Source: a virus (taxonomy: Duplodnaviria > Heunggongvirae > Uroviricota > Caudoviricetes). Taken from it: a DNA stretch of 61,798 nucleotides. The notes under the pieces were generated by a model. The model made no database searches, was not told where the DNA came from, and saw only the letters and a program-made list of their open reading frames with translations. The position numbers and the translations under genes were made by a program. The DNA lies in the IMG/VR virus record IMGVR_UViG_3300033233_000007; one strand, 5' to 3'. Of this stretch, positions 1-61,798 are shown piece by piece (positions within the stretch are counted from its first letter, which is position 1; every line of letters begins with the position of its first letter).

Positions 1-213
1 TCCATTATAGGAGACGTAGCCGATGTACTCGCCGTTCTTGTACACGGGCGGGCTTGTCCAGTTGCCGCCGCCCATATCCCAGAACTCGATGTACTCGCGG
101 CACCGCTTGGCGATAGCGGCAAGCGTCCGTGCCGTGACCCTTTGGGGTTCCGACACGGGCGCGTACTGGCCGAAGTCGGGATTGCCGACCGAGTGAAGGT
201 TGACAGCGTACAT
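1..213 (-). CDS. Hypothetical protein, runs off left edge (MYAVNLHSVGNPDF...IGYVSYNG)
   Basis: Manual translation; ATGA overlap with upstream gene; absent from ORF track because truncated. Confidence 0.65.
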   Translation of the reverse strand, partial: MYAVNLHSVGNPDFGQYAPVSEPQRVTARTLAAIAKRCREYIEFWDMGGGNWTSPPVYKNGEYIGYVSYNG

Positions 214-545
214 CAGACCCCTCGCTTTCGTATGAGCGCACGAGTCGCTGCCGCTATGCTCTCGCGGATGCGCTCGTTCGCCCGCTTCTTGGCTTTGCGG
301 ACAGCTTGCGCCCCCGGATCGCTGGCGCGTTCGCGCAGGATCGCCTTGACGTGTTCAGGCATGGGCGGCGGGGGCTTGAGTCCGCAGTAGTCGATGAGGA
401 TACGTCGTGCCTCCTTCTTATCGGGGGCGCGGAAAAACGCGCCCCACGGGTCGCGCTTCTCGCAACTCTCCGCATGGCCGATGATCTCGCGCACGTCCTC
501 GCGGATTTCCTCGCCGCAAGGTCCGCACCGTAGCGTCATGGTCAT
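213..545 (-). CDS. Hypothetical protein with CxxC
   Basis: ORF trimmed to ATG at 545 preceded by AGAAGGGG RBS-like sequence. Confidence 0.6.
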   Translation of the reverse strand: MTMTLRCGPCGEEIREDVREIIGHAESCEKRDPWGAFFRAPDKKEARRILIDYCGLKPPPPMPEHVKAILRERASDPGAQAVRKAKKRANERIRESIAAATRALIRKRGV

Positions 546-624
546 GCCCCTTCTATCAGCAACTTGTATGCCAATGTTTGCATACGTTTCTGAGCGAACT
601 TCAGCGTTTTGGAGTGCCTCGGCG

Positions 625-822
625 TTACCGTTCGGTAATGGCGCGTCATTTCGGTAGTGTAGGGCCGCGAGGTCGTCGCCGCAAGGTTCGCGCCGTAGGG
701 TCGCACTCATGCCCTATCTACTGCAAGATGTATGCCAATGTTTCCTGCGTTTTTAGCGTTTTTGAGCGTATCTTATATTACCAGATGGTAATTTAGTGTA
801 TTGAGACGTTACCGTTCGGTAA
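625..822. promoter_or_regulatory. Three TTACC-N4-GGTAA palindromes (625-638, 778-791, 809-822) in the divergent control region
   Basis: Read directly; lies between divergently transcribed arms. Confidence 0.6.
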
Positions 823-1104
823 TGACACCGCCGCCTCATGGCTCAAGGCCCTCGCCTTGAGCCGCCAGGTGGACGCCCAGGCGCATGAGATCGGACCTCG
901 CGGCACGAGATCGCGCCTTGTGGCTCAAGATCGACGCGGAACCGCCGGATCGGTTACGCTCCCGCACACCGTCCGCACCAGAAAAAAGTCTGATCCGGCT
1001 GGCTTCGGGCAGCTTTCTGGACCGGGCTCGCGCGTGCGCGGGACCGGAGCCGGTCAAGGTCTGGTCCAGACAAAAACTTGACCGCACCGGCTCCACGCGG
1101 TAGC

Positions 1105-1530
1105 ATGGCCCCCTGCGTGCCGCCGAACGAATTGCAGTCAAACGATGCGCGGGACAAAAAACCGCAAAAGACGTTCAGTAATAGTCCCGTCAAGTTTGAA
1201 AATGGGAAGCGCGTCTATCCGAAACTGGGCGTCAGAGGTGGTCCGCGCCTGCCCCCGAGCGAGCGCAGTCTCAAGATCAACACGCTCTTGGCGCTGCTGG
1301 TGAAGAACCAGAACAAGCTCATCGACATGACCGTGCTGCACGCGCAGTCGAACTTCTACCGCGCGCTTCGGTACATGAGGATGATCCTGTTCCGGCATTC
1401 GATCGACGAACTCAAGGCCATGACGGAAGACTCGCTGTTCGAATATTTTCTCGAGAACTACGAGGGGGCTCACGTTTGGGAACGCGAGAACAAACCTCAG
1501 TATCGAAACCCGTTTAAGAGGAGGGGCTAA
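1105..1530 (+). CDS. Hypothetical protein
   Basis: ORF; TAATG coupling to next gene. Confidence 0.6.
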   Translation: MAPCVPPNELQSNDARDKKPQKTFSNSPVKFENGKRVYPKLGVRGGPRLPPSERSLKINTLLALLVKNQNKLIDMTVLHAQSNFYRALRYMRMILFRHSIDELKAMTEDSLFEYFLENYEGAHVWERENKPQYRNPFKRRG

Positions 1531-3608
1531 TGCCGAGACGTAAGGCCGACAGCGCCGTGGGCGAAGAGGATGTCATGGACATCCGGGAACTCGTCCAGGA
1601 ACCGGGCGTCAGGGAGAAAGTCGTCGTTAAGCAGACGCGCGACATCGTGGGCGACAGTCCGCGTGACGCGCTCGAAAGACTGGACGACGCGGACAGGAAG
1701 GCCGCCAAGGCCAATGGCGAAAGCAAGGTCGAAGAAGACATCGTCCAGTTTTCCGACGCCATCACGAAAGCCGGCAACCGCATCGTCGTCTACCGCTACG
1801 CGCCGAAAATCGACCCGGCGACAAACACGGACATCACGGGCCAGGTCGACGTCCTTCCGCCGCCCTTCAGGACCGCCGACCTCGAAGACCACATCAAGAA
1901 GACCCACGGCGGCGGCAAGTATCACATCAGCGCCTTCGGGACCGAGGACGATCAGGTCGAGATCGCCGGCAAGAACCTCGACATCCCCGGCGACCCCATC
2001 GTGATCGGCCCGCAGCGCCCGCGCTTTCAGTTCGAAGAGTACCCGCCCGGCGCGCCGCGCGGGTTGTTCGAAGAAGAAGAGAATCGCGATCCGACGCACA
2101 GGATCATGCAGGACCAACTCAAGACGATGGAGCATCGGCTTCGCGTGGCCGCGATCAACAAGAACATCAAGCGGCTCTCCAAGGACGACGATGACGACGG
2201 CGGTCGCGCTCAGGAAGCGGCGGCTGCCGCGCGCGAGGCCGAAGCCCTGCGGCTGGAACTCGTGAACCAGAAGGCCGACGCCGATCGCCAGCGGCTCGAG
2301 CAGGAGCGGCGCGCCATGGAAGAGCGGCAACGCCGCGAGGTCGACGGCCTCAAGACCGCTTTCGACGCGAAGTTCGAGCGGCTGATGGAGCAGATGGAGC
2401 GCGCCAAGGACGAGGGCGGCGGCACGACGAAGATGATCGAGCTTCAGGCGAAGCTCGATACGATCAAGATGGAGCAGAAGATGGAGATGGAAAGGCTCTT
2501 CATGACGCTGAAGGAGACCTCCAGGCCCCGCGACGACAAGCCCGATGCCATGGTCCAGATCATGCCGCTGTTCATGAAGAGCATGGAGGCCATCGCTCAG
2601 GGCAACCAGCAGCAGTCGAACATGATGATGCAGATGATGCAGCAGAACTCGCAGGCCCAGGCCGCCCAGCAGCAGAGCCAGCTTCAGCAGGCTCAGCAGC
2701 AGCAGACGCTTCTGATGACGCTGATGACGAAGAACACGGAGAACATGATCGGCCTCATCAGCGACGACAAGGACCGGAAGAACCCGCTGACGAACATGAA
2801 GGAGGTCATGTCCATCGCCCGCGAAGTCGCCGAGACTATGGGTGGCGGCGGTTCGTCGGAGCCCAAGGCCTTCGGCGACCGCGTGCTCGACGCCATCGAG
2901 AAGATCGTGCCCGACGTCCTCGAGTTCGTGCGCGAGCGCCAGGAGCGCGGACTCGAAGTGACCAAGAGGGAAATCCAGAACCAGGCGCGCAAGCTCGTGA
3001 CGGATATTTCGCAGAGCGTCGGCGAAGAAGTGCGCGCCGCCCGCGGAGGCAGTTTGCCGCCGGCCCGTCAGGCTGCGACCGCCGCAACTCGCCAGACCGC
3101 CTCGGCCGCTCCGGTCGTCATCGACGCTGATGATCGTCCGGCCGCCGACTATGTGAACTCGTCGCCCATGCAACCCGCGCAGGCCGCGCCGCCGCAGGCG
3201 ATCATCACGCCCGCGCCCGTGCAGGAGGATACGGCTTCGCCGCCTCAGCCGGCCGTCAAGCCCCTGCCCGAGAATTTTGCGGACACGGAGGCGCGGCGTC
3301 GCGTCGAACATGTCCTGCGCGTGCTTCAGGCGGAAGTCCAGGTTCTGCCGGGCATGCAGACGTGGGTCGATGAAGCCCTCAAGCATCTGCCGAAGAAAGT
3401 ACTCGTCGCGGTTGTCGCTTCCGAGAACGACGAGCAGCTTCACGAGGCCGTCAAGCCGTGGGGGTCGCAGGAACTCATGGACAGCATTTGGAACGTCATC
3501 AAAGACAGCGACGACGCTCGCGAGTGGCTCGTCGACGGCATCAACGAACTCAAGGACAGGTACAACGGCGTCGACGAAAACGGCGAAGAGGAGGCCGACG
3601 GTGAGTGA
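1530..3608 (+). CDS. Large coiled-coil, Met/Gln-rich protein (possible morphogenesis factor)
   Basis: 692-aa ORF with heptad-like E/K/Q/M-rich central region. Confidence 0.8.
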   Translation: MPRRKADSAVGEEDVMDIRELVQEPGVREKVVVKQTRDIVGDSPRDALERLDDADRKAAKANGESKVEEDIVQFSDAITKAGNRIVVYRYAPKIDPATNTDITGQVDVLPPPFRTADLEDHIKKTHGGGKYHISAFGTEDDQVEIAGKNLDIPGDPIVIGPQRPRFQFEEYPPGAPRGLFEEEENRDPTHRIMQDQLKTMEHRLRVAAINKNIKRLSKDDDDDGGRAQEAAAAAREAEALRLELVNQKADADRQRLEQERRAMEERQRREVDGLKTAFDAKFERLMEQMERAKDEGGGTTKMIELQAKLDTIKMEQKMEMERLFMTLKETSRPRDDKPDAMVQIMPLFMKSMEAIAQGNQQQSNMMMQMMQQNSQAQAAQQQSQLQQAQQQQTLLMTLMTKNTENMIGLISDDKDRKNPLTNMKEVMSIAREVAETMGGGGSSEPKAFGDRVLDAIEKIVPDVLEFVRERQERGLEVTKREIQNQARKLVTDISQSVGEEVRAARGGSLPPARQAATAATRQTASAAPVVIDADDRPAADYVNSSPMQPAQAAPPQAIITPAPVQEDTASPPQPAVKPLPENFADTEARRRVEHVLRVLQAEVQVLPGMQTWVDEALKHLPKKVLVAVVASENDEQLHEAVKPWGSQELMDSIWNVIKDSDDAREWLVDGINELKDRYNGVDENGEEEADGE

Positions 3609-3900
3609 AAAGGCCAAGACCACGGAAAAGCAGTTCAGCCCGCAGGAGATTTTCGCGGGCTACGTCGCCGTGCTGCACGCCAACACGGAGGCGCTCAGGA
3701 AACACGCGGAGGCCATGTCGAAGTTCGCGAGCGTGCTCGTCGACGTCAAAGACAGCGCCGATGCCGTGCACGACATCATTCTCGAGTACATGAACGAGTT
3801 CGGCGCCGAAGAGGGTGAGGAAGAAGAGGAGCCCGAGGACCCTGGCAAGCCCGATAAGCCGGAGCCCGAGGGCAACGGGCACGACGCGACGAAAACGTAG
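3601..3900 (+). CDS. Small acidic hypothetical protein
   Basis: GTG start overlapping upstream stop. Confidence 0.65.
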   Translation: MSEKAKTTEKQFSPQEIFAGYVAVLHANTEALRKHAEAMSKFASVLVDVKDSADAVHDIILEYMNEFGAEEGEEEEEPEDPGKPDKPEPEGNGHDATKT

Positions 3901-4241
3901 TGGGCAACCTGCGTAACGACGCCGAGGAGGTCATCCTCGACCGCTTCAAGTCGGCGAAGGGCCTCGTTGTTGCCGAGATCGTCCGCGTGATGCGGAAGAA
4001 GAAGATGTCGAATGCCGAACTCGCGAGGCGTCTCGGCGTCAGCGCCCAGTACGTCGGCCAGGTGCTCAAGCGAAAACGCAACGTGACGATCGAGACGCTG
4101 GAGGAGATCGCGCACCATCTCGGCATGGCGTGGTGCTGGACGATGGTAAATATCGATGTTTACCCCGCGGTCGCGAGTTATTTGAAGCTTGTGCAGAAAA
4201 ATTTTCAGGAAGGTGTTGACACGAGGCCGCTGGCCTCCTAA
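3900..4241 (+). CDS. XRE/Cro-C1 HTH transcriptional regulator
   Basis: MSNAELARRLGVSAQYVGQVLKRKRNVTIETLEEIA HTH_3 pattern. Confidence 0.85.
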   Translation: MGNLRNDAEEVILDRFKSAKGLVVAEIVRVMRKKKMSNAELARRLGVSAQYVGQVLKRKRNVTIETLEEIAHHLGMAWCWTMVNIDVYPAVASYLKLVQKNFQEGVDTRPLAS

Positions 4242-4244
4242 TAA
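4216..4244 (+). promoter_or_regulatory. Sigma70-like promoter TTGACA-N17-TAATAA
   Basis: Direct motif match upstream of leader repeat 1. Confidence 0.55.
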
Positions 4245-4259
4245 TGTGACGTCGTAGAA

Positions 4260-4319
4260 AGGGCGGAAGAGTTCGACGACGAACAGTAAAGCCCGGCGAG
4301 AGCTTCGCCGGGCTTTTTT
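4260..4319 (+). terminator. Leader repeat 1: AGGGCGGAAGA-GTTC..GAAC hairpin plus intrinsic terminator
   Basis: AAAGCCCGGCGA..TCGCCGGGC-T6; duplicated at 4561-4620. Confidence 0.75.
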
Positions 4320-4332
4320 CGTTTCGGAGCAA

Positions 4333-4545
4333 ATGACGATAGAACGGGGGAACGGAACGCAGGATGTCTGGAGAGACGTCCATTGCCCAAACTGCGCTGC
4401 CTTCGTCGCGAAATTCGATCATGCCGATGGCCGCGGGTATCTGCGCTGCCGCTCGTGCCCCACGTGGTTCATCGTCGAGTTCCACGGCAATGGGGCGCCG
4501 ACGATTACCCCCGTGCAAAAGAAAGGGACGCAGATGACGGCTTAG
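4333..4545 (+). CDS. Com-like zinc-ribbon regulator
   Basis: DVHCPNC..LRCRSC two CxxC pairs in 70 aa, resembling Mu Com family. Confidence 0.65.
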   Translation: MTIERGNGTQDVWRDVHCPNCAAFVAKFDHADGRGYLRCRSCPTWFIVEFHGNGAPTITPVQKKGTQMTA

Positions 4546-4560
4546 TACGCGTGAGATCGT

Positions 4561-4620
4561 AGGGCGGAAGAGTTCATCAAGAACAGCAAAGCCCGGTGCC
4601 GAAAGGTGCCGGGCTTTTTT
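4561..4620 (+). terminator. Leader repeat 2: same motif plus intrinsic terminator
   Basis: AGGGCGGAAGAGTTC-N5-GAACAGCAAAGCCCGG..CCGGGC-T6. Confidence 0.75.
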
Positions 4621-4657
4621 ATTTGTGGACGTATGGGGAACCAAAGGTCTTGAGACG

Positions 4658-5219
4658 ATGCCTGCCGAAACATATAGCCCGAACGTAACGCTCGCCGACA
4701 TCCCGGCGTCGCGCTTCACGGAAGCAACCATCGGGAAGATGCACCAGTTCGTGCTCGGCGCGGTTTGCGATCCCCACTTCCAGGACCTCGCTTCCAGCAT
4801 CGTCGGCAAGTGCGCCAACAAAGACTACACCTGCGAAGCCAATACCATTTTGAAAGCCGTGAAGTCTCTGGTCCGGTACGTGCGCGATCCCCACGAAGTC
4901 GAACTGATCCAGTCACCGTGGATCACGCTCAGGCGCCGGGCCGGAGACTGTGGATCGGCCCCTCGCGGCGACGCGGGGGGCAAGACGCGACGACATGACA
5001 ACCTTGGTCTCTGCGCTGGCGTCCGCGCTCGGGCACCAGTATCGCTTCGTGACGATCAAGGCCGATGCGCAGAGACAGGCCGAGTGGTCGCATGTCTATC
5101 CCGAGATCATGGTCGGCGGCAAGTGGCTTACCGCCGATGCGTCCGTGGGTCGCAGCTACCTCGGCTGGGAGCCGGAGAAATATTTTGCGAAGGCCGTGTG
5201 GCCGGAGCCGAAACGCTGA
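4658..5219 (+). CDS. Transglutaminase-like cysteine protease interrupted by a 37-nt insert at the catalytic Cys
   Basis: VRYVRDP..GDC in one frame, DDMTTLVSAL..HVY..W..AD in another; removing 37 nt restores GDCDD. Confidence 0.8.
4950..4986 (+). other. 37-nt hairpin insertion (GTGGA...AGAC) with GCGA tetraloop
   Basis: GCCCCTCGCG-GCGA-CGCGGGGGGC stem; boundaries ambiguous by a few nt. Confidence 0.75.
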
Positions 5220-5258
5220 ATGCTCGGACACTGAGGAACAAGGTCGCAAAGCCCGTGT

Positions 5259-6026
5259 ATGGCTAACTTCGAAGCCGACATACCGCCCGACGTTTTCGGC
5301 CCCGAGATGGTCGGAAGCGACAGGGCGCTGGCGCCGCGACTGACGCTCCGTCACGTCCCCGACGGCGGCGATCTCGTCCTGCGCGCCAACGCCGGAGAGT
5401 CCTCGACGGGCCTGCCCATCCTCTCGGGCGCCCGCGGCACGGAGCGCCGGCAGATCAACGCCGCCGATCAGGAGCTTCCGCATTTCCGGCCGCCGACGGC
5501 GACGTGGCAATCCCAGGTTCCTCTCTACTCCGCTCAGGCGTGGCAGGTCCCGCCGGTCGTCACCGGCATTCCCAAGTTCGGCAGGTCCGTCGATCAGTTT
5601 TACGTCCCCGAAGGTGAGATTCTTGACCTGATGTCCCGTGACCTTATGCCTCAGCCTTACGAGGCGACGGCGATTGTTCCCGTTCCCTCTGGAGGAAACA
5701 TGCAAGGATTCGGACAGGAGTTTGACCAGCAGGCCGTGGCCGAAAAGGCGATCGTCGACGTCGGCATCAAGCCCAGTGACCCGTGGTGGCAGCAGGCCCT
5801 CAACGTCGCGCTCGGCACGGTGCAGACCATCACCGCACAGAAGCAGCAGGTGGCCGATCAGAAGGCGCGGGAGCGGGAACTCGAGCTTCAGATTCGCGCG
5901 CAACAGGCGGGACTCACCATCCCCGGTCTGGCGCCCAAGGCCGGTGCACTGTCATCGCCGTGGGTTCTCATTCCCGTTGTCGGGATCGCCGCCTACCTTA
6001 TTTACACCCAGGTCGCCAAGCGTTAG
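5259..6026 (+). CDS. Putative virion membrane protein, C-terminal TM; possible internal start at 5700 (MQGFGQ)
   Basis: C-terminal hydrophobic helix plus basic tail; GGAGG before internal ATG. Confidence 0.75.
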   Translation: MANFEADIPPDVFGPEMVGSDRALAPRLTLRHVPDGGDLVLRANAGESSTGLPILSGARGTERRQINAADQELPHFRPPTATWQSQVPLYSAQAWQVPPVVTGIPKFGRSVDQFYVPEGEILDLMSRDLMPQPYEATAIVPVPSGGNMQGFGQEFDQQAVAEKAIVDVGIKPSDPWWQQALNVALGTVQTITAQKQQVADQKARERELELQIRAQQAGLTIPGLAPKAGALSSPWVLIPVVGIAAYLIYTQVAKR

Positions 6027-6242
6027 ATGAACTATCTCGGACAAGCGGACGCTCTGGGTACGAGCATCGCACGCGCCCTGCAACCGACGGTCGACGCGCT
6101 GGCCGGCCGCATCCGGCCCATCATCGCCGAGGAAATCCAGAAGAACGTCCCCACGGCCGCGACGATCTTCGGCCTCTCCGTGGGCGGCGCGGTTATCGCC
6201 GGCCTCATTCTGGGCGGCTATCTCTATGGAAGGCGCGGCTAA
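6027..6242 (+). CDS. Small membrane protein
   Basis: 71 aa, C-terminal TM then GRRG. Confidence 0.75.
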   Translation: MNYLGQADALGTSIARALQPTVDALAGRIRPIIAEEIQKNVPTAATIFGLSVGGAVIAGLILGGYLYGRRG

Positions 6243-6988
6243 TGCCATTTTTTATGCCCTCGTTCGTCACGACGCGCGACGCCTACACGCCGCAGCAATC
6301 TTCGCGCGTTGAGGCCGGCTATCGCGGGGCGCCGATCTACTCGAGCCGCGAAATGGCCAAGGGAGTGAAGATCGATCCATACCAGGGGCCCGCCCGCGGC
6401 GTGGCCGGACTCGGGCAGGAAGTCTATCTGGGCAAGCTCAGAATGCAGACGGGCGACCGAAGCGCGCTCTTCCATCGCACGCAGGACCTGTGGACGGGTC
6501 TTGACGCGCTGAAGAAACGAATCGCAGGAATCGGCGACGACGTCTGGAAGGTCGCGCAGAACCGGGTCTCGGGCCTGCCGACGAAGACGGCGGCTCTTGC
6601 CATGGTCGAGTCCCCGTCGAAAATTCAGTCCCTCTGGGACGCGTTCGACAAGACCTGCGAGACGTCGTGGATTCCCGGCTTCGACCTCGCGTGTAACAAC
6701 GACGCTTACGCCCAACTCGTCGCCGTGATGGACGCCGCGTCGGCTCACCAGATCGTGGTTGAGCGGCACGTCGCCACCGTCCTTAATACGGTCACGACGG
6801 ACGAACAGAGAAAAATCAGAGACGTGGGGTTCCAGCGGTTCATGGAACTTCAGGTCGAGCGCGTCAAGGAGCCCGCGCCCGTCGGCGGCTTCAGTCTTGG
6901 TGGCATCCTCACGATCGCCGGCATCGGCCTCGCCGCCTTCCTCTTTCTTCCGCGCGTCAGCGAATTCATGAGAGCGGTCAAAAAGTAA
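6242..6988 (+). CDS. Putative virion membrane protein, C-terminal TM
   Basis: TAATG coupling; TM LGGILTIAGIGLAAFLFL. Confidence 0.75.
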   Translation: MPFFMPSFVTTRDAYTPQQSSRVEAGYRGAPIYSSREMAKGVKIDPYQGPARGVAGLGQEVYLGKLRMQTGDRSALFHRTQDLWTGLDALKKRIAGIGDDVWKVAQNRVSGLPTKTAALAMVESPSKIQSLWDAFDKTCETSWIPGFDLACNNDAYAQLVAVMDAASAHQIVVERHVATVLNTVTTDEQRKIRDVGFQRFMELQVERVKEPAPVGGFSLGGILTIAGIGLAAFLFLPRVSEFMRAVKK

Positions 6989-9039
6989 TGGCCACCATCG
7001 ACGCAGACCTTCGCGAGCACCTCGGCCCCGACGCCGTGCCGCAGAGCATCGAGCGCAATCCGCTTCTCATGGCGGTGAGAAACCCGGTCGAGATCACGCC
7101 GGCAAACGTGGAAGACTACGGCGGGCGATATATCGAGACGACGCACGGCGACATGAAGATGACCCACTACGGCCCCGGAAGTTTTTACATCACGCTCACG
7201 CCGATCGTGAAAGGCGAAAAAGCGACCCGCGATCTCACGTGGGGGCCTATCGGCAAGAACAAGGCGATTGAGATCATGAACCGCCTCATCTCGGACAAGC
7301 CGCTTCGCGGAAATCCGATCCAGTGGACGCCGGGCGTCGGATACGAAGACGTGCCGGCGCGCGGAAATCGCATCATCGGCCAAGCGACGTCTCATGTCGT
7401 GAAACGTCCCTTTGGTCGCAGCTACTACTATTGGAGTTGGAAGGGTCAGACGGCCCCGCGCGGCCCCGTGGGGGCTGCAGGTTTTCTGACAGGCGACGAG
7501 ATGATTGATATGCAAACTGGGGAGGTGTTCGTGCGCGAAAATCCGCTTCTCATGGCCGTGTCAAACCCCGGTCCCGTCGAAGTCACGTTCGTGGACCAAA
7601 CGGGGACGAGGACCGTGCGCGCCCGCGTCGGCGGCGACGTCACGGTCCGCAGCATCCTGCCCGCGATCATCACGCGCATGGGCCTGCCGACGACGAGTCC
7701 TGACGGCCAGGCCATGAGCTATTCGCTGGATTACAAGGAAGGCGGGGTCCGCCTTTTGGAAGATCAGACGCTTGCAGACGCCGGCGTCGTCACGGGTCAT
7801 CACCTCATTGTCTTCCCGGAGATCGTGGCGGGGAATCCTGTACATGTTTGCTGCAATCCGCGCACGGGCGTGTGCGACAACCCGCGGCATAGAAATCCGC
7901 TGGACGCTAGAGAAAAATCCGACGTCATCAGCCGCGCGGCTTCCGCATACAGCCGCTCCGCCGTCGCTCCTCGAAGGATCGACGCGGAATACTATCGCGG
8001 GTACGGCCGCGGCATGATGGACGTCGCGGACAGGCATTCGGCCGCGGAGACATATTATCCCGTCGCCGCCAATCCAAAGCGCGCGGGCGGCGTTACCGTT
8101 CTTCCGTACCGCTGGATCGCATCTCTCGAAGAGGCCGGGATCAGGGTTCCTTCCTACGGAGTTTCGGGTCACATGGCCGCTTTCAAGAGGCCCGTGCCTC
8201 TGGCCCACGTCAAGACTATGCTTGAAGAGTACGCGCAAAAGAAGTTGAAGGGACTCCCTCGAGTGGCAGACTTTCTGACCAGGCAGGAGCGGAAGGCGGT
8301 TATTCGAGGAATGATAGATCGTGCGCTTCGCGATGCCGAAACGGGGCAGTTTCATGAAATCGAGAGAGCTTCCGGCGGCTCCAATCCGGGTGAAGACGCC
8401 CTCTTCGACAACCCCTACTACGTCGCCCACCGCGAGGCCATGCCTGCGGAGACCGACATCGTCCGCAGCCTTCGCCGTCGTCGCGACACCTTCCAGCGGT
8501 TTGAGCGTGCGCCGGGGCCCCGCTACGGCGGCGCCGTCGGGCCGTTCCGCACGGGCGACGAGGCAATCGACAGTTGGGGATGGGCCGCGCCTATGGCGAG
8601 GGGCGATGAAGAGCGTGAGATGAGGGTCGCCGCCAACCCGACGCTCGCCGCGGCGCCGTTTCATCCCGGAAAGAAAATCTCCGTAGGCGAGTTCGAGTCG
8701 TGGCTCTCCGCAAACGGCAACCCCGAGGAAAAGCGCGAGTACGAAAGGTCCAAAGCCGCGTACAAGAAGTTTCATCTTGGCGCGGAGCCGAAGTCCATCA
8801 CCCGCGAAGTCATGGACGTCGGCCTGAACCACGGCGTCGTCACGGACCGCGGCTTCGGCTACGGGCTGGGGCAGTCCACGCATGAAACGTACTTCGCGCC
8901 GAAGAATTCGAAAAAAGCGGGCACGGTCTACGTGCACAAATGGGGAACCCGACCCGAGGCCATTGCGACTTCGGACGGCCGGGTCATCATGAAGCCGCTT
9001 AAAGGCACGGCCAGGATCGACGACTGGCTGCGCGGTTAA
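6988..9039 (+). CDS. Asn-Pro-punctuated polyprotein containing a ubiquitin-like domain (7567-7833)
   Basis: 14 NP dipeptides; VEVTFVDQTG..YSL..QTLADAGV..LIVFPEIVAG resembles EsaB/YukD-type Ubl. Confidence 0.8.
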   Translation: MATIDADLREHLGPDAVPQSIERNPLLMAVRNPVEITPANVEDYGGRYIETTHGDMKMTHYGPGSFYITLTPIVKGEKATRDLTWGPIGKNKAIEIMNRLISDKPLRGNPIQWTPGVGYEDVPARGNRIIGQATSHVVKRPFGRSYYYWSWKGQTAPRGPVGAAGFLTGDEMIDMQTGEVFVRENPLLMAVSNPGPVEVTFVDQTGTRTVRARVGGDVTVRSILPAIITRMGLPTTSPDGQAMSYSLDYKEGGVRLLEDQTLADAGVVTGHHLIVFPEIVAGNPVHVCCNPRTGVCDNPRHRNPLDAREKSDVISRAASAYSRSAVAPRRIDAEYYRGYGRGMMDVADRHSAAETYYPVAANPKRAGGVTVLPYRWIASLEEAGIRVPSYGVSGHMAAFKRPVPLAHVKTMLEEYAQKKLKGLPRVADFLTRQERKAVIRGMIDRALRDAETGQFHEIERASGGSNPGEDALFDNPYYVAHREAMPAETDIVRSLRRRRDTFQRFERAPGPRYGGAVGPFRTGDEAIDSWGWAAPMARGDEEREMRVAANPTLAAAPFHPGKKISVGEFESWLSANGNPEEKREYERSKAAYKKFHLGAEPKSITREVMDVGLNHGVVTDRGFGYGLGQSTHETYFAPKNSKKAGTVYVHKWGTRPEAIATSDGRVIMKPLKGTARIDDWLRG

Positions 9040-9050
9040 GAAAAGGAGGC

Positions 9051-10517
9051 ATGAAGATGCTCGAGATGTTCGTGTTAAATCCTCCTCCGCGAAGCGCCAA
9101 ACGCAGGCGCAGCCGCCGGAATCCGTGGGAGAAAATGCGGTCTCCCGGACGTCGGTTCTGGCGGTTCCGCGGTCGGAAGGGGCAGTTCGCGAAGCGGTCG
9201 GCAGGCAAGATGAGAATGAATCCGCGCCGGCGCCGCCGGAAGAATCCGTGGGTCCACCTCACCCGCCCCGCTCGCACGTTCTACCGCTATCGCGGAGCCA
9301 AAGGAAAGTTCCGCAAGCGCGTTCGCCGTGGTCGCGCGAGCGCCTACGGTCTCAACGCTCCCCGTCGACGCCTGCGTAGGCGTCATGCGGTGCGCCGTCA
9401 TCCTCGGACGGTGTCTCGCAGGAATCCAAGGTCGAGGAAACATGGAGGCAGCAGAATGGCCAAGCGTGCCACTCGGCGTCGCCGGGGAACCCGTCGGTCG
9501 TATCGGAGGAATGCCGTTCTCCCGATCCCGGCCAACGTCAACCCGCCGCGTCGCCGCTCTCGCCGCCGCTACCGCAGTAACGCCAAGCGTGGATGGGCGC
9601 TTTACCGCTATCCCGCCCGTTCGGCGTACCACTACGGCGGCTCTCGCGGCAAGTTCATCAAGCGTCGCAAGGGCAAGCCCAGCGCCGCCGCGGCCGCGAC
9701 CGTTGTCGCGAATCCGCGCCGGCGTCGTCGGCGTCACTACGCCGCCAACGTCAGCCGATCCGCCCCCCGTCGCCGTTACGCCAAGCGCCGGTCCCACGCC
9801 CGCCGCAATCCCTATCGCGGCCCGTGGAGCTACCGCCGCAAGGCGTATCGCGTTCCGGGTGGTCGCATCCGCGTTCGCCGGCACCACTACCGCAAGCCGG
9901 GGTATCGCCGGAATCCGATCCTGCCGTTCCCCGTCGAGGTCGGCCTGAACCCGTACGCGGGTAACAACGTCCTCGCGGGTGTCGTCGCCCCGTTCCAGCG
10001 GGCCATGGACTTGTCCTTCGTCACCGGAGAACTCCTGCCCATGGCGGGCGGTTACTTCGGCTCGAAGGCCGTGGGTCGCATGGCCACGGACCTCGTGGGC
10101 GTTCCGTACGACGGCGTGTACAAGTACGTCGCCAACCTTCTGGGCGCGGGCGTCCTTTCCACGGGCGTCAGCATGTTCCTGAAGGATTCGGCGATGGCCA
10201 GTCGCGTCCTCGGCGGAGGCCTGTTCGCGATCTTCGTTGACCTGCTGAAGGATATCGGCGTCACCGGCGCTCTCGGCATCGGCGACCTCGGCGACATCAG
10301 CGATTCGATGAAGAGTCAGATCGTCGACAGCGTCCGCGCGCAACTCCACGGCACGGACGACTACCTCACGTACGAAGCGTACGGCGGTTCGCCTCGTCTG
10401 GCGGACTACGCGTCGGCGGAAGCCCTCAACGCCGCGCCTCATCTGGCGCAGGCCGCGGGCGGCGTCGCGAACATGTCGACCTACGTTGACGAGTTCTCCG
10501 ACGCTCAGTTGGTGTAA
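9051..10517 (+). CDS. Arg-rich protamine-like core protein with RRNP repeats and C-terminal membrane domain
   Basis: Extreme Arg content in N-terminal 60 percent, 10 NP sites, hydrophobic helices C-terminally. Confidence 0.8.
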   Translation: MKMLEMFVLNPPPRSAKRRRSRRNPWEKMRSPGRRFWRFRGRKGQFAKRSAGKMRMNPRRRRRKNPWVHLTRPARTFYRYRGAKGKFRKRVRRGRASAYGLNAPRRRLRRRHAVRRHPRTVSRRNPRSRKHGGSRMAKRATRRRRGTRRSYRRNAVLPIPANVNPPRRRSRRRYRSNAKRGWALYRYPARSAYHYGGSRGKFIKRRKGKPSAAAAATVVANPRRRRRRHYAANVSRSAPRRRYAKRRSHARRNPYRGPWSYRRKAYRVPGGRIRVRRHHYRKPGYRRNPILPFPVEVGLNPYAGNNVLAGVVAPFQRAMDLSFVTGELLPMAGGYFGSKAVGRMATDLVGVPYDGVYKYVANLLGAGVLSTGVSMFLKDSAMASRVLGGGLFAIFVDLLKDIGVTGALGIGDLGDISDSMKSQIVDSVRAQLHGTDDYLTYEAYGGSPRLADYASAEALNAAPHLAQAAGGVANMSTYVDEFSDAQLV

Positions 10518-10550
10518 GCCCGGTAACGGGCCTTTTTGAAGGAGTCAGGA

Positions 10551-11450
10551 ATGATCGGTCAAGTCACGGCTCCGGCTCGTCCCGGTGCCGCACCGGCCGG
10601 CGTCCAGTACATCGTCGGGACGCCCCCGCAGACGCCGGTTCTCCGGCCTCTGCGCCAGCCGATTTTCGATTCCGAGCTTCTGCCGGGCGCGCCGGCGACG
10701 TTCGGTGAGACCCAGATTCACGTCGACCCGCGGAACTTCGCGTTGACCGGCGCCCCCAAGGGCCCGGCCGACACGAACATGACGCAGCCGTCGAGCCTGG
10801 GTACGCCGCTGGAGTTCGATCTGGTCGGCTTCAACTTCCAGATCAACCGCGGCGTCTCGCGCGTGAACAGCAACACGGTGTACAACAACGGCGCGTACGA
10901 GTGGATTTTCGGACAGTCCACGCGCTGGCTGAACACCCAGTTGTCGCGCGTGCCCGAGGGCGTCGCGGCCTTCGGCAGCGTCTCGACCGCCGTGGCCGGC
11001 ACGGAGGCGTCCATTCTGTCGAATGGGTGGCCTCAAGTCACAAATCTCTTCAACTTCACGACGCCCGACAGGCTCGCCCGTCGGATCACGTCGACGGAGT
11101 CGTTCAGATTGATCCTGCGGTTCAATGCGGCCACCGCGTTCACCGCTGGTACTGGTGACACGCGGTTGACTAACTTTATGTTGGGCATTCTGTGAAGAAG
11201 TGCAGCGCCATTGGGCGACTGATGGTGGAAAACCTGAATATCGGGGGAACTCTCGGTTTATTGACCGAGACAATCTCCGACGCGTCAACGGCTCAGCCGC
11301 ACGCGCGAGAGACTGACAAGGGCGTCTCGCTTAACGAGACGATGATACAGTCCGACCTCCACGGCGACGTGGAGAGCGGGTCGGAAACGACTCGCCGCCT
11401 GACGTTTGTCGTCAGGTCCAGCAAGCAACAGCCCAGACAGCCAACTGTAA
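10551..11450 (+). CDS. Putative single-jelly-roll major capsid protein, join(10551..11193,11437..11450)
   Basis: Beta-rich, GPADTNMTQPSSLGTPLEFDL motif; splicing gives ...MLGILYSQL*. Confidence 0.7.
11194..11436 (+). ncRNA. Group I self-splicing intron, ORF-less, 243 nt
   Basis: P1 CUGU/GCAG with U-G pair; P4 UCGGGG/CUCCGA; P7 GACUG(11311-15)/CAGUC(11348-52); P8; P9 hairpins; terminal G; restores frame. Confidence 0.9.
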
Positions 11451-11506
11451 AGTTCGTCAGAGTTTACGAGCCTTGTGCTCATGAACTCTAATCGCTGAAT
11501 GCGATC

Positions 11507-11561
11507 GACCCCCTCCGAAAGGAGGGGGTCGCCTTGGGCCCTGGAAATCAGGGTCCAAGGC
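11507..11561 (+). promoter_or_regulatory. Two strong hairpins ahead of the HNH gene; second sequesters AAGG RBS
   Basis: GACCCCCTCC-GAAA-GGAGGGGGTC and GCCTTGGGCCCTG-GAAAT-CAGGGTCCAAGGC. Confidence 0.6.
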
Positions 11562-11566
11562 GACCA

Positions 11567-12511
11567 ATGGCAAAGACGAAAGAGGAGCGCAGGGCGTACG
11601 CGAAGGCGTACTATGCGGCTAACAAGAAGAAGTTCGTCGAGTACAACCGCGCGTACCACGAGGCGCACAGGAAAGACCGTCTCGAATACCACGCGGCGTA
11701 CCACGCGAAAAACCGCGCCGCACAGAATGAAAAGCGCAAGGCCTATCACACGGAGCACAAGGAAGCCGATAACGCCAACGCGTGCAGGTACCGTACACGC
11801 AGGCCGGAGTTCATCAAGGAGATCGGCGCCAAGTATCGTGCCGAACATCGTGAAGAGGCAAGACGTCGAGCCGCAGAGTGGCACGACGGCATGACCACTT
11901 TCGTCAAGACTGCGCTCGGCGGAAAGTGCGGTTGCTGCTCCGTCGCCGAGTACGAGTTCTTGACGCTCGACCATATTGCTAGCGATGGCGGCGGGTCTGT
12001 GAAAAAACGCGGCAGCAATCACTACGCTTACCGTGAAGTTGAACTCGCGTTCAAGAGCGGCGACCTGAAGGCCATTGAGAAAGTGAAGACTCGTTTTGAA
12101 AATCTCTGTTGGAATTGTAACCTGTCCAAGAGAAACGAAGGAATCTGCCGCCATCGCCGCGGACCTCGCTCGGACGATGGACTGAGCCCGGCCGGCGTCA
12201 ACTACCGCAAGCTCAGCCGCGAAGTTCGTACGCTTCTCGGAGCCAGGTGCGTCTGTTGCGGCGAAGACGGTGATGTCGAATTTCTGGCCGTCGATCATGT
12301 CCAGAACGATGGCCATTTCGAGAAGAAAAATAAGAACGGAAGCCGTGAAGTGCAGAGCTACTACGCCGCGATCGTCCGCGCCTTCCGGTCAAATGACTCT
12401 GAGAAGGTTGCCGCCGTGAAGGCGCGTTTCGCCGTAAGATGCCATAACTGCAACGAAAGCAAGCACTATGGCAAAGGACTCTGCATCCACGAACGGAAAG
12501 CCTGCGCCTAG
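11567..12511 (+). CDS. Free-standing homing endonuclease with two tandem HNH/His-Me domains
   Basis: Two CxCC..DH..N..C..CN motifs after a basic helical repeat N-terminus. Confidence 0.85.
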   Translation: MAKTKEERRAYAKAYYAANKKKFVEYNRAYHEAHRKDRLEYHAAYHAKNRAAQNEKRKAYHTEHKEADNANACRYRTRRPEFIKEIGAKYRAEHREEARRRAAEWHDGMTTFVKTALGGKCGCCSVAEYEFLTLDHIASDGGGSVKKRGSNHYAYREVELAFKSGDLKAIEKVKTRFENLCWNCNLSKRNEGICRHRRGPRSDDGLSPAGVNYRKLSREVRTLLGARCVCCGEDGDVEFLAVDHVQNDGHFEKKNKNGSREVQSYYAAIVRAFRSNDSEKVAAVKARFAVRCHNCNESKHYGKGLCIHERKACA

Positions 12512-12542
12512 CTCTTTGACCTCGTGACATAAACTCTCGTCC

Positions 12543-12635
12543 CGCCGGACAGCGGCGTGTGCGAGACACTTTTCCCCGATCCTGGACAACAGGACGGGGA
12601 TGGCAAAGCGCTTACTGCGGACAACGCAGAAGCGC
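12543..12635 (+). promoter_or_regulatory. Three tandem hairpins with GACA(A/G) pentaloops directly before an AAGGAGG RBS
   Basis: CGCCG-GACAG-CGGCG; TCCTG-GACAA-CAGGA; CTGCG-GACAA-CGCAG. Confidence 0.7.
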
Positions 12636-12647
12636 AAGGAGGAAGAG

Positions 12648-13535
12648 ATGATCCCGACTTATGTCGGCGAGAAGGGCCCGGACGGCCAGATCACCCGCGC
12701 CTGGATTAACCCCGCCAAGCGCCACGTCCGCCCGTACTGGCTGACGACCGAGCCCGACACCATTCTGGTTCCGCCGCTGACGACGAGCCTGCCGCAGATC
12801 ATGCCCATCGACACGCAAGGGCATTTCGAAGCGTTCTCCGTCTGGTTCCAGAGCGATGGGCCTTTCACGGTCACGTTCTTCGACCCCAGTAACGGCCGCT
12901 TCTGGCAGAACCGCGAACTCCACATTAACACCGTGGCCGGCGGAAACCTCGCGACGGTCGGCGGCGGCGCGTCGACGTTCGGCTTCATCCTCCCCGAAAG
13001 CTACTTCTTCAACGTCGAGGACGCCGCGCGTTCGCTCCTCGTGGCGTACCGCGACCTTTCGGGCGTCGCCAACAACATCCGCATGCTCCTCTTCGGCCGC
13101 CGCATCTACAACCGCGAAAGCTCGCCGGACGTGCAGGAAGAGTTCCGCAAGCTCTATCAGAGGAAGGAGCGCACGACCGCCTACTTCCTGACGACGGACC
13201 TGCCCGTCGTTCTTCCCGCGTCGGCCGCCGTGACGACCTTCCAGATCAGGAATACCGACGAAGCGGACATGGAGGCTTTCAAAATCACGGCATCGTCGAC
13301 GGCGCCTTTTGCGTTCCGCCTCCGCGACCGCGCGTCGAACCGCACGCTCTCTAACGGCTTCATCCACCAATTTAACGGCGCCGGCAACGGCTTCGTGCCG
13401 TTCGTGCTGTCGAGCGCGGAGACCTGGCTGATCGAACGCAACTACCAGGTGGAGGTCGACTTCATCAACCTCGTGCCGCTGGCGACTAACACGGTCTTTT
13501 TCACTTTGAGCGGACGGAGGCTCTACTATGCCTAA
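12648..13535 (+). CDS. Putative tandem (double) jelly-roll capsid protein
   Basis: Internal duplication: (P/A)Y(W/F)LTT..FEA/MEA..N....G...N....L.GRR(I/L)Y twice; start at AAGGAGG RBS. Confidence 0.65.
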   Translation: MIPTYVGEKGPDGQITRAWINPAKRHVRPYWLTTEPDTILVPPLTTSLPQIMPIDTQGHFEAFSVWFQSDGPFTVTFFDPSNGRFWQNRELHINTVAGGNLATVGGGASTFGFILPESYFFNVEDAARSLLVAYRDLSGVANNIRMLLFGRRIYNRESSPDVQEEFRKLYQRKERTTAYFLTTDLPVVLPASAAVTTFQIRNTDEADMEAFKITASSTAPFAFRLRDRASNRTLSNGFIHQFNGAGNGFVPFVLSSAETWLIERNYQVEVDFINLVPLATNTVFFTLSGRRLYYA

Positions 13536-14304
13536 CGGCGAAGTTCATAACCTCGGCGACTACCCCTCGCGGCTCGAAGAGGCCAATAACGCCTACTGGG
13601 ACAAGCTTCAGCAGCCCCGCGTCTATCCGGGCAAGCCGCCCGTCATCGAGAAGCCGCCGGCGCCGGAGATTTCGCCCGAGCTTCGGAACCTGGCCAAGAT
13701 GTACGAGACCTTCGTGATCCCCGCTTTGTGCGCGTGCATGTGTGACGCCATGCAGCGGCTCATGATGGACTCGATGCTGCTTGTGAAAAACCCCATGTGG
13801 GAAGAGCCGCCCATCCGCTCGGCCGCCACCAACGGCGCCATCGATCGCTTCGCCCGCGGCATCGTCCTTCCTCCGGGTGGCCCCGAGACGATCGTCGTCA
13901 CGGTCGGACCGATCCCCGACCGCCATGTGGGTGTCATCCGGTTCGTGGGGCAGCTTCTGTCCGCAGCCGCGGCCTTCGGGTCCGTGGGATGGTTCCTCCG
14001 TCGAAACAGCGTCATCGTCCCCGGCTACGGCGACCAGGGTCCGACGGGCTTCTTCTTTCAACTTGGCGATCCTACGAACGTCCCCAGCGGCCGCCTGCCC
14101 GTTCCGATCATCTTGAGCCCGCGGTCGACCTTTACGCTGTCGGCTTTCAACACGGGCGCGGTCGCCGTCAGCGCCGACGCCCGCCTCGGCGGTTGGTTCT
14201 ACGAGACGAACATCACTAGCGATATCATCACCGCCCTCGGCGGCGGGCACGGCAAGGCCGGCGGTTGCGCGCCGCCTTCCTATTCGACGAGAGTGGTGCG
14301 ATAG
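13528..14304 (+). CDS. Putative penton/minor capsid jelly-roll protein
   Basis: Beta-rich C-terminal domain (VPIILSPRSTFTLSAFN..ARLGGWFY); position after capsid genes. Confidence 0.55.
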   Translation: MPNGEVHNLGDYPSRLEEANNAYWDKLQQPRVYPGKPPVIEKPPAPEISPELRNLAKMYETFVIPALCACMCDAMQRLMMDSMLLVKNPMWEEPPIRSAATNGAIDRFARGIVLPPGGPETIVVTVGPIPDRHVGVIRFVGQLLSAAAAFGSVGWFLRRNSVIVPGYGDQGPTGFFFQLGDPTNVPSGRLPVPIILSPRSTFTLSAFNTGAVAVSADARLGGWFYETNITSDIITALGGGHGKAGGCAPPSYSTRVVR

Positions 14305-14850
14305 ATGCCTCCTCGCGCACTTGGAATGACTCAACCCGACCGCGGGCTCGTCGACCCAATCGAAGACGAAGGCATCGCTCGGGCGCTTCCCGACGGTTTT
14401 GCGCTCGCGCCCGGCGGCTTCGCCGTCACGGGCCTTCTGATCGAAGCGTGGGACGGCGCGTTCGTGCGCGTCCTCCGCGCCACGCCTGATGGAGCCCTCG
14501 GCGTGGCGACCGTTCCGTTGGTCACGAACCTTGCCAATACGACGACGCCGCTTGCCGTCGCCGCCGTTTTCACGGGGCCGACCGTTCAGATCGACGGCAT
14601 GGGCGGTGGCAGTCTCGGCGCGAACGTCCTTGATACGATTGCGATGCTTTTCGGCGGCGGGACGCTGGACATTCAGGTCAGTAAAGACGGCCTGACGTGG
14701 TTTACGCAAAGCACGACGGCTCTTGTGGCGGGCGTGGCGAGTTTTATAACCGGCTTGCGGCTCACGGGCATTTTTGCCCGATGCGTCCTGACTGACGGCG
14801 GGGCCGGCAGCGCCACCGTGGTTCTACACGCCGATTTGAGGGCGAGCTAG
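14305..14850 (+). CDS. Putative vertex/structural beta-sandwich protein
   Basis: Beta-rich ORF in structural operon. Confidence 0.6.
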   Translation: MPPRALGMTQPDRGLVDPIEDEGIARALPDGFALAPGGFAVTGLLIEAWDGAFVRVLRATPDGALGVATVPLVTNLANTTTPLAVAAVFTGPTVQIDGMGGGSLGANVLDTIAMLFGGGTLDIQVSKDGLTWFTQSTTALVAGVASFITGLRLTGIFARCVLTDGGAGSATVVLHADLRAS

Positions 14851-14854
14851 TCGC

Positions 14855-15214
14855 ATGAGCGGATATTCGACATACTTCAGCGGTCCAACGCAGGGCATGG
14901 GCACGGCCTCGTTCGGGTCGATGACGTTCGACATGACGAGCGCCGGGGCCTTTATGATCCCGTATCGACCGTCGTATCCGCCCAGAGACGTCGCCATCAA
15001 CCTGTCGGCCATCGGAGCGCCGCCGAATGCGACGTTCTTGAGTTCAGATCAGTTTCCTTTTCCCGGCATCGGGATATCCGGCAATTTGGGAAATACGATT
15101 ACCCTGACGATCATGTCTATTGCCGGCGGTGTCATGACCGGAACGATCACGGCCAACGCCCTTGTTGCCGGGGAGCTGGCGCGAATGGACTTTGTTGGAT
15201 TTGGGCAGTTCTAA
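14855..15214 (+). CDS. Spike-family paralog (MSGYSTYF)
   Basis: Shared N-terminal motif, beta-rich. Confidence 0.7.
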   Translation: MSGYSTYFSGPTQGMGTASFGSMTFDMTSAGAFMIPYRPSYPPRDVAINLSAIGAPPNATFLSSDQFPFPGIGISGNLGNTITLTIMSIAGGVMTGTITANALVAGELARMDFVGFGQF

Positions 15215-15215
15215 C

Positions 15216-16154
15216 ATGAAAGGCAACTACGAATTCTTCAGTCTGTTGTCCGGTGGAGTCGTACCCGGCGGCGGTAACGTCGTGTATTCGACCCGGACTA
15301 CGATGGTCGATTCCGTCAACGGCAACGACGCGACGGGCCAGTTCGGGCGGCTCGACAAGCCCTATAAGACGATTCAGGCGGCTCTCAATGCCATTCCCGC
15401 CGCTACGGACGCGGTGTCGTCCAAGAGGGTCTTTGTCGTGTATATCTCCCCAGCGGATTACGACGAGGACTTGACGATTGACATGGCGGGTAAGCGGATC
15501 GTTCTGGCGTCGCTCGGGCCTTGGGGCCTTGGCACGTTCAACGCCGTGGATTGGGGACCGTCCGGCACGCGCCGTAACATCATGCTCACGGGCTTCGGGG
15601 CCGCGATTAATGGGATCAGGCCCGGCTTCGCCATCATGGGCGCGCCGTTCGGCGAGGGCCTCACGACGCACGAGAGCTATCTGGCCCGACCTCGCATCAG
15701 CGGCAAGATCGACCTGACGGCGATGACCGGCCTCACCGAACTTCTGCTGGCCTGTGAAGTCTTCGGCACGAATAGTGGCCCGACGGGTGATTCCGTTGTG
15801 GCCGGTCCCGTCATCATCCAAAGCTATATTTATCATTCGCGCTTTCGGGGAAAGCTCACGGGCGTAAACTGGAATTTTCAGGTCAACGAGCGCACGCGCT
15901 TTGGCGGACTTGTCAGCATCAGCGGTTACTCGACGATCCTGTCGTGTCGGTTCGACAGCGGCATGACGACCGCAAGCGCCGGTAATGCCGGAATTTTGCC
16001 CGGTGGATTCTACGATTCCGATTTCGCCGGGACATTTACCGGCCCGGTGGCCTCTCTGAGACTCGACGGGGCGACGAACTACTGGTTCAAGACCAACGGG
16101 GCCGTTCTGGCGGGCGGGGCTACGAAAGTCATTCAGGACGATCTGGTGCCATAG
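15216..16154 (+). CDS. Spike/receptor-binding protein, beta-helix-like
   Basis: VDSVNGNDATG..PYKTIQAALNA motif typical of pectin-lyase-like N-termini. Confidence 0.7.
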   Translation: MKGNYEFFSLLSGGVVPGGGNVVYSTRTTMVDSVNGNDATGQFGRLDKPYKTIQAALNAIPAATDAVSSKRVFVVYISPADYDEDLTIDMAGKRIVLASLGPWGLGTFNAVDWGPSGTRRNIMLTGFGAAINGIRPGFAIMGAPFGEGLTTHESYLARPRISGKIDLTAMTGLTELLLACEVFGTNSGPTGDSVVAGPVIIQSYIYHSRFRGKLTGVNWNFQVNERTRFGGLVSISGYSTILSCRFDSGMTTASAGNAGILPGGFYDSDFAGTFTGPVASLRLDGATNYWFKTNGAVLAGGATKVIQDDLVP

Positions 16155-16162
16155 GAGGAAAT

Positions 16163-16510
16163 ATGCACGGTTACGCTACGCATTTCACATCAGCGACGCC
16201 GAACTCTCGCGGAGGCAACGCCAGCATCGCCACGGGACGTTATATCGGCGATGGCGCGCTTCAACCCATCGTGACGGGACTTTCAGGCGCGCTCAAGACA
16301 GTCCTCATTTATTCGTCGCCCGCGCTCGGAGGCGGACGTGGAGTGTATTACTCTGCGCCGGTCCTGCAACCTGGCGGCTGGCGCGACTCCTCGGGCAACA
16401 CGGGTGTCGGACTGACGTTCGCGGGGCCTGACTTTACTGTGGGTATCGGTACGGGCGACGGGCCTAATCAAGTCGGATTCGCCTACGACTGGACGGCCTT
16501 TGCGTCATGA
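16163..16510 (+). CDS. Spike-family paralog (MHGYATHF)
   Basis: Shared N-terminal motif. Confidence 0.7.
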   Translation: MHGYATHFTSATPNSRGGNASIATGRYIGDGALQPIVTGLSGALKTVLIYSSPALGGGRGVYYSAPVLQPGGWRDSSGNTGVGLTFAGPDFTVGIGTGDGPNQVGFAYDWTAFAS

Positions 16511-16520
16511 GGAAAACAGG

Positions 16521-16721
16521 ATGACCAAATCTAACGACGAACTTTACGACGCCATCGTATCCGTTGACGGCAAAGTCGGCACGTTCGGAGAGCGTCTTGA
16601 CAATCACATCAAAGAGGACGAGAAGCTCGCCAACAATTTCAAGTGGCTCGTGACGGTTATCATTCCCGCGATCACCAGCGCCATCGTGCTTGTCGGCACA
16701 TGGCTGATGAAAAAGAGTTAG
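16521..16721 (+). CDS. Small coiled-coil plus TM membrane protein
   Basis: C-terminal TM, KKS tail. Confidence 0.7.
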   Translation: MTKSNDELYDAIVSVDGKVGTFGERLDNHIKEDEKLANNFKWLVTVIIPAITSAIVLVGTWLMKKS

Positions 16722-16741
16722 CTCCTTTTTTGGAGGTTCGC

Positions 16742-17101
16742 ATGGGTACGTTTCGTAGGAATGGCGTGGACCCTCTCGGCAACGTTGCCTTGACCACGAT
16801 CATCCCGGCCGTAATCATCCCGGCCGGCAACGCTCTGAACCTGTCGGACATCGAAGCGGCGGTGGGCTCGACGGGCACGGACACGCACGTCCAGATCGAA
16901 GTCTCGACGGATGGCGGCTTCACGTTCCCCGTCATTCACGTGATCGAGCTTCCCGCGGGCGGCACGTTCCACGAGGGCTTCGGCGCCCAGTTCTTCATCG
17001 CCGGTTCGGCGCTGACGCAGCTTCGCGCGCGGTTCATCCAGGGCGTCGCGGACAACATCGGCGTGACCCTCGTGGGCACGACGGTCGGTGCCGACATCTA
17101 A
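16742..17101 (+). CDS. Beta-sandwich structural protein
   Basis: GGAGG RBS; beta-rich. Confidence 0.7.
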   Translation: MGTFRRNGVDPLGNVALTTIIPAVIIPAGNALNLSDIEAAVGSTGTDTHVQIEVSTDGGFTFPVIHVIELPAGGTFHEGFGAQFFIAGSALTQLRARFIQGVADNIGVTLVGTTVGADI

Positions 17102-17112
17102 GGCCCGTTTTT

Positions 17113-17502
17113 ATGGAGGCCGACATGGTCGGCTTTTCGGTCTATGCCTCCAACCCGAGTCTGAGCGGGGCTCCGAATCCTCCGCCGGTCGTCGGGACGG
17201 GCATTGTCACGTTCGGGTCGGCCAGCGCGGGGCCGTTTTTCATTCCCGTGCCGCCGCTGACGGGCTCGGCGTCGCGCATGGTCCTTAACGCCAGCGCGTC
17301 CGTGCCTGGCATGGTCCCGTTCACGGCGACCATCGACGACACGACGAACCTGCCGGGTGCGCCGTTCATGGTCGCCGGTGACGCGGGCGGGACGATCACC
17401 GTCACGATTCTCGGAACCGCGCCGGGCGTCATCGCCGGAGCCATCATGGCTAACGCGCTCGTCGGCGCGGAGAGGGCCATTCTGTCGGCTGTGGCGGCGT
17501 GA
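17113..17502 (+). CDS. Spike-family paralog
   Basis: Similar to 14855, 17580, 17948 (AG.F.IP..TITVTI..G....NAL). Confidence 0.7.
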   Translation: MEADMVGFSVYASNPSLSGAPNPPPVVGTGIVTFGSASAGPFFIPVPPLTGSASRMVLNASASVPGMVPFTATIDDTTNLPGAPFMVAGDAGGTITVTILGTAPGVIAGAIMANALVGAERAILSAVAA

Positions 17503-17510
17503 CGGAGAAA

Positions 17511-17567
17511 GAGGGAAACAGATTCCCGTGGACTCGCCTTAGAACGGGTCCACGGGAATAACCCCTC
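17511..17567. repeat. Long intergenic inverted repeat (15-bp stem, no U-tract)
   Basis: ATTCCCGTGGACTCG-N8-CGGGTCCACGGGAAT. Confidence 0.7.
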
Positions 17568-17579
17568 GAAGGAGAAAGC

Positions 17580-17951
17580 ATGAAAGGTTCTCAAGAATAT
17601 GTCGGGCCGCAGACGTTTGCTCCATCAGGCGGTGGGGGTGGAGCGGACGCCGCTGGCGGCATCTTTACGTTCACGGCGGCGACACCGCTCGGGCCGTTTA
17701 TTATTCCCCTGAGTGCGGCTATTGCGCCGTTAGTCGTGTGCGCGGGTGAGATCAGACCGACGGTGGGACTGTTGCCGGTTATATTGACTACCGTCTCTTT
17801 GCCGGTCAGCTTCACCGTGATCGCGCCAAGCACGAACGCCGTCGTTTTCGACATCACGGGGTTCGTTGCCGGAGCCGTCCTTGGTACGGTTACGTTTACC
17901 TCATTTGTCGGCGTGGATGTGGCAAGGTTTTCCGTGATGGCGACGTCATGA
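17580..17951 (+). CDS. Spike-family paralog
   Basis: MKGSQEY..GGGGG linker. Confidence 0.7.
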   Translation: MKGSQEYVGPQTFAPSGGGGGADAAGGIFTFTAATPLGPFIIPLSAAIAPLVVCAGEIRPTVGLLPVILTTVSLPVSFTVIAPSTNAVVFDITGFVAGAVLGTVTFTSFVGVDVARFSVMATS

Positions 17952-18283
17952 CCGGCTACTCGACATATTTCGTCCGCATCACCGGCGGCGGTGGAGGTGG
18001 CGGTGGCGTTGACGCCGGAAGCGGCTCGATCACGTTTAACGACACGAGCGCGGGAGCGTTTGTCATCCCGCTAACGACGACGGTTACGCCTGCGGCGGTA
18101 TCGGTTGGGAGTGTGTTGATTCGCGCTGCCGATCTTCCGTTTCCGTTTTCCATTAACGTCGGACGAAATGTGGTCGCGTTTAACATTACTGCGTTCGGCG
18201 CAGGGACTATTAGCGGAATGATTACGGGGAACACATTCGCCCCCGGCGATTCGGCTGTTATGAACGTGATGGCGACCGCATGA
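17948..18283 (+). CDS. Spike-family paralog
   Basis: MTGYSTYF..G8 linker. Confidence 0.7.
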   Translation: MTGYSTYFVRITGGGGGGGGVDAGSGSITFNDTSAGAFVIPLTTTVTPAAVSVGSVLIRAADLPFPFSINVGRNVVAFNITAFGAGTISGMITGNTFAPGDSAVMNVMATA

Positions 18284-18738
18284 CAAGCGTCTGGGCCATA
18301 AAGCAATTCTCCAAAGGCACCGGCCTCTGGGAAGGCGTGAAGTGCTGGATGACGGATCAACCGCACGAACAGAAGTTCATCGACCAATGGGCTTTGGCGA
18401 TGCACGGCGTCGTGGCGGTGGCGGGCCTCGGGCTCGGGCTGGCGATCTCCGCTCTTGTCAAATTGCCCGTCGAGAAAATAATTGTGATCGAGAAAAGCTC
18501 CGGCGTGATCGACTTGTGGCCGACGTCGCCGTATTACACGAATGACACGAGAATCTCCGTGATTCATGGCGACGCGGCGCTCGCGCCTATCGCAAAATGC
18601 GACTCCGCGTGGCTTGATATTTGGCCCACGGCTCCGACCGAAGTCGAGTGGCGTTCTTTGGCGACGGCCTACGCCGCCAAAGGCGCAAAGTCCGTCGTGG
18701 TCTGGCCTCGCGGTTCGGTTTTGACGGAGACGACATGA
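18280..18738 (+). CDS. SAM-dependent methyltransferase-fold (spermidine-synthase-like) protein
   Basis: VAVAGLGLG, VIEKS, HGDA, WLDIWP motifs. Confidence 0.65.
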   Translation: MTSVWAIKQFSKGTGLWEGVKCWMTDQPHEQKFIDQWALAMHGVVAVAGLGLGLAISALVKLPVEKIIVIEKSSGVIDLWPTSPYYTNDTRISVIHGDAALAPIAKCDSAWLDIWPTAPTEVEWRSLATAYAAKGAKSVVVWPRGSVLTETT

Positions 18739-19220
18739 AAGGCAACTTCAGCTATCTCGGCCCCACGACCTACTCTTCTGGAGGTGGCGGAGGCGGGGGG
18801 CAAGAAGCGTTTCTAACGTACACATTCGCAGGCGGTGATCTGATGCCGCAAACTCAAAACCCCGGTTTTGACGCTACGAGAATTCAAGTGCAGATGGGAC
18901 CGTTTACTATAGGCCCCACGGACATTGGGGTAATGTCATACTTCGCCTTGGGGACGTTTCCTGTTGGCGCACCGAATCTTGCGACTCTTCAAGCCATAGA
19001 ACATTTCGTAACGACCGCATCTGCAGTTCCCGGCGTGCCGCCGTTTCAGTCTACTGCTTCCGGCTCATTTGGAAATGTTATCGACATAAGAAACAACGTC
19101 TTGGGCATTGTGTTCACCGCAACGGTCGTAAAGACCGCTACGGGGATCGAAATTACCCCCAGCGTCAACACATTCGCGGGGCGGGGAGATTTCGTGTCAA
19201 TCGGGATGCTCGTGCGCTGA
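18735..19220 (+). CDS. Spike-family paralog
   Basis: MKGNFSYLG..GGGGGG. Confidence 0.7.
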   Translation: MKGNFSYLGPTTYSSGGGGGGGQEAFLTYTFAGGDLMPQTQNPGFDATRIQVQMGPFTIGPTDIGVMSYFALGTFPVGAPNLATLQAIEHFVTTASAVPGVPPFQSTASGSFGNVIDIRNNVLGIVFTATVVKTATGIEITPSVNTFAGRGDFVSIGMLVR

Positions 19221-19645
19221 TGACCGGCTACTCGACAGGCATCTTCCCCACGACCGCTGGTCAAGGCGGCGGGGGCGGCGGGCCGACGTTCGTGCCTGAC
19301 TTCCAGAACATGTTCAGCGGCGGTCCCGTTGCCTCGACCTACGGAAGCCCTGGCGGCGCGGGGGACGAGACCGTCTACCTTCCGGTCTTCCGCGCCGGAG
19401 CGCTCACGCGCATTCGAACAAATGTGACCGTGAATACGTTAACGGCTCCGGCGACGATCGAGGGGGCGGTGAACGGCATCGGCACGGGATTCATGGTCGG
19501 GTATCTGGCCGGAGAACTTGGCACGAAGTCCATCACGCTCAGCGCGCCGCTGGCTGTGCGAAGCAGAATCGCCGTCATCATCACGCCCGGCGTGGGCGTC
19601 GGCGCTATCAGCGTATCGTCCGGCTTGGAGTACCAGCCGTCGTGA
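19220..19645 (+). CDS. Spike-family paralog
   Basis: MTGYSTGIF..GGGGG. Confidence 0.7.
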   Translation: MTGYSTGIFPTTAGQGGGGGGPTFVPDFQNMFSGGPVASTYGSPGGAGDETVYLPVFRAGALTRIRTNVTVNTLTAPATIEGAVNGIGTGFMVGYLAGELGTKSITLSAPLAVRSRIAVIITPGVGVGAISVSSGLEYQPS

Positions 19646-20079
19646 CGGGCTATTCGACATATTTTGCCGCACTGACCGCGACAAGCGGTGGGGGCGGTGG
19701 AGCTACGGCTGGACCCATCTACGGAGTCGTCGGTCTTTCCGTGGACGCCGGCACGCCGGTCGCTGAGGACATTTTTAACAGCCCGCAGAATCCGTTTCCG
19801 AGTCCGCAACTTCGTACGCCCGTCCCCGGAGCAGGGCTTTTCCGTCGCTTTGTCTCCAATGTCACGGTCAATACGCTCACCGCCGTCATGACACTGGAGC
19901 TTCTCGTCAATGGTGCGGGGACGGCGCTCATGACGACGTATCTGGCGGGTGAGACGGGCGTGAAGTCCATCGACATCGCCGTGCCCGTCGTCCTGGGTGA
20001 TCTTGTGAGCTTCCGCGTCACGTCGACGGCGGTCGGTGCGGAGTTCATGAACGGCACCTGTTCCGCGGAATTCCAATAA
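19642..20079 (+). CDS. Spike-family paralog
   Basis: MTGYSTYF..GGGGG; similar to 19220 and 20079 (V.VNTLT). Confidence 0.7.
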   Translation: MTGYSTYFAALTATSGGGGGATAGPIYGVVGLSVDAGTPVAEDIFNSPQNPFPSPQLRTPVPGAGLFRRFVSNVTVNTLTAVMTLELLVNGAGTALMTTYLAGETGVKSIDIAVPVVLGDLVSFRVTSTAVGAEFMNGTCSAEFQ

Positions 20080-20513
20080 TGGCAAGCGGTTACTCGCAAT
20101 TTTTTACGGCCCTGACGATGGCCCCCGGCGGAAGCGGCGGAGGCGCGGGCCGTGCCGTTCTCGCCGCAGAGTCGGCCGTCGGGCCCGGCGACGACCGCGA
20201 GGGCATCTTCTCCGTCAACCTGCCGTTTCCCGCCCCGGAGTTCCGCGTTCCCGTGACCCGGAATGGGAATATTACGAACTTCCATGTGAGCGTGAGCGCC
20301 AACACGCTGACGGTGGCGTCGACCTGTACGGTTTTGATTAACGGCGTAGCGACAGCATTGGTGCTCACCTACCTTGCCGCTGTGACAGGATTCTCGACTA
20401 TCGGCGGTCCCGTTGCGATCGTATCCGGCGACCTCATCAGTGTTCGCATGACAGCACCGGCGGGGCTCGGGTCCGCCAGTTTCAGCGCCGCCATTATCTT
20501 GACTCAGTCTTAG
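20079..20513 (+). CDS. Spike-family paralog
   Basis: MASGYSQFF..GGSGGG. Confidence 0.7.
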   Translation: MASGYSQFFTALTMAPGGSGGGAGRAVLAAESAVGPGDDREGIFSVNLPFPAPEFRVPVTRNGNITNFHVSVSANTLTVASTCTVLINGVATALVLTYLAAVTGFSTIGGPVAIVSGDLISVRMTAPAGLGSASFSAAIILTQS

Positions 20514-20522
20514 GAGAACAGC

Positions 20523-21497
20523 ATGCCTTATCACGTTATCGACGAGTTCGCCAAGAACCGCGGCTACGACACCGCCGGCTTCTCGGACGAACTCAAGACC
20601 CTGCTTGACGCCGAGATTGTCAAGCCCGGCGTTCGTCCCACGATCGAGCAGGCCCTGAACACCGAAGACCCACGGGCGGCGTTTCAAACCCTTGCCGAGG
20701 AATCCGTCTCCGCGGCCCTCGACGAGCAGGTCCACGACCCGTCGACCTTGCCTTTCGCCGATGTCGGCCGCGTCGTGGGCAACTATGTTGAGGCCGTCTC
20801 TGATGCAATCTCCGAACTCACGGACCCGAACTCCGAAGCGTCGGACGAGTTCTTCGGCATGCTGGCCCGTGACGAGGACATCGACTACATCACGGACTGG
20901 CTCGCGAATGAGGCTATGGGAAGCATCAAGACCGTCGGTGAAGACGTTGCCCAGGCCATGGAAACCGAAGGCGCGCTCATGGGCCTTGGCCAGGGATGGG
21001 AAACGATTCTGGCCGCCGCCATCCCCGGCGTGCTCAACGCCGTCTCCGGCGCCTCGGGTGGTCGCACCAGCGGGAAGCCCTACCGCAGCGACTGGCAGAC
21101 CGTTCGTGACGCTCGGGCGGCTTATGACCAGATCAAGAGTTTCGCCGCTCAATCGCCGGAAGCGGCCCAGGCCGTTGACGCGGTCGATCAGGCGCTCCGT
21201 GCCGCCGACGTTGAGGGAAACCGCAATAACGTCGAGGGGCTCCGTCAGAACGTGCAGGCCGCCATGGGCCTCATCGCGGAGATCAAGCGCGCCGTCGCCG
21301 AATCCAGATCGCCGAAGGCCCAAGGCGCGATCACGGGCGCGACGGACAAGGTGACGCAGCCGATCGGTGCGAGCATGACGTCCATCTTCGAAGAACCCGC
21401 GGTGGTAAGCGGCCTGTCGTATGCGGCGCTGGGCATCGGCGCCATCGTCCTCATCAAGCTCGCCACGCGCGGGACGAAGGAAAGACCGAAGGCGTGA
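20523..21497 (+). CDS. Helical virion membrane protein, C-terminal TM
   Basis: ORF with RBS and C-terminal anchor. Confidence 0.75.
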   Translation: MPYHVIDEFAKNRGYDTAGFSDELKTLLDAEIVKPGVRPTIEQALNTEDPRAAFQTLAEESVSAALDEQVHDPSTLPFADVGRVVGNYVEAVSDAISELTDPNSEASDEFFGMLARDEDIDYITDWLANEAMGSIKTVGEDVAQAMETEGALMGLGQGWETILAAAIPGVLNAVSGASGGRTSGKPYRSDWQTVRDARAAYDQIKSFAAQSPEAAQAVDAVDQALRAADVEGNRNNVEGLRQNVQAAMGLIAEIKRAVAESRSPKAQGAITGATDKVTQPIGASMTSIFEEPAVVSGLSYAALGIGAIVLIKLATRGTKERPKA

Positions 21498-22186
21498 GTA
21501 TCCAGATTTACATATCGCCTTTCACGGAATTCCGGGCCGTCTCGCGTTTCGACTACGACGTGCGCGACGCCGACACGGGGACCAGCGTCACATCGGAAAG
21601 CGGCGCGTCCGCTAAGACGATCACGGTGCCTCTGCGTCGCGCGTACCAGATCACCTTTTCGAACATGGCTGAGCTTCCGGGCGTGCGGCACTTCATGCGG
21701 ATTCCTGAAACGGGCGACGCCGGCGACGGTGAAAGTTACTACGCCAACCCCACGCTTAAGCCGACAGGCGAACCCGCGACGATTGTTCCGCCTCTCGCCA
21801 AGGGCCCTATCAACATCATGACGATCCGCGTCTTGTATCCCGACAAGAAGCCCGTGTTCGGCGCCGTCGTACTGGTGCGCATGCCCGACGAGACGGACGT
21901 CATCCGCGGGGTCACGTCTTCGGTCTTCCCCTTGGCGGGCACGGCCATCATCAGCGTTCCCCGTAAGCCCTTCTACTATCTCGAGGTCCAAGTCCCCGGC
22001 TATCCGTCGGCGCGTCCGGTTCTTACGGGAAAGCCTTTCATGTTGTATGATGTCGTCATGGCGCCGGAGCCGGTTGTTCAGAGAATGCCGGGCGACGAGA
22101 CCAGGTCGATCCCGACGGTCGTGTATGTCGGCGCCAGCATCGTCGGCCTGATCGTGCTCGCGTCTATTTTCGGAAGTCAAGACTGA
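21494..22186 (+). CDS. Membrane-anchored protein with Ig/prealbumin-like beta domains
   Basis: Beta-rich plus C-terminal TM. Confidence 0.7.
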   Translation: MSIQIYISPFTEFRAVSRFDYDVRDADTGTSVTSESGASAKTITVPLRRAYQITFSNMAELPGVRHFMRIPETGDAGDGESYYANPTLKPTGEPATIVPPLAKGPINIMTIRVLYPDKKPVFGAVVLVRMPDETDVIRGVTSSVFPLAGTAIISVPRKPFYYLEVQVPGYPSARPVLTGKPFMLYDVVMAPEPVVQRMPGDETRSIPTVVYVGASIVGLIVLASIFGSQD

Positions 22187-22323
22187 TGCCCGAATACGTC
22201 TTTGAACTTGAAAAAGAAGAGGCCGTCGAGATTCTCGGAATTCCCGTGCCTCCTCTTGTAGTTATCGGTGGCGGTGTCGTCATCGGTCTTTTGCTCGTGA
22301 ATCTGTTTATGAAGGAGAACTAA
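22186..22323 (+). CDS. 45-aa membrane protein
   Basis: Manual translation MPEYVFELEK..GLLLVNLFMKEN*; coupled on both sides. Confidence 0.65.
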   Translation: MPEYVFELEKEEAVEILGIPVPPLVVIGGGVVIGLLLVNLFMKEN

Positions 22324-23853
22324 ATGCCCGTGGATTATGGTTCCCTTTTCGGCACGCTCAGCGGTCGCCGGCTCTCGGGCTACGGCGGACTCGGTCAGCC
22401 CGCCTCGATCATGCCCGCCACGAGAAGCAAAATCGAAGGTCTTACGCAGAACTCGTGGGTCCAAAGCGGCGGCTGGGCGGGCAACAAGTTCATCCTCGTC
22501 GTGGACGGACCTGCGTTCACGGCATCGACCGGCAGGGCTGCGACGACTAACCAGATCATGGACTACATCGTCACGGTGAAAGGAATCGCGGCCCAGGCGT
22601 ACGTCACCATTCAGGTCGTGAGTGGTGCAGTGTCTGCCCCCGGTGTGGCCCCGGCGCCCGGCGTTACCGTTCAGCCGGGCATTGCGGCGCTGCCGATCCC
22701 CGACAGCTACAAGGTTCGAATCGACGACGCCCACAACAATCTTGTGGCGGCCGCTCCGGCGCTCGATACGACGTCGGCGTGGAAGAACGCCGCGGCTCAG
22801 TATGCGGCGGTCGTCCAGACGGCGCAGGGCGGAAACATGACCGACCTGCCCTCCCGGCTTGCGTTGCTGGAGAGCATGGTTGCGACCCTGTCGCAGATGG
22901 GCCCCCCGCCCGTAACGCCTCCGCCGGTTTCCGTCATCATGCCTCCTCCGCCGCCGGAGATGGCCACGACGAAGACGATTCGCGTCGTCGCCAGAGCCAA
23001 GAAAGACGGCCAGGCGCTCCCGGCGCAGGCGCGCTACTGGATTGGCACGAACACAACCGGCCCCGCTGAGTCTGTCACGCAGTTCACGGGAGCCGTCGAA
23101 ATCCAGGTCCCGCTGGCGCTTCTCACAGTCCGCGTTCACAGTGCCGGATTCAAGCCCATGACTCGCGTGGTCGATCTCCGGGGTGCGACGCCCGACATCG
23201 GGCCGGGAGTATCCGGTTTTTTTCGAGGCGCGGGGTTTCTAACGCTGTCTGATCTGAATCAGGCCGCTGACGAAGCCCCGCTCGAACTGGCGTTCGATCT
23301 TACGGAAGAGCTTCCCATCGACGTGGTCTTCGACTTGGCGGAAGAAGTCGTGCTGGCGCCCGTGGCCATTGCGCCGGCGCCGCTTCTGCCGATCGTCGAG
23401 CCCATGCCCGTTGCGGTCGCTCCGGCTTATGAACCTCTTGCGCCTGCGCCGATCATGGCGCCGGCCCCCCTGCCGGCGATCGTCCCGGCCTACGCGCCAC
23501 CCGTGGTACCTACGTCGCTCCCTCCGACACCGGCGTATGTGCCCCTGCCCGTAGGGCCGCCGCCGATTGTGACACCCATAGCGCCGCCGGTAAGCCAGCT
23601 TCCTGAAGAGTTCATGACCTTCGGGCCTCCGGCGATGGACGCGTCGATCATCAGTCTGCCACGGGCCGCGGAAGAAGCGCCGTTGCTGCCGGTTCCGCTG
23701 ACGGCGGAAGTTCCGTTCACTCCGGCCCCACGGCCCACACCGGAAGTTGCTACCGACACGGTCAATATCTTCGGCCTGAAGCTGCCGAAGAAACTGCTCA
23801 TCGGCGGCAGTATTGCCGCGGCCGCTTTCTTCCTGTTGAGGAAGAAAGATTGA
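22324..23853 (+). CDS. Pro-rich stalk protein with C-terminal TM
   Basis: 509 aa, Pro-rich linker, C-terminal anchor. Confidence 0.75.
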   Translation: MPVDYGSLFGTLSGRRLSGYGGLGQPASIMPATRSKIEGLTQNSWVQSGGWAGNKFILVVDGPAFTASTGRAATTNQIMDYIVTVKGIAAQAYVTIQVVSGAVSAPGVAPAPGVTVQPGIAALPIPDSYKVRIDDAHNNLVAAAPALDTTSAWKNAAAQYAAVVQTAQGGNMTDLPSRLALLESMVATLSQMGPPPVTPPPVSVIMPPPPPEMATTKTIRVVARAKKDGQALPAQARYWIGTNTTGPAESVTQFTGAVEIQVPLALLTVRVHSAGFKPMTRVVDLRGATPDIGPGVSGFFRGAGFLTLSDLNQAADEAPLELAFDLTEELPIDVVFDLAEEVVLAPVAIAPAPLLPIVEPMPVAVAPAYEPLAPAPIMAPAPLPAIVPAYAPPVVPTSLPPTPAYVPLPVGPPPIVTPIAPPVSQLPEEFMTFGPPAMDASIISLPRAAEEAPLLPVPLTAEVPFTPAPRPTPEVATDTVNIFGLKLPKKLLIGGSIAAAAFFLLRKKD

Positions 23854-24146
23854 TGCAGAATCTCAGCATGGAGCAGTTTGGCATGAGCCATCCCTCACAC
23901 TGGGGCACGCCCGTTCAAGGCGGGACTGCGCATACGCTGGCGGTGAAGATGCTCGGCCAACTGGCGGCGCTCGTAAAGGAGATGACGCCGGACGAGCGAA
24001 GCGACTTCGTGCGCCGCGTCCTTCAGATGTCCAGGCACAACCGCGTCGGCGCCGTCCACCTGCCTACGGTCTATCACGAGGGCACGGCCGGCATTGGCCA
24101 CGTCGTTTTTGGCCGCGTTCCCGTCAACACTATCTACCGTTATTAG
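23853..24146 (+). CDS. Hypothetical protein
   Basis: Coupled ORF. Confidence 0.6.
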   Translation: MQNLSMEQFGMSHPSHWGTPVQGGTAHTLAVKMLGQLAALVKEMTPDERSDFVRRVLQMSRHNRVGAVHLPTVYHEGTAGIGHVVFGRVPVNTIYRY

Positions 24147-24154
24147 GAGATTGC

Positions 24155-24577
24155 GTGAACAACCTGACGATCGGACAGATTTCGCCGGAGACCACGGCGC
24201 CCGTGAACGTCTTTCAGGCCTCGGACTCCCTGACGACGGCCATGGACCGCCTGCGCGTGGAGGAAGAGGCCAAGAAGCGCGCGTACGCGACGCCTGCGTC
24301 GGCGATTTCCGCGCAGCCCATGCTCACGGCAATGGCCAACGCGCGAATCGCTGCCGTGCAGAGGGCCATGCCCGGTGTCACGGCGGCCCGCATCAGCGTG
24401 CCCGCCGATCCCGTTCGCGACATCATCGACAAAGCCGTGGCCGTCGTCCTGTCGACGGGAGACGTTACGACGATGAAGCGGTACTCGGAGTATTTCAACG
24501 CCAAGCTCGGCCGGGCGATGGCGGTGAGGCCGACGATCGCGGCCCTGACCGCCGCGGCCAGAAGGAAGCTCATCTGA
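24155..24577 (+). CDS. Hypothetical protein
   Basis: AGGAG RBS, GTG start. Confidence 0.65.
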   Translation: MNNLTIGQISPETTAPVNVFQASDSLTTAMDRLRVEEEAKKRAYATPASAISAQPMLTAMANARIAAVQRAMPGVTAARISVPADPVRDIIDKAVAVVLSTGDVTTMKRYSEYFNAKLGRAMAVRPTIAALTAAARRKLI

Positions 24578-25407
24578 TGCTCGGGCTTCATCTCGGTAAT
24601 TTCGGGCAAGAGGAGTTCCCGCCGACGGCGGCGCAGGTCTCCCGTATCATCGACTTTGCCGGTGCCCAGGCCAGGCAGGCCATCGCCGCCGTTCGAAGAG
24701 TCCCAAAACCCAGCGACCTGTACTTCGTCATCGACGCCGTTAAGCGGGCCATCGCCCGTAACGGCGTCGGCGGAGCCATTACGATGGGCGTCGGCGCCCC
24801 CGTCTTGGCTACCGGGTCTGCCGAAGACTATCCGCAGTACGATTTCCGGGCGACGAGGGTGCGGGCCGCTTGGAAGAAGAGTTGGCCCGTCGTGAAAGAC
24901 GCGCTCGCCGCGGGCGACGCTTTTGTCATGTCCGTTTCGTTCCCGCGGCTCTCGTCGATGGGGCCTCTGCCGTCCGAGGCCATTGCCGTGCTTAACCAGA
25001 TGCTCGGATATTACGCGGCCGTCGACCCCGGCGCGTCGCCGCCGGCCCTGAGCGTCCGGGCACTCGAATCTGCGGCCCGTGGAGAAGAACTGCCGATCGA
25101 CTTCATGCTGTTCCCGCCGTTTGAGGGCGAGCAGCCCATCGAAATGCCGGGGTTCCCCGAAGTTCCACCGGCCTATGCGGCGCCCTACGAGCCCGTGCCG
25201 ACCTATGCGACTCCGGCCATCACGTCGACCGTCGGACCTGCGGTGTGGCCGTCGGTGACGCCCGTGGCCCCGCCGACGTACGCGACACCCGGACTTTCTC
25301 CCCTTCAGTGGTGGGAGCAGCCGACGGCCTTCAGTACCAAGCCGACGGCCGCGTCTTTGCCCCCTGGGATTTTTGGACTTGGTTTCTTTTACAGGAGCGT
25401 CAGATGA
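24577..25407 (+). CDS. Hypothetical virion protein, Pro-rich C-terminus
   Basis: TGATG coupling. Confidence 0.65.
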   Translation: MLGLHLGNFGQEEFPPTAAQVSRIIDFAGAQARQAIAAVRRVPKPSDLYFVIDAVKRAIARNGVGGAITMGVGAPVLATGSAEDYPQYDFRATRVRAAWKKSWPVVKDALAAGDAFVMSVSFPRLSSMGPLPSEAIAVLNQMLGYYAAVDPGASPPALSVRALESAARGEELPIDFMLFPPFEGEQPIEMPGFPEVPPAYAAPYEPVPTYATPAITSTVGPAVWPSVTPVAPPTYATPGLSPLQWWEQPTAFSTKPTAASLPPGIFGLGFFYRSVR

Positions 25408-25841
25408 AGAACGGTTTCGCACTCGCGTGTGTGTTCCTGTTCATGTTCGGGCTCGCCGCCGTGGCGCTTGCGGCTCAGGATGCCGCGGTCGTCGGCGTGA
25501 CCACGAACAACGCCACCATGTCGTGGGGCGATTGGAAGACCTACACGGGCATCGCCGTCATGGTCACGGGGCTCGTGGGTTTCATCAAGAAGCTCTGGCC
25601 TGCGTTCGCCGCAAACAAGGAACGGTTCATCGCGATGGGCCTCGCCGTGGGCATCGGTATCGTTGCCAAGCTCCTCGGTGCGTTCGACGGGCCGAAATCG
25701 GGTGGTGAAAGTTGGATCAACCACATTATCGCGCTCGTGATGGCCGGCATCGGCTCCGGTTACGTCCACGACGATTTGGTCAATCCGTTCCTGAAGGGGA
25801 AGGAGACCGTTGCGGCCCCGACGGCGTTGCCGGTGAAGTAG
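25404..25841 (+). CDS. Holin-like multi-TM protein
   Basis: Signal-like N-terminus plus three TM segments. Confidence 0.5.
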   Translation: MKNGFALACVFLFMFGLAAVALAAQDAAVVGVTTNNATMSWGDWKTYTGIAVMVTGLVGFIKKLWPAFAANKERFIAMGLAVGIGIVAKLLGAFDGPKSGGESWINHIIALVMAGIGSGYVHDDLVNPFLKGKETVAAPTALPVK

Positions 25842-25873
25842 TTCATTCTATGAACGACAACCCTCTCCTAGCA

Positions 25874-25914
25874 GGGACGGCAGGGCGGGTGGGCAACCCG
25901 CTCTGCCGCTTCCC
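25874..25914. repeat. Intergenic GC-rich inverted repeat
   Basis: CGGCAGGGCGGGT-GGGCA-ACCCGCTCTGCCG. Confidence 0.65.
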
Positions 25915-25926
25915 TCATAAGGCGAG

Positions 25927-26190
25927 ATGATGGAACGGCAATGGGAAATAGACACGTTCAGAAACGGACGGCGGTACACGCAGGACGCCGCCCGCACGAA
26001 GGCAAAGGCCATGGCGGAGGCCAGGCAGATGATAATGGCCGCGTTTTATTCCGCCGGACGGATGCCTAAAGCGGTGACGGCGAAAATCTCTCTCGTGGAG
26101 TACGCCGAGCGCGACATGCGTAAAACGATCGAGAGCTACGAGATGACCGTGAACGTCGGCATCTCATTCAAGACCAGGAGGACGAGATGA
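25927..26190 (+). CDS. Hypothetical protein
   Basis: Coupled ORF. Confidence 0.6.
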   Translation: MMERQWEIDTFRNGRRYTQDAARTKAKAMAEARQMIMAAFYSAGRMPKAVTAKISLVEYAERDMRKTIESYEMTVNVGISFKTRRTR

Positions 26191-26489
26191 TGTACGTCGT
26201 AGGGATTCTCGGCATTGGCGGCCTGATCCTCGGCCTGCTCCTCCTCTACTACCGCCAGCGCGCTTTGGCCGCCGAGCGCGAAGCCGAACTCCAAAAGGCG
26301 CGAGCGGAGAATTTGCTTCGGGTCTTGGAGCTTGAGAAGAAGCTTCGTGAGGCGGCGGCAATCGACAGGGACAAGATCGAGGCCGAGATCAAAGAGGTCA
26401 TGACGCGCGTGAATGAGGCCAAGCCCGGCGACGTGATCGCCAACCCGTTTGAGGCGCCCACGCAGCCGCCGGCAGGAGGAAACGCATGA
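26187..26489 (+). CDS. i-spanin-like protein
   Basis: N-terminal TM followed by coiled coil. Confidence 0.55.
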   Translation: MMYVVGILGIGGLILGLLLLYYRQRALAAEREAELQKARAENLLRVLELEKKLREAAAIDRDKIEAEIKEVMTRVNEAKPGDVIANPFEAPTQPPAGGNA

Positions 26490-26773
26490 CCCGCTACGAC
26501 GACAACTTTCACACCGAAGGTAACTGGGAATACGACCCCGAAAGCGGTGTCATCTTCGTCGGCGAAGAGATTCTCTTCACGGTTGAAGGCGCTGACGACG
26601 AAGACGCGTTCGTGGCGGCAGCAGCGCCGGAGATGCTGAAGGCGTTGAAGTTTGTCCTCGAGCAATGGAATGCACCGACGTATGGCGACCACGAGGCGCT
26701 GATTGACCATATGTTCGACGCCATCGAGATGGCGAACACCGCCATCGCCAAAGCCATAAGGAGGACCTCGTGA
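26486..26773 (+). CDS. Hypothetical phage protein (FVAAAAPEMLKAL motif)
   Basis: Common phage small-protein motif. Confidence 0.65.
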   Translation: MTRYDDNFHTEGNWEYDPESGVIFVGEEILFTVEGADDEDAFVAAAAPEMLKALKFVLEQWNAPTYGDHEALIDHMFDAIEMANTAIAKAIRRTS

Positions 26774-27051
26774 AATATCTCATCGGTCTCTGCCTCCTTC
26801 TCTCCGCCTGCTCGCACGGCGTCCCCGTGGCGGACCTGCCGTACCTGCCCGTGGACGTCATTCCCAAGACGGAGATCGCTAACGTGAATCCGACCCGCAC
26901 GGCAAACGGCATGGAATTCTCGCTCGAAGACTTTGAAAAAACGCTCAGAATGGTAAAGTGGCAGCAGGCCGAGAGCGAGGCCCTGCGTAAAATGATCGAT
27001 GTGTACAACAAGTACGTTGAAGAACAGCGCAAGAAAGCTTTGGAGGACTAG
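26770..27051 (+). CDS. Lipoprotein, o-spanin-like
   Basis: Lipobox LLLSA-C, Pro-rich mature region. Confidence 0.6.
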   Translation: MKYLIGLCLLLSACSHGVPVADLPYLPVDVIPKTEIANVNPTRTANGMEFSLEDFEKTLRMVKWQQAESEALRKMIDVYNKYVEEQRKKALED

Positions 27052-27054
27052 CCG

Positions 27055-27444
27055 ATGCCCAATCACATGACGATCGACGTCATGCGCGTCGTGCCCGATC
27101 TGCCGCGCATGTCCGTCAATCTGCCTGAAGCTCACATCGAGCGCGCGGAGACCAATCTGCCGAGCGTCGTGCCCGGCGTGGCGCCGCGGCCGTGGATCGG
27201 GCCCGAGCCGTACTTCCCCGAGATCGACGAGACCCGTGCCATGGGCCCCTACCGCATCCAGGGCGTCAACCCCCACTGGATTAGCAAGATCGAAGGCAGG
27301 GGCCTCACCTGGCTTCAGCCGTTTACGAATCTGCCACAGAACGTTCCGACGAGCCCGACGACACCGTGGCGCGTGTCCATGATCAGGCCGCCCGCGCGCT
27401 TCGGGCCTTACGCGGTTCGAGTTCACGACGGAGGTGTCGTATGA
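27055..27444 (+). CDS. Pro-rich hypothetical protein
   Basis: ORF. Confidence 0.65.
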   Translation: MPNHMTIDVMRVVPDLPRMSVNLPEAHIERAETNLPSVVPGVAPRPWIGPEPYFPEIDETRAMGPYRIQGVNPHWISKIEGRGLTWLQPFTNLPQNVPTSPTTPWRVSMIRPPARFGPYAVRVHDGGVV

Positions 27445-28148
27445 ACGGAGTGGCGTTGAATGATTTCGGAGGACTGGGCAAATTCAAGCTGCCTAAACTC
27501 TTCAAGACCAAGAAAGCTAAGGCCCCGAAGGTCTTCAAGGCCATCAAAGCTCCGGCGGTCCCCTTCGTCTCCGCGAGAAAGAAGCAAGCGATGCAGATGG
27601 CGCCGCAGGTGTACGTTTCTCATATCCCTCATCCGTTGGCGACGACGGGCCTGCCCACGGCTGCGAACATCGGCAACCACGTGAAGGAAGTCGTGACGCG
27701 TCAGGGTTTCCCCCGGTGGATCGTCCGCGCCATACTCGAAGGCGGCGTCTGGGTCTTCGAAGTGAATCCGGCTGCGATCTCCGCTATGTCCGAAGCTGAC
27801 CTTCTGGCGCGGATAGCCGCCCTCGGCAAGATGAACTCGACGGAAATGATGCTCGTCCGCGTTCGCATGACCAGGCCCATGAGCCAGTCCGACATGTGGA
27901 CTTCCCAGAAGTTCATGCCCGGCATGGGCGATCTTCTTCTGGGCCGTGGTCTCGTCGGCGACGTCGTCTTCGGCGCTGGCATCGGACTCGGCCTGGCCGT
28001 CTTGCTCAAAAAAGACGCCGCCACGTGGGCCAGCTACGGTGCCGGCATCGGTGCGGCCAAGCATTTCCTCGCCTCACGTAAGGACGGGGTTCTCGTGCTC
28101 GAAGAACCCAAATCGGCATTTGCGCCACCGGAGGTCTTGACCGCATGA
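27441..28148 (+). CDS. Putative virion membrane protein
   Basis: GGAGG RBS; C-terminal Gly/hydrophobic helices. Confidence 0.7.
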   Translation: MNGVALNDFGGLGKFKLPKLFKTKKAKAPKVFKAIKAPAVPFVSARKKQAMQMAPQVYVSHIPHPLATTGLPTAANIGNHVKEVVTRQGFPRWIVRAILEGGVWVFEVNPAAISAMSEADLLARIAALGKMNSTEMMLVRVRMTRPMSQSDMWTSQKFMPGMGDLLLGRGLVGDVVFGAGIGLGLAVLLKKDAATWASYGAGIGAAKHFLASRKDGVLVLEEPKSAFAPPEVLTA

Positions 28149-28498
28149 ACAACCTTACGCTCTCTCATTTCGGCGTGCCGCCCCCGCATCCGCATCCGGG
28201 TCCCCATCCGCATCCGCATGGCCCGCGGCCTCACGGCCCCGGCGGCTACTACGGCTCGCCGATCATCTACGGCGGCGGCTATCAGCCGTACATCGCGCCC
28301 TACCCCATCGACTGTAGCGAGGTCCTGCGCTACTGCCTGCCCGTCGTCACTCCCGTGGTCGAAAAACCGCCGGTCGTGCTGGCGCCGCTTTCGGGCATGG
28401 GCGAGGAGAATTTGAACGCCGGCGCCGTTGCCGCCTTTGGGCTCGGCGCGCTCTTCGGGTTCGTCGTTCTGCCTTCACTGATTAAGAAACGGTCTTAG
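28145..28498 (+). CDS. His/Pro-repeat membrane protein
   Basis: PHPHPGPHPH N-terminus, C-terminal TM. Confidence 0.7.
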   Translation: MNNLTLSHFGVPPPHPHPGPHPHPHGPRPHGPGGYYGSPIIYGGGYQPYIAPYPIDCSEVLRYCLPVVTPVVEKPPVVLAPLSGMGEENLNAGAVAAFGLGALFGFVVLPSLIKKRS

Positions 28499-28507
28499 GA
28501 GGATTTT

Positions 28508-28786
28508 ATGGACAGCAAGATGCTCAAAGACGCCGCCCTGTTCGGCGGCATCGGAGTGGTCGCGGGTCTGATCTTCAAGAAGGACCCCGTGATCTTCGGC
28601 ATGATCGGCGCGGCTGCCGGCCTCGGCAAGAACCTGATCGAAAGCGCGGCTGCCAAATCCGCGCTTGACAAGGCCGTCTTGGCCGAGCGGGCCCGCCGCT
28701 TCGCCGCGGAGTCCGCCGGTCAGATGCCTCCGCAGTTGGCGGCGCCGAAGCCCGGTATGGGCCCCGTGCCCGAGCCGATGTTCTAG
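28508..28786 (+). CDS. Small membrane protein
   Basis: Two hydrophobic helices. Confidence 0.7.
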   Translation: MDSKMLKDAALFGGIGVVAGLIFKKDPVIFGMIGAAAGLGKNLIESAAAKSALDKAVLAERARRFAAESAGQMPPQLAAPKPGMGPVPEPMF

Positions 28787-28793
28787 AGGAACC

Positions 28794-29333
28794 ATGTCTA
28801 ACGGACTCGGACTCACAGTAGACGAGATGCGTCACATGTCGCGTGCGGCGCAGCGTTACCAGTTCGCGGCGACGCAGGACAAGCATCCTGCCGTGGCGTT
28901 TCTGCATAACGCCTATGCCGTGGCGATCATGGACAGTCTGCGCGATCTGGCATCGGACGAATTCGTCATGAGGACGACGGGCGAGAACCCCGCAACGCTC
29001 CGGTCCGAAGCGCGAAAGTTTCAGGACAAGCTCGAACTCTCGGCGAGATCGCTTGCCAAAAAGTCTGGCCTTGGAGAAGGCGAGGCGCCCTTTCACAGGA
29101 CGCTCTGGGGGAACGTACTTATCGGCGGTGCCTTTACCGGCCTGGCGACGTGGCTCATCGGTGGACGGCCGCTTACGGGTGTGCTGGTCGGCGCCGGCAT
29201 GGGCGCGGCCAAGCACATGCTCGTCAACGGCTTCGAAGGCCGGCCCGCGACGGCGCCGCACGTGCCGGAAGCGGCGAAGTTGCCGGAGCTTGTGCCGCCG
29301 ACGGGAAGGCTTCCTGGCATCCTGATTTCTTAA
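28794..29333 (+). CDS. Membrane-associated protein
   Basis: C-terminal hydrophobic hairpin like 27441 and 28508. Confidence 0.7.
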   Translation: MSNGLGLTVDEMRHMSRAAQRYQFAATQDKHPAVAFLHNAYAVAIMDSLRDLASDEFVMRTTGENPATLRSEARKFQDKLELSARSLAKKSGLGEGEAPFHRTLWGNVLIGGAFTGLATWLIGGRPLTGVLVGAGMGAAKHMLVNGFEGRPATAPHVPEAAKLPELVPPTGRLPGILIS

Positions 29334-29339
29334 GGACTT

Positions 29340-29837
29340 ATGGCCCGCTACACAACATCGATCGTCGACCGCATCCTTGACGCCGTGGCCGGGCTTGCCG
29401 AAAAGCCGTCAGGCCGGGCCTGTGATGAGGCCATCGTCGACGTCGTGGCCAGTCACACGTCCCATAATCCGCTGGCCGACGCGGCGCTGGCTTTCGACGC
29501 CTACTACGACCACGGTGATGAAGAGGGGACGCTCGACAGGATCGAGGAAGCCGCGCGGGTTGAAGAGCACAGGATCGAAGAATGGCTTAACGATGATCCG
29601 CGCGTGGAGGAGATGGAAAAGAAGTACGACGTCCAAATCACGTTCACGCTCGACTGGGAAGGCGATGGGTTTTATCTTCACGCCGCCATTGAAAGGCCCG
29701 ACGCCGAAGAGGAGGAAGAAGAGGAGGAAACTGAAGTCGCGGCCAACCAGGGTTCGCTGCCCGGCGAAGATGTGCCTGAAGAGGACGAAGAAGAGGACCC
29801 GATAGCCGAAGAAATGCAAGAGAATGACGAGGACTAG
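29340..29837 (+). CDS. Highly acidic protein (possible DNA mimic)
   Basis: D/E-rich. Confidence 0.7.
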   Translation: MARYTTSIVDRILDAVAGLAEKPSGRACDEAIVDVVASHTSHNPLADAALAFDAYYDHGDEEGTLDRIEEAARVEEHRIEEWLNDDPRVEEMEKKYDVQITFTLDWEGDGFYLHAAIERPDAEEEEEEEETEVAANQGSLPGEDVPEEDEEEDPIAEEMQENDED

Positions 29838-30269
29838 GTGGCCAAACACTCCGAATACATTGCTGCCTTCGGTTTTGAAAAGGGCGAAGCAATTTTCAAG
29901 GCCATGCGGAAAGAGCTTGGCGATGACGATCGTGACCGCACGGATTCCGTTGACGCCGCGCTGGACGCCGTCGGCGAAATTTTGGGCGGCTCCGGCGTTG
30001 AGGCCATTAACGGAGAGCATGAGGAGCACGTCGACAGTTACTACCTCGACATTATCTTGCTTTACGTGAACATGGGCAATCCGTACGTCACGACGGTTCT
30101 CTACGATACGCAGGCCGACAGCTTCCTCGTCGGAAACTGGGGCGGCTGGCTTGAGGCGTATCAGGCGGAGATGGAGGAAGAACCTGAAGAGGAGCGCGGC
30201 CTTTTTGATGAAGACGATCCCGCTGAAGACGATCCCGCTGAAGACGAGAGTGTGGAGGAAACCGCTTGA
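29838..30269 (+). CDS. Acidic protein with ERGLFDE tag
   Basis: NMGNPYVTTVLY..F..GNWG core; tag at 30192-30212. Confidence 0.7.
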   Translation: MAKHSEYIAAFGFEKGEAIFKAMRKELGDDDRDRTDSVDAALDAVGEILGGSGVEAINGEHEEHVDSYYLDIILLYVNMGNPYVTTVLYDTQADSFLVGNWGGWLEAYQAEMEEEPEEERGLFDEDDPAEDDPAEDESVEETA

Positions 30270-31303
30270 AGCATCGTAGCCGCATTCGCCGTAACCCATG
30301 GACCGAGTCCATGAAGCAGGCGCTCGGCGGCTATACCCCCAACGGTACGCCCGTCCGCGTTCTCGGTCGCCATGGGCTCGAAGGCAGAATCGAATGGCAG
30401 CGCGGCCGGCCCGACCCCGGCAGTCGCCCCGTCGTCGGACACGGCGCGGAGGTTTTCTTCAAAATCATCTTCGACCAGCCGATCCCGCTACGGGCGTATA
30501 TCGACGCCGTCGGCCACCATGACGTGCAGCGCACGCTCGACAGTCTGGCGTCTATGGGCGCGCTTCCGCCGCAGGCCACGATCCGCATGACCACGGACGA
30601 AGCTCTGTTACGCGGAACGCAATCGTTGCTCAGGGCCAAGCCTGTTGAGCAGGTTTTGGCCATGGGCATTCTCATCACGTTCGTTATTGCGCCATGGCGG
30701 GCGGTCAAGGTCAACCTCGAAAAACTCAAGCAGATGTGGTTCGTTGAAATCACCAGCGGCACAGGAAGCCTTCATGAAAAGCTCATGGTCGTGCCCGCGC
30801 GGTTCGTCGGGCCATATACGTGGGAAGGCGGCAGCGGCTGGCGGTTCGAACTCATCGATCCCGAGTACGCTTCAGCGTGGCAAAAAGAATTCGGCCCCGT
30901 GACGGACGCGGTCAAGGGGACTTACAGCGATTATGTCGGCTTTGTGCCTCATGCGTGGGTCCGGCTGATGGAAAAAGCCAAGGTCAAACTGCCGGCTTAC
31001 ACGGTCAGGAACGAGGGGACGCGTGAACCTATCGCCGCTTTCGCCGAGCCCGTGACGATAGATGAGATCACTCTCGTCTTCGACAAGTACGCCGAGAGAG
31101 TACCGTGGGCCAAGGAACTGTCGTCGGAGGCGATGACAATAAAGAAAAACAAAACTCTTCGAGACATCCTTCAGCTTTTTGTTGTTAGCATCCGCGACAG
31201 CGACCTTCGCAGTTACGCCATCCGACCGCTCCGGGACGAGTACGCGCAGTCGCTCATCGCCGAGTTCACAGGCGTCGAGACGGGTGAGTTCGAAATCACG
31301 TAA
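30266..31303 (+). CDS. Hypothetical protein with N-terminal RRNP
   Basis: ORF. Confidence 0.7.
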   Translation: MKHRSRIRRNPWTESMKQALGGYTPNGTPVRVLGRHGLEGRIEWQRGRPDPGSRPVVGHGAEVFFKIIFDQPIPLRAYIDAVGHHDVQRTLDSLASMGALPPQATIRMTTDEALLRGTQSLLRAKPVEQVLAMGILITFVIAPWRAVKVNLEKLKQMWFVEITSGTGSLHEKLMVVPARFVGPYTWEGGSGWRFELIDPEYASAWQKEFGPVTDAVKGTYSDYVGFVPHAWVRLMEKAKVKLPAYTVRNEGTREPIAAFAEPVTIDEITLVFDKYAERVPWAKELSSEAMTIKKNKTLRDILQLFVVSIRDSDLRSYAIRPLRDEYAQSLIAEFTGVETGEFEIT

Positions 31304-31314
31304 TTGGAGGACCT

Positions 31315-32190
31315 ATGCCCCGCTATGATATCGGAGTACGGACGAACAAAGGACGCATGCAGGTTTTCAGTATCAACGCCGGCAGCGCCGCCGAGGCCAA
31401 GGCCAAACTGCGTAAGCGCCTCTACGCCGACAATCCCTCCCGCGGCAAGTACGTCCGTGAGCGCAAGGCCGACCCCACGCTCTTCGACCATCGCAGCTTC
31501 AGGACGAAGACCGTGAACGACCATCGCGTCGTCGTCGCCTGCCCCAAGGGGAAGTGGAACGCGCGTACGGGTCGCTGTACGGTCGGCATGCGCGCGCAAA
31601 CGCTCTTGCATCCCATGAAGAAAGGCGTGAAGAGGAATCCGGCCGAGTACACGATCGGTCGCGGACCTACGGAACGGAGGATCAGCGCGGCGCAGAAGCG
31701 GCGGATGGCGTGGAATCCTCGATCAAAAAGAATCACGGCGGAATATGCCATTCAACAGGCTTTCCTGTACGCGAGAGACGGACTCACGGGGGGCGCGGAA
31801 GAATGGCTCCAAATGGCCGTGAGACGTGGTGCGTCACCGTCAAAGGTCGCTGGAGTCAAGCGTTCTATAACGACCGCGAGAGAAAAGCGAAAGATTCGGC
31901 AGAGTTGGGAGCGCGAAGCCGTTCATAAAAACCCCGCCGAACTCGATCCCGTAAACGGCGGCGCCGCATTCGAGCAGGACTGGCAGGCCTTCGAAGAGGG
32001 CGCCATCTACAAGATCGCCGCCCGGTACGACAGCTTCAAGCCGCAGTACGCCAAGAGCCAGACGGAGATGACGCGGACGTTCCGCGAGTTTTCGAAGAAG
32101 TACCCGCAGGAGCGAATCGACGTCGTTGACATGCGGGCGCCGCGTCACGTCATGGAGAACCCGCCACGAGGCATCGAATTTCTCGACTAG
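31315..32190 (+). CDS. Basic NP-punctuated polyprotein
   Basis: 5 NP sites separating short modules. Confidence 0.7.
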   Translation: MPRYDIGVRTNKGRMQVFSINAGSAAEAKAKLRKRLYADNPSRGKYVRERKADPTLFDHRSFRTKTVNDHRVVVACPKGKWNARTGRCTVGMRAQTLLHPMKKGVKRNPAEYTIGRGPTERRISAAQKRRMAWNPRSKRITAEYAIQQAFLYARDGLTGGAEEWLQMAVRRGASPSKVAGVKRSITTAREKRKIRQSWEREAVHKNPAELDPVNGGAAFEQDWQAFEEGAIYKIAARYDSFKPQYAKSQTEMTRTFREFSKKYPQERIDVVDMRAPRHVMENPPRGIEFLD

Positions 32191-32196
32191 GAAGAC

Positions 32197-33603
32197 GTGA
32201 CCAGAAATCCCATGTACGAATCCCCGCGCAGTCGCCGGCTTCGCTTCGACCTCGAGGGCATGAAGCGCTTGAAGGCGGAAAGTACGATCTTCGGCTTCAC
32301 GGCGACCGGCGATCCGCCGGAGCGGTATGTCGTCACGTTCAAAGGCAAGAGTTTTTCCGGGCCCGATAAGGTCGTCAACCATCAGGAAATCGAAATCGAC
32401 CTGGGTGCGGAGTACCCCCGAGGCATGCCTAACATCCAATGGAAGAGCAAAGTCTTCCACCCCAACATTTCGTCAAACGGCGGCGTGTGCCTCGGCAACT
32501 ACTTCTCCGAGTGGTCGCCTGCAGCCGGCGTCGTGGGCATCTGCGGCATTCTCTGGGACATGGCCCGATGGGCCAACTTCAACATCAACAGCCCCTATAA
32601 CGGCGACGCCGCTATGTGGTTTCGCCATCAAACGAAGTACCGCTTCCCCATTGACGTGCGATCCCTCAGAGACAAGGTTGACCCGCCATCGGACGCCGTG
32701 TCATCGAAGCCCGCGTGCGCGTCGCCGCCGGATGAGGATATTCTTATCATTGAGAATCCGCCTCCTCCGCTTCAGGACGGCGACCGCGTTCGTCATCTCC
32801 GAAAAGAGGGATGGGTCGGCACGGTCGAGCACGTTGGCCATCCTATCGGCGGGTTTAAGGGCGTGTCGGTTCTGTGGGATCACCAAGCCATGCTCGGGCC
32901 CGACCCATCGGTGCGGCCGTCCGATGTCGTGAAGATTTCGGAGAACCCGCGTGTGCCTCGGTCGGGCAAACCGAGATCGTGGATGCCGAAGATGGTGCAG
33001 TGGAGTTTCCACGAGCCCGCGGCAAAGGACATCCAAGCCCATCTCCGTTCTTTCGGCCTTTACGCCGACATCTCGATGCAAAGCAGACGCATCCGCGAGG
33101 AGCCGTACGTCGAACACGTCTACAGGGTCATCGTACCCGCGTGGCAACTCGATCAGGCCAAGAGAATCCTGAAATCTGGAAAACACGGATGGAACCCGCT
33201 GACCGCGGACGAGCGCGCCACCCTTCAGCGCCGCAGCGCCTCTTTCGCCCGCCGTGCCGACGACTACCCGCTCGACACGCCGCACCGTGCTTACTGGACC
33301 GCGCGGCAACATGAGGCGAGGACGTTGTCGGAAGCGGCGGACGTGGCCGACCTCGAACTGCCCAACGCCGTCGCCGCGAATCCCGACGACCTCTTCTGGA
33401 AAGTCCGCGACTGGCTCGACAATCTTTCCGACATCGCCGACCTCCATAGAGAGAAGTACCCCCACGAGTCCGTGAAGACCGCGCTGCGTTACGCCGAACG
33501 CGTCATGCTCTCCCGCTATGGCCGCCCCGATCCCGAGTTCTTGAAAGAGGCCAGGCGGCAGATCGGAGAACTCAGAGAATTCGCAGAGTCGGAGGGAGCG
33601 TAG
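32197..33603 (+). CDS. NP-punctuated polyprotein with N-terminal E2/UBC domain
   Basis: EYPRGMP..FHPNISSNGGVCLG (catalytic Cys codon 32488-90)..SPYNGDAA. Confidence 0.9.
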   Translation: MTRNPMYESPRSRRLRFDLEGMKRLKAESTIFGFTATGDPPERYVVTFKGKSFSGPDKVVNHQEIEIDLGAEYPRGMPNIQWKSKVFHPNISSNGGVCLGNYFSEWSPAAGVVGICGILWDMARWANFNINSPYNGDAAMWFRHQTKYRFPIDVRSLRDKVDPPSDAVSSKPACASPPDEDILIIENPPPPLQDGDRVRHLRKEGWVGTVEHVGHPIGGFKGVSVLWDHQAMLGPDPSVRPSDVVKISENPRVPRSGKPRSWMPKMVQWSFHEPAAKDIQAHLRSFGLYADISMQSRRIREEPYVEHVYRVIVPAWQLDQAKRILKSGKHGWNPLTADERATLQRRSASFARRADDYPLDTPHRAYWTARQHEARTLSEAADVADLELPNAVAANPDDLFWKVRDWLDNLSDIADLHREKYPHESVKTALRYAERVMLSRYGRPDPEFLKEARRQIGELREFAESEGA

Positions 33604-33604
33604 C

Positions 33605-34600
33605 GTGGACGACTGGAAGTGGTATCAACTGAAGTACGACGTGGCTTCCAATACCTACGTCGTCGCTAATCAGATTCTCTCGTGGGCGACGCGCGTTTTT
33701 CCGCACGAGCTTGAGCAGTACGGCATCCATTCCCAAAGCGACATCGCCGCCGACGCCAGACGCCGCCCCGGCGTGTGGATGCTGTTCTTTTCGGACCAAG
33801 TAGACCGCGGGCTCTTCGACGAGAACCCCTACAGCCCGAATCTCACGTACCATGAGGCCGAAGAGCTTTTCGCCAAGGCGCGGAAGCACTACAGAGACGT
33901 GCCTGTATTCGAGATCAGAACCGTCGAGCCCGAAGACCTCTTCGGCGAAGAGCGCACGGAGCGCGTGAAGGTCGGCACGAAGCGAGAGCTTTCCGTCCAA
34001 GACATGCGCCGCCCGCTTGGCTCGAACACATGGCTCGAGAAGCGCGACGGCGATTACGCGGTCAAGCTCTACTGGACGGACGTCGTGACGGTTCATCCCG
34101 ACGGGACCTATACGATCCAAACGGGCGGCTGGCATACGAACGTGACGAGAGACCGGATCAACATGATTCTGCAGCACCATGGCCTCAATGTCTGGAGCCG
34201 GAGAGTGCGCACGGGCACAAAGGTCGTCCCGCCCGATGAACTCTTCGGCAGAGAAAGGCGGATCGGCCAATACGAGACCGACTGGTGGGTCTTCCGCTAC
34301 GACGGAAAAGACTGGCAGCCGACGACGCCTGTTGGAGACGGCGTGCGCATCGACGCCATGGGCCGGAAGATGCCGTGGCTTCATCGCGTTCAAAGGTTCC
34401 ACCGTAACCCCGGAGACAACGTCGATCGTGCGTACGGCCGCTGGCAGGAGACCATGAAGCTCCGCAAGCGCTGGCCTTTCAAGAGCCCGCCGCCTCATCC
34501 CATGTACACGGCACAGGAGATCGCCGGCATGGAGCGCTTGAGTGATGAAGAGACGCAGGAGCTTTACGCCATGGCGCGCAAGGCGCTGGGGGCGGTGTAG
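33605..34600 (+). CDS. Polyprotein with GLFDENP junction
   Basis: Second module has TGGWHTNVTRDRIN motif. Confidence 0.75.
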   Translation: MDDWKWYQLKYDVASNTYVVANQILSWATRVFPHELEQYGIHSQSDIAADARRRPGVWMLFFSDQVDRGLFDENPYSPNLTYHEAEELFAKARKHYRDVPVFEIRTVEPEDLFGEERTERVKVGTKRELSVQDMRRPLGSNTWLEKRDGDYAVKLYWTDVVTVHPDGTYTIQTGGWHTNVTRDRINMILQHHGLNVWSRRVRTGTKVVPPDELFGRERRIGQYETDWWVFRYDGKDWQPTTPVGDGVRIDAMGRKMPWLHRVQRFHRNPGDNVDRAYGRWQETMKLRKRWPFKSPPPHPMYTAQEIAGMERLSDEETQELYAMARKALGAV

Positions 34601-35907
34601 TGGAGGCGTTCGAAAGGGAAGAGTATTTCTATAAGGACGCTCCGCCTCTCGATCTGGGTAACTGGCATCGCAGTAACGATTACTGGTATTCGCACGGGCG
34701 GTACGACATCAAAACGTTCAAGGGAACGGAGTTTGAAACGGTCTATGGGGATAAATGGATTCTGGCCGGGCCACCTAAAGGCCGGCACATCGCTTATGCC
34801 GATCGACCCGATCAACTGACGAAAAAGGCGCACGATCATTATCACGAAGGATTCGGCCTCTTCGACGAGAACCCCTGTGTCGATACGCGCCGTACTGGAC
34901 GATTCAGGTTTGTTGGATGGGCATACTCCCCCGGTTTTCATTCAGTCAGCGCTGTCTTTGAAGACCCCGAAGGCGCGAGCACCGGCTTCTTTTTCTACAC
35001 GTCCGTGGGCCAGCACGCAGAGGCGGGTCATAAATATGTTACGCATCTTCCTCGAAGGGAACGATGGGTAAGCCGTGTAGAAGCAGAAAAGCTCGATCCC
35101 TCGACCGTCACCGAAGTGACGAGCATGTACGGACGGATACCGGGTGTGGGTGAGGGTGGTCTCTTCGACGAGAACCCCGTTGACCCGCCGAAGCGCGGCC
35201 AGGCTTACACGGTCGGTAGAGACTACGACAGGCTTTGGGTCATCGGCGTCGAGCCGCGTCGTTACGAAAATGTCGTCAGGCTCAGCACAAGGGCGCCGAC
35301 GGCGCGCAGAAGCTTGGACGTGATTACACACAGCTACACCCTTGCCAACTTCATGTCACTCGTTCAATCCGGCTGGTGGCGTCGTGCGCCCGAAAGAGAC
35401 GTGGAGCGCGGCCTCTTCGATGAGAACCCCGCCCGACCCGACTACAACGTCCTGCCAGTGTTCGCCAGCGCTCCCATCACCGGCTACATGGACGGCGGTC
35501 GCGTCAAAGAGCGGTTCCTCAATCACGCGGCAAACTACCTTCGTACGGTTGGCCGTCACCTGCTCGCGCGCGGCATGTTCGAGCAGAGCGTCCATATCAA
35601 CCGCGGCGGCGTCGCCGTCAGTGGCGAAGTCTACGGTGAGTTCCGCTCGTCGCATGAAGACGTTGGCGTCTTCGTGGAGATTTCATCGACGCCCGTGTTT
35701 CAAAACCGGCCCGACAGCGTCATCATCCGCGCGGTCTGGCGGGCTCGAAGGCGCGAGCGTATGCACACGCCGGAAGGCCGTAACAACTGGATCGTCGCTA
35801 ACAGAAATGCCGGCGACTTGGCTAACGATCTTTACGGCCTGCAGCGCCTCGGCGTCCGAGAAGGCGTGGCGCAAGGCGTTGAAGATCGCGGCCTTTTTGA
35901 CGAGTAG
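34600..35907 (+). CDS. Four-module polyprotein (3x GLFDENP, terminal RGLFDE)
   Basis: Junctions at about 34855, 35158 and 35404; tag 35884-35904. Confidence 0.8.
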   Translation: MEAFEREEYFYKDAPPLDLGNWHRSNDYWYSHGRYDIKTFKGTEFETVYGDKWILAGPPKGRHIAYADRPDQLTKKAHDHYHEGFGLFDENPCVDTRRTGRFRFVGWAYSPGFHSVSAVFEDPEGASTGFFFYTSVGQHAEAGHKYVTHLPRRERWVSRVEAEKLDPSTVTEVTSMYGRIPGVGEGGLFDENPVDPPKRGQAYTVGRDYDRLWVIGVEPRRYENVVRLSTRAPTARRSLDVITHSYTLANFMSLVQSGWWRRAPERDVERGLFDENPARPDYNVLPVFASAPITGYMDGGRVKERFLNHAANYLRTVGRHLLARGMFEQSVHINRGGVAVSGEVYGEFRSSHEDVGVFVEISSTPVFQNRPDSVIIRAVWRARRRERMHTPEGRNNWIVANRNAGDLANDLYGLQRLGVREGVAQGVEDRGLFDE

Positions 35908-35910
35908 AGC

Positions 35911-36192
35911 ATGACCCCCACCGAACTCATTCTCATGGCCAACAAGCACTACCCGGAAGGGTTTCTCCTTCGGTATTTTGACGAAAGGACGGGTCGTAAG
36001 AAGGAGGGTCACGGTGACACGCTGGCGTTCTCGATCGTCTTGAACCTCGTGGAGACGTTTGACGAGTCCCTGACGAGCGAAGACCAGGCCGCTGAAGGCG
36101 TTCGCGTCATCGACAGCTTGGTCGACGATCTCGAGCGCGTCAAGCGGGGGCTCCTCGCAGAACCGCCGGAAAGGGGCCTGTTCGATGAGTAG
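35911..36192 (+). CDS. Hypothetical protein ending ERGLFDE
   Basis: ORF. Confidence 0.75.
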   Translation: MTPTELILMANKHYPEGFLLRYFDERTGRKKEGHGDTLAFSIVLNLVETFDESLTSEDQAAEGVRVIDSLVDDLERVKRGLLAEPPERGLFDE

Positions 36193-36856
36193 TCCAAGAA
36201 AACCCTACTACACCGACGCCGAGTATCAAAAGCTAGCGGAGGAGGCTGTGGCTCGCTATGCCCCCAGCGCCCGCGAGGCCCGGTCCTTTGCGTACCGCGG
36301 CGACCTCCCGCTCGGCAAGACGTGGGCGTACACGTTCGGCATGAGTCGCGACAGCGGTCTTCTTGAGCAGAGCAACTTCGACGTGATTTCGCAGAACCTC
36401 AAGGAAGCGTTCCCCGAAGACGTCGAGATCGAACGATCTAGCCATTGGGCCGTCGGATGGATGGATCAAATTGCCGTTCACATGCTCGACGATAGCGGCC
36501 GCGCCACACCTGCAGGTCGTCATGTGCTGGACTGGAAGGCGAAGCTCCTGGACTATCCCGTGGCGGACGAGGAGCACTACAGCGAACGGCAAACCGAAGC
36601 CACGTTCGAGAATATCGTCAGCGCTCTTGGAGATGTCGGGTTCACTCGCGGAGACAGCAAAATGAAAGAAGTCGCTGGAGAGGTTTGGCAGTGGTTCTCC
36701 GACAACAACGAGCGCGCCCTTGACGACGTCGACGATCAGGGGGGCTACCCGAGCGAAGAAGAGACCAGAGAAGCCCTCAAGGACCTCGACTACTTCGAAA
36801 CCGACGATGGATGGGTAAAAGAGCGCGGTCTCTTTGATGAACCTGTGGAGGACTAA
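36185..36856 (+). CDS. Acidic protein (HWAVGW motif) ending ERGLFDEPVED
   Basis: ORF. Confidence 0.75.
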   Translation: MSSPRKPYYTDAEYQKLAEEAVARYAPSAREARSFAYRGDLPLGKTWAYTFGMSRDSGLLEQSNFDVISQNLKEAFPEDVEIERSSHWAVGWMDQIAVHMLDDSGRATPAGRHVLDWKAKLLDYPVADEEHYSERQTEATFENIVSALGDVGFTRGDSKMKEVAGEVWQWFSDNNERALDDVDDQGGYPSEEETREALKDLDYFETDDGWVKERGLFDEPVED

Positions 36857-37362
36857 TGCGTACAAACCCCGTTCAAATTCGTCGCGTCTACGTCAAGACG
36901 ATGATCGATGAGAATCCTGATCTCTCGCATCTCGGCAAGTACAGCGACACGCCTGGACCTTATGCCATTGATCGCGAGGAGCGCGGAGACATGAGGCGCG
37001 GCGAGTTTCGCTACTGGAATCCCGCCATGACTGCTGAAGAAACGGGCAACCCCGATTCCGTCGAACAGGACTACAAGCGCCATGAAGCCTACGGCGATGA
37101 TCTGTGGCAGGCCATGGGTATCCGAGCCTGCGCTGAAGTCGTGGCGGGCGACACGACTCAGACGATCTGTTCGGCGGGACTCTGGGGAATCGAATCGGAT
37201 TCTGAGCCCACGTACTTCACGGGAGTTGCCGAAGAGCAGCTTGAGGAACTTTACACGATCCTCCAAGACTTCGGTATCCCTCAAGCCAGATCGCGATCCG
37301 TTCGCGTCGAGTACCCGGAAAACATCGAGCCGGCTGAGGAGCGGGGGCTGTTCGATGAGTAG
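36856..37362 (+). CDS. Acidic protein (GLWGIESD motif), MRTNP start, ERGLFDE end
   Basis: ORF. Confidence 0.75.
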   Translation: MRTNPVQIRRVYVKTMIDENPDLSHLGKYSDTPGPYAIDREERGDMRRGEFRYWNPAMTAEETGNPDSVEQDYKRHEAYGDDLWQAMGIRACAEVVAGDTTQTICSAGLWGIESDSEPTYFTGVAEEQLEELYTILQDFGIPQARSRSVRVEYPENIEPAEERGLFDE

Positions 37363-37933
37363 GAATCCGAAGACGTACAGCTATGATGACCTTGAGTGGC
37401 ATGCCGCTGAGAAGGCGCTTGAAGGGGCGCGGGAGCGCGGCTACGGCGGCGAGCTTGAGGAGGATGATGTCCGCGACATCATCGAGTTCACCCTCAAGTC
37501 CTACGGCTTCCGCGTAGAGGACCCCGAGCGCGGTATGCAGTGGGAGATCGACTTCATGCGGCCCGGAGACTCGCATGTAAAGTTCAGCGCGCTTGTCGCC
37601 GACATACCGAAGTTCTTTGCGGCTCATAAGGGCCTCGCCGTGGAGCCCGAAAGTCTGTTTGAAGAGTTTCTCGACGAAGACGCCATCTCCTTTGTTCGCG
37701 TGAACATGGACGGGTCCGTAGACATTTCACTCAAGGACGATGACCTGACGGACGACGAACTGGAAGACTTGTCGGCTATTGAAGAAGAAGTAGAGAAAAT
37801 TGCCGACGATGCGGGCAATAAGGCCCTCTGGGCCGTCGTCAAGGAGTACGAGGCCCGTAACAGCGACAAGGCCGTCGAAGAGCGGCTCAGGAAAGAGAAG
37901 ACGCGCTTTACGGAAGAAGGAAGGTTCGCGTGA
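37355..37933 (+). CDS. Acidic protein, MSRNP start
   Basis: ATG embedded in upstream GATGAGTAG. Confidence 0.75.
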   Translation: MSRNPKTYSYDDLEWHAAEKALEGARERGYGGELEEDDVRDIIEFTLKSYGFRVEDPERGMQWEIDFMRPGDSHVKFSALVADIPKFFAAHKGLAVEPESLFEEFLDEDAISFVRVNMDGSVDISLKDDDLTDDELEDLSAIEEEVEKIADDAGNKALWAVVKEYEARNSDKAVEERLRKEKTRFTEEGRFA

Positions 37934-37998
37934 TCCGGCATAGACGCTGGAAAATTCCATCGCAAGAACTACAATAAGAGCCGCTCAAAAGGGGAACC

Positions 37999-38193
37999 AT
38001 GGAGACAATTTTCATGCACGACACCGCCAAGCTCAGTGCCCGCGTCATCGAGCTTCACCGGAGCTATAAGTTCGAAGACAAGATCGCGGCGATCCTCATG
38101 GACCGCAGCATGGGCACCGCGGGCCTGGCCGAAGCCGACGCGCGTGAGAAGGCTTTGCATATCATGGCCATGTACGCGTCGGAGCGGCGATGA
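37999..38193 (+). CDS. Hypothetical protein
   Basis: RBS plus coupling. Confidence 0.55.
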   Translation: METIFMHDTAKLSARVIELHRSYKFEDKIAAILMDRSMGTAGLAEADAREKALHIMAMYASERR

Positions 38194-38840
38194 ACCATTT
38201 GACGCTCGCGGATATTGGCGCCGCACCCGCGCGGCCCCAATATCCGAGCAAAAAGCTTGAGGAGATGACGGAAGCCGAGCTTTCGATCTTCCGCAAGCGC
38301 TGCACGATCGCCGTCGAACTCGCCGCAGCGAAGACGCGAAAGAAGGTCGCCGACGCAAAGGCCGAGCGATTTGAAAACGAGGCCCGTCAGGTCCTTTCGG
38401 AATTCAACAGGCGCCTGGACGAACTCTACAAGGGCCGGTGGACGAGCGGGCAGCAGAAGGCCCTGTACGACTGGTGCGCGGCCGAGTTTGAGAAGCACCG
38501 TGTGGTCGTCCGCAAAGCTCGCGCGGAGTCTGAAAAGGCTGGAGACATCATGAACAAGCAGGCCTTGGCCTGGGTCAAGGCAGACCCTCGTGCGCCGGTC
38601 TACGCCGCCCTCGTGCGGAGTCTGTACCCGACGGGAGAAGACGTTCTGGCCGTCTTGGCCCTGTGTCCCCGTTTGTTTCTCATGAAGAAACCCGCGGCCG
38701 CCGCATTTCCCCTGCCGCCCGTCGCTATTCCAGAGCCGCCGACCGTTGTGACGCCGTTTGAGCCGTCGCCGCTTGTCCCTGCGTCGATCCAGATCGTCCG
38801 GTGGCCGGCGCCTTCGACTTTTTCGATGACCAGGCCATGA
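38190..38840 (+). CDS. Coiled-coil hypothetical protein
   Basis: ORF. Confidence 0.65.
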   Translation: MNHLTLADIGAAPARPQYPSKKLEEMTEAELSIFRKRCTIAVELAAAKTRKKVADAKAERFENEARQVLSEFNRRLDELYKGRWTSGQQKALYDWCAAEFEKHRVVVRKARAESEKAGDIMNKQALAWVKADPRAPVYAALVRSLYPTGEDVLAVLALCPRLFLMKKPAAAAFPLPPVAIPEPPTVVTPFEPSPLVPASIQIVRWPAPSTFSMTRP

Positions 38841-39109
38841 CCGTCTGGATTCTCCACTATTCGCACAAGCGCGGCGACGACATCACCGTGTACGGCAATC
38901 AAGATTCGGCGCTCTTGGCCGCCGTAGAGATCATCGACAGATGGAGCGACGAAGAGATCGCTGACGACAGCATCGAGGCCGAGATCAAGGCGCTCGTGCG
39001 CCGGCGACGCTATGCGGAGGCCATCGGGCTCTACAACGAAAGCACGGGCGAGAACATCGCGGTATCCAAGTACGAGGTTCACGGGCCTCCTGAGGGGCTT
39101 TTCGAATGA
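38837..39109 (+). CDS. Hypothetical protein ending PPEGLFE
   Basis: Tag variant. Confidence 0.7.
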   Translation: MTVWILHYSHKRGDDITVYGNQDSALLAAVEIIDRWSDEEIADDSIEAEIKALVRRRRYAEAIGLYNESTGENIAVSKYEVHGPPEGLFE

Positions 39110-39357
39110 GCGACCTCATCATAGCGGAAAGTGCCGGCCGGCGTGAGATCACGGACCTTCTCCGCGACGCGCCGGACTTCCCGATCTCTGACTTGTGGGC
39201 CGCTGTCGGCCAAGGTGACATGAAGAGCGCCGCCAACATCCTCGGCGATCATTTCGATGATGACGACGGCAACCCCGTTACCGTCAGGGACGTGCGCATG
39301 GTCTCCGTTCCCGACGACATGACGGGCGAACACGTGCGCATCTGGGTGAGAGAATAG
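39106..39357 (+). CDS. Acidic hypothetical protein
   Basis: Coupled ORF. Confidence 0.65.
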   Translation: MSDLIIAESAGRREITDLLRDAPDFPISDLWAAVGQGDMKSAANILGDHFDDDDGNPVTVRDVRMVSVPDDMTGEHVRIWVRE

Positions 39358-39369
39358 GGCGTACGATCC

Positions 39370-39397
39370 TTGACGCGCCTCCACGCCGGACTATAAT
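39370..39397 (+). promoter_or_regulatory. Sigma70-like promoter TTGACG-N16-TATAAT (leaderless mRNA)
   Basis: ATG 7 nt downstream of -10. Confidence 0.65.
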
Positions 39398-39404
39398 AAT
39401 CCTG

Positions 39405-39773
39405 ATGGCCCGGCCGCCTGAAATCTACGTCGGCGCTCTAAGAGACTACGTCAACGAATCCCGCGCCATCGCCGCCAATCACAAGTCGGGATTCCGCGAG
39501 ACGAAAAACGACCCCGTCTGCTCGGTCATCGGCATGTGCAAGAAGTGCAAGGTCAACGGCACGCTCGTTTTCCCGCCGAACATGTCGGCGCAAGCGATCT
39601 CGAAGATCGGCAACGCGATTTTGGCCGGCAAGGTTCCGCCGGCCATCACGTTTTGCTACAACTGCAAGGCGCTCACCGAGTTCGTGCCCATCGGCATGCG
39701 AAAGAGCGGTGTCGACCTGATCGAGCGGACGCAGAAGGACCTCCTCGAGCACGGGTTCTCAGGAAGCGCTTGA
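39405..39773 (+). CDS. Zn-binding hypothetical protein
   Basis: CKKC and CYNC. Confidence 0.65.
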   Translation: MARPPEIYVGALRDYVNESRAIAANHKSGFRETKNDPVCSVIGMCKKCKVNGTLVFPPNMSAQAISKIGNAILAGKVPPAITFCYNCKALTEFVPIGMRKSGVDLIERTQKDLLEHGFSGSA

Positions 39774-39795
39774 CCTTACCGACTTGTAAAGTAGA

Positions 39796-40017
39796 ATGAA
39801 CTGGAGCTTCGACGACCACGGGCGTCTCCGCGCGTCGATGCGGAGTGTTCCGGGCGTACTTATCGACATTGTGTTTAGAACTGGACAAGACGTCGGCTTC
39901 GGGAAAACCGAGGGGACGTCGATCCGTGAAGGCCGCGTCAACGGCGGCGTGCTGGGCGTCTTGTACTGGCCCGGTGATCCGGCCGTCGTCCACAGCGTTT
40001 GGTGGGTGAATCCTTGA
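39796..40017 (+). CDS. Hypothetical protein
   Basis: ORF; start uncertain. Confidence 0.45.
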   Translation: MNWSFDDHGRLRASMRSVPGVLIDIVFRTGQDVGFGKTEGTSIREGRVNGGVLGVLYWPGDPAVVHSVWWVNP

Positions 40018-40262
40018 CGCAGGTCTACCGTATCGACGTCGATCGTGAAGCCGAGTCGGCGTACATCTACTTCGAATCTCCTCAGCCTGGCGTTTCCGTT
40101 CATCAGATCAACGTCGGCAACTCCGTCATATTCGACATCGGAAGCGACGGTCGCCTTGTCGGTCTCGAAATTCTGGACCCCGAACTGGCGGCCAGATTTT
40201 CTAGTCGAACGGCCATGGATCAGTTTGAGGCTTCGAACATTCCCGTGAAGCTGACCGCATGA
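40014..40262 (+). CDS. DUF2283-like protein
   Basis: DREAESAYIYF..VIFDIGSDGRLVGLEIL. Confidence 0.8.
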   Translation: MTQVYRIDVDREAESAYIYFESPQPGVSVHQINVGNSVIFDIGSDGRLVGLEILDPELAARFSSRTAMDQFEASNIPVKLTA

Positions 40263-40540
40263 CGTTTGAATCTTTCCCCCGCGAAGTCTCGTCAACCGCC
40301 GAAGACGTCCCAAAACCCGTCTTCAAACACGCGACCAAAGAAGGATTCTTCACCGGCGCCGAGAAGCTCAAGAACATCGACAAGCTTAAGGCCACGCTCC
40401 GCGAGGCGCGGGAGACCAACGACCGGCTCAGGAAAATCGCGGAGGGCTTCGAAGGTCTTTTGACCGAGTACCGTACGGTCATCGACCGCGTTCAGAAGGT
40501 CGCTGATGACATGGAGGGGCACAATGGAACAGGCGCGTGA
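40259..40540 (+). CDS. Coiled-coil hypothetical protein
   Basis: Coupled ORF. Confidence 0.65.
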   Translation: MTFESFPREVSSTAEDVPKPVFKHATKEGFFTGAEKLKNIDKLKATLREARETNDRLRKIAEGFEGLLTEYRTVIDRVQKVADDMEGHNGTGA

Positions 40541-40994
40541 TCCCGAAAGCGGCATGCCCTTGATCGGCGTGCCGTCACCGACACAGGTGCCGACGCACTT
40601 TCGCGCCGGCGATGAACTGGCCAGCGACCCTCTGGCCGGGTCCATGGCGCCGAGCGTGCCGATGTCGACGGTCGAGCAGAACGGCCAGCCCGAGCCCATG
40701 CCGCTGTCGGCCGTGCAGCTAAACTTCGTCGCCATCGTCAACGACGAGGCCTGGATGCTCGACTCGTGTTACCGCGCCGCCGACGCAATCATCAACCCGC
40801 CGGCCGCGGGCATTCGAGGCATGGCTGTGCCCCAGGGCTTCAGCCCCTACGGTCCCGATCAGGGACCGAAGGTCGAGCCCGTCGTGGCCATGTTCAGCGT
40901 GGAACTCTATAAGCAGACGCGGGAACGGCTCAAGGTCAAGTACGAAGGGCATATCCCGCCCATGGCCGAGCCCGCATCGATCGAGAAGAAGTAG
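40524..40994 (+). CDS. Hypothetical protein
   Basis: GGAGG RBS. Confidence 0.65.
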   Translation: MEQARDPESGMPLIGVPSPTQVPTHFRAGDELASDPLAGSMAPSVPMSTVEQNGQPEPMPLSAVQLNFVAIVNDEAWMLDSCYRAADAIINPPAAGIRGMAVPQGFSPYGPDQGPKVEPVVAMFSVELYKQTRERLKVKYEGHIPPMAEPASIEKK

Positions 40995-41060
40995 AAGCCA
41001 TGAGGCGGAAGAAGCCCGATGAACAATAGCGAGCCGGGACATCAGAGCAACCCGTAACCG

Positions 41061-41270
41061 ATGAGCGTCCAAAAGCGCGACTGGAAAAACTTGCCCACGC
41101 CGTCGTTGGCGCGCGTCGGCGCCATCCGCCGGCACGGCCACCAGTGGAGCCGCTGGTTCGCCGACGACGGCGCGTGGTCGCGGTACTGTACGACGCCGTC
41201 ATGCTTCAAGGGCGAAACGCGCCAAACGGTCTCGAAAGCGGTGCTGTGCAGGATGAAAAATCCGTTGTAA
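41061..41270 (+). CDS. Small basic hypothetical protein
   Basis: ORF; stop abuts array B. Confidence 0.5.
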   Translation: MSVQKRDWKNLPTPSLARVGAIRRHGHQWSRWFADDGAWSRYCTTPSCFKGETRQTVSKAVLCRMKNPL

Positions 41271-41385
41271 AAAGCCGACGAAGCGGAGAAAACCGTTACC
41301 AACGAGCGAGCCGCGGTCCGCCAGAAAACCACACGTACAGAGCGAGCCGACCCGCCGCAGAAAACCGAACGTCCCCAGCGCATCT
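41269..41385 (+). ncRNA. TIGR-like guide array B (3 units, + strand)
   Basis: AGCGAGCCG / AGAAAACCG 9-nt repeats alternating with 9-nt spacers, 36-nt period. Confidence 0.85.
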
Positions 41386-41422
41386 ATTTGCACGCGGCCG
41401 AGGCATGAGCTAAAATGCCGCC

Positions 41423-41827
41423 ATGGCCGCCCTCGACGGCGTTCAGGATTACCTGAAGGTCTTCTGCGACGTCCGCCGCGTCGTCGCCGCAAAGTTCCCC
41501 GAGCTTGAGAAGGTCCGCATGGCCATCTGCCCCGAGATCGCGCGACGCCGAAAAGCCCATCGCGACCCCCTCGAGCGAAAGCGCAGCTTCGGACATACGG
41601 GCCACGTCGACGCCACGGTCTGCGTGCACCCCAAGATTTTCAAGCTCGACCTCCCGTTCATGATCGGCCTGACGTTCCACGAGTTCGGGCACCTCATTGC
41701 CGTGCCACGGGGCCTGACGGGCCAGTCCGATGCCGACGGCGTGATCGGCCAGTATTTCGACGTCCCCATCTTCTACGACGGCCGTCTCGACCTCGAGTGG
41801 ACGCCCGCGGAGTACCTTTATGGATGA
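41423..41827 (+). CDS. HExxH zincin-like protein
   Basis: TFHEFGHL. Confidence 0.6.
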   Translation: MAALDGVQDYLKVFCDVRRVVAAKFPELEKVRMAICPEIARRRKAHRDPLERKRSFGHTGHVDATVCVHPKIFKLDLPFMIGLTFHEFGHLIAVPRGLTGQSDADGVIGQYFDVPIFYDGRLDLEWTPAEYLYG

Positions 41828-42137
41828 TGTCCTCAAGAACTCCGCCAACGTCATCCTGCGTAGCTTGGCGCACAAGGCCGTAGACGTCCTCGGTGACTGG
41901 TTCAAGGACCGCAAGCTCGGTCGCGTGGGCGCCGAGCCCATCGAAATCCCACGGAGCTACCTGCCGGCGCTGCAGAAGAAGGCCGAGAACATGGTTGAAG
42001 GTGACGAACCAGCCAAGTACATCGTCGTCGTGGAGGTCGCGACACGCAAAGTCGTTGGCTTCTGGCGCGTGCCCGCGGGCTCCGACATCGTGCCTAAGAA
42101 GGGGTACATCTACATCCCGATTTTGTTTCAGGAATGA
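41820..42137 (+). CDS. Hypothetical protein
   Basis: Last + strand ORF. Confidence 0.6.
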   Translation: MDDVLKNSANVILRSLAHKAVDVLGDWFKDRKLGRVGAEPIEIPRSYLPALQKKAENMVEGDEPAKYIVVVEVATRKVVGFWRVPAGSDIVPKKGYIYIPILFQE

Positions 42138-42153
42138 CGGGGCTGTTCGTAGT

Positions 42154-42536
42154 CGGTTTTCTCCGCTTCTTCGGCTCACTTGACGCAGACGGCTTCCTAT
42201 GTAAGATCGGCTCGCTTCAGTGCTACGGGCTTCTAATGTCCGGCGGCTCGCTATCTGTAGCCGGTTTTCTTCGTGCAGACGGCTCGCTACGTGCTACGGG
42301 CTTCTCCGTTTTGCGGCTCGCTAGATCACTCCGGTTTTCTCATCTCCCACGGCTCGCTTTGGTTCCACGGTTTTCTAGCCAGCACCGGCTCGCCATGCTC
42401 ATACGGGTTTCTTCTCGACAGCGACTCGCTACGTGCTACGGGTTTCTGCGATTTGCGGCTCGCTAGATTCTTACGGGTTTCTCTCTTCCTACGGCTCGCT
42501 TCGTACGGACGGTTTCCTAAGTTCAATCGGCTACGC
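42154..42536 (-). ncRNA. TIGR-like guide array A (22 repeats, about 11 units)
   Basis: cggttttct/cggctcgct alternate with 9-nt (four 8-nt) spacers; lengths sum to 383 nt. Confidence 0.92.
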
Positions 42537-42872
42537 CGCACCCTCCTCTCCCCTCACGACGAACTGTGCGTTGACCTGCGACGGATGGACCCCATGCGCC
42601 TGCGCGTAGATGTTGAGAAGCGCGTGTTGGACGATTTCGTTGTACTCCGCGGCCGGCAGGTCGGGCTTGACGACGTCGTGGAGGTACGTACCCAGAACTC
42701 CGACCAGAGACCCCATGACGGCGAGGGACGAGTCGGGCGATTCGACGCCGAAGATGGCCCTGATGTGCGCGCGGCGCCCGAACTCCATTTCGCTGATCGC
42801 GCGGCGAAAGCTTTCAAGGTCCTTGGCCACGAGAATCATCTGGCCCTGCGTGGGTCTTGGGCGGTCGGTCAT
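42531..42872 (-). CDS. Hypothetical protein
   Basis: AAGGAG RBS; stop overlaps first repeat of array A. Confidence 0.65.
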   Translation of the reverse strand: MTDRPRPTQGQMILVAKDLESFRRAISEMEFGRRAHIRAIFGVESPDSSLAVMGSLVGVLGTYLHDVVKPDLPAAEYNEIVQHALLNIYAQAHGVHPSQVNAQFVVRGEEGAA

Positions 42873-42898
42873 GACGAGACGCTCCTTAAACTTGTGAC

Positions 42899-43701
42899 CT
42901 AAAGATAGTCCCGCAGGCCAATGTAGTCCGAAAAGTCTTCTCGCCACTGTCCGAGGCTGTCCATTTTAGCCTTCAGCGACCTGGCGGCATTTTGCGCGAC
43001 GGCAAAAGAGTCCTTCGACGCCGACGTCGCCGCCCGCTTGGCCTTCCCACCGATATGAGACGCCTTGTTCAGTACGGACAGGTTTCGTTCGTGCGCTTCG
43101 CGGAGGCGTGTAAAGAGGAAAACAAGTTCCGACACTTCAGGTTCTCGGGGATTTTTGCCGTACCACGTTCTGAACGCATCGGCGACGGTTCTTCGAAGGT
43201 CTCGAGCGGCCGAGACGTACACCCTGGCGGCGATATCGACGACTTTCGGATAACCCGATTTCAAAGCAGACAGAAAGATGTCTCGCGCGACGTCCATCCT
43301 GTCGATCCACAGGACGATGTCCTGCGCCGTAGACGAATACTTTTTCAAATATCCATTCCCAAAATGTCGGACGCATCGGCCATGGAACTCGGCAGCGATG
43401 CCTGGCTCAAGAGCCTGCGCATGCGCAGGACGAGATTCGCTATGTTCAGCTTGTGCATAATCTGGAGCGTGAAGATCGCTTCGTCGCCCGTAACTTTCGT
43501 GAGGTCCACAGGCGCGTCGGGTGGAAGCTTCCTGTACATGCGGATGGCCGCGGACACGTCCTTTTCGACCATGCTCTCGATAATCAGCGCGGCTTCGGGT
43601 TCCGAAACCTGCACGAAGTCCAGGGTCACGCCCTGTTCCGGCAGACCCTGACGAACGCTCACTCTTCGGCCTACGGCGACTTTGATGCCTACGGGGATCA
43701 T
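42899..43701 (-). pseudogene. Helical hypothetical protein apparently split by a 1-nt frameshift near 43420
   Basis: Adding one G in CTGCGCATG joins MIPVGIK.. to ..ALEPGIAAEFHG; could be two genes or an assembly error. Confidence 0.45.
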
Positions 43702-43716
43702 GACGACTCCACAAAA

Positions 43717-44379
43717 TCAGGCCACATCGATAACGTACAGGTTGCCGGTCCACTCGGCATCGTCGATGAAGATGACGTCGAACTGCGGGAAATCCACGAT
43801 GTACCGAAACTCCGGATTTTCAAATCCGTAGGCCATGCCGACGGCCATCGTATGCAACCGTTCGCGCAGGTCGGCGACGATCAGGCTCTTGAGGTTGTCG
43901 TCGTCGGGATCGTAAGCGAAGACGACGTCGATCGGCGGGTTCACGGCGATGATGAAGTCCGTCGCGTACGGGATGAAAGAGTACGGCATCGCCGTGTTCA
44001 GAACGACTTCAATGCCGGTGGAGACGTCGTAATGAGCGCGCCCCCCGAACTGCGCTTGAAGGCTCTTCGATCTGAACATAACGCCGAAGCCGCGGCGCTC
44101 GCGCTCGACTTTGAAAGCGATTTTGTCGAGTCCGCTCTCCACCTTCTGGCGAATCTCCGAAAGGGTCGTTTTTCGCAGGGTGGCGAGTCTCGGCGTCTTC
44201 CCAAGTGTGAATCCGTCGTAAGTCAGTCTGCGGAAGAACTCGGTCGTCGTGCTTATAATGAACGACCAATTCCGCCGGCGGCCCTGCACGGCGGCGGTGA
44301 ACCAGTCGCCGGCGACGAGGACGTCCGAGGGGTCCTTCTGATCTGCGGCGGAAATGTGTTGCCACCTTACTTGCGACAT
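43717..44379 (-). CDS. Hypothetical protein
   Basis: ORF trimmed to MSQVRW. Confidence 0.65.
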   Translation of the reverse strand: MSQVRWQHISAADQKDPSDVLVAGDWFTAAVQGRRRNWSFIISTTTEFFRRLTYDGFTLGKTPRLATLRKTTLSEIRQKVESGLDKIAFKVERERRGFGVMFRSKSLQAQFGGRAHYDVSTGIEVVLNTAMPYSFIPYATDFIIAVNPPIDVVFAYDPDDDNLKSLIVADLRERLHTMAVGMAYGFENPEFRYIVDFPQFDVIFIDDAEWTGNLYVIDVA

Positions 44380-44612
44380 TTCTGCTGCTCCGAAACGAAC
44401 TTCTTGATGATCTCGGCCTTGAGGTCGATGCGCTCCTTTGCTTTCTTGCGCAGGACTTCGATGACACCGAGGAACTGCTCCCCGTTTTTGGCCAGAGTCT
44501 CGAGGTCCTTCATATCGTCGGTGATGCTCAGGCCAAGTTCGCGGGCGACGCGGATGTAGTCGGCGAACGCCTCGGGGAGCCCCTTGCGCCTGCATTGCGT
44601 GTTCGTTCCCAT
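44367..44612 (-). CDS. Hypothetical protein
   Basis: ORF. Confidence 0.6.
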   Translation of the reverse strand: MGTNTQCRRKGLPEAFADYIRVARELGLSITDDMKDLETLAKNGEQFLGVIEVLRKKAKERIDLKAEIIKKFVSEQQKCRK

Positions 44613-44625
44613 GCTATATCATTTC

Positions 44626-45093
44626 CTAAACGGTGATGTTCGCGATTTTCCGAAACTCCTCTTCAAGATCGTCTGTCCAGAACTCCGGCCAGTTACGTTT
44701 GATCGCGTCCCGCGTAGTGCGCGCATGAAGGCCAAGAGTACGAATTAACTTTCTCGCCGACGCTAAAAGGACTCTGTGGTCGTCGACGTCAAAGCCGGGA
44801 CGATCCCGCAAGAGCAAATCTATCGCAATGCCTTCTATGGCCACGGCCAGCCGGAGTTCGTCGATCATCTCAGCCGGCGTCCACGGTATTGGAGGAAGTC
44901 GTGACGGGTTCGACCTCAAGCCGATTCTGTCAAGAAGATCGGACGTATCCTCGATCACTTCAACAAGAGCCGACACGGCTTCGTGCAGAGAGTCGGGCTG
45001 ATCGAACCTGTCGGCCATGAGAATCGTGCCTCGAAGAGAACGCGCACTTCGGTAATATCCGTCGAGTGCAGCGAGAGCAACTTCTGGATTCAT
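44626..45093 (-). CDS. Hypothetical protein
   Basis: GGAGG RBS, MNPEVAL start. Confidence 0.65.
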   Translation of the reverse strand: MNPEVALAALDGYYRSARSLRGTILMADRFDQPDSLHEAVSALVEVIEDTSDLLDRIGLRSNPSRLPPIPWTPAEMIDELRLAVAIEGIAIDLLLRDRPGFDVDDHRVLLASARKLIRTLGLHARTTRDAIKRNWPEFWTDDLEEEFRKIANITV

Positions 45094-45320
45094 GCTCTCC
45101 TCCGGCTCCACGGCTCGCGGATGCGCCAGCGAATGCGCAATTCCAGAGGTTCGTCCATGATAAGTCCACGCATTCCAGTTGGGAAAATCCCGATCTCGAC
45201 CCACGTGCGCGGGTAGCCCGTTTCCCTGGCCACGTGCCCGCGGAAGTCCTCGATCGCGCGATCGGGATGGATCGGTTCGGCGAGGATTTTCGCGTTCATC
45301 CAGTTTGTGACGGCGGCCAT
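45090..45320 (-). CDS. Hypothetical protein
   Basis: Coupled ORF. Confidence 0.6.
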   Translation of the reverse strand: MAAVTNWMNAKILAEPIHPDRAIEDFRGHVARETGYPRTWVEIGIFPTGMRGLIMDEPLELRIRWRIREPWSRRRA

Positions 45321-45838
45321 CAGCCGATCCTCCGTATAAGATATTTGGCCGGCACTGTCGGTCCACCGCTAACGCGACGCAAAAGGTTGATCTTCCACAG
45401 GTAGGCGTCTCGAGCCGCCTCGAGAAGCTCTTCGTCACCGGCCAGCAACGGGGGTCTTTGCACGCCGTCGCCTTCTGCGATTCCTCGGAGCCGCATCAGA
45501 AGCGTCGGATAGTCCTCGTCGGGATCGCCACTGTAGCCGTATTGCGGGTGTGTTCCGGCCTCGACAAATTGCGCCATCTCTTTGGCGAACTCGTCTTCGA
45601 TCGTCGGCGTCCACAACCCGTAGGTCTCCTCCTCGCCCTCCTCCTCGCCCTCCTCGAGTTCAGCGTAAGCGGCCTCGATCCGATCGACCAGTTCTTCGGC
45701 TGCTTCTTCCAAGTCAAGAAGCCTTCCGTTGTGGACGTCGCATTCGTACATACGGTCGATTTCGGCCGCGAAGCGGTTGTAGCGCCGGATCATGAAGTCG
45801 ATGCGATCTTGCGCTGTTCGATTCGCCTGGAACGTCAT
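45320..45838 (-). CDS. Acidic hypothetical protein
   Basis: Coupled ORF. Confidence 0.65.
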   Translation of the reverse strand: MTFQANRTAQDRIDFMIRRYNRFAAEIDRMYECDVHNGRLLDLEEAAEELVDRIEAAYAELEEGEEEGEEETYGLWTPTIEDEFAKEMAQFVEAGTHPQYGYSGDPDEDYPTLLMRLRGIAEGDGVQRPPLLAGDEELLEAARDAYLWKINLLRRVSGGPTVPAKYLIRRIG

Positions 45839-46032
45839 GACTTTTTGCGCATCCCTTCGTTCAAGCGCCTGAGCGCCTCATCCATCGCGGCAAGCGGTCC
45901 TGCGGATAACATGGCCTTCGCCTCCTCTTCCGTCAGGTCCCGCGACACTTTCTTAATGTGGCGCTCGGGCTTGCCGTCGGAGCCGATCGTGATACGCTCT
46001 TCGTAACTCTCGTGTCGTCCGAAGATTTTCAC
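45835..46032 (-). CDS. Hypothetical protein
   Basis: Coupled ORF. Confidence 0.6.
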   Translation of the reverse strand: MKIFGRHESYEERITIGSDGKPERHIKKVSRDLTEEEAKAMLSAGPLAAMDEALRRLNEGMRKKS

Positions 46033-46400
46033 TACTTCACCTCCGTCAACCCTAGCTTACGCGTTTTGGCGATCTCGATCAAGCGATCAGCGATGAGATC
46101 AGACCAACCGCCGATGTCGTCGCTCACGAGCATCGCCGCCGTCGCGTCAAAAAGTTCGCCGGCCTTCACCTCATCCGTCAGCGGCCCGCCAAAGCGCAGG
46201 TAGTGCGTGGGGAAGTGCGCCACACCGAGCCGGATCATGAACGCCGACGGCAGGTCCCCTGTCCGCGTACCGTAAAGGTCCAGAACGACCTGCTGGCCGC
46301 TGGAGGATATGAAGACCTGCTGACGCACCAGCGAGCCGAATAGATTCGACATCGACGGTGTGTCGGCATAAATCGCCGTCAAGAAGGCCATGCCTGCCAT
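46032..46400 (-). CDS. Hypothetical protein
   Basis: Coupled ORF. Confidence 0.6.
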   Translation of the reverse strand: MAGMAFLTAIYADTPSMSNLFGSLVRQQVFISSSGQQVVLDLYGTRTGDLPSAFMIRLGVAHFPTHYLRFGGPLTDEVKAGELFDATAAMLVSDDIGGWSDLIADRLIEIAKTRKLGLTEVK

Positions 46401-46789
46401 CCTTCCGGCCTTTCGTCATACTTTTGCGGAAGCGGAGCAGGTCCCGCGGACGGTTCTGCCGACCGCGGCGGCCGACGTCGGGGCCGGTGCGTCACAACTG
46501 CATCGGGGATCGGCGCGTCGGGAGACGGCGGCGGCTCTTCCTTTGGCTTTGGCCGCGGGGGCACGGGCCTCATCCACGGGGCCTCCTGCTCGATCCGCTG
46601 GACGACGCACGGTGCCGAGACGTAGACGATGTCGCTTTCCCTGACGGTCCACGGGTTGTATTCGTCCTGGGGCTTGCGCCAGACCCGCGTGAGCTTCCAT
46701 CCTTTACCCACCTCGAAATCGGCGACGTCCGAGTACCAGATGTTGGCCGCGCCGCTGGAGTAGACGATGGTCGTGATGTAGTAACTCAA
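46379..46789 (-). CDS. Hypothetical protein, Pro-rich tail
   Basis: TTG start overlapping upstream stop. Confidence 0.55.
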   Translation of the reverse strand: MSYYITTIVYSSGAANIWYSDVADFEVGKGWKLTRVWRKPQDEYNPWTVRESDIVYVSAPCVVQRIEQEAPWMRPVPPRPKPKEEPPPSPDAPIPDAVVTHRPRRRPPRSAEPSAGPAPLPQKYDERPEGWQAWPS

Positions 46790-46995
46790 GGCGTCGGCGC
46801 TCCCTGGGTCTTGTAGTCCGGGCCTTCTTCCGCGCGGGCGCCGCGGTACCACCACCCTTTGAAGAGTTCCCAGCACGCCTGACAAACGTAGTGCACGTCG
46901 TCGCTGAACTTGACGTACTGGTGCGTGGGAATGTACTCCTCGCACCGGCATCGACCGCACTTCACGGAGGGCTCCTCATAGATCACGGCTCGCAA
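46786..46995 (-). CDS. Small Zn-finger protein
   Basis: CGRC..CQAC; TTG start lies within last repeat of array C. Confidence 0.6.
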   Translation of the reverse strand: MRAVIYEEPSVKCGRCRCEEYIPTHQYVKFSDDVHYVCQACWELFKGWWYRGARAEEGPDYKTQGAPTP

Positions 46996-47210
46996 AGTAC
47001 GCCAGTTTTTCTTGATCCACTTGACTCGCTGACGGACATCGGTTTCCTCAGTACGGATGGCTCGCTGTCAATGGACGGTTTTCCCACCTGCAACGGCTCG
47101 CTCTCGCTTGTCGGTTTTCTTGCATCGGACGGCTCGCTGTTTCGCAACGGTTTTCTTATGACGGGCGGCTCGCTGATCCATGACGGTTTGCTCCCGCTTC
47201 CCGGCTACTT
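46986..47210 (-). ncRNA. TIGR-like guide array C (6 units) directly downstream of the Tas-like gene
   Basis: Same repeats; first repeat overlaps the Tas-like stop codon. Confidence 0.92.
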
Positions 47211-55676: not shown

Positions 55677-56138
55677 TCATTTCATCGGCGGCACCACAAG
55701 TCGCACGCCCGTGGCCAGCGGGTACGTGATATCGACGTGGAGCGTTCTCGGCTCGTAGTCCCACCACTCGTCGAAGTTATGGTTCTTGTCGGGCTTGGGC
55801 CCGACGCGGTTGGCCTTCAGGAGCTTCACGGCCTGCTCGAGCGTAAGGGCCGCTACGTCTTCGACCTGGTACCAGACGCTCCACGAGCCGGCGAGCGGCG
55901 GTTTCGGGCCCCTGCGCCGCTTGAGCGTGAACGGCCCAATCGTCTTCGAGGCCTTGAGCTTCGCCACTTTCAGCTTGCCGGTCTCCGCCTTGGCGATCAG
56001 CAGCTTCTCGATAGTCGCCGTCGACGTCGACCTCTCGCAGGGCAGGTCCTTGCGAGATACAGCGCCCGGCGTGTAGATCGTGCGATGCTCGTGCGGATTC
56101 GGCCCCCTCGACGGCGGCCAATTCATGACACCGGACAT
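55677..56138 (-). CDS. Basic hypothetical protein
   Basis: AGGAG RBS. Confidence 0.6.
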   Translation of the reverse strand: MSGVMNWPPSRGPNPHEHRTIYTPGAVSRKDLPCERSTSTATIEKLLIAKAETGKLKVAKLKASKTIGPFTLKRRRGPKPPLAGSWSVWYQVEDVAALTLEQAVKLLKANRVGPKPDKNHNFDEWWDYEPRTLHVDITYPLATGVRLVVPPMK

Positions 56139-56153
56139 AGTAACTCCTAAAAA

Positions 56154-56342
56154 TTATTGAACGCCGACTGCGGCACCGTGTCCGCAGTCGCAGGAATCGC
56201 AGTTGAGACAGGCCTGAAATCCGTGCTCGCACGCAAGCTCGACGGACAGTTCAGCCGCACGGCGGAAGCGGCATCCCTTCTTGTGCTCGACCTTGATCGC
56301 GCAAACGCACGAGACGAGGTTGTCGCATTTGAGGCAGATCAT
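56154..56342 (-). CDS. Cys-rich small protein
   Basis: Multiple Cys in 62 aa. Confidence 0.5.
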   Translation of the reverse strand: MICLKCDNLVSCVCAIKVEHKKGCRFRRAAELSVELACEHGFQACLNCDSCDCGHGAAVGVQ

Positions 56343-56626
56343 GCGCCACCTTGAATAACGTCCACGATCTCTTTGACCGCCATGCAAACCATGCAACAGG
56401 CTCCGAAATCGCAAAACTCTACGTCAAGGCGCGTGGCCTCGCCGCATCGGCCGGCCTTGGCCGCGGCGATGCACCTGGCGCGCTCACGTTCAATGACGTT
56501 TTTGATACAGCCAGTGCAGGCATGATGCCGCCCAGGTGGACCGTGGAAGATGTCCTGCTTCCCCGCTTCAGCGCACTGCTGAATCGCCTCCACCGCCAAC
56601 GCCTCCGGGCTCAAGACCTTACTCAT
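56339..56626 (-). CDS. Cys-containing hypothetical protein
   Basis: Coupled ORF. Confidence 0.55.
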   Translation of the reverse strand: MSKVLSPEALAVEAIQQCAEAGKQDIFHGPPGRHHACTGCIKNVIERERARCIAAAKAGRCGEATRLDVEFCDFGACCMVCMAVKEIVDVIQGGA

Positions 56627-56813
56627 GCTTGATCTCCTCAACTTCACACGTTTTTACGAGCGCAAACGCCGCGTCATACGACTCGAACTTCAGAAGGACC
56701 CGGATCGTCGCGTCGCGCCGACAAGGCCGATGCACGAGGCAGTCCGACCAGTCCGCGCGAAGTCGGCGCTCGGCGCTCCAAGACACATGGCAGCGGCAGT
56801 TTTTGTTTACCAC
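56619..56813 (-). CDS. Hypothetical protein
   Basis: Short ORF filling gap. Confidence 0.4.
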   Translation of the reverse strand: MVNKNCRCHVSWSAERRLRADWSDCLVHRPCRRDATIRVLLKFESYDAAFALVKTCEVEEIKHE

Positions 56814-57289
56814 GGCTGCGGCGTCTTAATGGCACCGATCTTTTCCAGCGTGTTCACGACGGCGCGGGCCCTCTTGATGTCGCCCGCGCGAATCTTGCCG
56901 GCGCCGACGACCCACGCGAGGTCCAGGACGACGAAATCATCCGGCACATCCGAATTCACGGAAAGGTTCGCGAGCGGCTGGAGCGCGACCAGCAGTTCCC
57001 ACGCGTTGGCGAACAGATGCGCCTCGGCGATATTCGGCACCGACGCGGCGGGGCGCTTCCCGCACATGATGAGGTGCGCGGACCCCTGCGGATGGTTGAT
57101 GCCGTTCTCGACGACCCTGTACGGTCCCCCGCCGCAGAGCTTAATGGGACGGGCGTCTGCCGCTGCGGCGCGCATCACCTCTATTTGCCCCTCCAATTCT
57201 TTCACGCGGCTGACCGCATCATCGTACCGCTTCTCAAGCGCCCATCGCTCATGATTAGCCGGGTCGAGCGTGTCGTCTCCGAAGCTCAT
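56807..57289 (-). CDS. Hypothetical phage protein (coiled coil plus AHLFANA motif)
   Basis: ORF. Confidence 0.6.
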   Translation of the reverse strand: MSFGDDTLDPANHERWALEKRYDDAVSRVKELEGQIEVMRAAAADARPIKLCGGGPYRVVENGINHPQGSAHLIMCGKRPAASVPNIAEAHLFANAWELLVALQPLANLSVNSDVPDDFVVLDLAWVVGAGKIRAGDIKRARAVVNTLEKIGAIKTPQPW

Positions 57290-57510
57290 GAGATTTTCCC
57301 CTTCATAAACAGGCGACTGAACGGCCGGCACACCAGTTTCCTGATGCTGCTGATCTGAATGCCGACAATCTTCTTAGTCTTCCGCCCGCGCAGGATGGTG
57401 ATGTCGCAATTGAGCCACTCGGCCACCGCAGGTTCTTTCTCAAGGAAGACCTCGAGCATGTCGCCGACGTCGTTGTAGAAGATGCCGGGTGGGCCCGTCA
57501 ACGCTTTCAC
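57286..57510 (-). CDS. DUF2283-like protein
   Basis: YNDVGDMLEVF..IVGIQI. Confidence 0.55.
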   Translation of the reverse strand: MKALTGPPGIFYNDVGDMLEVFLEKEPAVAEWLNCDITILRGRKTKKIVGIQISSIRKLVCRPFSRLFMKGKIS

Positions 57511-57579
57511 CTTCGTAAGCTTCTTGATCTGCTTGACCCATTCGTTGAAGGGTAAGACGGGGACGCTCTCGTTTGGCCA

Positions 57580-57831
57580 CTACAGCGTCTCCCTTCTGAT
57601 GGCGTTGATCTTGTCTAGCGCCATCATGACTTTCTCGCGGCCCTCTACAAGCGTGCCGGCTGGCACGGTGACGAGCATCACGGCCGTTTCGAGTTCCTGA
57701 TACGCCTCCTGAAGCCGGTCAAGCCGTGCCGTTGCAGCGACGGTAGTGGGCTGTATGGCATTCAGCCAAAGGTCCGCGTTGACCGCGAAGACGTGATCGC
57801 GATTGGCGCTGTCGTCCTGTGCGTGAGTCAT
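57580..57831 (-). CDS. Hypothetical protein
   Basis: ORF. Confidence 0.55.
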   Translation of the reverse strand: MTHAQDDSANRDHVFAVNADLWLNAIQPTTVAATARLDRLQEAYQELETAVMLVTVPAGTLVEGREKVMMALDKINAIRRETL

Positions 57832-58014
57832 CTATTGCTCCTTTTCTACCAATCTGTACAGGCGTCGGCAACATGCTCTGGCCCGAACATGACCTCCTGC
57901 CCCATCGCCATCGGCGCGGCGACCGGCTTCGACATCAGCAGGCCCGTGTACGGCTTCGCGCTGGCGCTCTTTGAGTTCACGCTCCCACGCTTTATTCATC
58001 TTCACCTTCATCAA
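57832..58014 (-). CDS. Hypothetical protein
   Basis: AAGGAGG RBS. Confidence 0.5.
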   Translation of the reverse strand: MMKVKMNKAWERELKERQREAVHGPADVEAGRRADGDGAGGHVRARACCRRLYRLVEKEQ

Positions 58015-58186
58015 ACCTCCTTAAAATCGCGACTGCACATGACGCAATGATAGTGACCGGGCGTTCCAAACGGCGACAGGGGCTCGGGGTACTGGTATGG
58101 GACGAGGTACGTCGGCGTGTTACAGATTGGGCACAAGGGGCCCGTCGGCTTGGGCTGTCGAGGCGTGGAGTTGATCTCACGAAGAG

Positions 58187-58924
58187 TCACGGTTTCTTTC
58201 CGCCTCCGAACGCCTGTCCGAAATCGAAATCGGGCAAATCCCGGATGCGGCCGGTCGTCTTGCGCTGCTTCTGGATCGCGACCTTTTCTTCGTCGTCGCC
58301 GCGACGGATCGAGCCGAGGATGTTCCTTCTGGCGCTCTCCTCAAAGCGGTTCCTGAACCAGTCCGTGTAGTAGACCCAAGGACGGCTGAAGATGGACTTC
58401 AGGATCGCCGTCCGCGCGGACCAGAACTTCTGCTCCGGCACCCATCGGTACTCCTCACGGATGTTTTGCTCGTTCGCTTCGTACTCCTCGGCCGTCGCGC
58501 CGAGGGACGAAAGGTCCACGTCCAGCAGAGCGCACGCCGCGGGATCGGTCGTCGGCGTCTGGTGCGTCGTCAGGAGGATAAGGTCGGCCACCCTTCGGAT
58601 CGTGACGGCTCCGAAGCCGGCTCTGTACGCGACGGCGGAGGCGACGTTCGCGCTCATCTGCTCATTGGCCGGGGCCTTGGCCGTTGTATCGTAGACGATG
58701 TCGTGGTACCAGAAAGCGAATTCGACGAGATCGGGCTCCACGATAGCGGCGCCGGCCTCGGCCATGACGTCCAACCCGCTGGCGATGTGATCGAGCGTGT
58801 GATAGCGCCTGCTCGGGTTGCCGTAGCACCGCTGCAGAACGTCGAACTCACCGGCAGCACCGCTCTGAGCGCCTAGCCTGGCCCAGAGGGACCGAAACTT
58901 GTCCTGTAGCACATCGAGCGTCAT
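58187..58924 (-). CDS. HD-superfamily metal-dependent phosphohydrolase (COG4339-like)
   Basis: RYHTLDH..WYHDIVY..NEQMSA..LDVDLSSLG..IREEY. Confidence 0.85.
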   Translation of the reverse strand: MTLDVLQDKFRSLWARLGAQSGAAGEFDVLQRCYGNPSRRYHTLDHIASGLDVMAEAGAAIVEPDLVEFAFWYHDIVYDTTAKAPANEQMSANVASAVAYRAGFGAVTIRRVADLILLTTHQTPTTDPAACALLDVDLSSLGATAEEYEANEQNIREEYRWVPEQKFWSARTAILKSIFSRPWVYYTDWFRNRFEESARRNILGSIRRGDDEEKVAIQKQRKTTGRIRDLPDFDFGQAFGGGKKP

Positions 58925-58939
58925 AGACTCTCCTACCTG

Positions 58940-58978
58940 CTATAGTAGTCGGGCCTCCTACGTTCGCTGTCGCGAATC
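58940..58978 (-). promoter_or_regulatory. Conserved viral promoter-like motif, copy 4
   Basis: Plus strand ctatagtagtcgggcc..acgttcg..gaatc. Confidence 0.65.
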
Positions 58979-59548
58979 GTCAGGTACTTTGATCTCGCAC
59001 GTCAGCCCGTCGCGGAGCGCCGTGGCGCAGGGGACGCAAAAAGCGGCTCTCGTCTCGAAGCGCAGGCCGTCATACTCCTTAAGGCTACTGGACAAGTTGA
59101 GCCACACGACGCCATCGCCGCCGCAGGGGCAACTGTGCGTGCCCGCTGCGAAGCCGCCTACGGCCCAAGAGCCCGTGTCGTAGGACTTGCCATGCGGTTT
59201 GTCCTGGCCGCAGGGCGGGGTGACGGTATTCTTGTTACGCACATCGGCGGCGCCGGGCTCGTCGTTAAAATTGGACCAGTACGACGTGTCGAAGAACCAC
59301 CACTCGCCGGCCAACAAGTAGTACCAGCCAGCGTACTCAACCTCACACGTCGGGCACACGATCTTGCGAAATCGCACATCATAGCCGCTCGGGCTCCATC
59401 CGTGGCCGCCATTACCCCTGTACGGGCAGTCGGGCCAGCCGATAGCGGTGAGATAGGCATCCTCCGTGATGAGGTCGGAGTCGCGCATAGGGACGCTAAC
59501 GAAGTCGAGGCCGCATTCGCAGACCTTGGAACCGCGATTACGGGACAT
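58958..59548 (-). CDS. Cys-rich hypothetical protein
   Basis: AGGAG RBS; several CxxC. Confidence 0.6.
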   Translation of the reverse strand: MSRNRGSKVCECGLDFVSVPMRDSDLITEDAYLTAIGWPDCPYRGNGGHGWSPSGYDVRFRKIVCPTCEVEYAGWYYLLAGEWWFFDTSYWSNFNDEPGAADVRNKNTVTPPCGQDKPHGKSYDTGSWAVGGFAAGTHSCPCGGDGVVWLNLSSSLKEYDGLRFETRAAFCVPCATALRDGLTCEIKVPDDSRQRT

Positions 59549-59762
59549 CGGATTCTCCTTTCAACTTTACGTCACGAAGCGTGTTGATCGTGTTTGTGCG
59601 TCCGCATTTCGGGCAGCGGGCGTAAAGCAAAAGGTAGTCCCCGTCCGGCGTCAGCCCGCTGAAACACATGGCCAGCTTACATCTCGGGCAGGCCAAGACG
59701 GCGCCGTCGAGGTCGTCCAAATACAGGATGCGGCCGGTCGTGGAGCCGCGGTCATGGGGCAT
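59538..59762 (-). CDS. Zn-ribbon protein
   Basis: CPRC..CPKC. Confidence 0.6.
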   Translation of the reverse strand: MPHDRGSTTGRILYLDDLDGAVLACPRCKLAMCFSGLTPDGDYLLLYARCPKCGRTNTINTLRDVKLKGESDVP

Positions 59763-59778
59763 GGGAGGTCTCCTTTCA

Positions 59779-59979
59779 TCACACGTCGCACAAAATACAC
59801 CGAACGCGCTGCGGCGCAAACCGCACGGGCGAAAGAGGACGAAGATGCCCTCCACCGGCGTATCGTACAGCCACGTGGCCGCACGAGAGGTCGAGGTCCC
59901 ACACGCCGCCGGCTTTCGACCTGCGACGGCGGATGCACTTTACGTCGCGCCATGGGCTCATGCGCTTCATGGTCTTCAT
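59779..59979 (-). CDS. Small hypothetical protein
   Basis: LSCGH..CILC. Confidence 0.5.
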   Translation of the reverse strand: MKTMKRMSPWRDVKCIRRRRSKAGGVWDLDLSCGHVAVRYAGGGHLRPLSPVRFAPQRVRCILCDV

Positions 59980-60215
59980 GGTCTTTCCATCATCGCCCGC
60001 ATGAGGGCGTCGACGAGCCCGAACCAGCGGAGCGTGCTTTCAGGGATCGGAAATCCAGTCATGGGTAAGCAGGTGCAGCCGTCATCGGCCATCATGCAGC
60101 ACCCTTCGCACACGGCCTCGTCGGTGCCGCAGTCGTCGCCGTCATCAAGGGCCCAGAAGCCCGTGTCGAGGATGGCGCGGCGGCCGCATTCGCAGTGCCA
60201 GGGAAGAGGGGTCAT
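59976..60215 (-). CDS. Cys-rich small protein
   Basis: Coupled ORF. Confidence 0.55.
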   Translation of the reverse strand: MTPLPWHCECGRRAILDTGFWALDDGDDCGTDEAVCEGCCMMADDGCTCLPMTGFPIPESTLRWFGLVDALMRAMMERP

Positions 60216-60418
60216 GACTTTCTTCCAGATGCGTTACAAACGCGACTTTGCCAATCCATAGCTCGCTTCTTGCTGAAGATGCCGATTTCCTCAAAGGCGT
60301 AAATGGTGCCGAAAGCCGAGGCCAGCCAAGCTAATCTGTCGTCAGCCGTCGTGGCGAGCCGAAGTTGATCGATACAGAACTGGACAACAGCCCCCGGCTT
60401 CTTTTTCAGTTTGAACAT
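60212..60418 (-). CDS. Hypothetical protein
   Basis: AGGAG RBS. Confidence 0.55.
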   Translation of the reverse strand: MFKLKKKPGAVVQFCIDQLRLATTADDRLAWLASAFGTIYAFEEIGIFSKKRAMDWQSRVCNASGRKS

Positions 60419-60784
60419 CTACTTCTCCTTCTTGGCCTTGTTCGCAGCCACCTTCTTGACCTTGAATTGCGGCCTGTACTTGAGGCCCCATTTGGTGATT
60501 TCGTAGAGACGGACCCATCGACGACCCCCCTCGCCGGCACGGGAGCCCGCCCTGGCGACGTAGCCCCAGTTGACCATCTTGCCGAGCCATGCCGACGCCA
60601 CTAGCTCCGGCGTCAACTCCTTTTTGGCCTCCGGCTTCGGCGTCCCTACCTTTATATGGGCCTGCGCAGCCAGTTCCCGAGCCGTAAAGGGCTTCAGACC
60701 CTTTTTGGGGTCCTTCAGGTCTTTCAGGGCGCAGACCCGCGCTGCCTCGAGGATCGTATACCATCGCTTCGACTTCGATTTCAT
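60419..60784 (-). CDS. Basic, possibly winged-HTH DNA-binding protein
   Basis: FTARELA..WLGKMVNWGYV..RLYEIT. Confidence 0.55.
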   Translation of the reverse strand: MKSKSKRWYTILEAARVCALKDLKDPKKGLKPFTARELAAQAHIKVGTPKPEAKKELTPELVASAWLGKMVNWGYVARAGSRAGEGGRRWVRLYEITKWGLKYRPQFKVKKVAANKAKKEK

Positions 60785-60789
60785 GCTGG

Positions 60790-60818
60790 ATCGTACCTGA
60801 AAAGGGGTGCCTTGTCAA
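60790..60818 (-). promoter_or_regulatory. Sigma70-like promoter TTGACA-N17-TACGAT (leaderless mRNA)
   Basis: ATG 5 nt after -10. Confidence 0.7.
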
Positions 60819-60877
60819 GCATTACAAACCTATATGTTTGATACTTCCGCACCTTTAACACAAAAGGTGCGGAACAC

Positions 60878-61510
60878 CTATTTCGCCCCTTTCCGGCCAC
60901 CGGCGGCCCTTTTAGGGGCATTCCAGTCGGGAAGCGCAAACCCCTCGGACAGCTTGGCCCGGTCGTCCTTGACCCGAATAGCGTGAAGGTACCTATCCGT
61001 CGAACTGATCGACGTGTGTCTGAGCAGGGACTTGATGCGAATGGCCTCCATGCCGCTCTGGGCGGCGTCCATCGCCAGCGTGTGCCGCAAACTGTGGATG
61101 CCGCGTTTCGGCATCTTGATCCCCGCCGCCGTCGCGTACTTGTCGAACGCCTCCTGCGCACGGCGCTTGTGGCTGTAGCCGAGCAGGGGCTCGTCGGGGC
61201 CCTGGCCGATCTCTTTGATCCGCCGTAAGAGCGCCTCACGCACAACAGGAGGGCACTCGATCTCGTCGATTTGATCGTGCTTCTGTTTGAGCGTATGGAC
61301 CTTGAGGACGCCAAGCACCCGGTCGAAGTCGCCCGCGTACAAGCTCACCGCCTCTTTGACGCGAAGGCCGCATCGAGAAACGACGAGGAACAGCGTATGC
61401 GCCTGCGCGTCACGCGCCTTGACCGTAGCGTCCAGCAGACGGTTTAGCTCATCGCGGTCCAGCCACTTATACCGCTTAAGCTGGTTGGCGCTTCCCGTGA
61501 ACTGGCTCAC
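60878..61510 (-). CDS. Tyrosine recombinase, catalytic domain only
   Basis: GLRVKE, HSLRH, LRHTSISSTDRY. Confidence 0.92.
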   Translation of the reverse strand: MSQFTGSANQLKRYKWLDRDELNRLLDATVKARDAQAHTLFLVVSRCGLRVKEAVSLYAGDFDRVLGVLKVHTLKQKHDQIDEIECPPVVREALLRRIKEIGQGPDEPLLGYSHKRRAQEAFDKYATAAGIKMPKRGIHSLRHTLAMDAAQSGMEAIRIKSLLRHTSISSTDRYLHAIRVKDDRAKLSEGFALPDWNAPKRAAGGRKGAK

Positions 61511-61512
61511 CC

Positions 61513-61798
61513 CTACTCCCCCATCCCCGGCGGCCACGCGACGCAGCGCACCACCGATTTCTCGCCGAGGCCGCCATACTCGACGGCCTCGCCCTCATAC
61601 GCGCCTCTGGCGAACAGCCGCCAACCGTCCTCGCCCCACAGCAACGTCGCCAAGCGGGTGATCTCCTTGACGCACAGGGCGCGCTCCATCGCTCCCGTCT
61701 CGGCGCACATCGTCCACGGCAAGAGTTTAGGCCCGGCCTCACGATCGCGGCCCTCGACAGCCGTCTCGACCGCGCGGATGCTGGCAAGGTCCACGAGC
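61513..61798 (-). CDS. Hypothetical protein, 5' end beyond window
   Basis: Open frame to edge. Confidence 0.5.
   Translation of the reverse strand, partial: LVDLASIRAVETAVEGRDREAGPKLLPWTMCAETGAMERALCVKEITRLATLLWGEDGWRLFARGAYEGEAVEYGGLGEKSVVRCVAWPPGMGE

Follow-up and report, generated by a model that had tools for sequence, protein, structure and literature searches.

A 37-nt hairpin insert in the catalytic cysteine codon of a phage protease-fold gene: a candidate case of translational bypass

A gene of the transglutaminase/papain-like fold in a phage is broken by 37 nt placed inside the codon for its catalytic Cys, and the broken gene recurs, with the identical insert, in a second, clearly diverged lineage. 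Both halves of the gene are under purifying selection, each in its own reading frame. Since this selection is accompanied by an invariant insert, the gene is probably still in use, through some form of expression across or around the gap. The explanation that fits best is that ribosomes cross the gap by programmed translational bypass in the manner of phage T4 gene 60, a reading which we favour only tentatively and hold with less than even confidence. In the following, we describe the interrupted gene within the 61,798-nt stretch of phage DNA that was analysed (hereafter the window), its insert-free relative and the selection acting on it, and weigh bypass against the other ways in which the gap might be tolerated or removed.

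The interrupted gene and its insert-free relative

The gene opens in frame 2 at ATG 4658, from which 98 residues ending in ...RRRAGDC are translated up to the Cys codon TGT 4949-4951, and it continues in frame 0 from 4986/4989, encoding (R)DDMTTLVSALASALGH... as far as TGA 5217-5219 (Table 1). Alignment with the closest intact homologue, P0004, places a clean 37-nt insert between the T and the GC of the catalytic Cys codon, which confirms the hairpin insert that the earlier note had located at this codon from the letters alone. Owing to a shared G and to the T/C wobble in the Cys codon, the insert can be placed equally well at 4950-4986, 4951-4987 or 4952-4988. The only way found to restore the GDCDD motif was to take out exactly these 37 nt, and the invariant or near-invariant residues of the family alignments (GDCDD, WSHV and the Asp of AD) are all kept across the two halves.

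The GC stem with a GNRA loop, likewise noticed earlier, was borne out by folding: the hairpin has 10 bp, including one U.G pair, closed by a GCGA loop, with a predicted energy of -23.4 kcal/mol and a z score of -4.5, and none of 200 shuffled sequences folded as well. The whole insert is predicted to be closable by a further, weak basal helix of 3 bp (4950-4952 with 4986-4988). There is no target-site duplication at the insert beyond 1 nt. Frames 2 and 0 are both open from 4908 to beyond 4988, and read-through in frame 2 past TGT meets no stop for 105 further codons. This read-through ends at TAA 5264-5266, overlapping the ATG of the next gene (5259), so that ribosomes which have not crossed the gap could be coupled into this next gene.

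Table 1. Features of the interrupted gene, in window coordinates
Feature	Position	Strand	Basis and remarks
N-terminal half of the transglutaminase-like Cys-protease-fold gene	4658..4951	+	98 codons, frame 2; translation; 72% identity to P0004 residues 7-99; dN/dS 0.12 vs L005
37-nt frame-breaking insert (coding gap)	4950..4986	+	Absent from the intact homologue in L001/L002; identical in L003/L004, L005 and L006
10-bp GC-rich stem with GCGA (GNRA) tetraloop	4958..4981	+	Fold -23.4 kcal/mol, z -4.5; hairpin inventory
G6 run in the 3' arm of the hairpin; SD-like; possible +1 slip site GGG_G	4975..4980	+	Sequence; ends 5 nt before CGC 4986
CGC, the codon needed as landing site of peptidyl-tRNA-Cys before GAC GAC ATG	4986..4988	+	Enumeration of take-off/landing pairs; 2/3 match to UGU
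C-terminal half, DDMTTL..., with the WSHV His and the AD Asp; stop TGA 5217-5219	4989..5219	+	Frame 0; translation; 76% identity to P0004 residues 100-175; dN/dS 0.18
In-frame ATG, gene-caller start of the 74-aa C-fragment P0018	4995..4997	+	Calls in L003-L006; no SD at proper spacing

The closest intact relative, P0004 (175 aa), is encoded on a 14.9-kb JGI contig (L001) and on a Logan contig (L002), and shares 72% identity with the N-terminal and 76% with the C-terminal half of the window gene. At the junction, its DNA reads GGAGACT followed immediately by GCGACGAC (in the longer form, GGAGACT followed by GCGACGACATG), without the insert, and a counterpart of ATG 4995 is already present in it. 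Gene order around the locus is the same as in L001, and throughout the syntenic block this gene alone carries a frame break. A search of 5.8 billion proteins gave no insert-free allele nearer than P0004 (72%), and no close relatives were found in IMG/VR with the C-half as query or in phage records by blastn. A metagenome scan with the N-half alignment also returned no match; its patterns were poor and missed L001 itself, so this is a weak negative. The family members in IMG/VR are at most 46% identical to the gene and most of them match contiguously across the Cys codon, and hence they are uninformative on the insert.

The family comprises about 3,500 representatives at E values up to 0.001, and its Cys, His (of WSHV) and Asp vary little or not at all across the family alignments, all three being invariant in alignment A7. 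PF01841 is recorded on P0004 and several of its relatives, and the C-half itself gives a weak match to this profile (E 0.0024, below the gathering score). In the AlphaFold (AF2) model of P0004 (pLDDT 88), Cys99 is the first residue of a helix spanning 99-112, and the Foldseek matches are transglutaminase/papain-like Cys proteases, with 3isr, LapG, CPR-C4 and PeiW at the top and with PeiP and PNGase also among them. On this modelling, the product of the interrupted gene is predicted to adopt a transglutaminase/papain-like Cys-protease fold with a Cys-His-Asp triad and a putative enzymatic activity. Fold, triad and the place of the Cys at the start of the central helix are common to the interrupted protein and the PF01841 proteases (PDB 3isr, LapG 4fgq, CPR-C4 7ob6, PeiW 8jx4), whereas the interrupted protein belongs to a phage-borne subfamily with those ~3,500 relatives. 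Among INPHARED phage records, gp34 of Salisaeta icosahedral phage 1 is the sole relative. Of the earlier name, putative maturation protease, the protease-like fold stands; as a maturation protease it is still a guess.

Upstream of the gene, a strong sigma-70-like promoter (4216-4245; TTGACA, 18 nt, AATAAT) precedes a gene for a 70-aa four-Cys Zn-ribbon protein (4333-4545), which is flanked by a pair of almost identical 13-bp terminator hairpins (4288-4316 and 4588-4617); the interrupted gene follows the second of them. In the insert-free L001 there is a diverged Zn-ribbon ORF, with a similar terminator hairpin before it; a link between the insert and this upstream (Com-like) gene was rejected, as its counterpart holds the same position in L001. 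A 474-aa DUF6745 gene stands upstream of the locus in L001 (3799-5223 of that contig), and the window is without it. Further away, the window encodes a phage peptide deformylase (48303-48971, minus strand; PF01327, E 2.5e-43) and a tyrosine recombinase of the phage integrase family (60878-61537, minus strand; PF00589, E 3.7e-18).

Occurrence of the insert and selection on the gene

The 74-aa product that gene callers start at ATG 4995 (P0018) is on record from a JGI/IMG contig of 125.8 kb, an ENA contig of 81.3 kb and Logan, and the same break is therefore present on each of these contigs; the ENA contig, with MEGAHIT-style k141 names, is base-identical to the window across the site. A cluster sister of P0018 at 91% identity (P0019) leads to Logan contigs L005 and L006 from two other runs, which match the window at only ~80% identity across the 4 kb around the site and which carry the identical 37 nt in the identical position. 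Surveyed across homologues, the insert is thus found unchanged in a diverged second lineage and is absent from L001/L002, no more than two lineages being known to bear it; all of the assemblies of the two insert-bearing lineages, at least five in number, have it, and the ENA and Logan contigs come from at least three datasets. Sequencing errors can occur at hairpins, but an artefact of sequencing or assembly is scarcely credible when the same insert is seen in those ENA and Logan contigs and in both lineages, with the same 74-aa C-fragment recorded from JGI/IMG, and the misassembly that the earlier note had allowed for is in effect excluded.

The insert was sought elsewhere as well. There is no second copy in the 61.8-kb window, the genome and metagenome collections contain no match to a 32-nt pattern of it (28 specified bases around an unspecified 4-nt loop), and IMG/VR has none to a 25-mer of it. 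Of the 24-nt stem-loop alone there is one occurrence in a Limnocylindrales MAG and one in a Streptomyces genome, in both cases terminator-like and with different flanks, and two such matches are about what chance would give. Rfam gave no match in 4600-5300 at E values up to 10, and none at the gathering score across 1-61798, a range that includes 11184-11450, where a proposed group I intron gets no backing from Rfam at that threshold. Several identities were considered and rejected. A mobile repeat of the REP, MITE or GC-cluster type (GTGG head plus palindrome) is unsupported, given the single copy in the window and the lack of family copies in the collections, and so is a CRISPR or TIGR repeat, given the lack of an Rfam match and of any similarity elsewhere in the window. 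A SECIS-like element would have an in-frame UGA, which is not present, and the insert is out of frame. For an element of the IS200/IS605 type, AGAC is common to the left flank and the right end of the insert, but the 38-nt spacing would not restore the frame.

Over both halves, the window and L005 differ by 28.5 synonymous and 16.5 non-synonymous changes (dS 0.283, dN/dS 0.149), which rejects neutrality for the interrupted gene as a whole (binomial P 4e-9). By half, dN/dS is 0.12 in the N-half and 0.18 in the C-half (C-half P 5e-4), and neither half has an indel or a stop in either lineage. Together with the retention of the conserved family residues, this upholds the earlier observation that both halves are otherwise intact; decay of the downstream half in relatives, which would have spoken against a working gene, is not seen in the two insert-bearing lineages. 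The constraint on the C-half is in frame 0, and the same changes would mostly be amino-acid replacements in the read-through frame. As the dN/dS of the gene equals its long-term value against the insert-free L001 (0.14-0.18) and is similar to the values for five of its six compared neighbours (0.12-0.25; a 248-aa gene has 0.53), selection has not been relaxed. None of the 37 positions of the insert differs between the lineages (P 4.7e-5 at the synonymous rate of the gene, 0.010 at the lowest local rate), while in the seemingly functional terminator hairpin at 4588-4617 at least 8 positions have changed between the window and L005.

Divergence around the insert is low. Between the window and L005, dS of the interrupted gene (4658-5219) is 0.28 compared with 0.46-1.1 in its neighbours (3600-6988), pS in the 62 codons upstream of the insert is 0.12 compared with 0.30 elsewhere (P 0.025), and 4766-4999 has 5 differences, compared with 17 for the 108 nt before it. 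The 5 changes in this low-divergence tract are all synonymous and none is non-synonymous (P 6.6e-4). The halved dS suggests either a mosaic exchange of the segment or an extra constraint at synonymous sites. From the low dS of the gene and the lower pS upstream, the insert-bearing segment may have recombined between the lineages; the lower synonymous rate upstream could equally mean that RNA signals precede a recoding site.

These patterns bear on the most serious rival, according to which the gene is dead: a neutral or selfish hairpin insertion would have spread between co-circulating phages by recombination or gene conversion, and the selection signal would mostly predate the insertion. We consider this unlikely. 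A clean fit of the locus to a known mechanism is lacking, the divergence is unusually low near the insert, and a dS about half that of the neighbours suggests segment exchange, all of which such a history would accommodate. On the other hand, the purely synonymous changes in the low-divergence tract and the unchanged insert (even at P 0.010) are hard to reconcile with it, as is a C-half that retains its low dN/dS with no indel or stop in either lineage. In addition, a close intact allele is absent from the 5.8 billion proteins, the insert is fixed in every one of the assemblies, and the identical flanks of the insert, 34 nt on the left (4916-4949) and 13 nt on the right (4987-4999), are short for homologous exchange. 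The dead allele raised by the earlier note is accordingly disfavoured by a dN/dS of 0.15 over the two halves and by the invariant insert, and is kept as a rival at lower weight.

Translational bypass and its precedents

Since each half is selected in its own frame, ribosomes either change frame between 4952 and 4988 or restart. At UGU 4949-4951, the third-rarest codon of the phage (2.3 per 1000 codons), a ribosome would, under bypass, hold the nascent chain on tRNA-Cys, and it would meet the stable GNRA hairpin 6 nt downstream, where it would uncouple from the message and slide by ~37 nt. The SD-like G tract at 4975-4980 would then position it 5 nt further, at CGC 4986-4988, and translation would resume at GAC GAC AUG, so that the active-site GDCDD would be restored at a reduced dose. 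The junction peptide of such an exact-skip product would be AGDC-DDMTTLVSALASALGHQYR/AGDCDDMTTLVSALASALGHQYR. We infer the full-length product, its crossing by ribosomes and these take-off and landing sites from the sequence and its comparison.

The TGT-to-CGC bypass named in the earlier note has remained the leading idea, but without the matched codon pair. When take-off and landing pairs were enumerated, none was found that is read by one tRNA and restores GDCDD: UGU 4949 and CGC 4986 would allow pairing at two of three positions only, and the matched pairs that are available (GAC to GAC, CGC to CGC, GGA to GGG and a GGG slip) would delete Cys-Asp or add 4-12 residues. There is no stop or hungry codon after take-off, the next codon being GGA, which is not rare (14% of Gly codons, 11.8 per 1000), with no in-frame stop for 105 codons. 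The stem-loop begins 6 nt past the take-off codon and does not enclose it, and the GGG at 4978-4980, which sits 5 nt before CGC 4986, is also part of the 3' arm of the hairpin. No homing endonuclease adjoins the site, the neighbouring genes being without nuclease domains in Pfam. Because the matched codons, a defining feature of the gene 60 family, were looked for and found absent, the case is taken to work like gene 60 and is not filed as a member of that family.

To our knowledge, natural bypassing has been shown only in a few systems, namely T4 gene 60 and its homologues, yeast mitochondria and one candidate in a Streptomyces phage. The gene 60 homologues in MobA cassettes have gaps of 20-50 nt (50 nt in T4), a mini-SD of the GGG/GAG type 5-7 nt 5' of the landing codon, and a compact stem-loop, placed towards the 5' end of the gap and closed by a UUCG tetraloop or, in some members, by a GNRA one (Manning and Atkins, bioRxiv 10.1101/2022.08.31.505936). 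Homologues of gene 60 also come from Bonocora et al. 2011, as cited in PMC5009743. The present gap resembles that of gene 60 in that it is short, non-coding and set inside an invariant motif of a conserved phage enzyme, has a compact stem-loop with a stable tetraloop in its 5' part and a GGG 5 nt before the required landing codon, joins ORFs in different frames (some gene 60 members shift frame too), and has nucleotides conserved above the synonymous rate. It differs in that the take-off codon lies outside the stem-loop, in that no homing endonuclease (MobA/MobE) is adjacent, and in its host gene, which is a transglutaminase-like protease here and a topoisomerase there; the two are without sequence similarity.

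Two other systems are also comparable. In the mitochondria of Magnusiomyces capitatus, the 'byp' elements are likewise short frame-breaking blocks that are skipped in translation, but there are 81 copies of them in one mitochondrial genome, in contrast to the single copy in the window of a bacterial virus, and an unused A-site codon and mitochondrial ribosomes are features of 'byp' (PMC5009743). A landing on two out of three paired positions, as would be needed at CGC 4986, has its only precedent in yeast mitochondria (PMC5009743). In the terminase of Streptomyces phage Hau3, short inserts likewise break a phage gene, with a stem-loop and an SD as candidate signals, and mass spectrometry revealed the junction peptide in E. 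coli (PMC10732093). The gap in Hau3 is 10 nt and a rare UUA serves as trigger (PMC10732093), whereas the gap described here has 37 nt and no such A-site trigger codon.

A long-range pairing that might bridge the gap was also considered. A bipartite helix of ~16 bp is predicted between the end of the N-half and the start of the C-half (4932-4949/5006-5023), enclosing the insert, and a similar pairing is predicted in the insert-free L001. As a bridging structure it was rejected: its z score is only -1.2, and in L005 one change keeps a pair while two break pairs.

Other routes around the gap and their meaning

Apart from a dead gene, three routes compete with bypass. In the first, the enzyme would be split, an N-fragment (98 residues with an out-of-frame tail, or cut at the hairpin) assembling non-covalently with a C-fragment started at ATG 4995 or GTG 4950. 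Such an arrangement would keep selection on both halves; an in-frame ATG, used by gene callers, lies two codons past the break, and a GGAG precedes GTG 4950. We nevertheless regard it as quite unlikely. The phage has SDs of the GGAG type at 5-9 nt on many of its genes, whereas ATG 4995 is without an SD at proper spacing, the only G-run standing 14 nt upstream, and the restart at this ATG proposed by the earlier note thus lacks the Shine-Dalgarno signal that the phage itself uses. GTG 4950 lies only 3 nt after its GGAG and 8 nt before the -23 kcal/mol hairpin, and no promoter for the C-half was found inside the gene. Moreover, no stop follows the break, so that upstream ribosomes would overrun the start of the C-fragment for 105 codons, and, in the model, the break parts the catalytic Cys from the helix which it begins, a poor split point.

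In the second route, the 37 nt would be cut from the RNA at the base of the hairpin and the exons rejoined by host or phage enzymes, as a mini-intron. This is distinctly improbable, even though only exact removal restores GDCDD and every base of the insert is conserved. RNase III leaves a 2-nt 3' overhang, and the predicted basal helix (4950-4952/4986-4988) would put the junctions of register 4952-4988, one of the three, at just such an overhang. RNase III also excises hairpin inserts, the intervening sequences, from bacterial 23S rRNA at the base of the stem, leaving fragments that stay unjoined. The present insert is like these in being a hairpin in a conserved gene; unlike the rRNA, however, the mRNA here would need ligation. 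Rfam returned no match even at E values up to 10, and a Pfam scan of 36 ORFs of the window revealed neither a nuclease domain nor an RNA ligase, an RtcB or an RNase III. We know of no bacterial precedent for the excision and rejoining of such a hairpin in an mRNA. A true mini-intron, in which both strands at the foot of an extended 41-nt hairpin in the mRNA would be cleaved with RNase III-like geometry and the exons re-ligated, is a still longer shot; if true, it would mean that a bacterial virus splices mRNA with neither a group I nor a group II ribozyme.

Known intron classes were also examined and rejected. At 37 nt, the insert falls far short of the size of group I and group II introns. 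Group II introns have a 5' GUGYG, domains I-VI, a domain V with an AGC triad and a 2-nt bulge, and a 3' AY; the insert begins with GUGGA, and its hairpin is fully paired, without AGC triad or bulge. The letters of the GUG...AC ends remarked upon earlier are therefore present but have no support as intron boundaries, and the minimal group II-like or trans-spliced intron to which they had pointed is not upheld, there being no Rfam match and no feature of domains V or VI. The archaeal bulge-helix-bulge consists of two 3-nt bulges at the splice sites with a 4-bp helix between them. By inspection, such geometry is missing here: the predicted internal loops are near-symmetric, and, in the register that would be needed, 4951-4954 against 4982-4985 pairs at only one of four positions.

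The third route, which we rate no higher than excision, is a +1 frameshift or quadruplet decoding within the insert, for instance a GGG_G slip at 4976-4979, which would place 12 extra residues between the Cys and the Asp-Asp and yield a diagnostic peptide of the type GDCGSAPRGDAG-ARRDDM. The overlap of open frames 2 and 0 from 4908 to beyond 4988 would permit it, and perfect re-pairing is possible on the G6 run. Frameshifting of the prfB type depends on a re-pairing P-site codon, a slow A-site codon and an SD 3 nt upstream; at the G-run there is no slow A-site codon, GGC being the commonest Gly codon, and there is no correctly spaced SD (none at 3 nt). In the model, the added loop would fall in the first turn of the catalytic helix 99-112, of which Cys99 is the first residue, and a translated loop would not require all 37 nt to be invariant.

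For annotation, the case means that a conserved enzyme of the virion module is entered by gene callers as a 74-aa orphan and the gene is missed. For the phage, the hairpin could set the dose of the enzyme. More generally, this is a selected gap without the matched codon pair that is thought to define landing. If it is crossed by bypass, structure and rRNA pairing alone can position ribosomes; if it is not, there would be some new means by which a bacterial message loses 37 nt.

What the first reader, a model, noticed from the sequence alone, without database searches (positions are those of the whole stretch)
6988..37933. Genome-wide Asn-Pro punctuation: modular polyproteins
Seen by hand count: 14 NP in the 683-aa ORF (most of its Asn), 10 in the Arg-rich protein, 5 each in 31315 and 32197, and 3 in 34600. 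NP falls exactly at domain borders, with a duplicated linker (ERNPLLMAVRNP / RENPLLMAVSNP), and stand-alone genes start MxxNP (MTRNP, MRTNP, MSRNP). Known: Asn-Pro bonds self-cleave in FlhB/YscU NPTH, and Varidnaviria eukaryotic viruses mature cores by protease. Inference: a maturation code releasing many small proteins from virion polyproteins.
Basis: partly seen in the sequence, partly recalled or inferred. Interest (0 to 1): 0.8.

Follow-up and report, generated by a model that had tools for sequence, protein, structure and literature searches.

The report
Asn-Pro seams joining whole viral proteins
In nine genes of this large uncultivated phage, complete small proteins are strung head to tail with only an Asn-Pro pair between them, which looks like a cutting code for polyproteins, although no cutting has been shown.

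Summary
The counts are exact and far beyond chance. Nine genes in two clusters (6988-10517 and 30266-37933) hold 45 Asn-Pro against 6.9 expected. The other 73 genes hold 29 against 22.7, so the pattern is not genome-wide.

NP is a seam between complete proteins:
- The ubiquitin-like module ends ...IVAG, as its stand-alone homologues do.
- The E2 module starts where stand-alone E2s start and ends ...ILIIE, as 51 of 55 of them do.
- Four seams follow ...GLFDE, the C-terminus of three neighbouring genes.
- In the one close relative, about 85% identical in DNA, every module swap, insertion or fusion is bounded by NP.

Two further results are new. The motif is longer: hydrophobic-x-x-Asn-Pro, in 32 of 45 sites against 21% of ordinary NPs. 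The Met of the MxxNP gene starts fills that hydrophobic position.

Processing sites, probably cut just before Asn, are the best reading (about 0.5). An uncut hinge or docking motif is not excluded. The only protease candidate is a weak transglutaminase-like gene interrupted by a conserved 37-nt hairpin.

Other agents of this scan reported NP seams in at least eight other viral genomes.

The parts
6988..9039 (+). 683-aa modular protein P0001 with 14 NP seams and about 8 modules plus short inter-NP peptides
   Evidence: cassette differences against relative P0003
7057..7085 (+). Linker NPLLMAVRNP, first copy of a 29-nt direct repeat flanking the swappable cassette
7540..7568 (+). Linker NPLLMAVSNP, second copy (90% identical in DNA)
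7570..7833 (+). YukD-type ubiquitin-like module (aa 195-282), bracketed NP-...-IVAG-NP
   Evidence: Pfam PF08817 E=5e-11. It aligns end to end with stand-alone 90-92-aa homologues that end ...IVAG.
9051..10517 (+). 488-aa Arg-rich protein P0002 with 10 NP seams between basic peptides and a Gly-rich, hydrophobic C-terminal domain
   Evidence: NPs conserved in the relative
30266..31303 (+). 345-aa protein with one NP at residues 10-11 (RIRR-NP). Its C-terminal domain is a paralogue of P0001 module aa 366-456.
31315..32190 (+). 291-aa protein with 5 NP seams, all with a hydrophobic residue at -3
32197..33603 (+). 468-aa protein: (V/M)TR-NP, an E2 module, then four further NP-bounded modules
   Evidence: UQ_con E=5.6e-13; relative P0010; stand-alone E2 termini
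33605..34600 (+). 331-aa protein with 2 NP, one of them after RGLFDE
34600..35907 (+). 435-aa protein of four modules joined by GLFDE-NP, ending ...RGLFDE at the stop
   Evidence: stand-alone homologues of modules 2 and 4
36856..37362 (+). 168-aa protein starting MRT-NP, with 4 NP, ending ...ERGLFDE at the stop
37355..37933 (+). 192-aa protein starting MSR-NP; its start overlaps the previous stop
4658..5219 (+). Candidate transglutaminase-like cysteine peptidase gene, split by a 37-nt hairpin (4952-4988) inside GDC|DDM. It is the only protease candidate seen.
   Evidence: The C-terminal half matches Pfam Transglut_core at E=0.0026, below the curated cut-off.

Best explanation
Hydrophobic-x-x-Asn-Pro is a seam that joins complete, independently functional small proteins head to tail in nine genes of this phage. 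The modules include a ubiquitin-like protein, an E2 enzyme, arginine-rich peptides and accessory proteins of unknown function.

It is most likely the recognition signal of an endopeptidase, phage-encoded or from the host and not identified here. That enzyme would release the modules, so these genes would be polyproteins. The cut is most likely immediately before Asn (P3 hydrophobic, P1' Asn, P2' Pro). A cut there regenerates the natural C-termini of the upstream modules.

Shown: the enrichment, the extended motif, the coincidence with natural protein termini, NP-bounded cassette exchange, and purifying selection on NP.

Inferred: that the seams are cut, where they are cut, and by what.
For: 1. 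Enrichment: 45 NP against 6.9 expected in nine genes, and chance level elsewhere. A control of 1183 ORFs in 79 control loci (about 0.5 Mb of other ubiquitin-like-gene-bearing metagenome DNA) has no NP-rich ORF.

2. Seams equal natural termini:
- The ubiquitin-like module spans exactly the length of stand-alone homologues that end ...PEIVAG.
- The E2 module begins NP-MYESPR where stand-alone E2s begin M(A)YESPR. It ends DILIIE-NP, and 51 of 55 stand-alone E2s end in three hydrophobic residues plus an acidic one, 22 of them ILIIE.
- Four seams follow GLFDE, which is the exact C-terminus of three neighbouring genes.
- Modules 2 and 4 of ORF 34600 match stand-alone proteins of 87-166 aa.

3. In the only close relative, all structural differences are NP-to-NP cassette swaps, insertions or upstream fusions.

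4. NP is kept at 21 of 23 alignable sites, against 63% expected (p=0.0025).

5. A hydrophobic residue sits at -3 in 32 of 45 sites, against 21% of 301 control NPs scored at that position (Fisher 5e-11). There is no Pro at -3 to -1. In MxxNP starts the Met occupies -3, and 0 of 1183 control ORFs start xxxNP.

6. A ubiquitin-like protein needs a free C-terminal Gly to be conjugated (established knowledge). This implies at least that seam is cut.
Against: No data show cleavage.

No convincing protease was found. The transglutaminase-like gene is below Pfam threshold and interrupted.

The ubiquitin-like family evidently has its own C-terminal trimming: homologues carry 1-4 extra residues or fused domains after Gly, never NP. 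The IVAG|NP cut therefore need not involve NP. GLFDE tags also tolerate short C-terminal extensions. Both points weaken the placement of the cut.

Seams only 3-8 residues apart (NP-RHR-NP, NP-VHVCC-NP) are odd for a processing code.

One module junction (in ORF 30266) lacks NP. One NP in P0001 and one in P0002 are not conserved.

Among seams unique to the relative, only about 2 of 7 have a hydrophobic -3 residue.

Only one relative genome was available.
Confidence: 0.5

Rival explanations
1. Uncut seam. Hydrophobic-x-x-Asn-Pro is a structural joint, such as a helix or strand stop followed by an Asn-Pro turn. It would insulate neighbouring modules so that they fold and act independently inside one multi-domain 'polyvalent' protein.
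For: Asn-Pro is a strong turn former, and Pro-based helix C-caps have a hydrophobic residue three to four positions upstream (general structural knowledge, not tested here). No protease was identified. Polyvalent proteins of phages are often delivered unprocessed (PMC5512222).
Against: It does not explain MxxNP at the N-termini of stand-alone genes (0 of 1183 control ORFs). It does not explain tandem seams 3-8 residues apart. It leaves an embedded ubiquitin-like protein whose Gly would be blocked. Ordinary NPs in control proteins lack the hydrophobic -3 residue (21%).
Confidence: 0.25
2. Docking or targeting tag. The motif, often beside Arg runs, is bound by a packaging, membrane or DNA-associated partner. 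It would mark each module as cargo and would not be cut.
For: Arg is frequent at -1 and -2 (14 of 45 each against an 18% background). The Arg-rich P0002 ends in a Gly-rich, hydrophobic domain. A separate C-terminal tag, ERGLFDE, shows that this genome uses short linear tags.
Against: Two residues plus one hydrophobic position make a very small binding epitope. Tagging each module of a single chain separately would be redundant. Nothing places these proteins in the particle.
Confidence: 0.12
3. Autocatalytic or chemical scission of the Asn-Pro bond itself by Asn cyclisation, as in FlhB/YscU NPTH or reovirus mu1 N42|P43.
For: Asn-Pro bonds are known to undergo succinimide-mediated cleavage (established chemistry, from my own knowledge; not tested here).
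Against: None of the 45 sites is NPTH, and nothing after NP is conserved. There is no FlhB-type domain. The natural C-termini lie before Asn, not after it. A hydrophobic -3 requirement points to an enzyme pocket. Uncatalysed Asn-Pro scission is slow.
Confidence: 0.08
4. DNA-level by-product: NP codons are recombination scars or microhomology used to shuffle cassettes, with no role in the protein.
For: A 29-nt direct repeat flanks the first cassette, and GTCGCCGCCAAYCC recurs at two seams.
Against: AAYCC is enriched only in frame 0 of these genes. Six bases are too few to direct recombination. Flanking codons differ between seams. NP is under purifying selection, and a protein-level hydrophobic -3 rule exists.
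Confidence: 0.05

Closest known systems
Polyvalent proteins of phages and conjugative elements (Iyer, Burroughs, Anand, de Souza, Aravind 2017, PMC5512222)
   Same: Both have many unrelated small domains strung in one polypeptide of a mobile element, with mosaic domain swapping between relatives. In both, modules also occur as stand-alone genes in accessory arrays. Release by proteolysis has been proposed there too.
   Different: Those proteins are defined by their domain repertoire and often carry an embedded zincin-like peptidase. No uniform junction motif is described for them. Here the junction is a fixed hydrophobic-x-x-Asn-Pro with no other linker, no embedded peptidase was found, and most modules are of unknown family.
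Head and core maturation by a virion protease at short consensus sites: T4 gp21 (L/I-x-E), phiKZ-like gp175 (S/A/G-x-E), adenovirus protease on pVII and pX ((M/I/L)-x-G-G/x). From my own knowledge.
   Same: Both use a short motif with a hydrophobic residue 3-4 positions before the cut, repeated in many proteins. Arg-rich DNA-condensing precursors are cut into small peptides. Eleven of the 45 seams read hydrophobic-x-(E/D) before NP, like the T4 motif.
   Different: The invariant residues here lie on the primed side (Asn-Pro), which is described for none of these enzymes. No homologue of those proteases was found, and a virion location is unproven.
Ubiquitin-like precursors and polyubiquitin, cut after the C-terminal Gly by dedicated peptidases
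   Same: The embedded ubiquitin-like module ends at the Gly where homologues end. Homologues with 1-4 extra residues imply such trimming.
   Different: This explains only one of the 45 seams. None of the 74 homologue tails read is followed by NP.
FlhB/YscU NPTH autocleavage and other asparagine peptide lyases
   Same: Both contain an Asn-Pro dipeptide.
   Different: The TH is absent, there is no FlhB fold, and the termini evidence places the module end before Asn.

Membership tests
Polyvalent proteins (Iyer et al. 2017) | Two to fifteen unrelated domains in one polypeptide encoded by a phage or plasmid, with mosaic architectures among relatives | tested here: met
   P0001 has about 8 modules, the 32197 protein 5 and the 34600 protein 4. 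Cassette swaps are seen in relatives.
Polyvalent proteins (Iyer et al. 2017) | Domains drawn from the conflict or anti-defence repertoire, often with an embedded peptidase (zincin-like MPTase) | tested here: inconclusive
   Only YukD and UQ_con are recognised. Other modules have no family, and their homologues lie in small-gene arrays next to SSB, DUF6573 and DUF5983. No embedded peptidase was found.
Proteolytically processed viral polyprotein | Products with termini at defined sites | not testable with these tools
   No proteomic data are available. The only evidence is indirect, from natural termini of homologues.
Proteolytically processed viral polyprotein | A cognate protease | tested here: inconclusive
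   Pfam and PHROGs scans covering most window ORFs found none. A transglutaminase-like gene at 4658-5219 scores E=0.0026, below the cut-off, and is interrupted by 37 nt.
FlhB/YscU-type NPTH autocleavage | An N-P-T-H motif within a FlhB C-terminal domain | tested here: not met
   None of the 45 sites is NPTH, and there is no such Pfam domain.
2A / StopGo peptide-bond skipping | D(V/I)ExNPGP | tested here: not met
   Only one NPGP (aa 193-196 of P0001), without the upstream DxE. As far as I know the mechanism is not known to work on bacterial ribosomes.
T4 gp21 / phiKZ gp175-type prohead protease substrates | (L/I or S/A/G)-x-Glu at P3-P1 and a homologous protease | tested here: inconclusive
   Twelve of 45 sites have Asp or Glu at -1 and 32 of 45 have a hydrophobic -3 residue. 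No protease homologue was found.
Ubiquitin-like (YukD) / E2 pair | A beta-grasp domain ending in Gly, plus a UQ_con domain with catalytic Cys, encoded as neighbours | tested here: met
   Pfam hits. In most of the 79 control loci a stand-alone E2 homologue is encoded immediately downstream of the ubiquitin-like gene; 55 complete E2 genes were read. In the window the two are embedded in polyproteins 25 kb apart, and a stand-alone ubiquitin-like copy lies upstream of the window.

The most novel reading that the evidence does not exclude
Hydrophobic-x-x-Asn-Pro is the substrate code of an undescribed peptidase with primed-side Asn-Pro specificity. A broad set of uncultivated prokaryotic viruses would use it to run a true polyprotein strategy. 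Whole accessory proteins, including a ubiquitin-like protein and its E2, could then be plugged in or removed as NP-bounded cassettes and released after translation or after delivery into the host.
Probability: 0.35. Interest if true: 0.8.

Novelty: new variant of a known kind. Interest (0 to 1): 0.66.

Why it matters
Polyprotein processing is a hallmark of eukaryotic RNA viruses and of core maturation in adenoviruses, poxviruses and asfarviruses. In phages it is known mainly as trimming of head proteins.

A fixed two-residue seam would be different. It lets complete proteins be concatenated with no other linker and exchanged as cassettes. That would be a simple, portable polyprotein grammar for prokaryotic viruses.

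It would point to a protease with an unusual primed-side specificity that could serve as a tool. It would also help to annotate the many large orphan proteins of uncultivated viruses, by splitting them at seams before searching.

The embedded ubiquitin-like protein and E2 add a second question: does a phage deploy a ubiquitin-type conjugation pair, and does it need release from the polyprotein to do so?

Tried and rejected
DNA motif: rejected. AAYCC is enriched in frame 0 only.

Special codon choice (AAT-CCG): rejected. T-ending codons are favoured before Pro for many amino acids.

Stop-codon read-through or recoding joining the cluster's genes: nine of 14 stops in 28145-37362 are TAG. Only two of six TAG-terminated genes checked are in frame with the next gene, which is the chance expectation.

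Searches for relatives that gave nothing:
- IMG/VR scans with P0001, the P0002 C-terminal domain, the 12600 protein and the N-terminal half of the transglutaminase-like protein.
- A DNA pattern for GLFDENP, which gave only chance hits.
- A metagenome scan with the P0001 alignment.
- tblastn against GenBank phages.

Structure: AlphaFold models of P0001 (pLDDT 33) and of the 12600 protein (pLDDT 35) were too poor for domain borders or fold searches. PDB sequence searches were empty.

Rest of the genome: no whole genome is held. Contig look-ups returned only the 81-kb ENA contig, which ends 1.1 kb past the window.

Capsid identity: the Atlas gave only weak leads, a VP17-barrel cluster at 0.75 and jelly-roll-like folds at TM below 0.4. 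Neither Varidnaviria nor tailed-phage membership is settled. One PHROG 'tail protein' match was found on ORF 15162.

Literature: full-text searches for Asn-Pro with phage, capsid or polyprotein found nothing relevant.
Full report
**What is there.** The window is 61% G+C and tightly packed with genes, on the + strand up to about 42 kb and on the - strand beyond. Notes from other windows of the same contig (125.8 kb) describe a large uncultivated phage with a tRNA array and a DnaE polymerase.

I translated the likely genes and counted Asn-Pro against the expectation from each protein's own composition:
There are also 5 in 31315, 5 in 32197, 3 in 34600, 4 in 36856 and 2 in 33605. ORFs 30266 and 37355 each have one, near the N-terminus.
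- Together these nine genes hold 45 NP against 6.9 expected (p about 6e-22).
- The remaining 73 genes hold 29 against 22.7. The phenomenon is therefore confined to two clusters (6988-10517 and 30266-37933) and is not genome-wide.
- In the five genes that are each individually significant (one of them a methyltransferase outside the seam set), NP is the only outlying dipeptide, at z=16 against 3.2 for the next.
- AAYCC is enriched only in the reading frame of these genes. The preference for AAT before CCN is shared by other amino acids that precede Pro. The signal is thus in the protein, not in the DNA.

**NP lies between complete proteins.** Pfam finds a YukD-type ubiquitin-like domain at aa 197-274 of P0001 (E=5e-11). 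It finds a UQ_con (E2) domain in the 32197 protein (E=5.6e-13).
- *Ubiquitin-like module.* It reads NP-GPVEVTF...PEIVAG-NP. Stand-alone homologues of 90-92 aa (67-69% identical) align with it end to end and stop at ...PEIVAG. One of them is encoded 1.2 kb upstream of the window in the same genome.
- *E2 module.* A metagenome scan found 365 loci with this ubiquitin-like gene. Most of the loci kept encode an E2 directly downstream. Those stand-alone E2s begin M(A)YESPR.RRL, where the window reads NP-MYESPRSRRL. Fifty-one of 55 end in three hydrophobic residues plus an acidic one, 22 of them exactly ILIIE. The window reads DILIIE-NP.
- *GLFDE tag.* Four seams follow ...GLFDE, a tag that forms the exact C-terminus of ORFs 34600, 35911 and 36856.
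- *Modules of ORF 34600.* An exhaustive profile search showed that the module after the third seam has more than 50 stand-alone homologues, mostly of 136-166 aa. The module between the first two seams has stand-alone homologues of 87-130 aa.
- These genes are therefore head-to-tail concatenations of whole proteins. Asn-Pro is essentially the only linker.

**Comparison with the one close relative.** Only one relative was found, in the Logan assembly of ERR13950643, about 85% identical in DNA.
- In P0001 against P0003 the shared modules are about 90% identical. The differences are whole cassettes bounded by NP on both sides:
  - a 151-aa pair of modules is replaced by an unrelated 71-aa Cys/His-rich one, between the two NPLLMAV linkers;
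  - a 111-aa stretch (aa 364-474) is replaced by 'RHA';
  - an extra NP-RHRG is present.
- In the E2 protein the relative has two further modules fused upstream through ...KAA-NP and ...RVRR-NP-LYESPR. It also has a 63-aa module inserted between two NPs. All five NPs of the window protein are kept.
- Over the three alignable proteins NP is conserved at 21 of 23 sites. The overall 79% identity predicts 63% (p=0.0025).

**A longer motif.** Aligning the 45 sites shows a hydrophobic residue (V, I, L, M, F, Y or W) at position -3 in 32 of them, against a 30% background (p=1.6e-8). After collapsing the repeated GLFDE seams the count is 29 of 42. There is no Pro at -3 to -1, and Asp, Glu and Arg are modestly in excess at -1 and -2.
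- As a control I took the ordinary NPs in 1183 ORFs of the ubiquitin-like-gene loci (about 0.5 Mb, similar G+C), 301 of which could be scored at -3. None of these ORFs is NP-rich. Hydrophobic residues at -3 reach only 21% (Fisher p=5e-11).
- The three gene starts MTR-NP, MRT-NP and MSR-NP place the initiator Met at -3. None of the 1183 control ORFs starts xxxNP.
- The V of the window's GTG start (V-T-R-NP) corresponds to the V of the relative's internal RVRR-NP seam. Gene fission or fusion has therefore happened exactly at the minimal motif. The public gene call starts that gene at the ATG five codons later, so this one start is uncertain.

**How it most likely works.** A uniform, selected, minimal joint between complete proteins, a position-specific hydrophobic residue upstream, and a three-residue leader kept on stand-alone genes are together what a protease recognition site looks like.
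- A ubiquitin-like protein can only be activated with a free C-terminal Gly. At least that seam must therefore be cut if the module is functional.
- A cut immediately before Asn would regenerate three different natural C-termini: IVAG, ILIIE and GLFDE.
- This placement is not secure, for two reasons. Homologues of the ubiquitin-like protein often carry 1-4 extra residues or a fused domain after Gly, never NP. The family therefore has its own trimming enzyme. The GLFDE tag also tolerates short extensions.
- The Arg-rich P0002 would be cut into basic peptides of 8-60 residues plus a Gly-rich C-terminal domain. This resembles the processing of adenovirus core-protein precursors in outline only.

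**What speaks against it.** Nothing here shows cleavage.
- No protease was recognised in Pfam and PHROGs scans covering most ORFs of the window.
A 37-nt GC hairpin breaks its frame inside GDC|DDM. The insert is 100% conserved in the relative.
- Seams 3-8 residues apart are unusual for a processing code.
- A paralogue of one P0001 module is joined without NP in ORF 30266.
- One NP in each of P0001 and P0002 is not conserved.
- New seams in the relative often lack the hydrophobic -3 residue.
- An uncut hinge, or a docking motif, therefore remains a serious rival.
- The FlhB/YscU analogy fails on its defining feature (no NPTH). The 2A analogy fails too (a single NPGP).

**Context.** 'Virion polyproteins' is not established. 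No capsid, portal, terminase or packaging ATPase was recognised, and the structure models were too poor to use. Atlas leads to jelly-roll proteins are weak.
- Homologues of the second cluster's modules lie in arrays of small genes of mobile elements, next to SSB and several DUFs.
- The closest published concept is therefore the polyvalent protein of phages and conjugative elements (PMC5512222). That paper describes no uniform junction motif.
- Full-text searches found no description of an Asn-Pro seam in phages.
- Other agents of this scan have reported NP seams in at least eight other viral genomes. Two of those have a transglutaminase-like or cysteine protease next door, and one has a (Pro/Val)-Arg-x-Asn-Pro consensus that matches the motif found here. 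These are unchecked notes. I could not reach those genomes, so I treat them as leads, not as support.

**Verdict.** It is sharpened here in three ways: a longer motif, exact natural termini at the seams, and NP-bounded cassette exchange. The processing interpretation is the best available, at about 0.5, but it is unproven.

Noticed in passing
window 4940-5000 (insert 4952-4988); L001 about 1850-1890: A 37-nt GC-rich hairpin (10-bp stem, GCGA loop, -27 kcal/mol, z=-2.1) interrupts a transglutaminase-like gene exactly within GDC|DDM and shifts the frame by +1. It is 100% identical in a relative whose flanks are about 93% identical. Possible readings are a bypass or hop element, an RNA-level excision, or a conserved disruption.
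   Followed up: partly
window 30198, 33809, 34855, 35158, 35410, 35890, 36175, 36827, 37345; also 2061; L025 11438-11698 and 18072-18455: A short tag (E/P)(R/G)GLF(D/E)E sits at or near the C-terminus of about ten otherwise unrelated proteins. This includes early-region genes upstream of the window and an internal PRGLFEEEE in the 692-aa coiled-coil protein. It is probably a docking peptide for a common partner.
   Followed up: partly
L032-L110 (metagenome loci); window 7570-7833 and 32212-32754: The YukD-like gene is followed directly by an E2 gene in most of the 79 metagenome loci kept; the scan found 365 loci with the ubiquitin-like gene. The E2s carry two acidic-plus-ILII(D/E) motifs, one of them at the very C-terminus, which resemble SUMO-interaction motifs. 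No E1 or deubiquitinase was looked for.
   Followed up: partly
window 14855, 16163, 17948, 19220, 19642, 20079: Six paralogous small genes (111-145 aa) begin M(T/S/H)GYSTYF. They are interleaved with other genes in a block that contains the only PHROG 'tail protein' match (ORF 15162-16154).
   Followed up: no
window 28145-37362: Nine of 14 genes end in TAG, against 28 of 82 in the window overall. ORF pairs 31315/32197 and 34600/35911 are in the same frame, separated by a single TAG and 2 or 1 codons. This is compatible with chance (2 of 6) but worth a look for read-through.
   Followed up: partly
window 9120-9400, 9600-9700: The Arg-rich protein contains three to four copies of a unit NPW-x6-P-x-R-x-F-(W/Y)-R-(F/Y)-R-G-x-K-G-x-F-x-K-R. 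This is possibly a DNA-condensing peptide repeat.
   Followed up: no
window 30929-31294 and 8083-8355: The C-terminal domain of ORF 30266 (aa about 222-343) is a distant paralogue of P0001 module aa 366-456 (BLASTP E=4e-7). The close relative lacks this module.
   Followed up: partly
L026 439-975 (ERR13950643): In the relative, a second ubiquitin-like copy is fused after ...IVAG to an 86-aa C-terminal domain without NP, like a ubiquitin-fusion precursor.
   Followed up: no

What the first reader, a model, noticed from the sequence alone, without database searches (positions are those of the whole stretch)
7567..7839. Ubiquitin-like domain embedded in a virion-type polyprotein, ending VAG immediately before NP
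Seen: an 89-aa beta-grasp-like module flanked by NP sites, ending ...LIVFPEIVAG-NP. Known: bacterial Ubl/E1/E2/JAB systems (Bil/Bub-type) conjugate a Ubl via its C-terminal Gly, in Bil onto virion proteins as antiviral defence. Inference: the virus captured a host Ubl. Cleavage before N would free a conjugatable Gly terminus; cleavage after N would yield a blocked decoy.
Basis: partly seen in the sequence, partly recalled or inferred. Interest (0 to 1): 0.88.

Follow-up and report, generated by a model that had tools for sequence, protein, structure and literature searches.

The report
Host ubiquitin-like module inside phage protein
A large phage of planctomycete bacteria carries, inside a multi-part protein, a well-preserved copy of its host's ubiquitin-like tag, plus a free copy and a matching E2 enzyme elsewhere in its genome, so it probably taps the host's ubiquitin-style protein-tagging system much as some animal viruses do.

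Summary
Residues 195-282 of the 683-aa ORF 6988-9039 form a confident beta-grasp fold (pLDDT 91) whose best solved matches are SUMO and ubiquitin. The module ends PEIVAG, followed at once by NP, and an NPLLMAVSNP junction precedes it.

It is not a YukD/type VII secretion protein, despite the Pfam name. It is 64-69% identical to a ubiquitin-like protein (Ubl) in 365 genomes, mostly Planctomycetota. There a stand-alone Ubl of about 98 aa, ending AG plus 0-3 residues, sits with a UBC-type E2, an E1 and a JAB peptidase. In Singulisphaera acidiphila a membrane RING-like gene lies upstream. Gly282 aligns with that terminal Gly.

- The embedded copy is under strong purifying selection (dN/dS 0.10).
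- The same phage has a free 90-aa Ubl ending AG-stop, 1.2 kb upstream of the window.
- It also has a complete host-type E2 at 32209-32754.
- No E1 or JAB was found in the 75 kb examined; about 60 kb were not seen.

"Captured host Ubl, Planctomycetota-type" is supported. "Bil/Bub defence type" is not: the host operon occurs in 54 of 60 Isosphaeraceae genomes and is of the eukaryote-like RING/UBC kind.

Release at Gly282 by a JAB-type peptidase is inferred, not shown. Virion location is untested.

This scan has already noted phage-borne Ubl cassettes, and a Ubl fused past PEIVAG, on other DNA.

The parts
6988..9039 (+). 683-aa multi-module ORF (P0002) that holds the Ubl; 14 NP dipeptides
   Evidence: continuous ORF with GC3 0.75; the related phage protein P0003 has the same ends but different inner modules
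7057..7086 (+). first copy of the junction motif NPLLMAVRNP (residues 24-33)
   Evidence: the motif NP-LLM[ATSV]V-x-NP recurs across the protein family, and an 8-residue spacing of NP pairs is the mode
7540..7569 (+). second copy of the junction motif, NPLLMAVSNP (residues 185-194), directly before the Ubl
   Evidence: (conserved in P0003)
7570..7833 (+). ubiquitin-like beta-grasp module, residues 195-282, ending PEIVAG
   Evidence: Pfam PF08817 E 5e-11; AF2 pLDDT 91; SUMO and ubiquitin are the top PDB matches; 69% identical to the phage's free Ubl; dN/dS 0.10 against the related phage
7831..7833 (+). codon of Gly282, which aligns with the C-terminal Gly of the cellular Ubls; predicted scissile or activated residue
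   Evidence: at least 90% conserved column; among homologues 16 end exactly here and 17 carry tails of at most 9 residues
7834..7899 (+). NP-dense, Cys-bearing stretch after the Ubl (NPVHVCCNPRTGVCDNPRHRNP, residues 283-304)
   Evidence: conserved in P0003; dN/dS 0.13 for residues 283-366; not an E2 remnant
8620..9036 (+). conserved C-terminal module (residues 545-683), found at the C-terminus of many NP-rich proteins; its fold has no match
   Evidence: AF2 pLDDT 91; no match in Foldseek PDB, VIA wide (best Z 3.4) or BFVD
32209..32754 (+). complete host-type UBC/E2 module (residues 5-186 of ORF 32197-33603) between NP sites; HPN at 88-90, Cys98
   Evidence: Pfam UQ_con E 5.6e-13; 40-52% identical to the E2 of the Planctomycetota operons

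Best explanation
Shown:
- Residues 195-282 are a ubiquitin-like (Ubl) module derived from the host.
- Its closest relatives are the Ubls of Planctomycetota operons that also hold a UBC-type E2, an E1 and a JAB peptidase. In the one locus checked (Singulisphaera acidiphila) a membrane RING-like gene lies just upstream.
- The module keeps the family's invariant core and its flexible PE-I-V-A-G tail, and it is under strong purifying selection.
- The phage also encodes a free, mature-form Ubl and a complete E2 of the same system. No E1 or JAB was found in the 75 kb examined.

Inferred mechanism:
1. The module is still recognised by the host's Ubl enzymes.
2. A JAB-type peptidase, most likely the host's, cuts the bond after Gly282, as such peptidases do for Ubl precursors and Ubl fusions.
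3. The cut splits the protein into an N-terminal part that ends in a free Gly and a 401-residue C-terminal part.
4. The Gly-ended fragment can then be activated by the host E1 and passed to the phage or host E2.

On this reading the module is both a processing handle operated by the host, as ubiquitin is in cytopathogenic pestivirus polyproteins, and a source of conjugatable tag. Together with the free Ubl and the E2, it would let the phage redirect or saturate the host's tagging system. The NP dipeptide after Gly282 is the phage family's general module junction. It is not needed for this cut.
For: Fold and homology:
- Beta-grasp with pLDDT 91; the nearest solved structures are SUMO and ubiquitin.
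- An exhaustive search gave 450 hits. The Ubl hits share the tail motif PE[IVM]x-AG, and Ala281 and Gly282 lie in columns at least 90% conserved.
- After the conserved Gly, 16 homologues end exactly, 17 carry tails of at most 9 residues and 48 go on. Some of these are fused to an E2 or an E1.

Host system:
- 365 genomes, nearly all Planctomycetota, hold the Ubl at 67-79% identity. E2, E1 and JAB lie beside it in most of the 80 loci fetched.
- There the Ubl is a stand-alone protein ending AG plus 0-3 residues.
- A membrane RING-like gene sits upstream in Singulisphaera acidiphila.
- The phage copies nest in a clade of cellular loci with support 99/90.

Selection and partners in the phage:
- dN/dS for the embedded Ubl is 0.10 at dS 0.70 against the related phage, the lowest of the five segments tested.
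- The free Ubl ends AG-stop and is 69% identical to the embedded copy.
- The phage E2 keeps HPN and Cys98 and is 40-52% identical to host E2s.
- Other phage-like contigs carry N-terminal Ubl-AG-X fusions.

Published precedent:
- The JAB peptidases BilC and BubC cut right after the conserved Gly of Ubl tails, of a Ubl-GFP fusion and of a Ubl-E2 fusion (10.1101/2023.09.26.559546; 10.1101/2024.11.21.623953).
- Pestiviruses repeatedly acquired ubiquitin and ubiquitin-like inserts at polyprotein junctions (PMC13517609).
Against: - No cleavage, charging or conjugation has been observed; steps 1-4 are inference.
- No E1 or JAB was found in the window plus 13 kb upstream, by Pfam, tblastn or HMMs built from 67 host sequences. 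The model therefore needs host enzymes, or genes in the roughly 60 kb of the genome that I could not read.
- The exact host is unknown.
- The embedded copy sits on a long branch (0.68) compared with the free copy. It could have drifted towards a binding-only role.
- The dense NP sites argue that another processing or junction system acts on this protein. That system could define different ends for the module.
Confidence: 0.5

Rival explanations
1. Uncleaved binding or decoy module. The Ubl stays part of the large protein and works by non-covalent binding. It could dock the protein onto the host E1, E2, RING ligase or JAB, or onto the phage E2. That would block or recruit the host tagging machinery, for example by bringing the deconjugating JAB to phage structures.
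For: - No E1 or JAB was found in the phage DNA examined.
- The embedded copy is on a longer branch than the free copy, which ends AG-stop and could do the conjugation work alone.
- The invariant surface and core residues are kept, which a binder of the same enzymes would also need.
- Non-conjugated beta-grasp adaptors are common, YukD and lambda TAPI among them (PMC1779556).
Against: - The flexible tail P-E-I-V-A-G, which matters for E1 and JAB chemistry rather than for surface binding, is kept intact and is identical in the related phage.
- Published JAB peptidases cut whatever follows the conserved Gly, so an exposed Ubl-AG-X junction would be hard to keep uncut in a host that has the JAB.
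Confidence: 0.25
2. The NP-site machinery defines the ends. A phage protease or autocleavage at the NP junctions releases the module with N or NP still attached (...VAGN or ...VAGNP). It is then a blocked, non-conjugatable Ubl that serves as a structural or cargo component of the particle.
For: - NP is strongly enriched and sits at module borders in this protein, in the next ORF and in the whole family.
- Position -3 from the Asn favours V, Y or F and positions -1 and -2 favour R or A, like a protease site.
- Three ORFs in the window end in NP-stop.
- From established knowledge, cleavage after Asn, including at Asn-Pro bonds, is known in FlhB/YscU (NPTH) and in reovirus mu1.
Against: - No protease has been identified and no cleavage shown.
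- NP could be an uncut linker or a relic of gene fusion: the junction motif holds a conserved Met, and some stand-alone proteins start M-x-x-N-P.
- This reading does not explain why the AG tail is preserved under selection.
- A host JAB could still trim N or NP, as it trims the natural 1-3 residue tails.
Confidence: 0.15
3. A YukD-type accessory protein of a type VII secretion system, as the Pfam name suggests.
For: The only Pfam match is PF08817 YukD.
Against: - All close relatives sit with E2, E1 and JAB genes, not with type VII secretion genes.
- The nearest solved structures are SUMO and ubiquitin.
- The family has a conserved terminal Gly.
- The hosts are Planctomycetota, whereas type VII secretion systems are described from Bacillota and Actinomycetota (PMC11217815).
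Confidence: 0.01

Closest known systems
Eukaryote-like prokaryotic ubiquitin operons (Ubl, E1, UBC-type E2, small RING, JAB/Rpn11-like): predicted by Burroughs, Iyer and Aravind 2011 (citation taken from the scan's note e1-1776202, not read here) and reconstituted for Candidatus Caldiarchaeum subterraneum (PMC5654768)
   Same: - The module's closest relatives are the Ubls of Planctomycetota operons that hold a UBC-type E2, an E1 and a JAB. A membrane RING-like gene lies upstream in Singulisphaera acidiphila.
- Caldiarchaeum ubiquitin is among the best structural matches.
- The phage E2 keeps HPN and the catalytic Cys.
   Different: - Here the Ubl is internal to a 683-aa phage protein, with 401 residues after the terminal Gly.
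- The tail is AG, not GG.
- The phage has only Ubl (two copies) and E2 in the DNA examined.
Bil (BilABCD, types I and II) and Bub operons of bacteria
   Same: - The same logic: a Ubl with a conserved C-terminal Gly, an E2, an E1 and a JAB that trims whatever follows the Gly.
- N-terminally extended and fused Ubls occur there too (10.1101/2023.09.26.559546; 10.1101/2024.11.21.623953; 10.1101/2024.11.21.623966).
   Different: - PADLOC Bil models do not match the phage Ubl or E2.
- The E2 is of UQ_con type with a Cys, unlike Bub's oxyester chemistry.
- The host operon is in 54 of 60 Isosphaeraceae genomes and, in the one locus checked, has a RING-like gene. Bil and Bub are sparse and linked to defence regulators.
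- No Planctomycetota entry of this type was found in the operon catalogue of 10.1101/2024.11.21.623966; its only hit was a Gemmata type II Bub.
Ubiquitin and Ubl insertions in cytopathogenic pestivirus polyproteins (BVDV Osloss and others)
   Same: - A virus captured a host Ubl and placed it in frame inside a polyprotein.
- The insert sits directly before the part to be released.
- Independent acquisitions and tandem copies occur (PMC13517609).
- From established knowledge, cellular ubiquitin hydrolases cut at the C-terminus of the insert.
   Different: - Those are RNA viruses of animals with eukaryotic ubiquitin, and the inserts are recent and tied to a change of biotype.
- Here it is a DNA phage of bacteria, and the module is old enough to be 30-40% diverged from host copies and under purifying selection.
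Lambda-type tail assembly protein I (TAPI) with the JAB/NlpC protein K
   Same: A phage morphogenesis protein with an N-terminal Ubl domain that has a conserved terminal Gly and is followed by a further domain. It is predicted to be released by a JAB peptidase (PMC1779556).
   Different: - TAPI is related to ThiS/MoaD, and its JAB is encoded next to it by the phage.
- No E2 is involved.
- Here the Ubl is of the host's conjugation type, and no phage JAB was found.
Virus-encoded parts of the host ubiquitin system: baculovirus v-ubi and African swine fever virus E2 (from established knowledge); E1-like genes of the Asgard virus Nidhogg (10.1101/2021.07.29.454249)
   Same: A virus carries a subset of the host's Ub pathway genes and is thought to depend on the host for the rest.
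   Different: Those hosts are eukaryotes or Asgard archaea. Here the host is a bacterium, and the Ubl is embedded in a modular protein.
YukD / EsaB (Pfam PF08817) of type VII secretion systems
   Same: Beta-grasp fold and the Pfam match.
   Different: - No type VII secretion context.
- This family has a conserved terminal Gly and E1/E2/JAB neighbours.
- From established knowledge, YukD is not conjugated.

Membership tests
Ubl of the Planctomycetota Ubl / UBC-E2 / E1 / JAB operons (eukaryote-like prokaryotic ubiquitin systems) | Beta-grasp (ubiquitin) fold | tested here: met
   AF2 pLDDT 91, pTM 0.80; SUMO1, ubiquitin and Caldiarchaeum ubiquitin are the top Foldseek matches
Ubl of the Planctomycetota Ubl / UBC-E2 / E1 / JAB operons (eukaryote-like prokaryotic ubiquitin systems) | Sequence homology to operon-encoded Ubls | tested here: met
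   55-68% identity to many hits; nests in the clade of cellular E1-Ubl-E2-JAB loci with support 99/90; those contigs carry housekeeping genes
Ubl of the Planctomycetota Ubl / UBC-E2 / E1 / JAB operons (eukaryote-like prokaryotic ubiquitin systems) | Conserved C-terminal Gly on a flexible tail (PE-x-x-A-G) | tested here: met
   Ala281 and Gly282 lie in columns at least 90% conserved; the tail has low pLDDT, as in ubiquitin
Ubl of the Planctomycetota Ubl / UBC-E2 / E1 / JAB operons (eukaryote-like prokaryotic ubiquitin systems) | Gly is at the C-terminus or followed only by a short removable tail | tested here: not met
   401 residues follow Gly282. Host copies have 0-3 residues after it. Long fusions do occur in 48 homologues, and the phage's second copy ends AG-stop.
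Ubl of the Planctomycetota Ubl / UBC-E2 / E1 / JAB operons (eukaryote-like prokaryotic ubiquitin systems) | Cognate E2, E1 and JAB in the same genome | tested here: inconclusive
   An E2 is present at 32209-32754. E1 and JAB were not found in the window plus 13 kb upstream. About 60 kb of the genome were not read.
Ubl of the Planctomycetota Ubl / UBC-E2 / E1 / JAB operons (eukaryote-like prokaryotic ubiquitin systems) | Activated by E1 and conjugated to targets | not testable with these tools
   Needs biochemistry
Bil (BilA) / Bub (BubA) Ubls | Match to the Bil models of the defence-system library | tested here: not met
   PADLOC gave no hit for the phage Ubls or E2. Only the host E1 touches BilD weakly (E 8e-7), below its matches to CBASS E1-E2 models.
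Bil (BilA) / Bub (BubA) Ubls | Sparse, defence-island-like distribution | tested here: not met
   The Ubl is in 54 of 60 Isosphaeraceae genomes and in 18 of 201 sampled Planctomycetota
Bil (BilA) / Bub (BubA) Ubls | Bub only: E2 and E1 act through Ser oxyesters | tested here: not met
   The E2 alignment shows an invariant HPN motif and Cys; Pfam UQ_con match
YukD (PF08817) of type VII secretion systems | Pfam model match above the gathering score | tested here: met
   43.6 bits against 27
YukD (PF08817) of type VII secretion systems | Type VII secretion gene neighbourhood | tested here: not met
   The neighbours of relatives are UQ_con, ThiF and JAB genes. The Pfam scan of 98 window ORFs listed no type VII secretion family.
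Viral polyprotein cut at defined junctions | Independent modules joined by a recurring junction motif | tested here: met
   NP enrichment; junction motif NP-LLM-x-V-x-NP; modules swapped or absent between P0002 and P0003; the E2 module is bounded by NP exactly at host-like ends
Viral polyprotein cut at defined junctions | Demonstrated cleavage and a cognate protease | not testable with these tools
   No protease was identified by Pfam or PHROGs in the window beyond a weak Transglut_core hit, E 8e-4. Needs proteomics.

The most novel reading that the evidence does not exclude
The embedded Ubl is a fuse operated by the host. The multi-module protein is inert until the host's own JAB deubiquitinase cuts after Gly282. 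The cut frees the C-terminal part and yields an N-terminal phage domain carrying a conjugatable Ubl. The host E1 and the phage E2 then attach that fragment covalently to chosen host or phage proteins. If so, a bacteriophage would be running a ubiquitin-style takeover of a bacterial cell, with a viral Ubl fusion, a viral free Ubl and a viral E2, as eukaryotic viruses do.
Probability: 0.2. Interest if true: 0.85.

Novelty: new variant of a known kind. Interest (0 to 1): 0.62.

Why it matters
Bacterial ubiquitin-like conjugation has so far been studied as host defence (Bil, Bub, CBASS Cap2) or inferred from operons. In this phage:

- the host's own tag has been copied twice, once free in mature form and once built into a modular protein at a position where a host peptidase should cut;
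- a matching E2 has been captured whole.

That points to phage exploitation of a cellular ubiquitin-type system that is nearly universal in one planctomycete family. It parallels baculovirus ubiquitin, the African swine fever virus E2 and the ubiquitin inserts of pestiviruses.

The finding gives concrete, cheap tests: JAB cleavage at AG-NP, E1 charging of the module, and transfer to the phage E2.

It also shows that the Pfam label YukD hides a large family of conjugation-type Ubls.

Tried and rejected
1. The stretch after the Ubl (residues 283-480) as a remnant of an E2 N-terminal helix. A tblastn alignment of a Ubl-E2 fusion ran past the Ubl, but direct BLASTP gave E 0.45. Rejected.

2. Clade-A loci as phage or mobile contigs. 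Their neighbours are housekeeping genes (AIR synthase-related, T2SSE, arginase, TsaE, poly(A) polymerase). They are cellular.

3. Identity of the C-terminal module. The model is confident, but nothing matched in Foldseek PDB, VIA wide (best Z 3.4), BFVD or the Atlas.

4. Complex prediction of the phage E2 with the embedded Ubl gave no verdict: score 0.32 with a control at 0.25. This counts neither for nor against binding.

5. Related phages in public collections:
   - tblastn against INPHARED found none.
   - Two scans of IMG/VR found none.
   - The word-index search gave a single relative, P0003.

6. Reading the rest of the genome for E1 and JAB:
   - No whole genome is held.
   - The record is not searchable by handle.
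   - Two look-ups failed on gene-start mismatches.
   - 10 kb further upstream was obtained (L091) and holds neither gene.

7. The 2A-like reading of SNPGP before the Ubl. Gly follows NP at 53 of 391 sites, so the NPGP context is a minority. From established knowledge, 2A skipping is eukaryotic. Not pursued.

8. NP as a DNA-level motif. The codons vary: AAT or AAC followed by CCN. Rejected.

9. Literature searches for phage-encoded Ubl or E2 returned nothing on point. This is not proof of absence.
Full report
**What is there.**

The finding lies in one continuous ORF, 6988-9039 on the + strand (683 aa, P0002). Window 7567-7839 is residues 194-284. The text reads ...RENPLLMAVSNP-GPVEVTF...LIVFPEIVAG-NP-VHVCCNP....

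- Pfam's only match for the ORF is YukD (PF08817), residues 197-274, E 5e-11, above the curated cut-off.
- An AlphaFold2 model of residues 190-284, built on a 44-row alignment, is confident (pLDDT 91, pTM 0.80). It has the beta-grasp order of elements and a flexible tail.
- Its best matches among solved structures are SUMO1, ubiquitin and Caldiarchaeum ubiquitin.

**The NP flanks are real too.**

- 14 of the 21 Asn in P0002 are followed by Pro, against 1.5 expected.
- The next ORF (9051-10517), whose N-terminal two-thirds are Arg-rich, has 10 of 20 Asn in NP. Several ORFs near 31-36 kb are also enriched.
- In 47 proteins from elsewhere that share P0002's C-terminal module, 351 of 854 Asn are in NP, against 62 expected.
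- A junction motif NP-LLM[ATSV]V-x-NP recurs, and it is the motif that precedes the Ubl.
- The codons vary, so the constraint is on the peptide.

NP marks module borders. Against the one close relative (P0003, 506 aa, from a 5.9-kb contig), residues 34-184 are replaced by an unrelated Cys-rich stretch and residues 367-474 are absent. In both cases the change falls between NP sites.

In ORF 32197-33603 an E2 module runs from a host-like MYESPR start to a host-like DILIIE end, with NP on both sides.

**What the module is related to.**

An exhaustive profile-free search of 1.8 billion representatives gave 450 hits, falling on two separately conserved parts of P0002: the Ubl and the C-terminal 140 residues.

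The Ubl hits share the tail PE[IVM]x-AG. After the conserved Gly, 16 end exactly, 17 have at most 9 more residues and 48 go on. Some continue into a UBC-type E2 or an E1.

A scan of one genome per prokaryote species found the Ubl in 365 genomes at 67-79% identity, almost all Planctomycetota: Singulisphaera, Tundrisphaera, Paludisphaera, Tautonia and many metagenome-assembled genomes.

- In most of the 80 loci fetched it lies beside an E2, an E1 (ThiF) and a JAB peptidase.
- It is a stand-alone protein of about 98 aa ending PEVVAG or PEIVAG plus 0-3 residues.
- In Singulisphaera acidiphila the gene just upstream encodes a membrane helix and a Cys/His RING-like finger.
- The Ubl is present in 54 of 60 Isosphaeraceae genomes, but in only 18 of 201 genomes sampled across the phylum.

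In a maximum-likelihood tree all phage copies fall in a clade (support 99/90) of loci with the order E1-Ubl-E2-JAB. Four of these loci were examined, and their neighbours are housekeeping genes. The Isosphaeraceae copies form the sister group.

Capture from a planctomycete host is therefore well supported.

**Which known system.**

The Pfam name is misleading: there is no type VII secretion context anywhere.

The system is also not Bil or Bub in the strict sense:

- PADLOC's Bil models do not match the Ubl or the E2.
- The E2 is a UQ_con type with invariant HPN and Cys, whereas Bub uses oxyesters (10.1101/2024.11.21.623953).
- There is a RING-like gene in the one locus checked.
- The distribution within Isosphaeraceae is near-universal rather than patchy.

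The best fit is the eukaryote-like prokaryotic ubiquitin operon type that was reconstituted for Caldiarchaeum (PMC5654768). I checked its RING gene and its prevalence claim myself.

**Is the embedded copy functional?**

- It keeps all 28 invariant columns of the close family, including P-E-x-x-A-G.
- Against the related phage, its dN/dS is 0.10 at dS 0.70. This is the lowest of the five segments of the ORF that I tested.
- It is on a longer branch than the phage's other copy.

**The rest of the kit.**

The contig behind the window extends upstream. At L007:1538-1810 (minus strand, 1.2-1.5 kb before the window start) lies a free 90-aa Ubl that ends FPEIVAG-stop and is 69% identical to the embedded one. 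It sits among many small genes.

The window itself holds a complete E2 (32209-32754), 40-52% identical to host E2s.

E1 and JAB were not found in the window plus 13 kb upstream. I searched with Pfam on 98 ORFs, with tblastn using eleven host queries and with HMMs built from 67 host E1 and JAB sequences against six-frame translations. About 60 kb of the 125.8-kb contig could not be read.

Two phage-like contigs elsewhere carry N-terminal Ubl-AG-X fusions (P0026 on L006, P0029 on L088). These also lack E1 and JAB in the DNA held.

**How it most likely works.**

Shown: the homology, the fold, the tail, the selection, the free copy and the E2.

Inferred: recognition by the host enzymes. JAB peptidases of Bil and Bub cut directly after the conserved Gly of short tails, of a Ubl-GFP fusion and of a natural Ubl-E2 fusion (10.1101/2023.09.26.559546; 10.1101/2024.11.21.623953). 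The host Ubls here also carry short tails that must be trimmed.

An exposed Ubl-AG-NP junction in such a cell should therefore be cut after Gly282. The products would be residues 1-282 with a free Gly and a 401-residue C-terminal part. The first product could be charged by the host E1 and handed to the phage E2.

NP is the family's general junction, and the residue after the Gly is variable across homologues.

The nearest precedent for a host Ubl built into a viral polyprotein at a release point is the cytopathogenic pestiviruses (PMC13517609).

I give this reading 0.5. The rivals are an uncut binding or decoy module (0.25), ends defined by the NP machinery that leave a blocked Ubl (0.15) and a YukD-like role (0.01).

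**What is not established.**

- 'Virion-type' is unproven. The ORF lies upstream of an ORF with a partial match to a PHROG tail protein (15162-16154, E 8e-11) and beside an ORF whose first two-thirds are Arg-rich. No capsid, portal or terminase family was recognised.
- The C-terminal module has no fold match.
- What NP does is open: a cleavage site, a linker or a fusion scar. The junction motif holds a conserved Met, some stand-alone proteins begin M-x-x-N-P, and three ORFs end in NP-stop.
- The complex prediction gave no verdict.

**Novelty.**

My searches found no paper describing phage-encoded Ubl and UBC-E2 genes of this family.

This scan, however, has already noted complete phage-borne Ubl/E2/JAB/E1 cassettes on other DNA (for example e1-5369002 and e1-1832921). 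It has also noted a Ubl fused past its PEIVAG end on another element (e1-5345013).

What is new here is the combination: a Ubl internal to an NP-punctuated modular protein, a free mature-form copy and a captured E2, and no E1 or JAB found. I rate it a new variant of a known kind, with interest 0.62.

Noticed in passing
L007:1538-1810 (-), 1.2-1.5 kb upstream of window position 1: A second, free-standing 90-aa Ubl that ends FPEIVAG-stop and is 69% identical to the embedded copy. It lies among many small minus-strand ORFs.
   Followed up: yes
window 32197-33603, E2 module 32209-32754: A complete host-type UBC E2 (HPN 88-90, Cys98) inserted between NP sites. It runs from a host-like start (MYESPR) to a host-like end (DILIIE), and three or four further NP-bounded modules follow it.
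   Followed up: partly
window 6988-10517, 31315-35907; proteins P0007-P0154: Family-wide Asn-Pro punctuation: 351 of 854 Asn against 62 expected. There is a conserved junction NP-LLM[ATSV]V-x-NP and a preference for V, Y or F at position -3. The junction holds a conserved Met, and some stand-alone relatives start M-x-x-N-P. Its function is unknown.
   Followed up: partly
window 8620-9036: A conserved C-terminal module of about 140 aa sits at the C-terminus of at least 45 NP-rich proteins of 184-1352 aa with varied N-terminal parts. The AF2 model is confident (pLDDT 91), but no fold match was found in the PDB, BFVD or the Atlas.
   Followed up: partly
window 9051-10517: A 488-aa protein. Its first 300 or so residues are runs of Arg broken by NP (RRNP, RKNP), with repeated W/F-x-R-F/Y-R-G-x-K-G-x-F units. 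A Gly/Ala-rich hydrophobic C-terminal part follows. It looks like a processed DNA-condensing core protein.
   Followed up: no
window 39796-40017 (+), 51934-52605 (-), 59668-60261 (+): Three called ORFs end exactly in NP-stop. By my rough estimate about 0.2 would be expected among 98 ORFs.
   Followed up: no
window 7090-7539 and 8086-8409 against L001: The modules at residues 34-184 and 367-474 of P0002 are replaced or absent in the related phage protein P0003, with the breakpoints at NP sites. This suggests cassette exchange between related phages.
   Followed up: partly
L049:6864-7763 and neighbours (Singulisphaera acidiphila chromosome): The host operon reads membrane-anchored RING-like protein, Ubl, UBC E2, E1, JAB. 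The Ubl is present in 54 of 60 Isosphaeraceae genomes and is highly conserved between genera.
   Followed up: partly
This is compatible with a homing endonuclease.
   Followed up: no
L091:12626-13696 and 18470-18802 (upstream of the window): An RNA-ligase/WGR-like gene and a weak Tad4 (anti-Thoeris) Pfam hit lie among the small genes near the free Ubl. This suggests an early or counter-defence region.
   Followed up: no

What the first reader, a model, noticed from the sequence alone, without database searches (positions are those of the whole stretch)
30192..39109. Shared ERGLFDE tag on a cluster of unrelated cargo-like proteins
Seen: (E/D)RGLFDE or GLFDE occurs at 30192, 33803, 34855, 35158, 35404, 35884, 36169, 36821 and 37339, plus the variant PEGLFE at 39092; related RGLFEE near 2058 and ALFDNP near 8398. 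Codons vary (ctc ttc gac / ctt ttt gac / ctg ttc gat), so selection is on the peptide. The tagged domains are acidic, unrelated and typical of host-takeover genes, yet lie in the late arm. Known analogy: T4 internal proteins use a capsid-targeting peptide. Inference: a docking/encapsidation signal loading a toolbox of proteins into the virion for co-injection.
Basis: partly seen in the sequence, partly recalled or inferred. Interest (0 to 1): 0.85.

Follow-up and report, generated by a model that had tools for sequence, protein, structure and literature searches.

The report
Shared GLFDE end-tag on viral proteins
A large uncultured jelly-roll-capsid virus ends at least eight unrelated accessory proteins or protein modules with the same five residues (Gly-Leu-Phe-Asp-Glu), most likely a common handle that docks them to one partner, possibly for loading into the virus particle, although no partner has been found.

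Summary
GLFDE occurs 9 times in + strand coding frames between 29.8 and 37.4 kb, against 0.011 expected and at most 1 in 5000 shuffles. A GLFE variant ends a tenth module.

Four copies are the last residues of a protein, two lie 4 and 18 residues from the end, and four are internal. Every internal copy is followed by Asn-Pro.

The only close relative found (a 2.8-kb contig) keeps all seven comparable tags. They show no amino-acid change and 10 of 35 codons changed synonymously, while neighbouring modules fall to 22-28% identity.

Three tagged families have many homologues elsewhere: 277 and 95 proteins, plus stand-alone forms of a third. Only this lineage carries the tag, so it is an added appendage.

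The tagged genes form the far end of the long operon that holds a double jelly-roll capsid gene, a transglutaminase-like cysteine protease and Arg-rich Asn-Pro-punctuated polyproteins.

My best reading (about 40%) is a C-terminal docking handle, exposed by a stop codon or by cutting before Asn-Pro, that recruits cargo to the particle. No receptor was found and no cutting is shown. One variant lies in the other arm.

This scan noted Asn-Pro seams before in other viruses, but not this tag.

The parts
29838..30269 (+). Gene A, 143 aa, acidic (pI 4.05). GLFDE at 30198-30212, 18 acidic residues before the stop.
33605..34600 (+). Gene B, 331 aa, two modules. GLFDE-NP seam at 33809-33829 after a 73-aa first module. 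The second module carries a weak Kyano_Gp96/phrog_19389-like stretch.
34600..35907 (+). Gene C, 435 aa, four modules each ending in GLFDE. Internal GLFDE-NP seams at 34855-34875, 35158-35178 and 35410-35430; terminal GLFDE at 35890-35904, then the stop. Module 4 (residues 276-435) has stand-alone untagged homologues elsewhere.
35911..36192 (+). Gene D, 93 aa, acidic. GLFDE at 36175-36189 forms the last five residues. The start codon of the next gene lies inside the tag codons (GATGAGTAG).
36185..36856 (+). Gene E, 223 aa, member of a widespread roughly 200-aa family. GLFDE at 36827-36841, four residues before the stop, in a lower-confidence tail beyond the folded core.
36856..37362 (+). Gene F, 168 aa, member of a widespread viral family. 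GLFDE at 37345-37359 forms the last five residues, on an extension absent from 93 other homologues.
38837..39109 (+). Gene G, 90 aa as called on the identical contig. Ends with the variant PEGLFE (GLFE at 39095-39106).
2058..2075 (+). Tag-like RGLFEE inside an acidic, Pro-rich linker of the 692-aa coiled-coil protein (1530-3608).
8398..8415 (+). ALFD-NP seam inside the 683-aa Asn-Pro-punctuated polyprotein (6988-9039) that also holds the Ubl module.
32197..33603 (+). Untagged neighbour inside the cluster: UBC-type E2 domain followed by further modules separated by Asn-Pro. The protein starts MTRNP.
39370..39397 (+). Strong sigma-70-like promoter match (11 of 12) just after the last cluster gene. 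It marks the end of the long operon that contains the tag cluster.
12648..13535 (+). Major capsid protein with a double jelly-roll fold. Context only: it shows what kind of particle any cargo would enter.
4625..5266 (+). Interrupted transglutaminase-like cysteine protease gene. The intact 175-aa orthologue is in relative L036. Candidate seam-cutting enzyme.
9051..10517 (+). Arg-rich protein with ten Asn-Pro seams and a hydrophobic C-terminal part. Candidate core protein that uses the same seam.

Best explanation
GLFDE is a short linear peptide motif that marks the C-terminal end of a protein module. In this virus lineage it has been added to at least eight unrelated accessory proteins or modules. 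It becomes the free C-terminal tail in one of two ways: a stop codon follows it, or, in fused proteins, the chain is cut just before the Asn-Pro that always follows it. All tagged products would therefore carry the same flexible handle, which docks them to one common receptor. Because the genes sit at the end of the capsid operon and share the Asn-Pro seam with Arg-rich core-like polyproteins, the most likely use is recruitment of a set of accessory proteins into the assembling particle for delivery with the DNA. Shown: the motif, its selection at peptide level, its lineage-specific addition, its position at module ends, and its operon context. Inferred: cutting at the seam, the existence of a single receptor, and particle loading.
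For: 1. Non-random and selected as peptide. GLFDE is seen 9 times against 0.011 expected. In the syntenic relative L006 all 7 comparable tags are kept with no amino-acid change. Ten of 35 tag codons differ synonymously. The terminal tags differ at 9 of 20 codons, close to the 40% background for conserved residues.
2. The tag outlasts its surroundings. Modules 1-3 of protein C are only 22-28% identical with many gaps, yet their GLFDE-NP seams are invariant.
3. It is an added appendage. Family E (277 proteins at E <= 0.001; the best 120 were listed and inspected), family F (95) and the stand-alone homologues of module C4 lack it. Only the window and L006 have it.
4. It lies in a flexible tail. 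In the E model the core has pLDDT above 90 and the tag tail 67-73. Structural matches to F's Atlas model reach at most residue 156 among the viral clusters with TM 0.52 or higher, 12 residues short of the end.
5. It marks module ends. Four tags are followed directly by a stop and all four internal ones by Asn-Pro. The free Ubl gene ends in VAG and a stop exactly where the fused Ubl is followed by Asn-Pro. This argues that seams mark natural C-termini and are cut before Asn.
6. Late, particle-linked context. There is no strong promoter between 25 kb and 39.36 kb, and a strong one right after the cluster. The same operon holds a double jelly-roll capsid gene (Z 12.0 to the STIV capsid protein), small proteins with hydrophobic, apparently membrane-spanning C-terminal segments (read by eye, not run through a predictor), a cysteine protease, and Arg-rich Asn-Pro polyproteins.
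7. A homologue of module C4 in another element lies among SSB, ArdC-N, ParB-N, SNF2 and DnaN genes. That is an anti-restriction and replication neighbourhood, typical of proteins needed at entry.
Against: No receptor was identified. No proteomic or expression data exist for this uncultured virus. Only two genomes carry the tag, so co-variation with a partner cannot be tested. A PEGLFE variant ends an unrelated small protein in the opposite-strand, early-looking arm upstream of the window. Two tags are not at the extreme C-terminus, with 4 and 18 residues following. If the particle has an internal membrane, as many small membrane proteins suggest, it is unclear how soluble cargo would get inside. 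Functions of the tagged proteins remain unknown: E has no fold match and there are no Pfam hits.
Confidence: 0.4

Rival explanations
1. The tag is a binding motif for a hub that works in the cytoplasm, not in the particle. Candidates are a sliding clamp, a RecA-fold ATPase or recombinase, or another host or viral hub. The tagged proteins would be brought to replicating or incoming DNA rather than being packaged.
For: In other viruses, E-family proteins carry different tails at the same position. These resemble beta-clamp-binding motifs: QLKLF, Q-x-R-F-W-P, and a terminal DQLLLF. In relative L001 a neighbouring winged-helix-like protein starts with QVGLFD. LFDE is also the name-giving core of the second RAD51-binding module of BRCA2 BRC repeats, which occur in multiple copies per protein, as in protein C (bioRxiv 10.1101/2020.05.14.097071). 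One tag variant lies in the early-looking arm.
Against: The clamp motif's Gln is absent: the equivalent position is E, D, G, P or F in all 17 tags of the two genomes. No FxxA module precedes any tag. No clamp or recombinase gene was found in the window. Expressing eight such proteins from the far end of a capsid operon is hard to reconcile with a replication role.
Confidence: 0.25
2. GLFDE is only the upstream half (positions P5-P1) of a protease recognition site at a subset of Asn-Pro seams. Its presence at true C-termini would be a leftover of former fusions.
For: All internal copies are followed directly by Asn-Pro. Hydrophobic-x-Glu before the cut resembles the T4 gp21 rule, Leu/Ile-x-Glu (established knowledge). 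A cysteine protease is encoded in the same operon.
Against: Most Asn-Pro seams (64 Asn-Pro dipeptides, about 27 expected) have quite different upstream residues such as RR, VAG and AA. GLFDE is therefore not needed to define a seam. The terminal tags, which have nothing to cleave, are kept without a single amino-acid change while their silent sites drift at the background rate. That would not happen to a relic.
Confidence: 0.1
3. The tag is a recognition mark for the virus's own ubiquitin-like system (two Ubl copies and a UBC-type E2), or a degradation or timing signal.
For: The E2 gene lies inside the tag cluster. Ubl copies exist free and fused. Short hydrophobic stretches flanked by acidic residues are how SUMO- and Atg8-type Ubls are bound (established knowledge).
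Against: There is no direct evidence. No conserved acceptor lysine sits next to the tag.
Confidence: 0.1
4. The sequence acts mainly at DNA level, as a junction for swapping gene cassettes, with no role for the peptide.
For: The four internal seams are almost identical as DNA (GGN CTC TTC GAC/T GAG AAC CCC). They differ from their L006 counterparts at only 1 of 15 tag codons against 40% background. The modules between them are barely alignable between the two relatives.
Against: Terminal tags use many synonymous codons and drift at the background rate, yet never change the peptide. Recombination at seams may well occur in addition, but it cannot explain the terminal tags.
Confidence: 0.05

Closest known systems
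T4 internal proteins (IPI-III, Alt) with the capsid-targeting sequence
   Same: One short peptide shared by unrelated proteins encoded with late genes. It works together with a head protease that cuts after Glu in a hydrophobic-x-Glu context. The cargo acts at the next infection (PMC3012670, PMC7697877).
   Different: The T4 signal is N-terminal, about 10 residues long, is removed, and targets a scaffolding core in an HK97-fold head. Here the tag is C-terminal, five residues long, apparently retained, and the capsid protein is a double jelly-roll.
Encapsulin cargo-loading peptides
   Same: A short, flexible C-terminal peptide on otherwise unrelated cargo proteins docks to the inner face of an icosahedral shell, and it can be transferred to foreign proteins (PMC8229669).
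   Different: The consensus differs (Gly/Ser/Leu-rich rather than acidic Leu-Phe) and the shell is HK97-fold. No shell binding was shown here.
Polyvalent proteins of phages and conjugative elements (Iyer et al. 2017, PMC5512222)
   Same: Strings of unrelated modules are encoded near virion genes and are predicted to be processed and delivered with the DNA. A homologue of one module lies beside ArdC-N, SSB and ParB-N genes.
   Different: Those proteins are defined by known enzymatic domains and zincin-like peptidases, and no common end-tag has been described for them. Here most modules are separate small genes with a strict shared tag, and the candidate protease is transglutaminase-like.
Adenovirus-type maturation in double jelly-roll viruses (precursor proteins pVI, pVII and mu cut by a packaged cysteine protease)
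   Same: A double jelly-roll capsid, Arg-rich core precursors, a cysteine protease in the structural operon, and short terminal peptides of precursors that dock inside the capsomer (established knowledge).
   Different: The adenain sites, (M/I/L)XGX-G, are unrelated to GLFDE or Asn-Pro, and the protease family differs. Nothing is known for prokaryotic members.
C-terminal substrate signals of type IV and type VII secretion, read by FtsK-like ATPases
   Same: Unstructured C-terminal tails with acidic and hydrophobic residues on unrelated substrates are recognised by a hexameric FtsK/HerA-class motor (PMC6954902).
   Different: The sequences differ and those are cellular secretion systems. No protein translocation by a viral packaging motor is known.
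LFDE module of BRCA2 BRC repeats
   Same: The same four residues, in several copies per protein, bind a groove on a RecA-fold ATPase.
   Different: That protein is eukaryotic, its motif is helical and paired with an FxxA module that is absent here. A four-residue identity can be chance.

Membership tests
T4-type capsid-targeting sequence | Located at the N-terminus and removed by the head protease | tested here: not met
   All tags lie at or near C-termini or at the C-terminal end of internal modules.
T4-type capsid-targeting sequence | Virus with an HK97-fold head and a scaffolding core | tested here: not met
   The capsid protein model matches double jelly-roll capsid proteins: STIV Z 12.0, rmsd 4.2, 234 aligned; PRD1 P3 Z 10.3.
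Encapsulin cargo-loading peptide | Short flexible C-terminal peptide on unrelated cargo | tested here: met
Encapsulin cargo-loading peptide | Binds the inner face of an HK97-fold shell protein | tested here: not met
   The shell protein here is a double jelly-roll. Binding itself could not be tested.
Beta-clamp-binding motif (QL[SD]LF / QLxLxL) | Gln at position 1 | tested here: not met
   The equivalent position is E, D, G, P or F in all 17 tags of the window and L006.
Beta-clamp-binding motif (QL[SD]LF / QLxLxL) | Leu-Phe hydrophobic pair near a protein terminus | tested here: met
Beta-clamp-binding motif (QL[SD]LF / QLxLxL) | Binds the hydrophobic cleft of a sliding clamp | not tested
   No clamp gene was found in the window, and the rest of the genome is not held.
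Polyvalent proteins | Two to fifteen domains of disparate known activities in one polypeptide | tested here: inconclusive
   B and C are multi-module, but their modules have no recognised domains. The E2 protein is multi-module with one known domain.
Polyvalent proteins | Zincin-like metallopeptidase for processing | tested here: inconclusive
   No such Pfam hit among the proteins scanned. A transglutaminase-like cysteine protease is present instead.
Processed viral polyprotein | Demonstrated cleavage at the junction motif | not testable with these tools
   Support is indirect only: the free Ubl ends where the fused one meets Asn-Pro, and terminal tags end where internal ones meet Asn-Pro.
BRC-repeat RAD51-binding peptide | FxxA module about 20 residues upstream of LFDE | tested here: not met
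   No FxxA precedes any tag.

The most novel reading that the evidence does not exclude
The GLFDE tail is a translocation signal read by the virus's HerA/FtsK-type packaging motor or another vertex machine. Tagged proteins would be pumped into a membrane-lined double jelly-roll procapsid in the way type IV and type VII secretion ATPases recognise C-terminal tails. This would be a viral protein-loading mechanism with no described precedent.
Probability: 0.08. Interest if true: 0.9.

Novelty: new variant of a known kind. Interest (0 to 1): 0.62.

Why it matters
Shared targeting peptides are known for T4 heads, encapsulins and secretion systems. None is known for prokaryotic double jelly-roll viruses, whose internal proteins are almost unstudied. 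Here the signal is unusually clean: five invariant residues at module ends, added to families that lack it elsewhere. It comes with a simple rule, stop codon or Asn-Pro, that predicts the mature ends of each product.

This makes an open question directly testable. A single peptide could be used to fish for the receptor. The predicted C-termini (GLFDE) and N-termini (Asn-Pro) can be looked for by mass spectrometry.

It also ties the widespread but unexplained Asn-Pro seams of many uncultured viruses to a concrete processing model. If the tag loads cargo, it would be a compact tool for packaging foreign proteins.

Tried and rejected
1. Co-folding of tagged protein D against the capsid protein, the intact protease of relative L036 and the free Ubl in one job gave no verdict. 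It says nothing either way.
2. The whole genome is not held. The record behind the loci cannot be searched. Walking with exact-protein look-ups reached only 8.5 kb upstream and 1.1 kb downstream of the window. The replication genes and the reported HerA/FtsK ATPase could therefore not be examined for tags or used as partners.
3. IMG/VR held no exact copy of the locus. A degenerate GLFDENP DNA pattern gave 23 single hits in unrelated proteins and no second multi-tag virus.
4. No near match among cultured phages. Protein searches of E, F and module C4 against phage and plasmid collections gave nothing useful.
5. Pfam and PHROGs gave no function for any tagged protein.
6. The E model found no convincing fold in the PDB: Foldseek E >= 0.03, best VIA Z 4.6. 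ESM Atlas look-ups were uninformative.
7. The distant relatives L002 and L004 share only family E and show no recurring tail motif on other proteins. Their neighbouring proteins did not match the capsid profile.
8. No Walker A motif was found in any plausible gene of the window.
9. Sequencing-run search: only the probable source sample, and no RNA holder listed.
10. A literature search for the motif found only the BRC-repeat LFDE module.
11. A pure paralogue-family explanation was rejected, because the modules are mutually unrelated once the tag is removed.


Full report
**The observation.** Six-frame translation shows GLFDE nine times, always in the + strand frames of long ORFs with coding-type GC3. 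The sites start at 30198, 33809, 34855, 35158, 35410, 35890, 36175, 36827 and 37345. A tenth gene ends with PEGLFE at 39092-39109. RGLFEE (2058) and ALFDNP (8398) are also present. Composition predicts 0.011 copies in the roughly 13,000-residue + strand proteome. No within-protein shuffle out of 5000 gave more than one copy. GLFDE is the commonest 5-mer apart from Gly runs. Codon choice varies among copies. After stripping the tag, the carrier modules show no significant similarity to one another. Two details of the finding need correcting. Several tagged modules are basic rather than acidic. The invariant core is GLFDE, while the preceding E/D-R is only a preference.

**Anatomy.** The tag always closes a module.
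- In four genes the stop codon follows directly: 34600-35907, 35911-36192 and 36856-37362, plus the GLFE variant at 38837-39109.
- In two genes, 4 or 18 acidic residues follow.
- The four internal copies (one in 33605-34600, three in 34600-35907) are each followed by Asn-Pro.

Asn-Pro is itself over-represented, 64 against 27 expected. It is concentrated in a few proteins of the same operon: the 683-aa polyprotein with a YukD-type Ubl, an Arg-rich protein with ten Asn-Pro, the 291-aa basic protein and the E2 protein. Three genes start M-x-x-N-P.

The free Ubl gene found 8.5 kb upstream of the window ends in VAG and a stop. This is exactly where the fused Ubl is followed by Asn-Pro. In both cases the natural C-terminus of a module abuts Asn-Pro when modules are fused. 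This is what one expects if seams are cut just before Asn. The cut itself is inferred, not shown.

**Conservation.** The only close relative found is a 2.8-kb contig (L006) that is syntenic for five genes. All seven comparable tags are intact with no amino-acid change, and the residues just before G vary.
- Ten of 35 tag codons differ, all synonymously.
- At the four terminal tags 9 of 20 codons differ. This matches the 40% background for conserved residues in the same genes, so selection acts on the peptide.
- In protein C the first three modules are only 22-28% identical with many gaps, while their seams are invariant. Module 4 is 68% identical.
- The internal seams are nearly fixed as DNA, 1 of 15 codons changed. 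I read this as possible extra recombination between seams, a secondary point.

**The tag is an appendage.**
- Family E (36185-36856) has 277 homologues at E <= 0.001; I inspected the 120 listed. Most are about 200 aa and end right after the folded core. Only the window and L006 continue into GLFDE.
- Family F (36856-37362) has 95 homologues, and again only these two carry the tail.
- Module 4 of protein C exists elsewhere as stand-alone genes of 152-169 aa without the tag.
- In the E model the core has pLDDT above 90 and the tag tail 67-73. Structural matches to F's Atlas model reach at most residue 156 among the viral clusters with TM 0.52 or higher, 12 residues short of the end.

The motif therefore behaves as a short linear motif on a flexible tail, acquired independently by unrelated proteins in one lineage.

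**Context.** The cluster (29340-39357) is tightly packed. It has no strong promoter match inside or upstream back to 25 kb, and it is followed at once by an 11-of-12 promoter match at 39370-39397. Upstream in the same operon lie several relevant genes.
- A protein modelled at pLDDT 94 matches double jelly-roll capsid proteins: STIV Z 12.0, PRD1 P3 Z 10.3, also PBCV-1 and PM2.
- Several small proteins there end in hydrophobic, apparently membrane-spanning segments; I read these by eye from the translations and ran no predictor.
- A transglutaminase-like cysteine protease gene is interrupted here but intact in relative L036.
- There are also the Arg-rich Asn-Pro polyproteins.

This is a tailless, PRD1/STIV-type virus of unusual size, not a T4-like phage. 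A stand-alone homologue of module C4 in another element lies among SSB, ArdC-N, ParB-N, SNF2 and DnaN genes. That fits a role at DNA entry or early replication.

**Interpretation.** The facts fit a common C-terminal docking handle. Placing entry-type accessory proteins at the end of the capsid operon makes most sense if they are loaded into particles, as with T4 internal proteins, P1 Dar proteins and polyvalent proteins (PMC3012670, PMC9024508, PMC5512222). I put this at about 0.4.

Several points count against it. No receptor is known. Only two genomes carry the tag. A PEGLFE variant ends an unrelated small protein in the opposite arm. Soluble cargo would also have to enter a particle that probably has an internal membrane.

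The main rival (0.25) is a cytoplasmic hub motif. E-family proteins of other viruses carry clamp-binding-like tails at the same place. LFDE is also the RAD51-binding core of BRC repeats. However, the clamp motif's Gln and the BRC FxxA module are both absent. Protease-site-only, Ubl/E2-linked and DNA-junction-only readings are less likely, for the reasons given under the rivals.

**Novelty and prior notes.** Asn-Pro seams were noted before by this scan in other uncultured viruses (e1-5309875, e1-5328175, e1-5360282). A DNA-fixed shuffling junction was noted in another phage (e1-5339016). Shared targeting peptides are a known kind of device. A C-terminal one in a prokaryotic double jelly-roll virus, coupled to a seam rule that predicts mature ends, is a new variant. 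Its function remains to be shown.

Noticed in passing
window 12648-13535: The capsid gene models as a double jelly-roll (STIV Z 12.0, PRD1 Z 10.3) and has 207 relatives in the representative library. At 125-144 kb, this would be a very large prokaryotic virus of the PRD1/STIV type.
   Followed up: partly
window 7045-7090 and 7540-7585, compared with L036 5133-6266: The seam peptide NPLLMAV(R/S)NP occurs twice in the 683-aa polyprotein, flanking a roughly 150-aa module and preceding the Ubl. The relative L036 has one copy and neither module. Whole modules seem to be inserted at seams.
   Followed up: partly
window 36180-36192 and 37350-37362: The start codons of genes 36185-36856 and 37355-37933 lie inside the Asp-Glu codons of the preceding tag (GATGAGTAG). 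The tag end therefore doubles as a translational coupling site.
   Followed up: no
window 33930-33960 and 34240-34270 (gene 33605-34600): A second short repeat, P-(E/D)-(D/E)-L-F-G-(E/R)-E-R, occurs twice. The two copies flank the stretch that weakly matches Kyano_Gp96 and phrog_19389.
   Followed up: no
L033 5571-5831 (- strand), about 2.7 kb upstream of the window start: An 86-aa protein in the opposite arm ends with PEGLFEEADV. It shares only the PEGLFE hexapeptide with the unrelated gene 38837-39109.
   Followed up: partly
proteins P0006-P0016 and P0026 (family E homologues); L002 10001-10642; L004 10001-10711: In other large viral contigs, family E proteins carry acidic, Pro-rich linkers ending in D-P-x-Q-x-x-(L/F)-x-(P/F/W) or DQLLLF. 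These resemble beta-clamp-binding motifs.
   Followed up: partly
window 39370-39397: Near-consensus sigma-70-type promoter (TTGACG, 16-nt spacer, TATAAT) in the gap after the tag cluster.
   Followed up: no
window 34600-35424, compared with L006 191-868: The three short modules of protein C are barely alignable between the two relatives, although the flanking genes are 63-71% identical. They are either replaced cassettes or evolve very fast.
   Followed up: partly
L001 10561-10923: A winged-helix-like protein next to the family E homologue starts with a clamp-motif-like QVGLFD near its N-terminus.
   Followed up: no

What the first reader, a model, noticed from the sequence alone, without database searches (positions are those of the whole stretch)
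32197..32760. Viral E2 ubiquitin-conjugating domain captured intact as a polyprotein module
Seen: MTRNP followed by what looks like the donor gene's own Met (MYESPRSRRL), the HPN...VC catalytic motif, then an ENP junction. No E1 or JAB is visible in the window. Inference: with the Ubl 25 kb upstream, the virus encodes a partial ubiquitination kit that either hijacks the host E1 or titrates a host antiviral ubiquitination pathway from the moment of entry. This is a candidate undescribed anti-defence or protein-tagging system.
Basis: partly seen in the sequence, partly recalled or inferred. Interest (0 to 1): 0.88.

Follow-up and report, generated by a model that had tools for sequence, protein, structure and literature searches.

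The report
Phage carries host-type ubiquitin E2 enzyme
A large uncultured phage from sediment carries an intact ubiquitin-conjugating (E2) enzyme and two ubiquitin-like proteins copied from an operon of its likely planctomycete hosts, but no activating enzyme was found in the 81 kb searched, so it probably taps or jams the host's own protein-tagging machinery, which has not been described for a bacteriophage.

Summary
Bases 32197-32760 encode a complete canonical UBC/E2 domain: Pfam UQ_con E 5.6e-13, an HPN motif, and a catalytic Cys at 32488-90. It is followed by a conserved acidic-hydrophobic tail (DEDILIIE) and an Asn-Pro junction.

It is not part of a genome-long polyprotein. It is the N-terminal module of its own 468-aa gene (32197-33603), and a TAG stop lies 2 codons upstream.

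The E2 is 42-52% identical to the E2 of a conserved Planctomycetota operon (RING-Ubl-E2-E1-JAB). It keeps 53 of 60 host-conserved positions and is under purifying selection (dN/dS 0.16 against a second phage copy).

The same phage has two matching Ubls:
- one embedded at 7570-7833, ending PEIVAG-NP;
- one standalone 90-aa gene 1.2 kb left of the window, ending VAG-stop.

No E1, JAB or clear RING was found in 81 kb of the phage. At least 63 kb was not searchable.

Best reading: a host-derived E2/Ubl kit that depends on the host E1, either to retarget the host conjugation pathway or to drain it. The source system is not Bil, CBASS or Bub. Packaging into virions and action at entry are unsupported. 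No earlier follow-up on this E2 was shown in the scan's notes.

The parts
32197..33603 (+). E2-fusion gene. It is 468 aa from GTG 32197; the public gene call starts at ATG 32212 and gives 463 aa (P0002). It consists of five modules separated by Asn-Pro.
   Evidence: ORF list and translation. The identical protein is called on two public contigs. DNA and protein homology with the second phage copy begins at the V-x-R-N-P codons, which favours the GTG start.
32188..32190 (+). TAG stop of the upstream gene. It is in the same frame as the E2 gene and 2 codons before its GTG.
   Evidence: Sequence. TAG ends 33 of 93 predicted genes.
32212..32676 (+). UBC/E2 catalytic core (P0002 residues 1-155).
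   Evidence: Pfam UQ_con E 5.6e-13. PDB phmmer to UBE2A/B. AlphaFold pLDDT above 90 over most of the core. Foldseek matches Rad6. dN/dS is 0.16 against L002.
32458..32490 (+). Active site: HPN (32458-32466) and the catalytic Cys codon TGC (32488-32490).
   Evidence: Invariant H83, P84, N85 and C93 in the alignment of 22 closest homologues. They align to HPN and the catalytic-site Cys (FHPNV..GSICL) of UBE2A/B.
32731..32754 (+). Acidic-hydrophobic tail DEDILIIE. This is the family's native C-terminal motif, here internal.
   Evidence: 60 of 69 chromosomal E2 ORFs end in [DE][DE]-I-[VL]-F-[IL]-[DE] within 4 residues of the stop.
32755..32760 (+). Asn-Pro junction directly after the native E2 end. 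Further NP junctions lie at 32206-32211, 32944-32949, 33193-33198 and 33379-33384.
   Evidence: The second phage copy (P0003) differs by whole NP-to-NP modules.
32761..33600 (+). Four C-terminal orphan modules, found only in this phage and its relative: a proline-led beta-rich module, a DUF2007-like alpha/beta module, and two helical modules.
   Evidence: No Pfam hit. The only homologue is P0003. The Atlas structural lead to DUF2007 covers residues 254-325. dN/dS is 0.08-0.29.
7570..7833 (+). Embedded Ubl module (88 aa) inside ORF 6988-9039. It is preceded by NP and ends PEIVAG, directly followed by NP.
   Evidence: Pfam YukD E 5e-11. It is 59-65% identical, without gaps, to host operon Ubls. 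tblastn E 8.8e-35.
31315..32190 (+). Upstream 291-aa gene with 5 NP sites. Its last 8 residues (NP-PRGIEFLD-stop; GIEFLD = 32170-32187) resemble the E2 family's tail motif.
   Evidence: Compare the tails GIEFVE and GITFLD of family members P0005 and P0017.

Best explanation
Gene 32197-33603 of a large tailed phage encodes a catalytically competent ubiquitin-conjugating (E2) enzyme. Its ancestor came from the RING-Ubl-E2-E1-JAB operon found in Planctomycetota, the phage's probable hosts.

The phage kept the whole host protein: the helix-1 residues P5, R8, R9, L10 and D13, HPN, the catalytic Cys, and the acidic-hydrophobic tail. It then fused four phage-specific modules behind an Asn-Pro junction.

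The phage also carries two matching Ubls with the intact PEIVAG C-terminus. No E1, JAB or clear RING was found.

Inferred mechanism: during infection the host E1 adenylates a Ubl (host or phage copy) and passes it as a thioester to the phage E2. The C-terminal modules of the phage E2 then direct the Ubl to substrates chosen by the phage. This reprograms a host conjugation pathway much as E2-encoding viruses of eukaryotes do.

Shown:
- identity and completeness of the E2;
- its relationship to the host operon;
- purifying selection;
- the Ubl partners;
- absence of E1 and JAB from 81 kb.

Inferred:
- charging by the host E1;
- the targets;
- benefit to the phage;
- any cleavage at NP.
For: **It is a canonical E2.** Pfam, PDB sequence search, AlphaFold model and Foldseek all agree.

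**It matches the host operon E2.**
- More than 515 species genomes hold relatives. The best 80 are almost all Planctomycetota, at 42-52% identity.
- In those 80 loci the E2 sits next to a Ubl (78 loci), a ThiF-type E1 (72), a JAB (72) and a Prok-RING_1 protein (at least 43).
- The phage E2 keeps all 36 invariant columns of the 22-sequence alignment and 53 of 60 columns that are at least 90% conserved in non-phage members. The 7 changes are conservative.

**It is under selection.** dN/dS against the only other phage copy is 0.16 for the core and below 0.3 for every module where dS could be estimated.

**The phage has matching Ubls.**
- Embedded copy: 59-65% identical to host Ubls.
- Standalone copy: up to 79% identical.
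- Both end VAG.

**The activating and trimming enzymes were not found.** tblastn and Pfam find no E1 or JAB in the window. Neither do tblastn and the precomputed Pfam listings on parts of the identical 81-kb contig.

**Other copies outside the operon also look active.** Related E2s fused to extra domains keep HPN and Cys, for example the E2-NUDIX fusion on L152.

**Complex prediction, weak support only.** E2(1-190) with the embedded Ubl scored 0.45; the best control scored 0.01.
- The mark was reached by 58 of 80 solved complexes and 2 of 110 mismatched pairs.
- At 0.60 or under, only 7 of those 80 solved complexes reached it, and so did both mismatches.
- Runs agree in at least 52% of contacts, and partner pLDDT is at least 76.
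- E2-Ub is a textbook pair, so the pass may come from memory.
Against: - No biochemical data exist for the host operon or the phage protein.
- The host is inferred only from gene similarity and G+C content.
- The phage E2 branches outside the sampled chromosomal clade. The donor lineage is unknown and compatibility with any given host E1 is unproven.
- At least 63 kb of the phage genome could not be searched, so a phage E1 is not excluded.
- Conserved catalytic residues fit a Ubl sink or trap equally well.
- The C-terminal modules have no recognisable function, so 'substrate targeting' is a guess.
- One of the other window ORFs gives a weak zf_RING-like Pfam hit (E 0.002; about 0.2 such hits are expected by chance over 92 proteins). 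It was not resolved.
Confidence: 0.55

Rival explanations
1. Decoy or sink. The host Ubl operon is antiviral, and the phage E2 and its Ubls disable it. They could compete for the host E1 or RING, accept Ubl and discharge it unproductively, or flood the pathway with a divergent Ubl.
For: - No E1, JAB or clear RING in 81 kb of phage DNA.
- The characterised bacterial E1/E2/Ubl systems (CBASS Cap2, Bil) act in anti-phage immunity (papers listed; preprint text).
- The host operon is patchy across the phylum: 35 of 301 sampled genomes, a lower bound. This is as expected for an accessory system.
- The standalone Ubl lies in a block of small same-strand genes that includes a weak Tad4-like hit.
- The E1- and E3-facing residues of the E2 are conserved, which a competitor would need.
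Against: - PADLOC does not recognise the phage proteins, and recognises the host operon only through generic ThiF and JAB similarity.
- Nothing shows that the host system is a defence.
- Within Pirellulaceae and Isosphaeraceae it looks vertically inherited.
- A pure competitor would not need four conserved extra modules under purifying selection.
Confidence: 0.25
2. Virion cargo released from a polyprotein. The NP-delimited modules, E2 included, are cut apart by a protease or by self-cleavage, packaged into the capsid, and injected to act at the start of infection.
For: - NP is enriched: 78 observed against 31.2 +/- 5.3 in shuffles, with no shuffle above 47. It is concentrated in a few proteins.
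- NP follows exactly the native C-terminus of the captured Ubl (VAG) and of the E2 tail.
- GLFDE occurs either at natural C-termini or directly before NP.
- The two phage copies differ by whole NP-to-NP modules.
- Six different codon pairs encode NP, so selection acts on the peptide.
Against: - The E2 gene has its own start, and a stop lies upstream.
- No protease, capsid, portal or other virion annotation was found near it.
- No enzyme cutting before Asn-Pro is known to me.
- Other E2 family members carry the tail internally without NP, so a free C-terminus is not required for the tail.
- Cleavage has not been observed.
Confidence: 0.15
3. Passenger gene. A host E2 picked up by chance, with no role in the phage.
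For: Phages do pick up host genes. The gene has only one known phage relative.
Against: - Only 42-52% identical to any host copy, yet all key residues are kept.
- dN/dS is 0.16.
- It is retained in two diverged phages with different fusions.
- It is accompanied by two Ubl copies.
Confidence: 0.05

Closest known systems
E2 of the bacterial 'eukaryote-like' RING-Ubl-E2-E1-JAB operon (Planctomycetota type 1; Singulisphaera sp. Ch08 locus L023). Related operons are recorded for Planctomycetes, Actinobacteria and Acidobacteria in PMC4197634, which cites the work of Burroughs, Iyer and Aravind (author names from my own knowledge).
   Same: - 45% identity over 184 residues.
- Same N-terminal M-x-x-SPR-x-RRL helix, HPN and Cys.
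- Same W-x-P loop.
- Same acidic-hydrophobic tail.
- The matching Ubl ends PE[IV]VAG.
   Different: - The phage gene is not in the operon.
- No E1 or JAB was found, and only one weak unresolved RING-like hit.
- The tail is internal and followed by NP plus four phage-only modules.
- It branches outside the sampled chromosomal clade.
Caldiarchaeum subterraneum Ub / E1 / E2 / small RING / Rpn11 cascade, reconstituted in vitro (PMC5654768).
   Same: - Same five-part gene set as the host operon.
- Canonical UBC E2.
- Its Rpn11 trims a pro-Ub tail and cuts a linear Ub-GFP fusion. This offers a precedent for releasing a Ubl embedded in a larger protein.
   Different: - Archaeal, with ubiquitin-type rather than YukD-type Ubl sequences.
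- Cellular, not viral.
Virus-encoded E2 of eukaryotic viruses, such as African swine fever virus I215L (PDB 7wlh) and the E2s of giant viruses.
   Same: A virus carries a canonical HPN-Cys E2 without an E1 and relies on the host's activating enzyme (reliance on the host E1 is from my own knowledge). 7wlh is among the Foldseek matches. Giant-virus E2s are the only IMG/VR hits.
   Different: - Those viruses infect eukaryotes and use ubiquitin itself.
- Here the host is a bacterium, the Ubl is YukD-like, and the E2 is fused to phage modules.
Bacterial anti-phage conjugation systems: Bil (BilABCD), CBASS Cap2 and Bub.
   Same: E1/E2/Ubl/peptidase logic in bacteria, linked to phage conflict.
   Different: - No PADLOC Bil or CBASS E2 or Ubl model matches the phage proteins.
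- Bub works through oxyester rather than thioester intermediates (abstract), whereas this E2 has the canonical catalytic Cys.
- The closest solved structures are eukaryotic Rad6-type E2s, not bacterial ones.

Membership tests
UBC / E2 ubiquitin-conjugating enzymes (Pfam PF00179) | Scores above the curated Pfam gathering threshold. | tested here: met
   49.1 bits against a cutoff of 27, E 5.6e-13.
UBC / E2 ubiquitin-conjugating enzymes (Pfam PF00179) | HPN motif, with the catalytic Cys 7-8 residues after it, in register with solved E2s. | tested here: met
   HPNISSNGGVC aligns to HPNVYADGSIC of UBE2A/B. H, P, N and C are invariant in the family alignment.
UBC / E2 ubiquitin-conjugating enzymes (Pfam PF00179) | UBC fold: an N-terminal helix, a four-stranded sheet, and C-terminal helices. 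| tested here: met
   AlphaFold model with pLDDT 82.7: helix 5-22, four strands, helices 106-118 and 131-139. Foldseek matches Rad6/UBE2A at TM 0.69-0.71 by target.
UBC / E2 ubiquitin-conjugating enzymes (Pfam PF00179) | Accepts a Ubl from an E1 as a thioester on the Cys. | not testable with these tools
   Needs an in vitro charging assay.
Planctomycetota type-1 Ubl operon E2 (RING-Ubl-E2-E1-JAB) | Sequence kinship and retention of family-conserved residues. | tested here: met
   42-52% identity to 80 chromosomal copies. 53 of 60 conserved columns are kept.
Planctomycetota type-1 Ubl operon E2 (RING-Ubl-E2-E1-JAB) | Acidic-hydrophobic tail motif [DE][DE]-I-[VL]-F-[IL]-[DE] after a disordered linker. 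| tested here: met
   DEDILIIE at 32731-32754. The motif is C-terminal in 60 of 69 chromosomal ORFs. In the phage it is internal.
Planctomycetota type-1 Ubl operon E2 (RING-Ubl-E2-E1-JAB) | Sits in an operon with Ubl, E1 and JAB. | tested here: not met
   Its neighbours are unrelated phage genes. The Ubl copies lie 24 kb and about 33 kb away. No E1 or JAB was found.
Planctomycetota type-1 Ubl operon E2 (RING-Ubl-E2-E1-JAB) | Falls inside the chromosomal clade in a tree. | tested here: not met
   The phage pair sits on its own branch outside the 69-row clade, which has 96% support.
Bil / CBASS-Cap2 / Bub defence E2s | Matches the defence-system profile models. | tested here: not met
   PADLOC gives no hit for the phage E2 or for either phage Ubl. 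Bub is not in that 2023 library. It works through oxyester rather than thioester intermediates, whereas this E2 has the canonical catalytic Cys.
Viral polyprotein | One open frame running through the modules of several genes. | tested here: not met
   TAG stop at 32188-32190. Neighbouring genes are in other frames, each with its own start.
Viral polyprotein | Proteolytic release of modules at defined junctions. | tested here: inconclusive
   NP junctions are non-random and coincide with native C-termini. No cleavage data and no protease were found.

The most novel reading that the evidence does not exclude
A bacteriophage reprograms a bacterial, eukaryote-like ubiquitination cascade with its own E2 and Ubls. 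This would be the prokaryotic counterpart of E2- and ubiquitin-encoding viruses of eukaryotes.

It would deliver these captured host proteins as modules of larger proteins. The modules would be cut immediately before Asn-Pro, which regenerates the native C-termini: the Ubl's activatable Gly, the E2 tail, and the GLFDE tags. That would be a processing rule not described for phages.
Probability: 0.3. Interest if true: 0.88.

Novelty: new variant of a known kind. Interest (0 to 1): 0.72.

Why it matters
The RING-Ubl-E2-E1-JAB operons of bacteria are the closest bacterial look-alikes of eukaryotic ubiquitination. In the papers I found, they had been noted only by comparative genomics, and their biological role is unknown.

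A phage has kept, under selection, its own E2 and two Ubls of exactly this type, with no E1 found so far. This is indirect evidence that the pathway matters during infection. It also gives a concrete experimental handle: host E1 plus phage E2 and Ubl.

It would extend 'viruses hijack ubiquitination' from eukaryotic viruses to bacteriophages. My literature searches found no report of a phage-encoded canonical E2.

The NP-delimited module architecture may be a separate new feature of this phage lineage.

Tried and rejected
**Searching the rest of the genome**
- No whole genome is held.
- Two contig look-ups failed because my guessed start codons did not match the recorded gene calls.
- A look-up near the right end returned only the 81-kb sister contig, so I could not walk rightwards into the remaining 63 kb or more.
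- A homologue search with a host E1, meant to spot a phage-contig E1, was saturated by host orthologues at 73-88% identity and told me nothing.

**Looking for relatives**
- tblastn of the whole protein against 50,697 phage records: no match.
- A single-protein scan of IMG/VR found nothing.
- A family scan of IMG/VR found only giant-virus-type E2s at 43% identity or less.
- JGI metagenome contigs hold nothing closer than 52%.
- The first wide alignment (A1) was too diverse for locus searching.

**Structure and the C-terminal half**
- The single-sequence AlphaFold model of the whole protein was poor, pLDDT 39.
- The C-terminal half has no Pfam hit, no significant PHROG hit (one weak WhiB-like match, E 0.0034), and no homologue beyond P0003.
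- The Atlas gave only a weak DUF2007-like structural lead.
- P0153 matched the region around module 2, but it is an unrelated repeat protein in which NP is part of an Ig-like repeat.
- Module 2 is not related to the neighbouring Kyano_Gp96-like gene.

**Neighbours and other copies**
- The upstream ORF has no homologue in five operon-bearing planctomycete genomes.
- In the related contig the upstream gene is different.
- L152 (the E2-NUDIX fusion) gave no PHROG hits, so its viral nature is unproven.

**Expression**
- No RNA holder is listed. The only run holding the stretch is a sediment metagenome that may be the source sample.

**TAG recoding as a route to a true polyprotein: considered and rejected**
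- TAG ends a third of the genes.
- The flanking genes are in different frames.
Full report
**1. What is at the coordinates**

The window has 60% G+C and is densely packed with genes. Genes lie mainly on the + strand up to about 42 kb and mainly on the - strand after that.

A GTG at 32197 opens a 468-codon frame ending at 33603. The public gene call starts five codons later, at ATG 32212, and gives 463 aa (P0002). An in-frame TAG at 32188-32190 closes the upstream gene. TAG ends 33 of 93 predicted genes, and the neighbouring genes are in other frames. So this is an ordinary separate gene, not a stretch of a polyprotein that spans genes.

The first 155-160 residues are a canonical E2:
- Pfam UQ_con scores 49.1 bits against a cutoff of 27.
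- phmmer against PDB aligns residues 5-140 to human UBE2A/B, with HPN and the catalytic Cys in register.
- The AlphaFold model built on 22 homologues has pLDDT 82.7 and pTM 0.75 and shows the UBC fold.
- The best Foldseek matches are Rad6/UBE2A.

**2. Where it comes from**

An exhaustive phmmer search found 1,549 relatives, 54 of them below 1e-30. They are typically 200-330 aa with the E2 at the N-terminus.

In one genome per species, more than 515 genomes hold a relative. The best 80 are almost all Planctomycetota: Pirellulaceae, Isosphaeraceae, Mariniblastus, Singulisphaera, Tautonia and others. Identity is 42-52%.

In Singulisphaera sp. Ch08 the gene lies in an operon:
- a Prok-RING_1 protein;
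- a 99-aa YukD-type Ubl ending PEVVAG;
- the E2;
- a ThiF-type E1;
- a JAB peptidase.

Across the 80 loci, tblastn finds the Ubl in 78, the E1 in 72, the JAB in 72 and the RING in at least 43. Most of the gaps are at contig ends.

Related operons in bacteria, Planctomycetes among them, have been noted in the literature as uncharacterised (PMC4197634). The archaeal counterpart has been reconstituted biochemically (PMC5654768).

A second operon layout exists in other Planctomycetota: Ubl-E1-JAB, with the E2 carrying a C-terminal zinc ribbon. The phage proteins match the first layout.

In an even sample of the phylum, 35 of 301 genomes had a hit. This is a lower bound, because only 8 candidates per genome were scored.

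**3. How well the phage copy is preserved**

- The phage E2 shares all 36 invariant columns of the 22-sequence alignment. These include P5, R8, R9, L10 and D13 of helix 1, the YPR..P loop, HPN, C93, the W-x-P loop and SPYN.
- It keeps 53 of 60 columns that are at least 90% conserved in non-phage members. The seven changes are conservative.
- Its only close relative is P0003, from a 2.3-kb contig: 86% identical in the E2 core and 64% over the best BLASTP alignment of the whole protein (77% as listed).
- Between the two, dN/dS is 0.16 for the core and 0.08-0.29 for the other modules.
- In a tree the phage pair forms its own branch outside the 69-row chromosomal clade, which has 96% support. The capture is therefore not recent, or it came from an unsampled lineage.

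**4. A family tail, and the NP junction**

Chromosomal E2s continue after the core with a disordered linker. They end in one or two copies of [DE][DE]-I-[VL]-F-[IL]-[DE]. The motif lies within 4 residues of the stop in 60 of 69 ORFs.

The phage has this tail (DEDILIIE, 32731-54), followed at once by Asn-Pro and 281 more residues.

The tail looks like a short strand-forming docking peptide, resembling SUMO-interaction motifs. That is my inference and is untested.

Other E2 subfamilies outside the operon also carry the tail internally, followed by extra domains and without NP. One example is an E2-NUDIX fusion on a 48-kb contig of small unknown genes.

**5. The NP pattern**

NP occurs 78 times in the predicted proteins. 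Shuffles give 31.2 +/- 5.3, with a maximum of 47 in 500. The sites are concentrated in a few proteins:

| ORF | NP sites |
|---|---|
| 6988-9039 | 14 |
| 9051-10517 | 10 |
| 31315-32190 | 5 |
| E2 gene (32197-33603) | 5 |
| 36856-37362 | 4 |

Six different codon pairs encode NP, so selection acts on the peptide.

Three independent observations tie NP to the position of a native C-terminus:
- The embedded Ubl ends PEIVAG-NP, where host Ubls end PEIVAG-stop.
- The E2 tail is followed by NP, where host E2s stop.
- GLFDE occurs either as a natural C-terminus (three genes, plus a fourth where four residues follow it) or directly before NP (four sites).

The two phage E2 proteins differ by whole NP-to-NP modules. 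P0003 has two extra modules in front and one inserted. Homology between the two begins at V-x-R-N-P.

This fits processing just before Asn-Pro. However, no cleavage has been seen, no protease was identified, and I know of no precedent for that specificity.

For the Ubl alone, a host JAB could do the job. The archaeal Rpn11 trims pro-ubiquitin and cuts a linear Ub-GFP fusion.

**6. The rest of the kit**

tblastn with the Singulisphaera operon proteins gave these results against the window:

| Query | Position | Identity |
|---|---|---|
| Ubl | 7561-7833 | 61.5% |
| E2 | 32212-32727 | 45% |
| E1, JAB, RING | no match | - |

Pfam on the 92 other ORFs gives no ThiF or JAB. It gives only a weak zf_RING-like hit (E 0.002) and a weak transglutaminase-core hit.

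An 81-kb contig from the same sample is 100% identical to the window where they overlap. It extends 18.3 kb further left. That extension holds a standalone 90-aa Ubl gene, P0167, which ends VAG-stop and is up to 79% identical to host Ubls. It again holds no E1 or JAB.

The 63 kb or more to the right of the window could not be read. Earlier notes of this scan describe it as a replication and early-gene block, and none mentions an E1. Those notes are unchecked leads, not evidence.

**7. Is it a phage?**

- PHROG hits to a tail protein, an HNH endonuclease, a methyltransferase and a transposase.
- Pfam hits to a phage integrase and a P22-type protein.
- Atlas look-alikes of two large ORFs come from clusters that are 96-100% viral, mostly tailed phages. 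For ORF 12600-13535 the feature score is 0.95 and the TM-score 0.82.

Capsid, portal and terminase genes were not identified. I therefore cannot say that the E2 gene lies in a structural block or that its product is packaged. The source is a sediment metagenome.

**8. Mechanism**

The most economical reading is a functional E2 that must be charged by the host E1 with a host or phage Ubl. The phage-specific C-terminal modules would choose the targets.

Complex prediction of the E2 with the embedded Ubl gave only weak support: 0.45 against a best control of 0.01. Such scores are more often wrong than right unless the pairing was likely beforehand. E2-Ub is also a textbook pair, so the pass may reflect memory.

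The main rival is a decoy or sink aimed at a host pathway that may be antiviral. My data do not separate the two. Catalytic residues and docking surfaces would be kept in both cases.

The virion-cargo polyprotein idea keeps some credit because of the NP pattern. A passenger gene is unlikely.

**9. Novelty**

E2 enzymes, the bacterial operon and E2-encoding eukaryotic viruses are all known. What is new is a bacteriophage with a canonical HPN-Cys E2 and two Ubls derived from a bacterial eukaryote-like ubiquitination operon.
- No close relative exists in 50,697 phage records, IMG/VR or JGI metagenome contigs.
- Four literature searches found no report.
- The phage proteins do not match Bil or CBASS models.

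I rate it a new variant of a known kind.

Noticed in passing
L163:6996-7268 (- strand), about 1.2 kb left of window position 1, on the 100% identical 81-kb contig: A standalone 90-aa Ubl gene (P0167) that ends exactly at PEIVAG-stop. It is up to 79% identical to planctomycete operon Ubls and 66-67% identical to the phage's embedded Ubl. The phage therefore has two Ubl copies.
   Followed up: yes
window 6988-9039, 9051-10517, 31315-32190, 32197-33603, 36856-37362: The Asn-Pro dipeptide is 2.5-fold enriched: 78 observed against 31 expected, with no shuffle of 500 above 47. It is concentrated in a few proteins, where it separates modules. ORF 9051-10517 is Arg-rich, with repeated RRNP.
   Followed up: partly
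window 33605-37362 and 38837-39109: (E/D)RGLFDE occurs as the natural C-terminus of three genes (34600-35907, 35911-36192, 36856-37362) and four residues from the end of a fourth (36185-36856). It also lies directly before NP at four internal sites. A variant, PEGLFE, ends gene 38837-39109.
   Followed up: partly
window 32155-32190: The gene upstream of the E2 ends NP-PRGIEFLD-stop. This 8-residue end resembles the E2 family's tail motif (compare GIEFVE and GITFLD in chromosomal homologues).
   Followed up: partly
window 7057-7086 and 7540-7569 (ORF 6988-9039, residues 24-33 and 185-194): The short spacer NP-LLMAV(R/S)-NP occurs twice. The second copy sits directly in front of the embedded Ubl.
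   Followed up: no
L152:6445-7794: An E2-NUDIX fusion (449 aa) with HPN and Cys kept and the tail-like motif PELIIMG. It sits on a 48-kb contig of small same-strand genes with almost no family hits. This contig may be another phage or mobile element carrying an E2 of this wider family.
   Followed up: partly
L153-L162 (other Planctomycetota genomes): A second operon layout: Ubl-E1-JAB adjacent, with the E2 either within the cluster or 4-5 kb away. Most of these E2s end in a CxxC...CxxC zinc ribbon instead of the acidic-hydrophobic tail.
   Followed up: partly
L164:13480-13812: A weak precomputed Pfam hit to Tad4 in the block of small genes to the left of the window that also holds the standalone Ubl.
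   Followed up: no
window, ORF not identified (candidates 49182-49523 - and 56339-56647 -): One ORF gives a weak Pfam zf_RING-like hit (E 0.002), and another gives a weak transglutaminase-core hit (E 8e-4). Either could matter as an E3 or a protease, but both are near chance level over 92 proteins.
   Followed up: partly
window 43-62 kb, - strand arm: This arm carries a peptide deformylase (Pfam E 2.5e-43), a phage integrase-family gene, a NADAR gene, a YAcAr/SLOG gene and a transposase-like gene (47205-48221).
   Followed up: no
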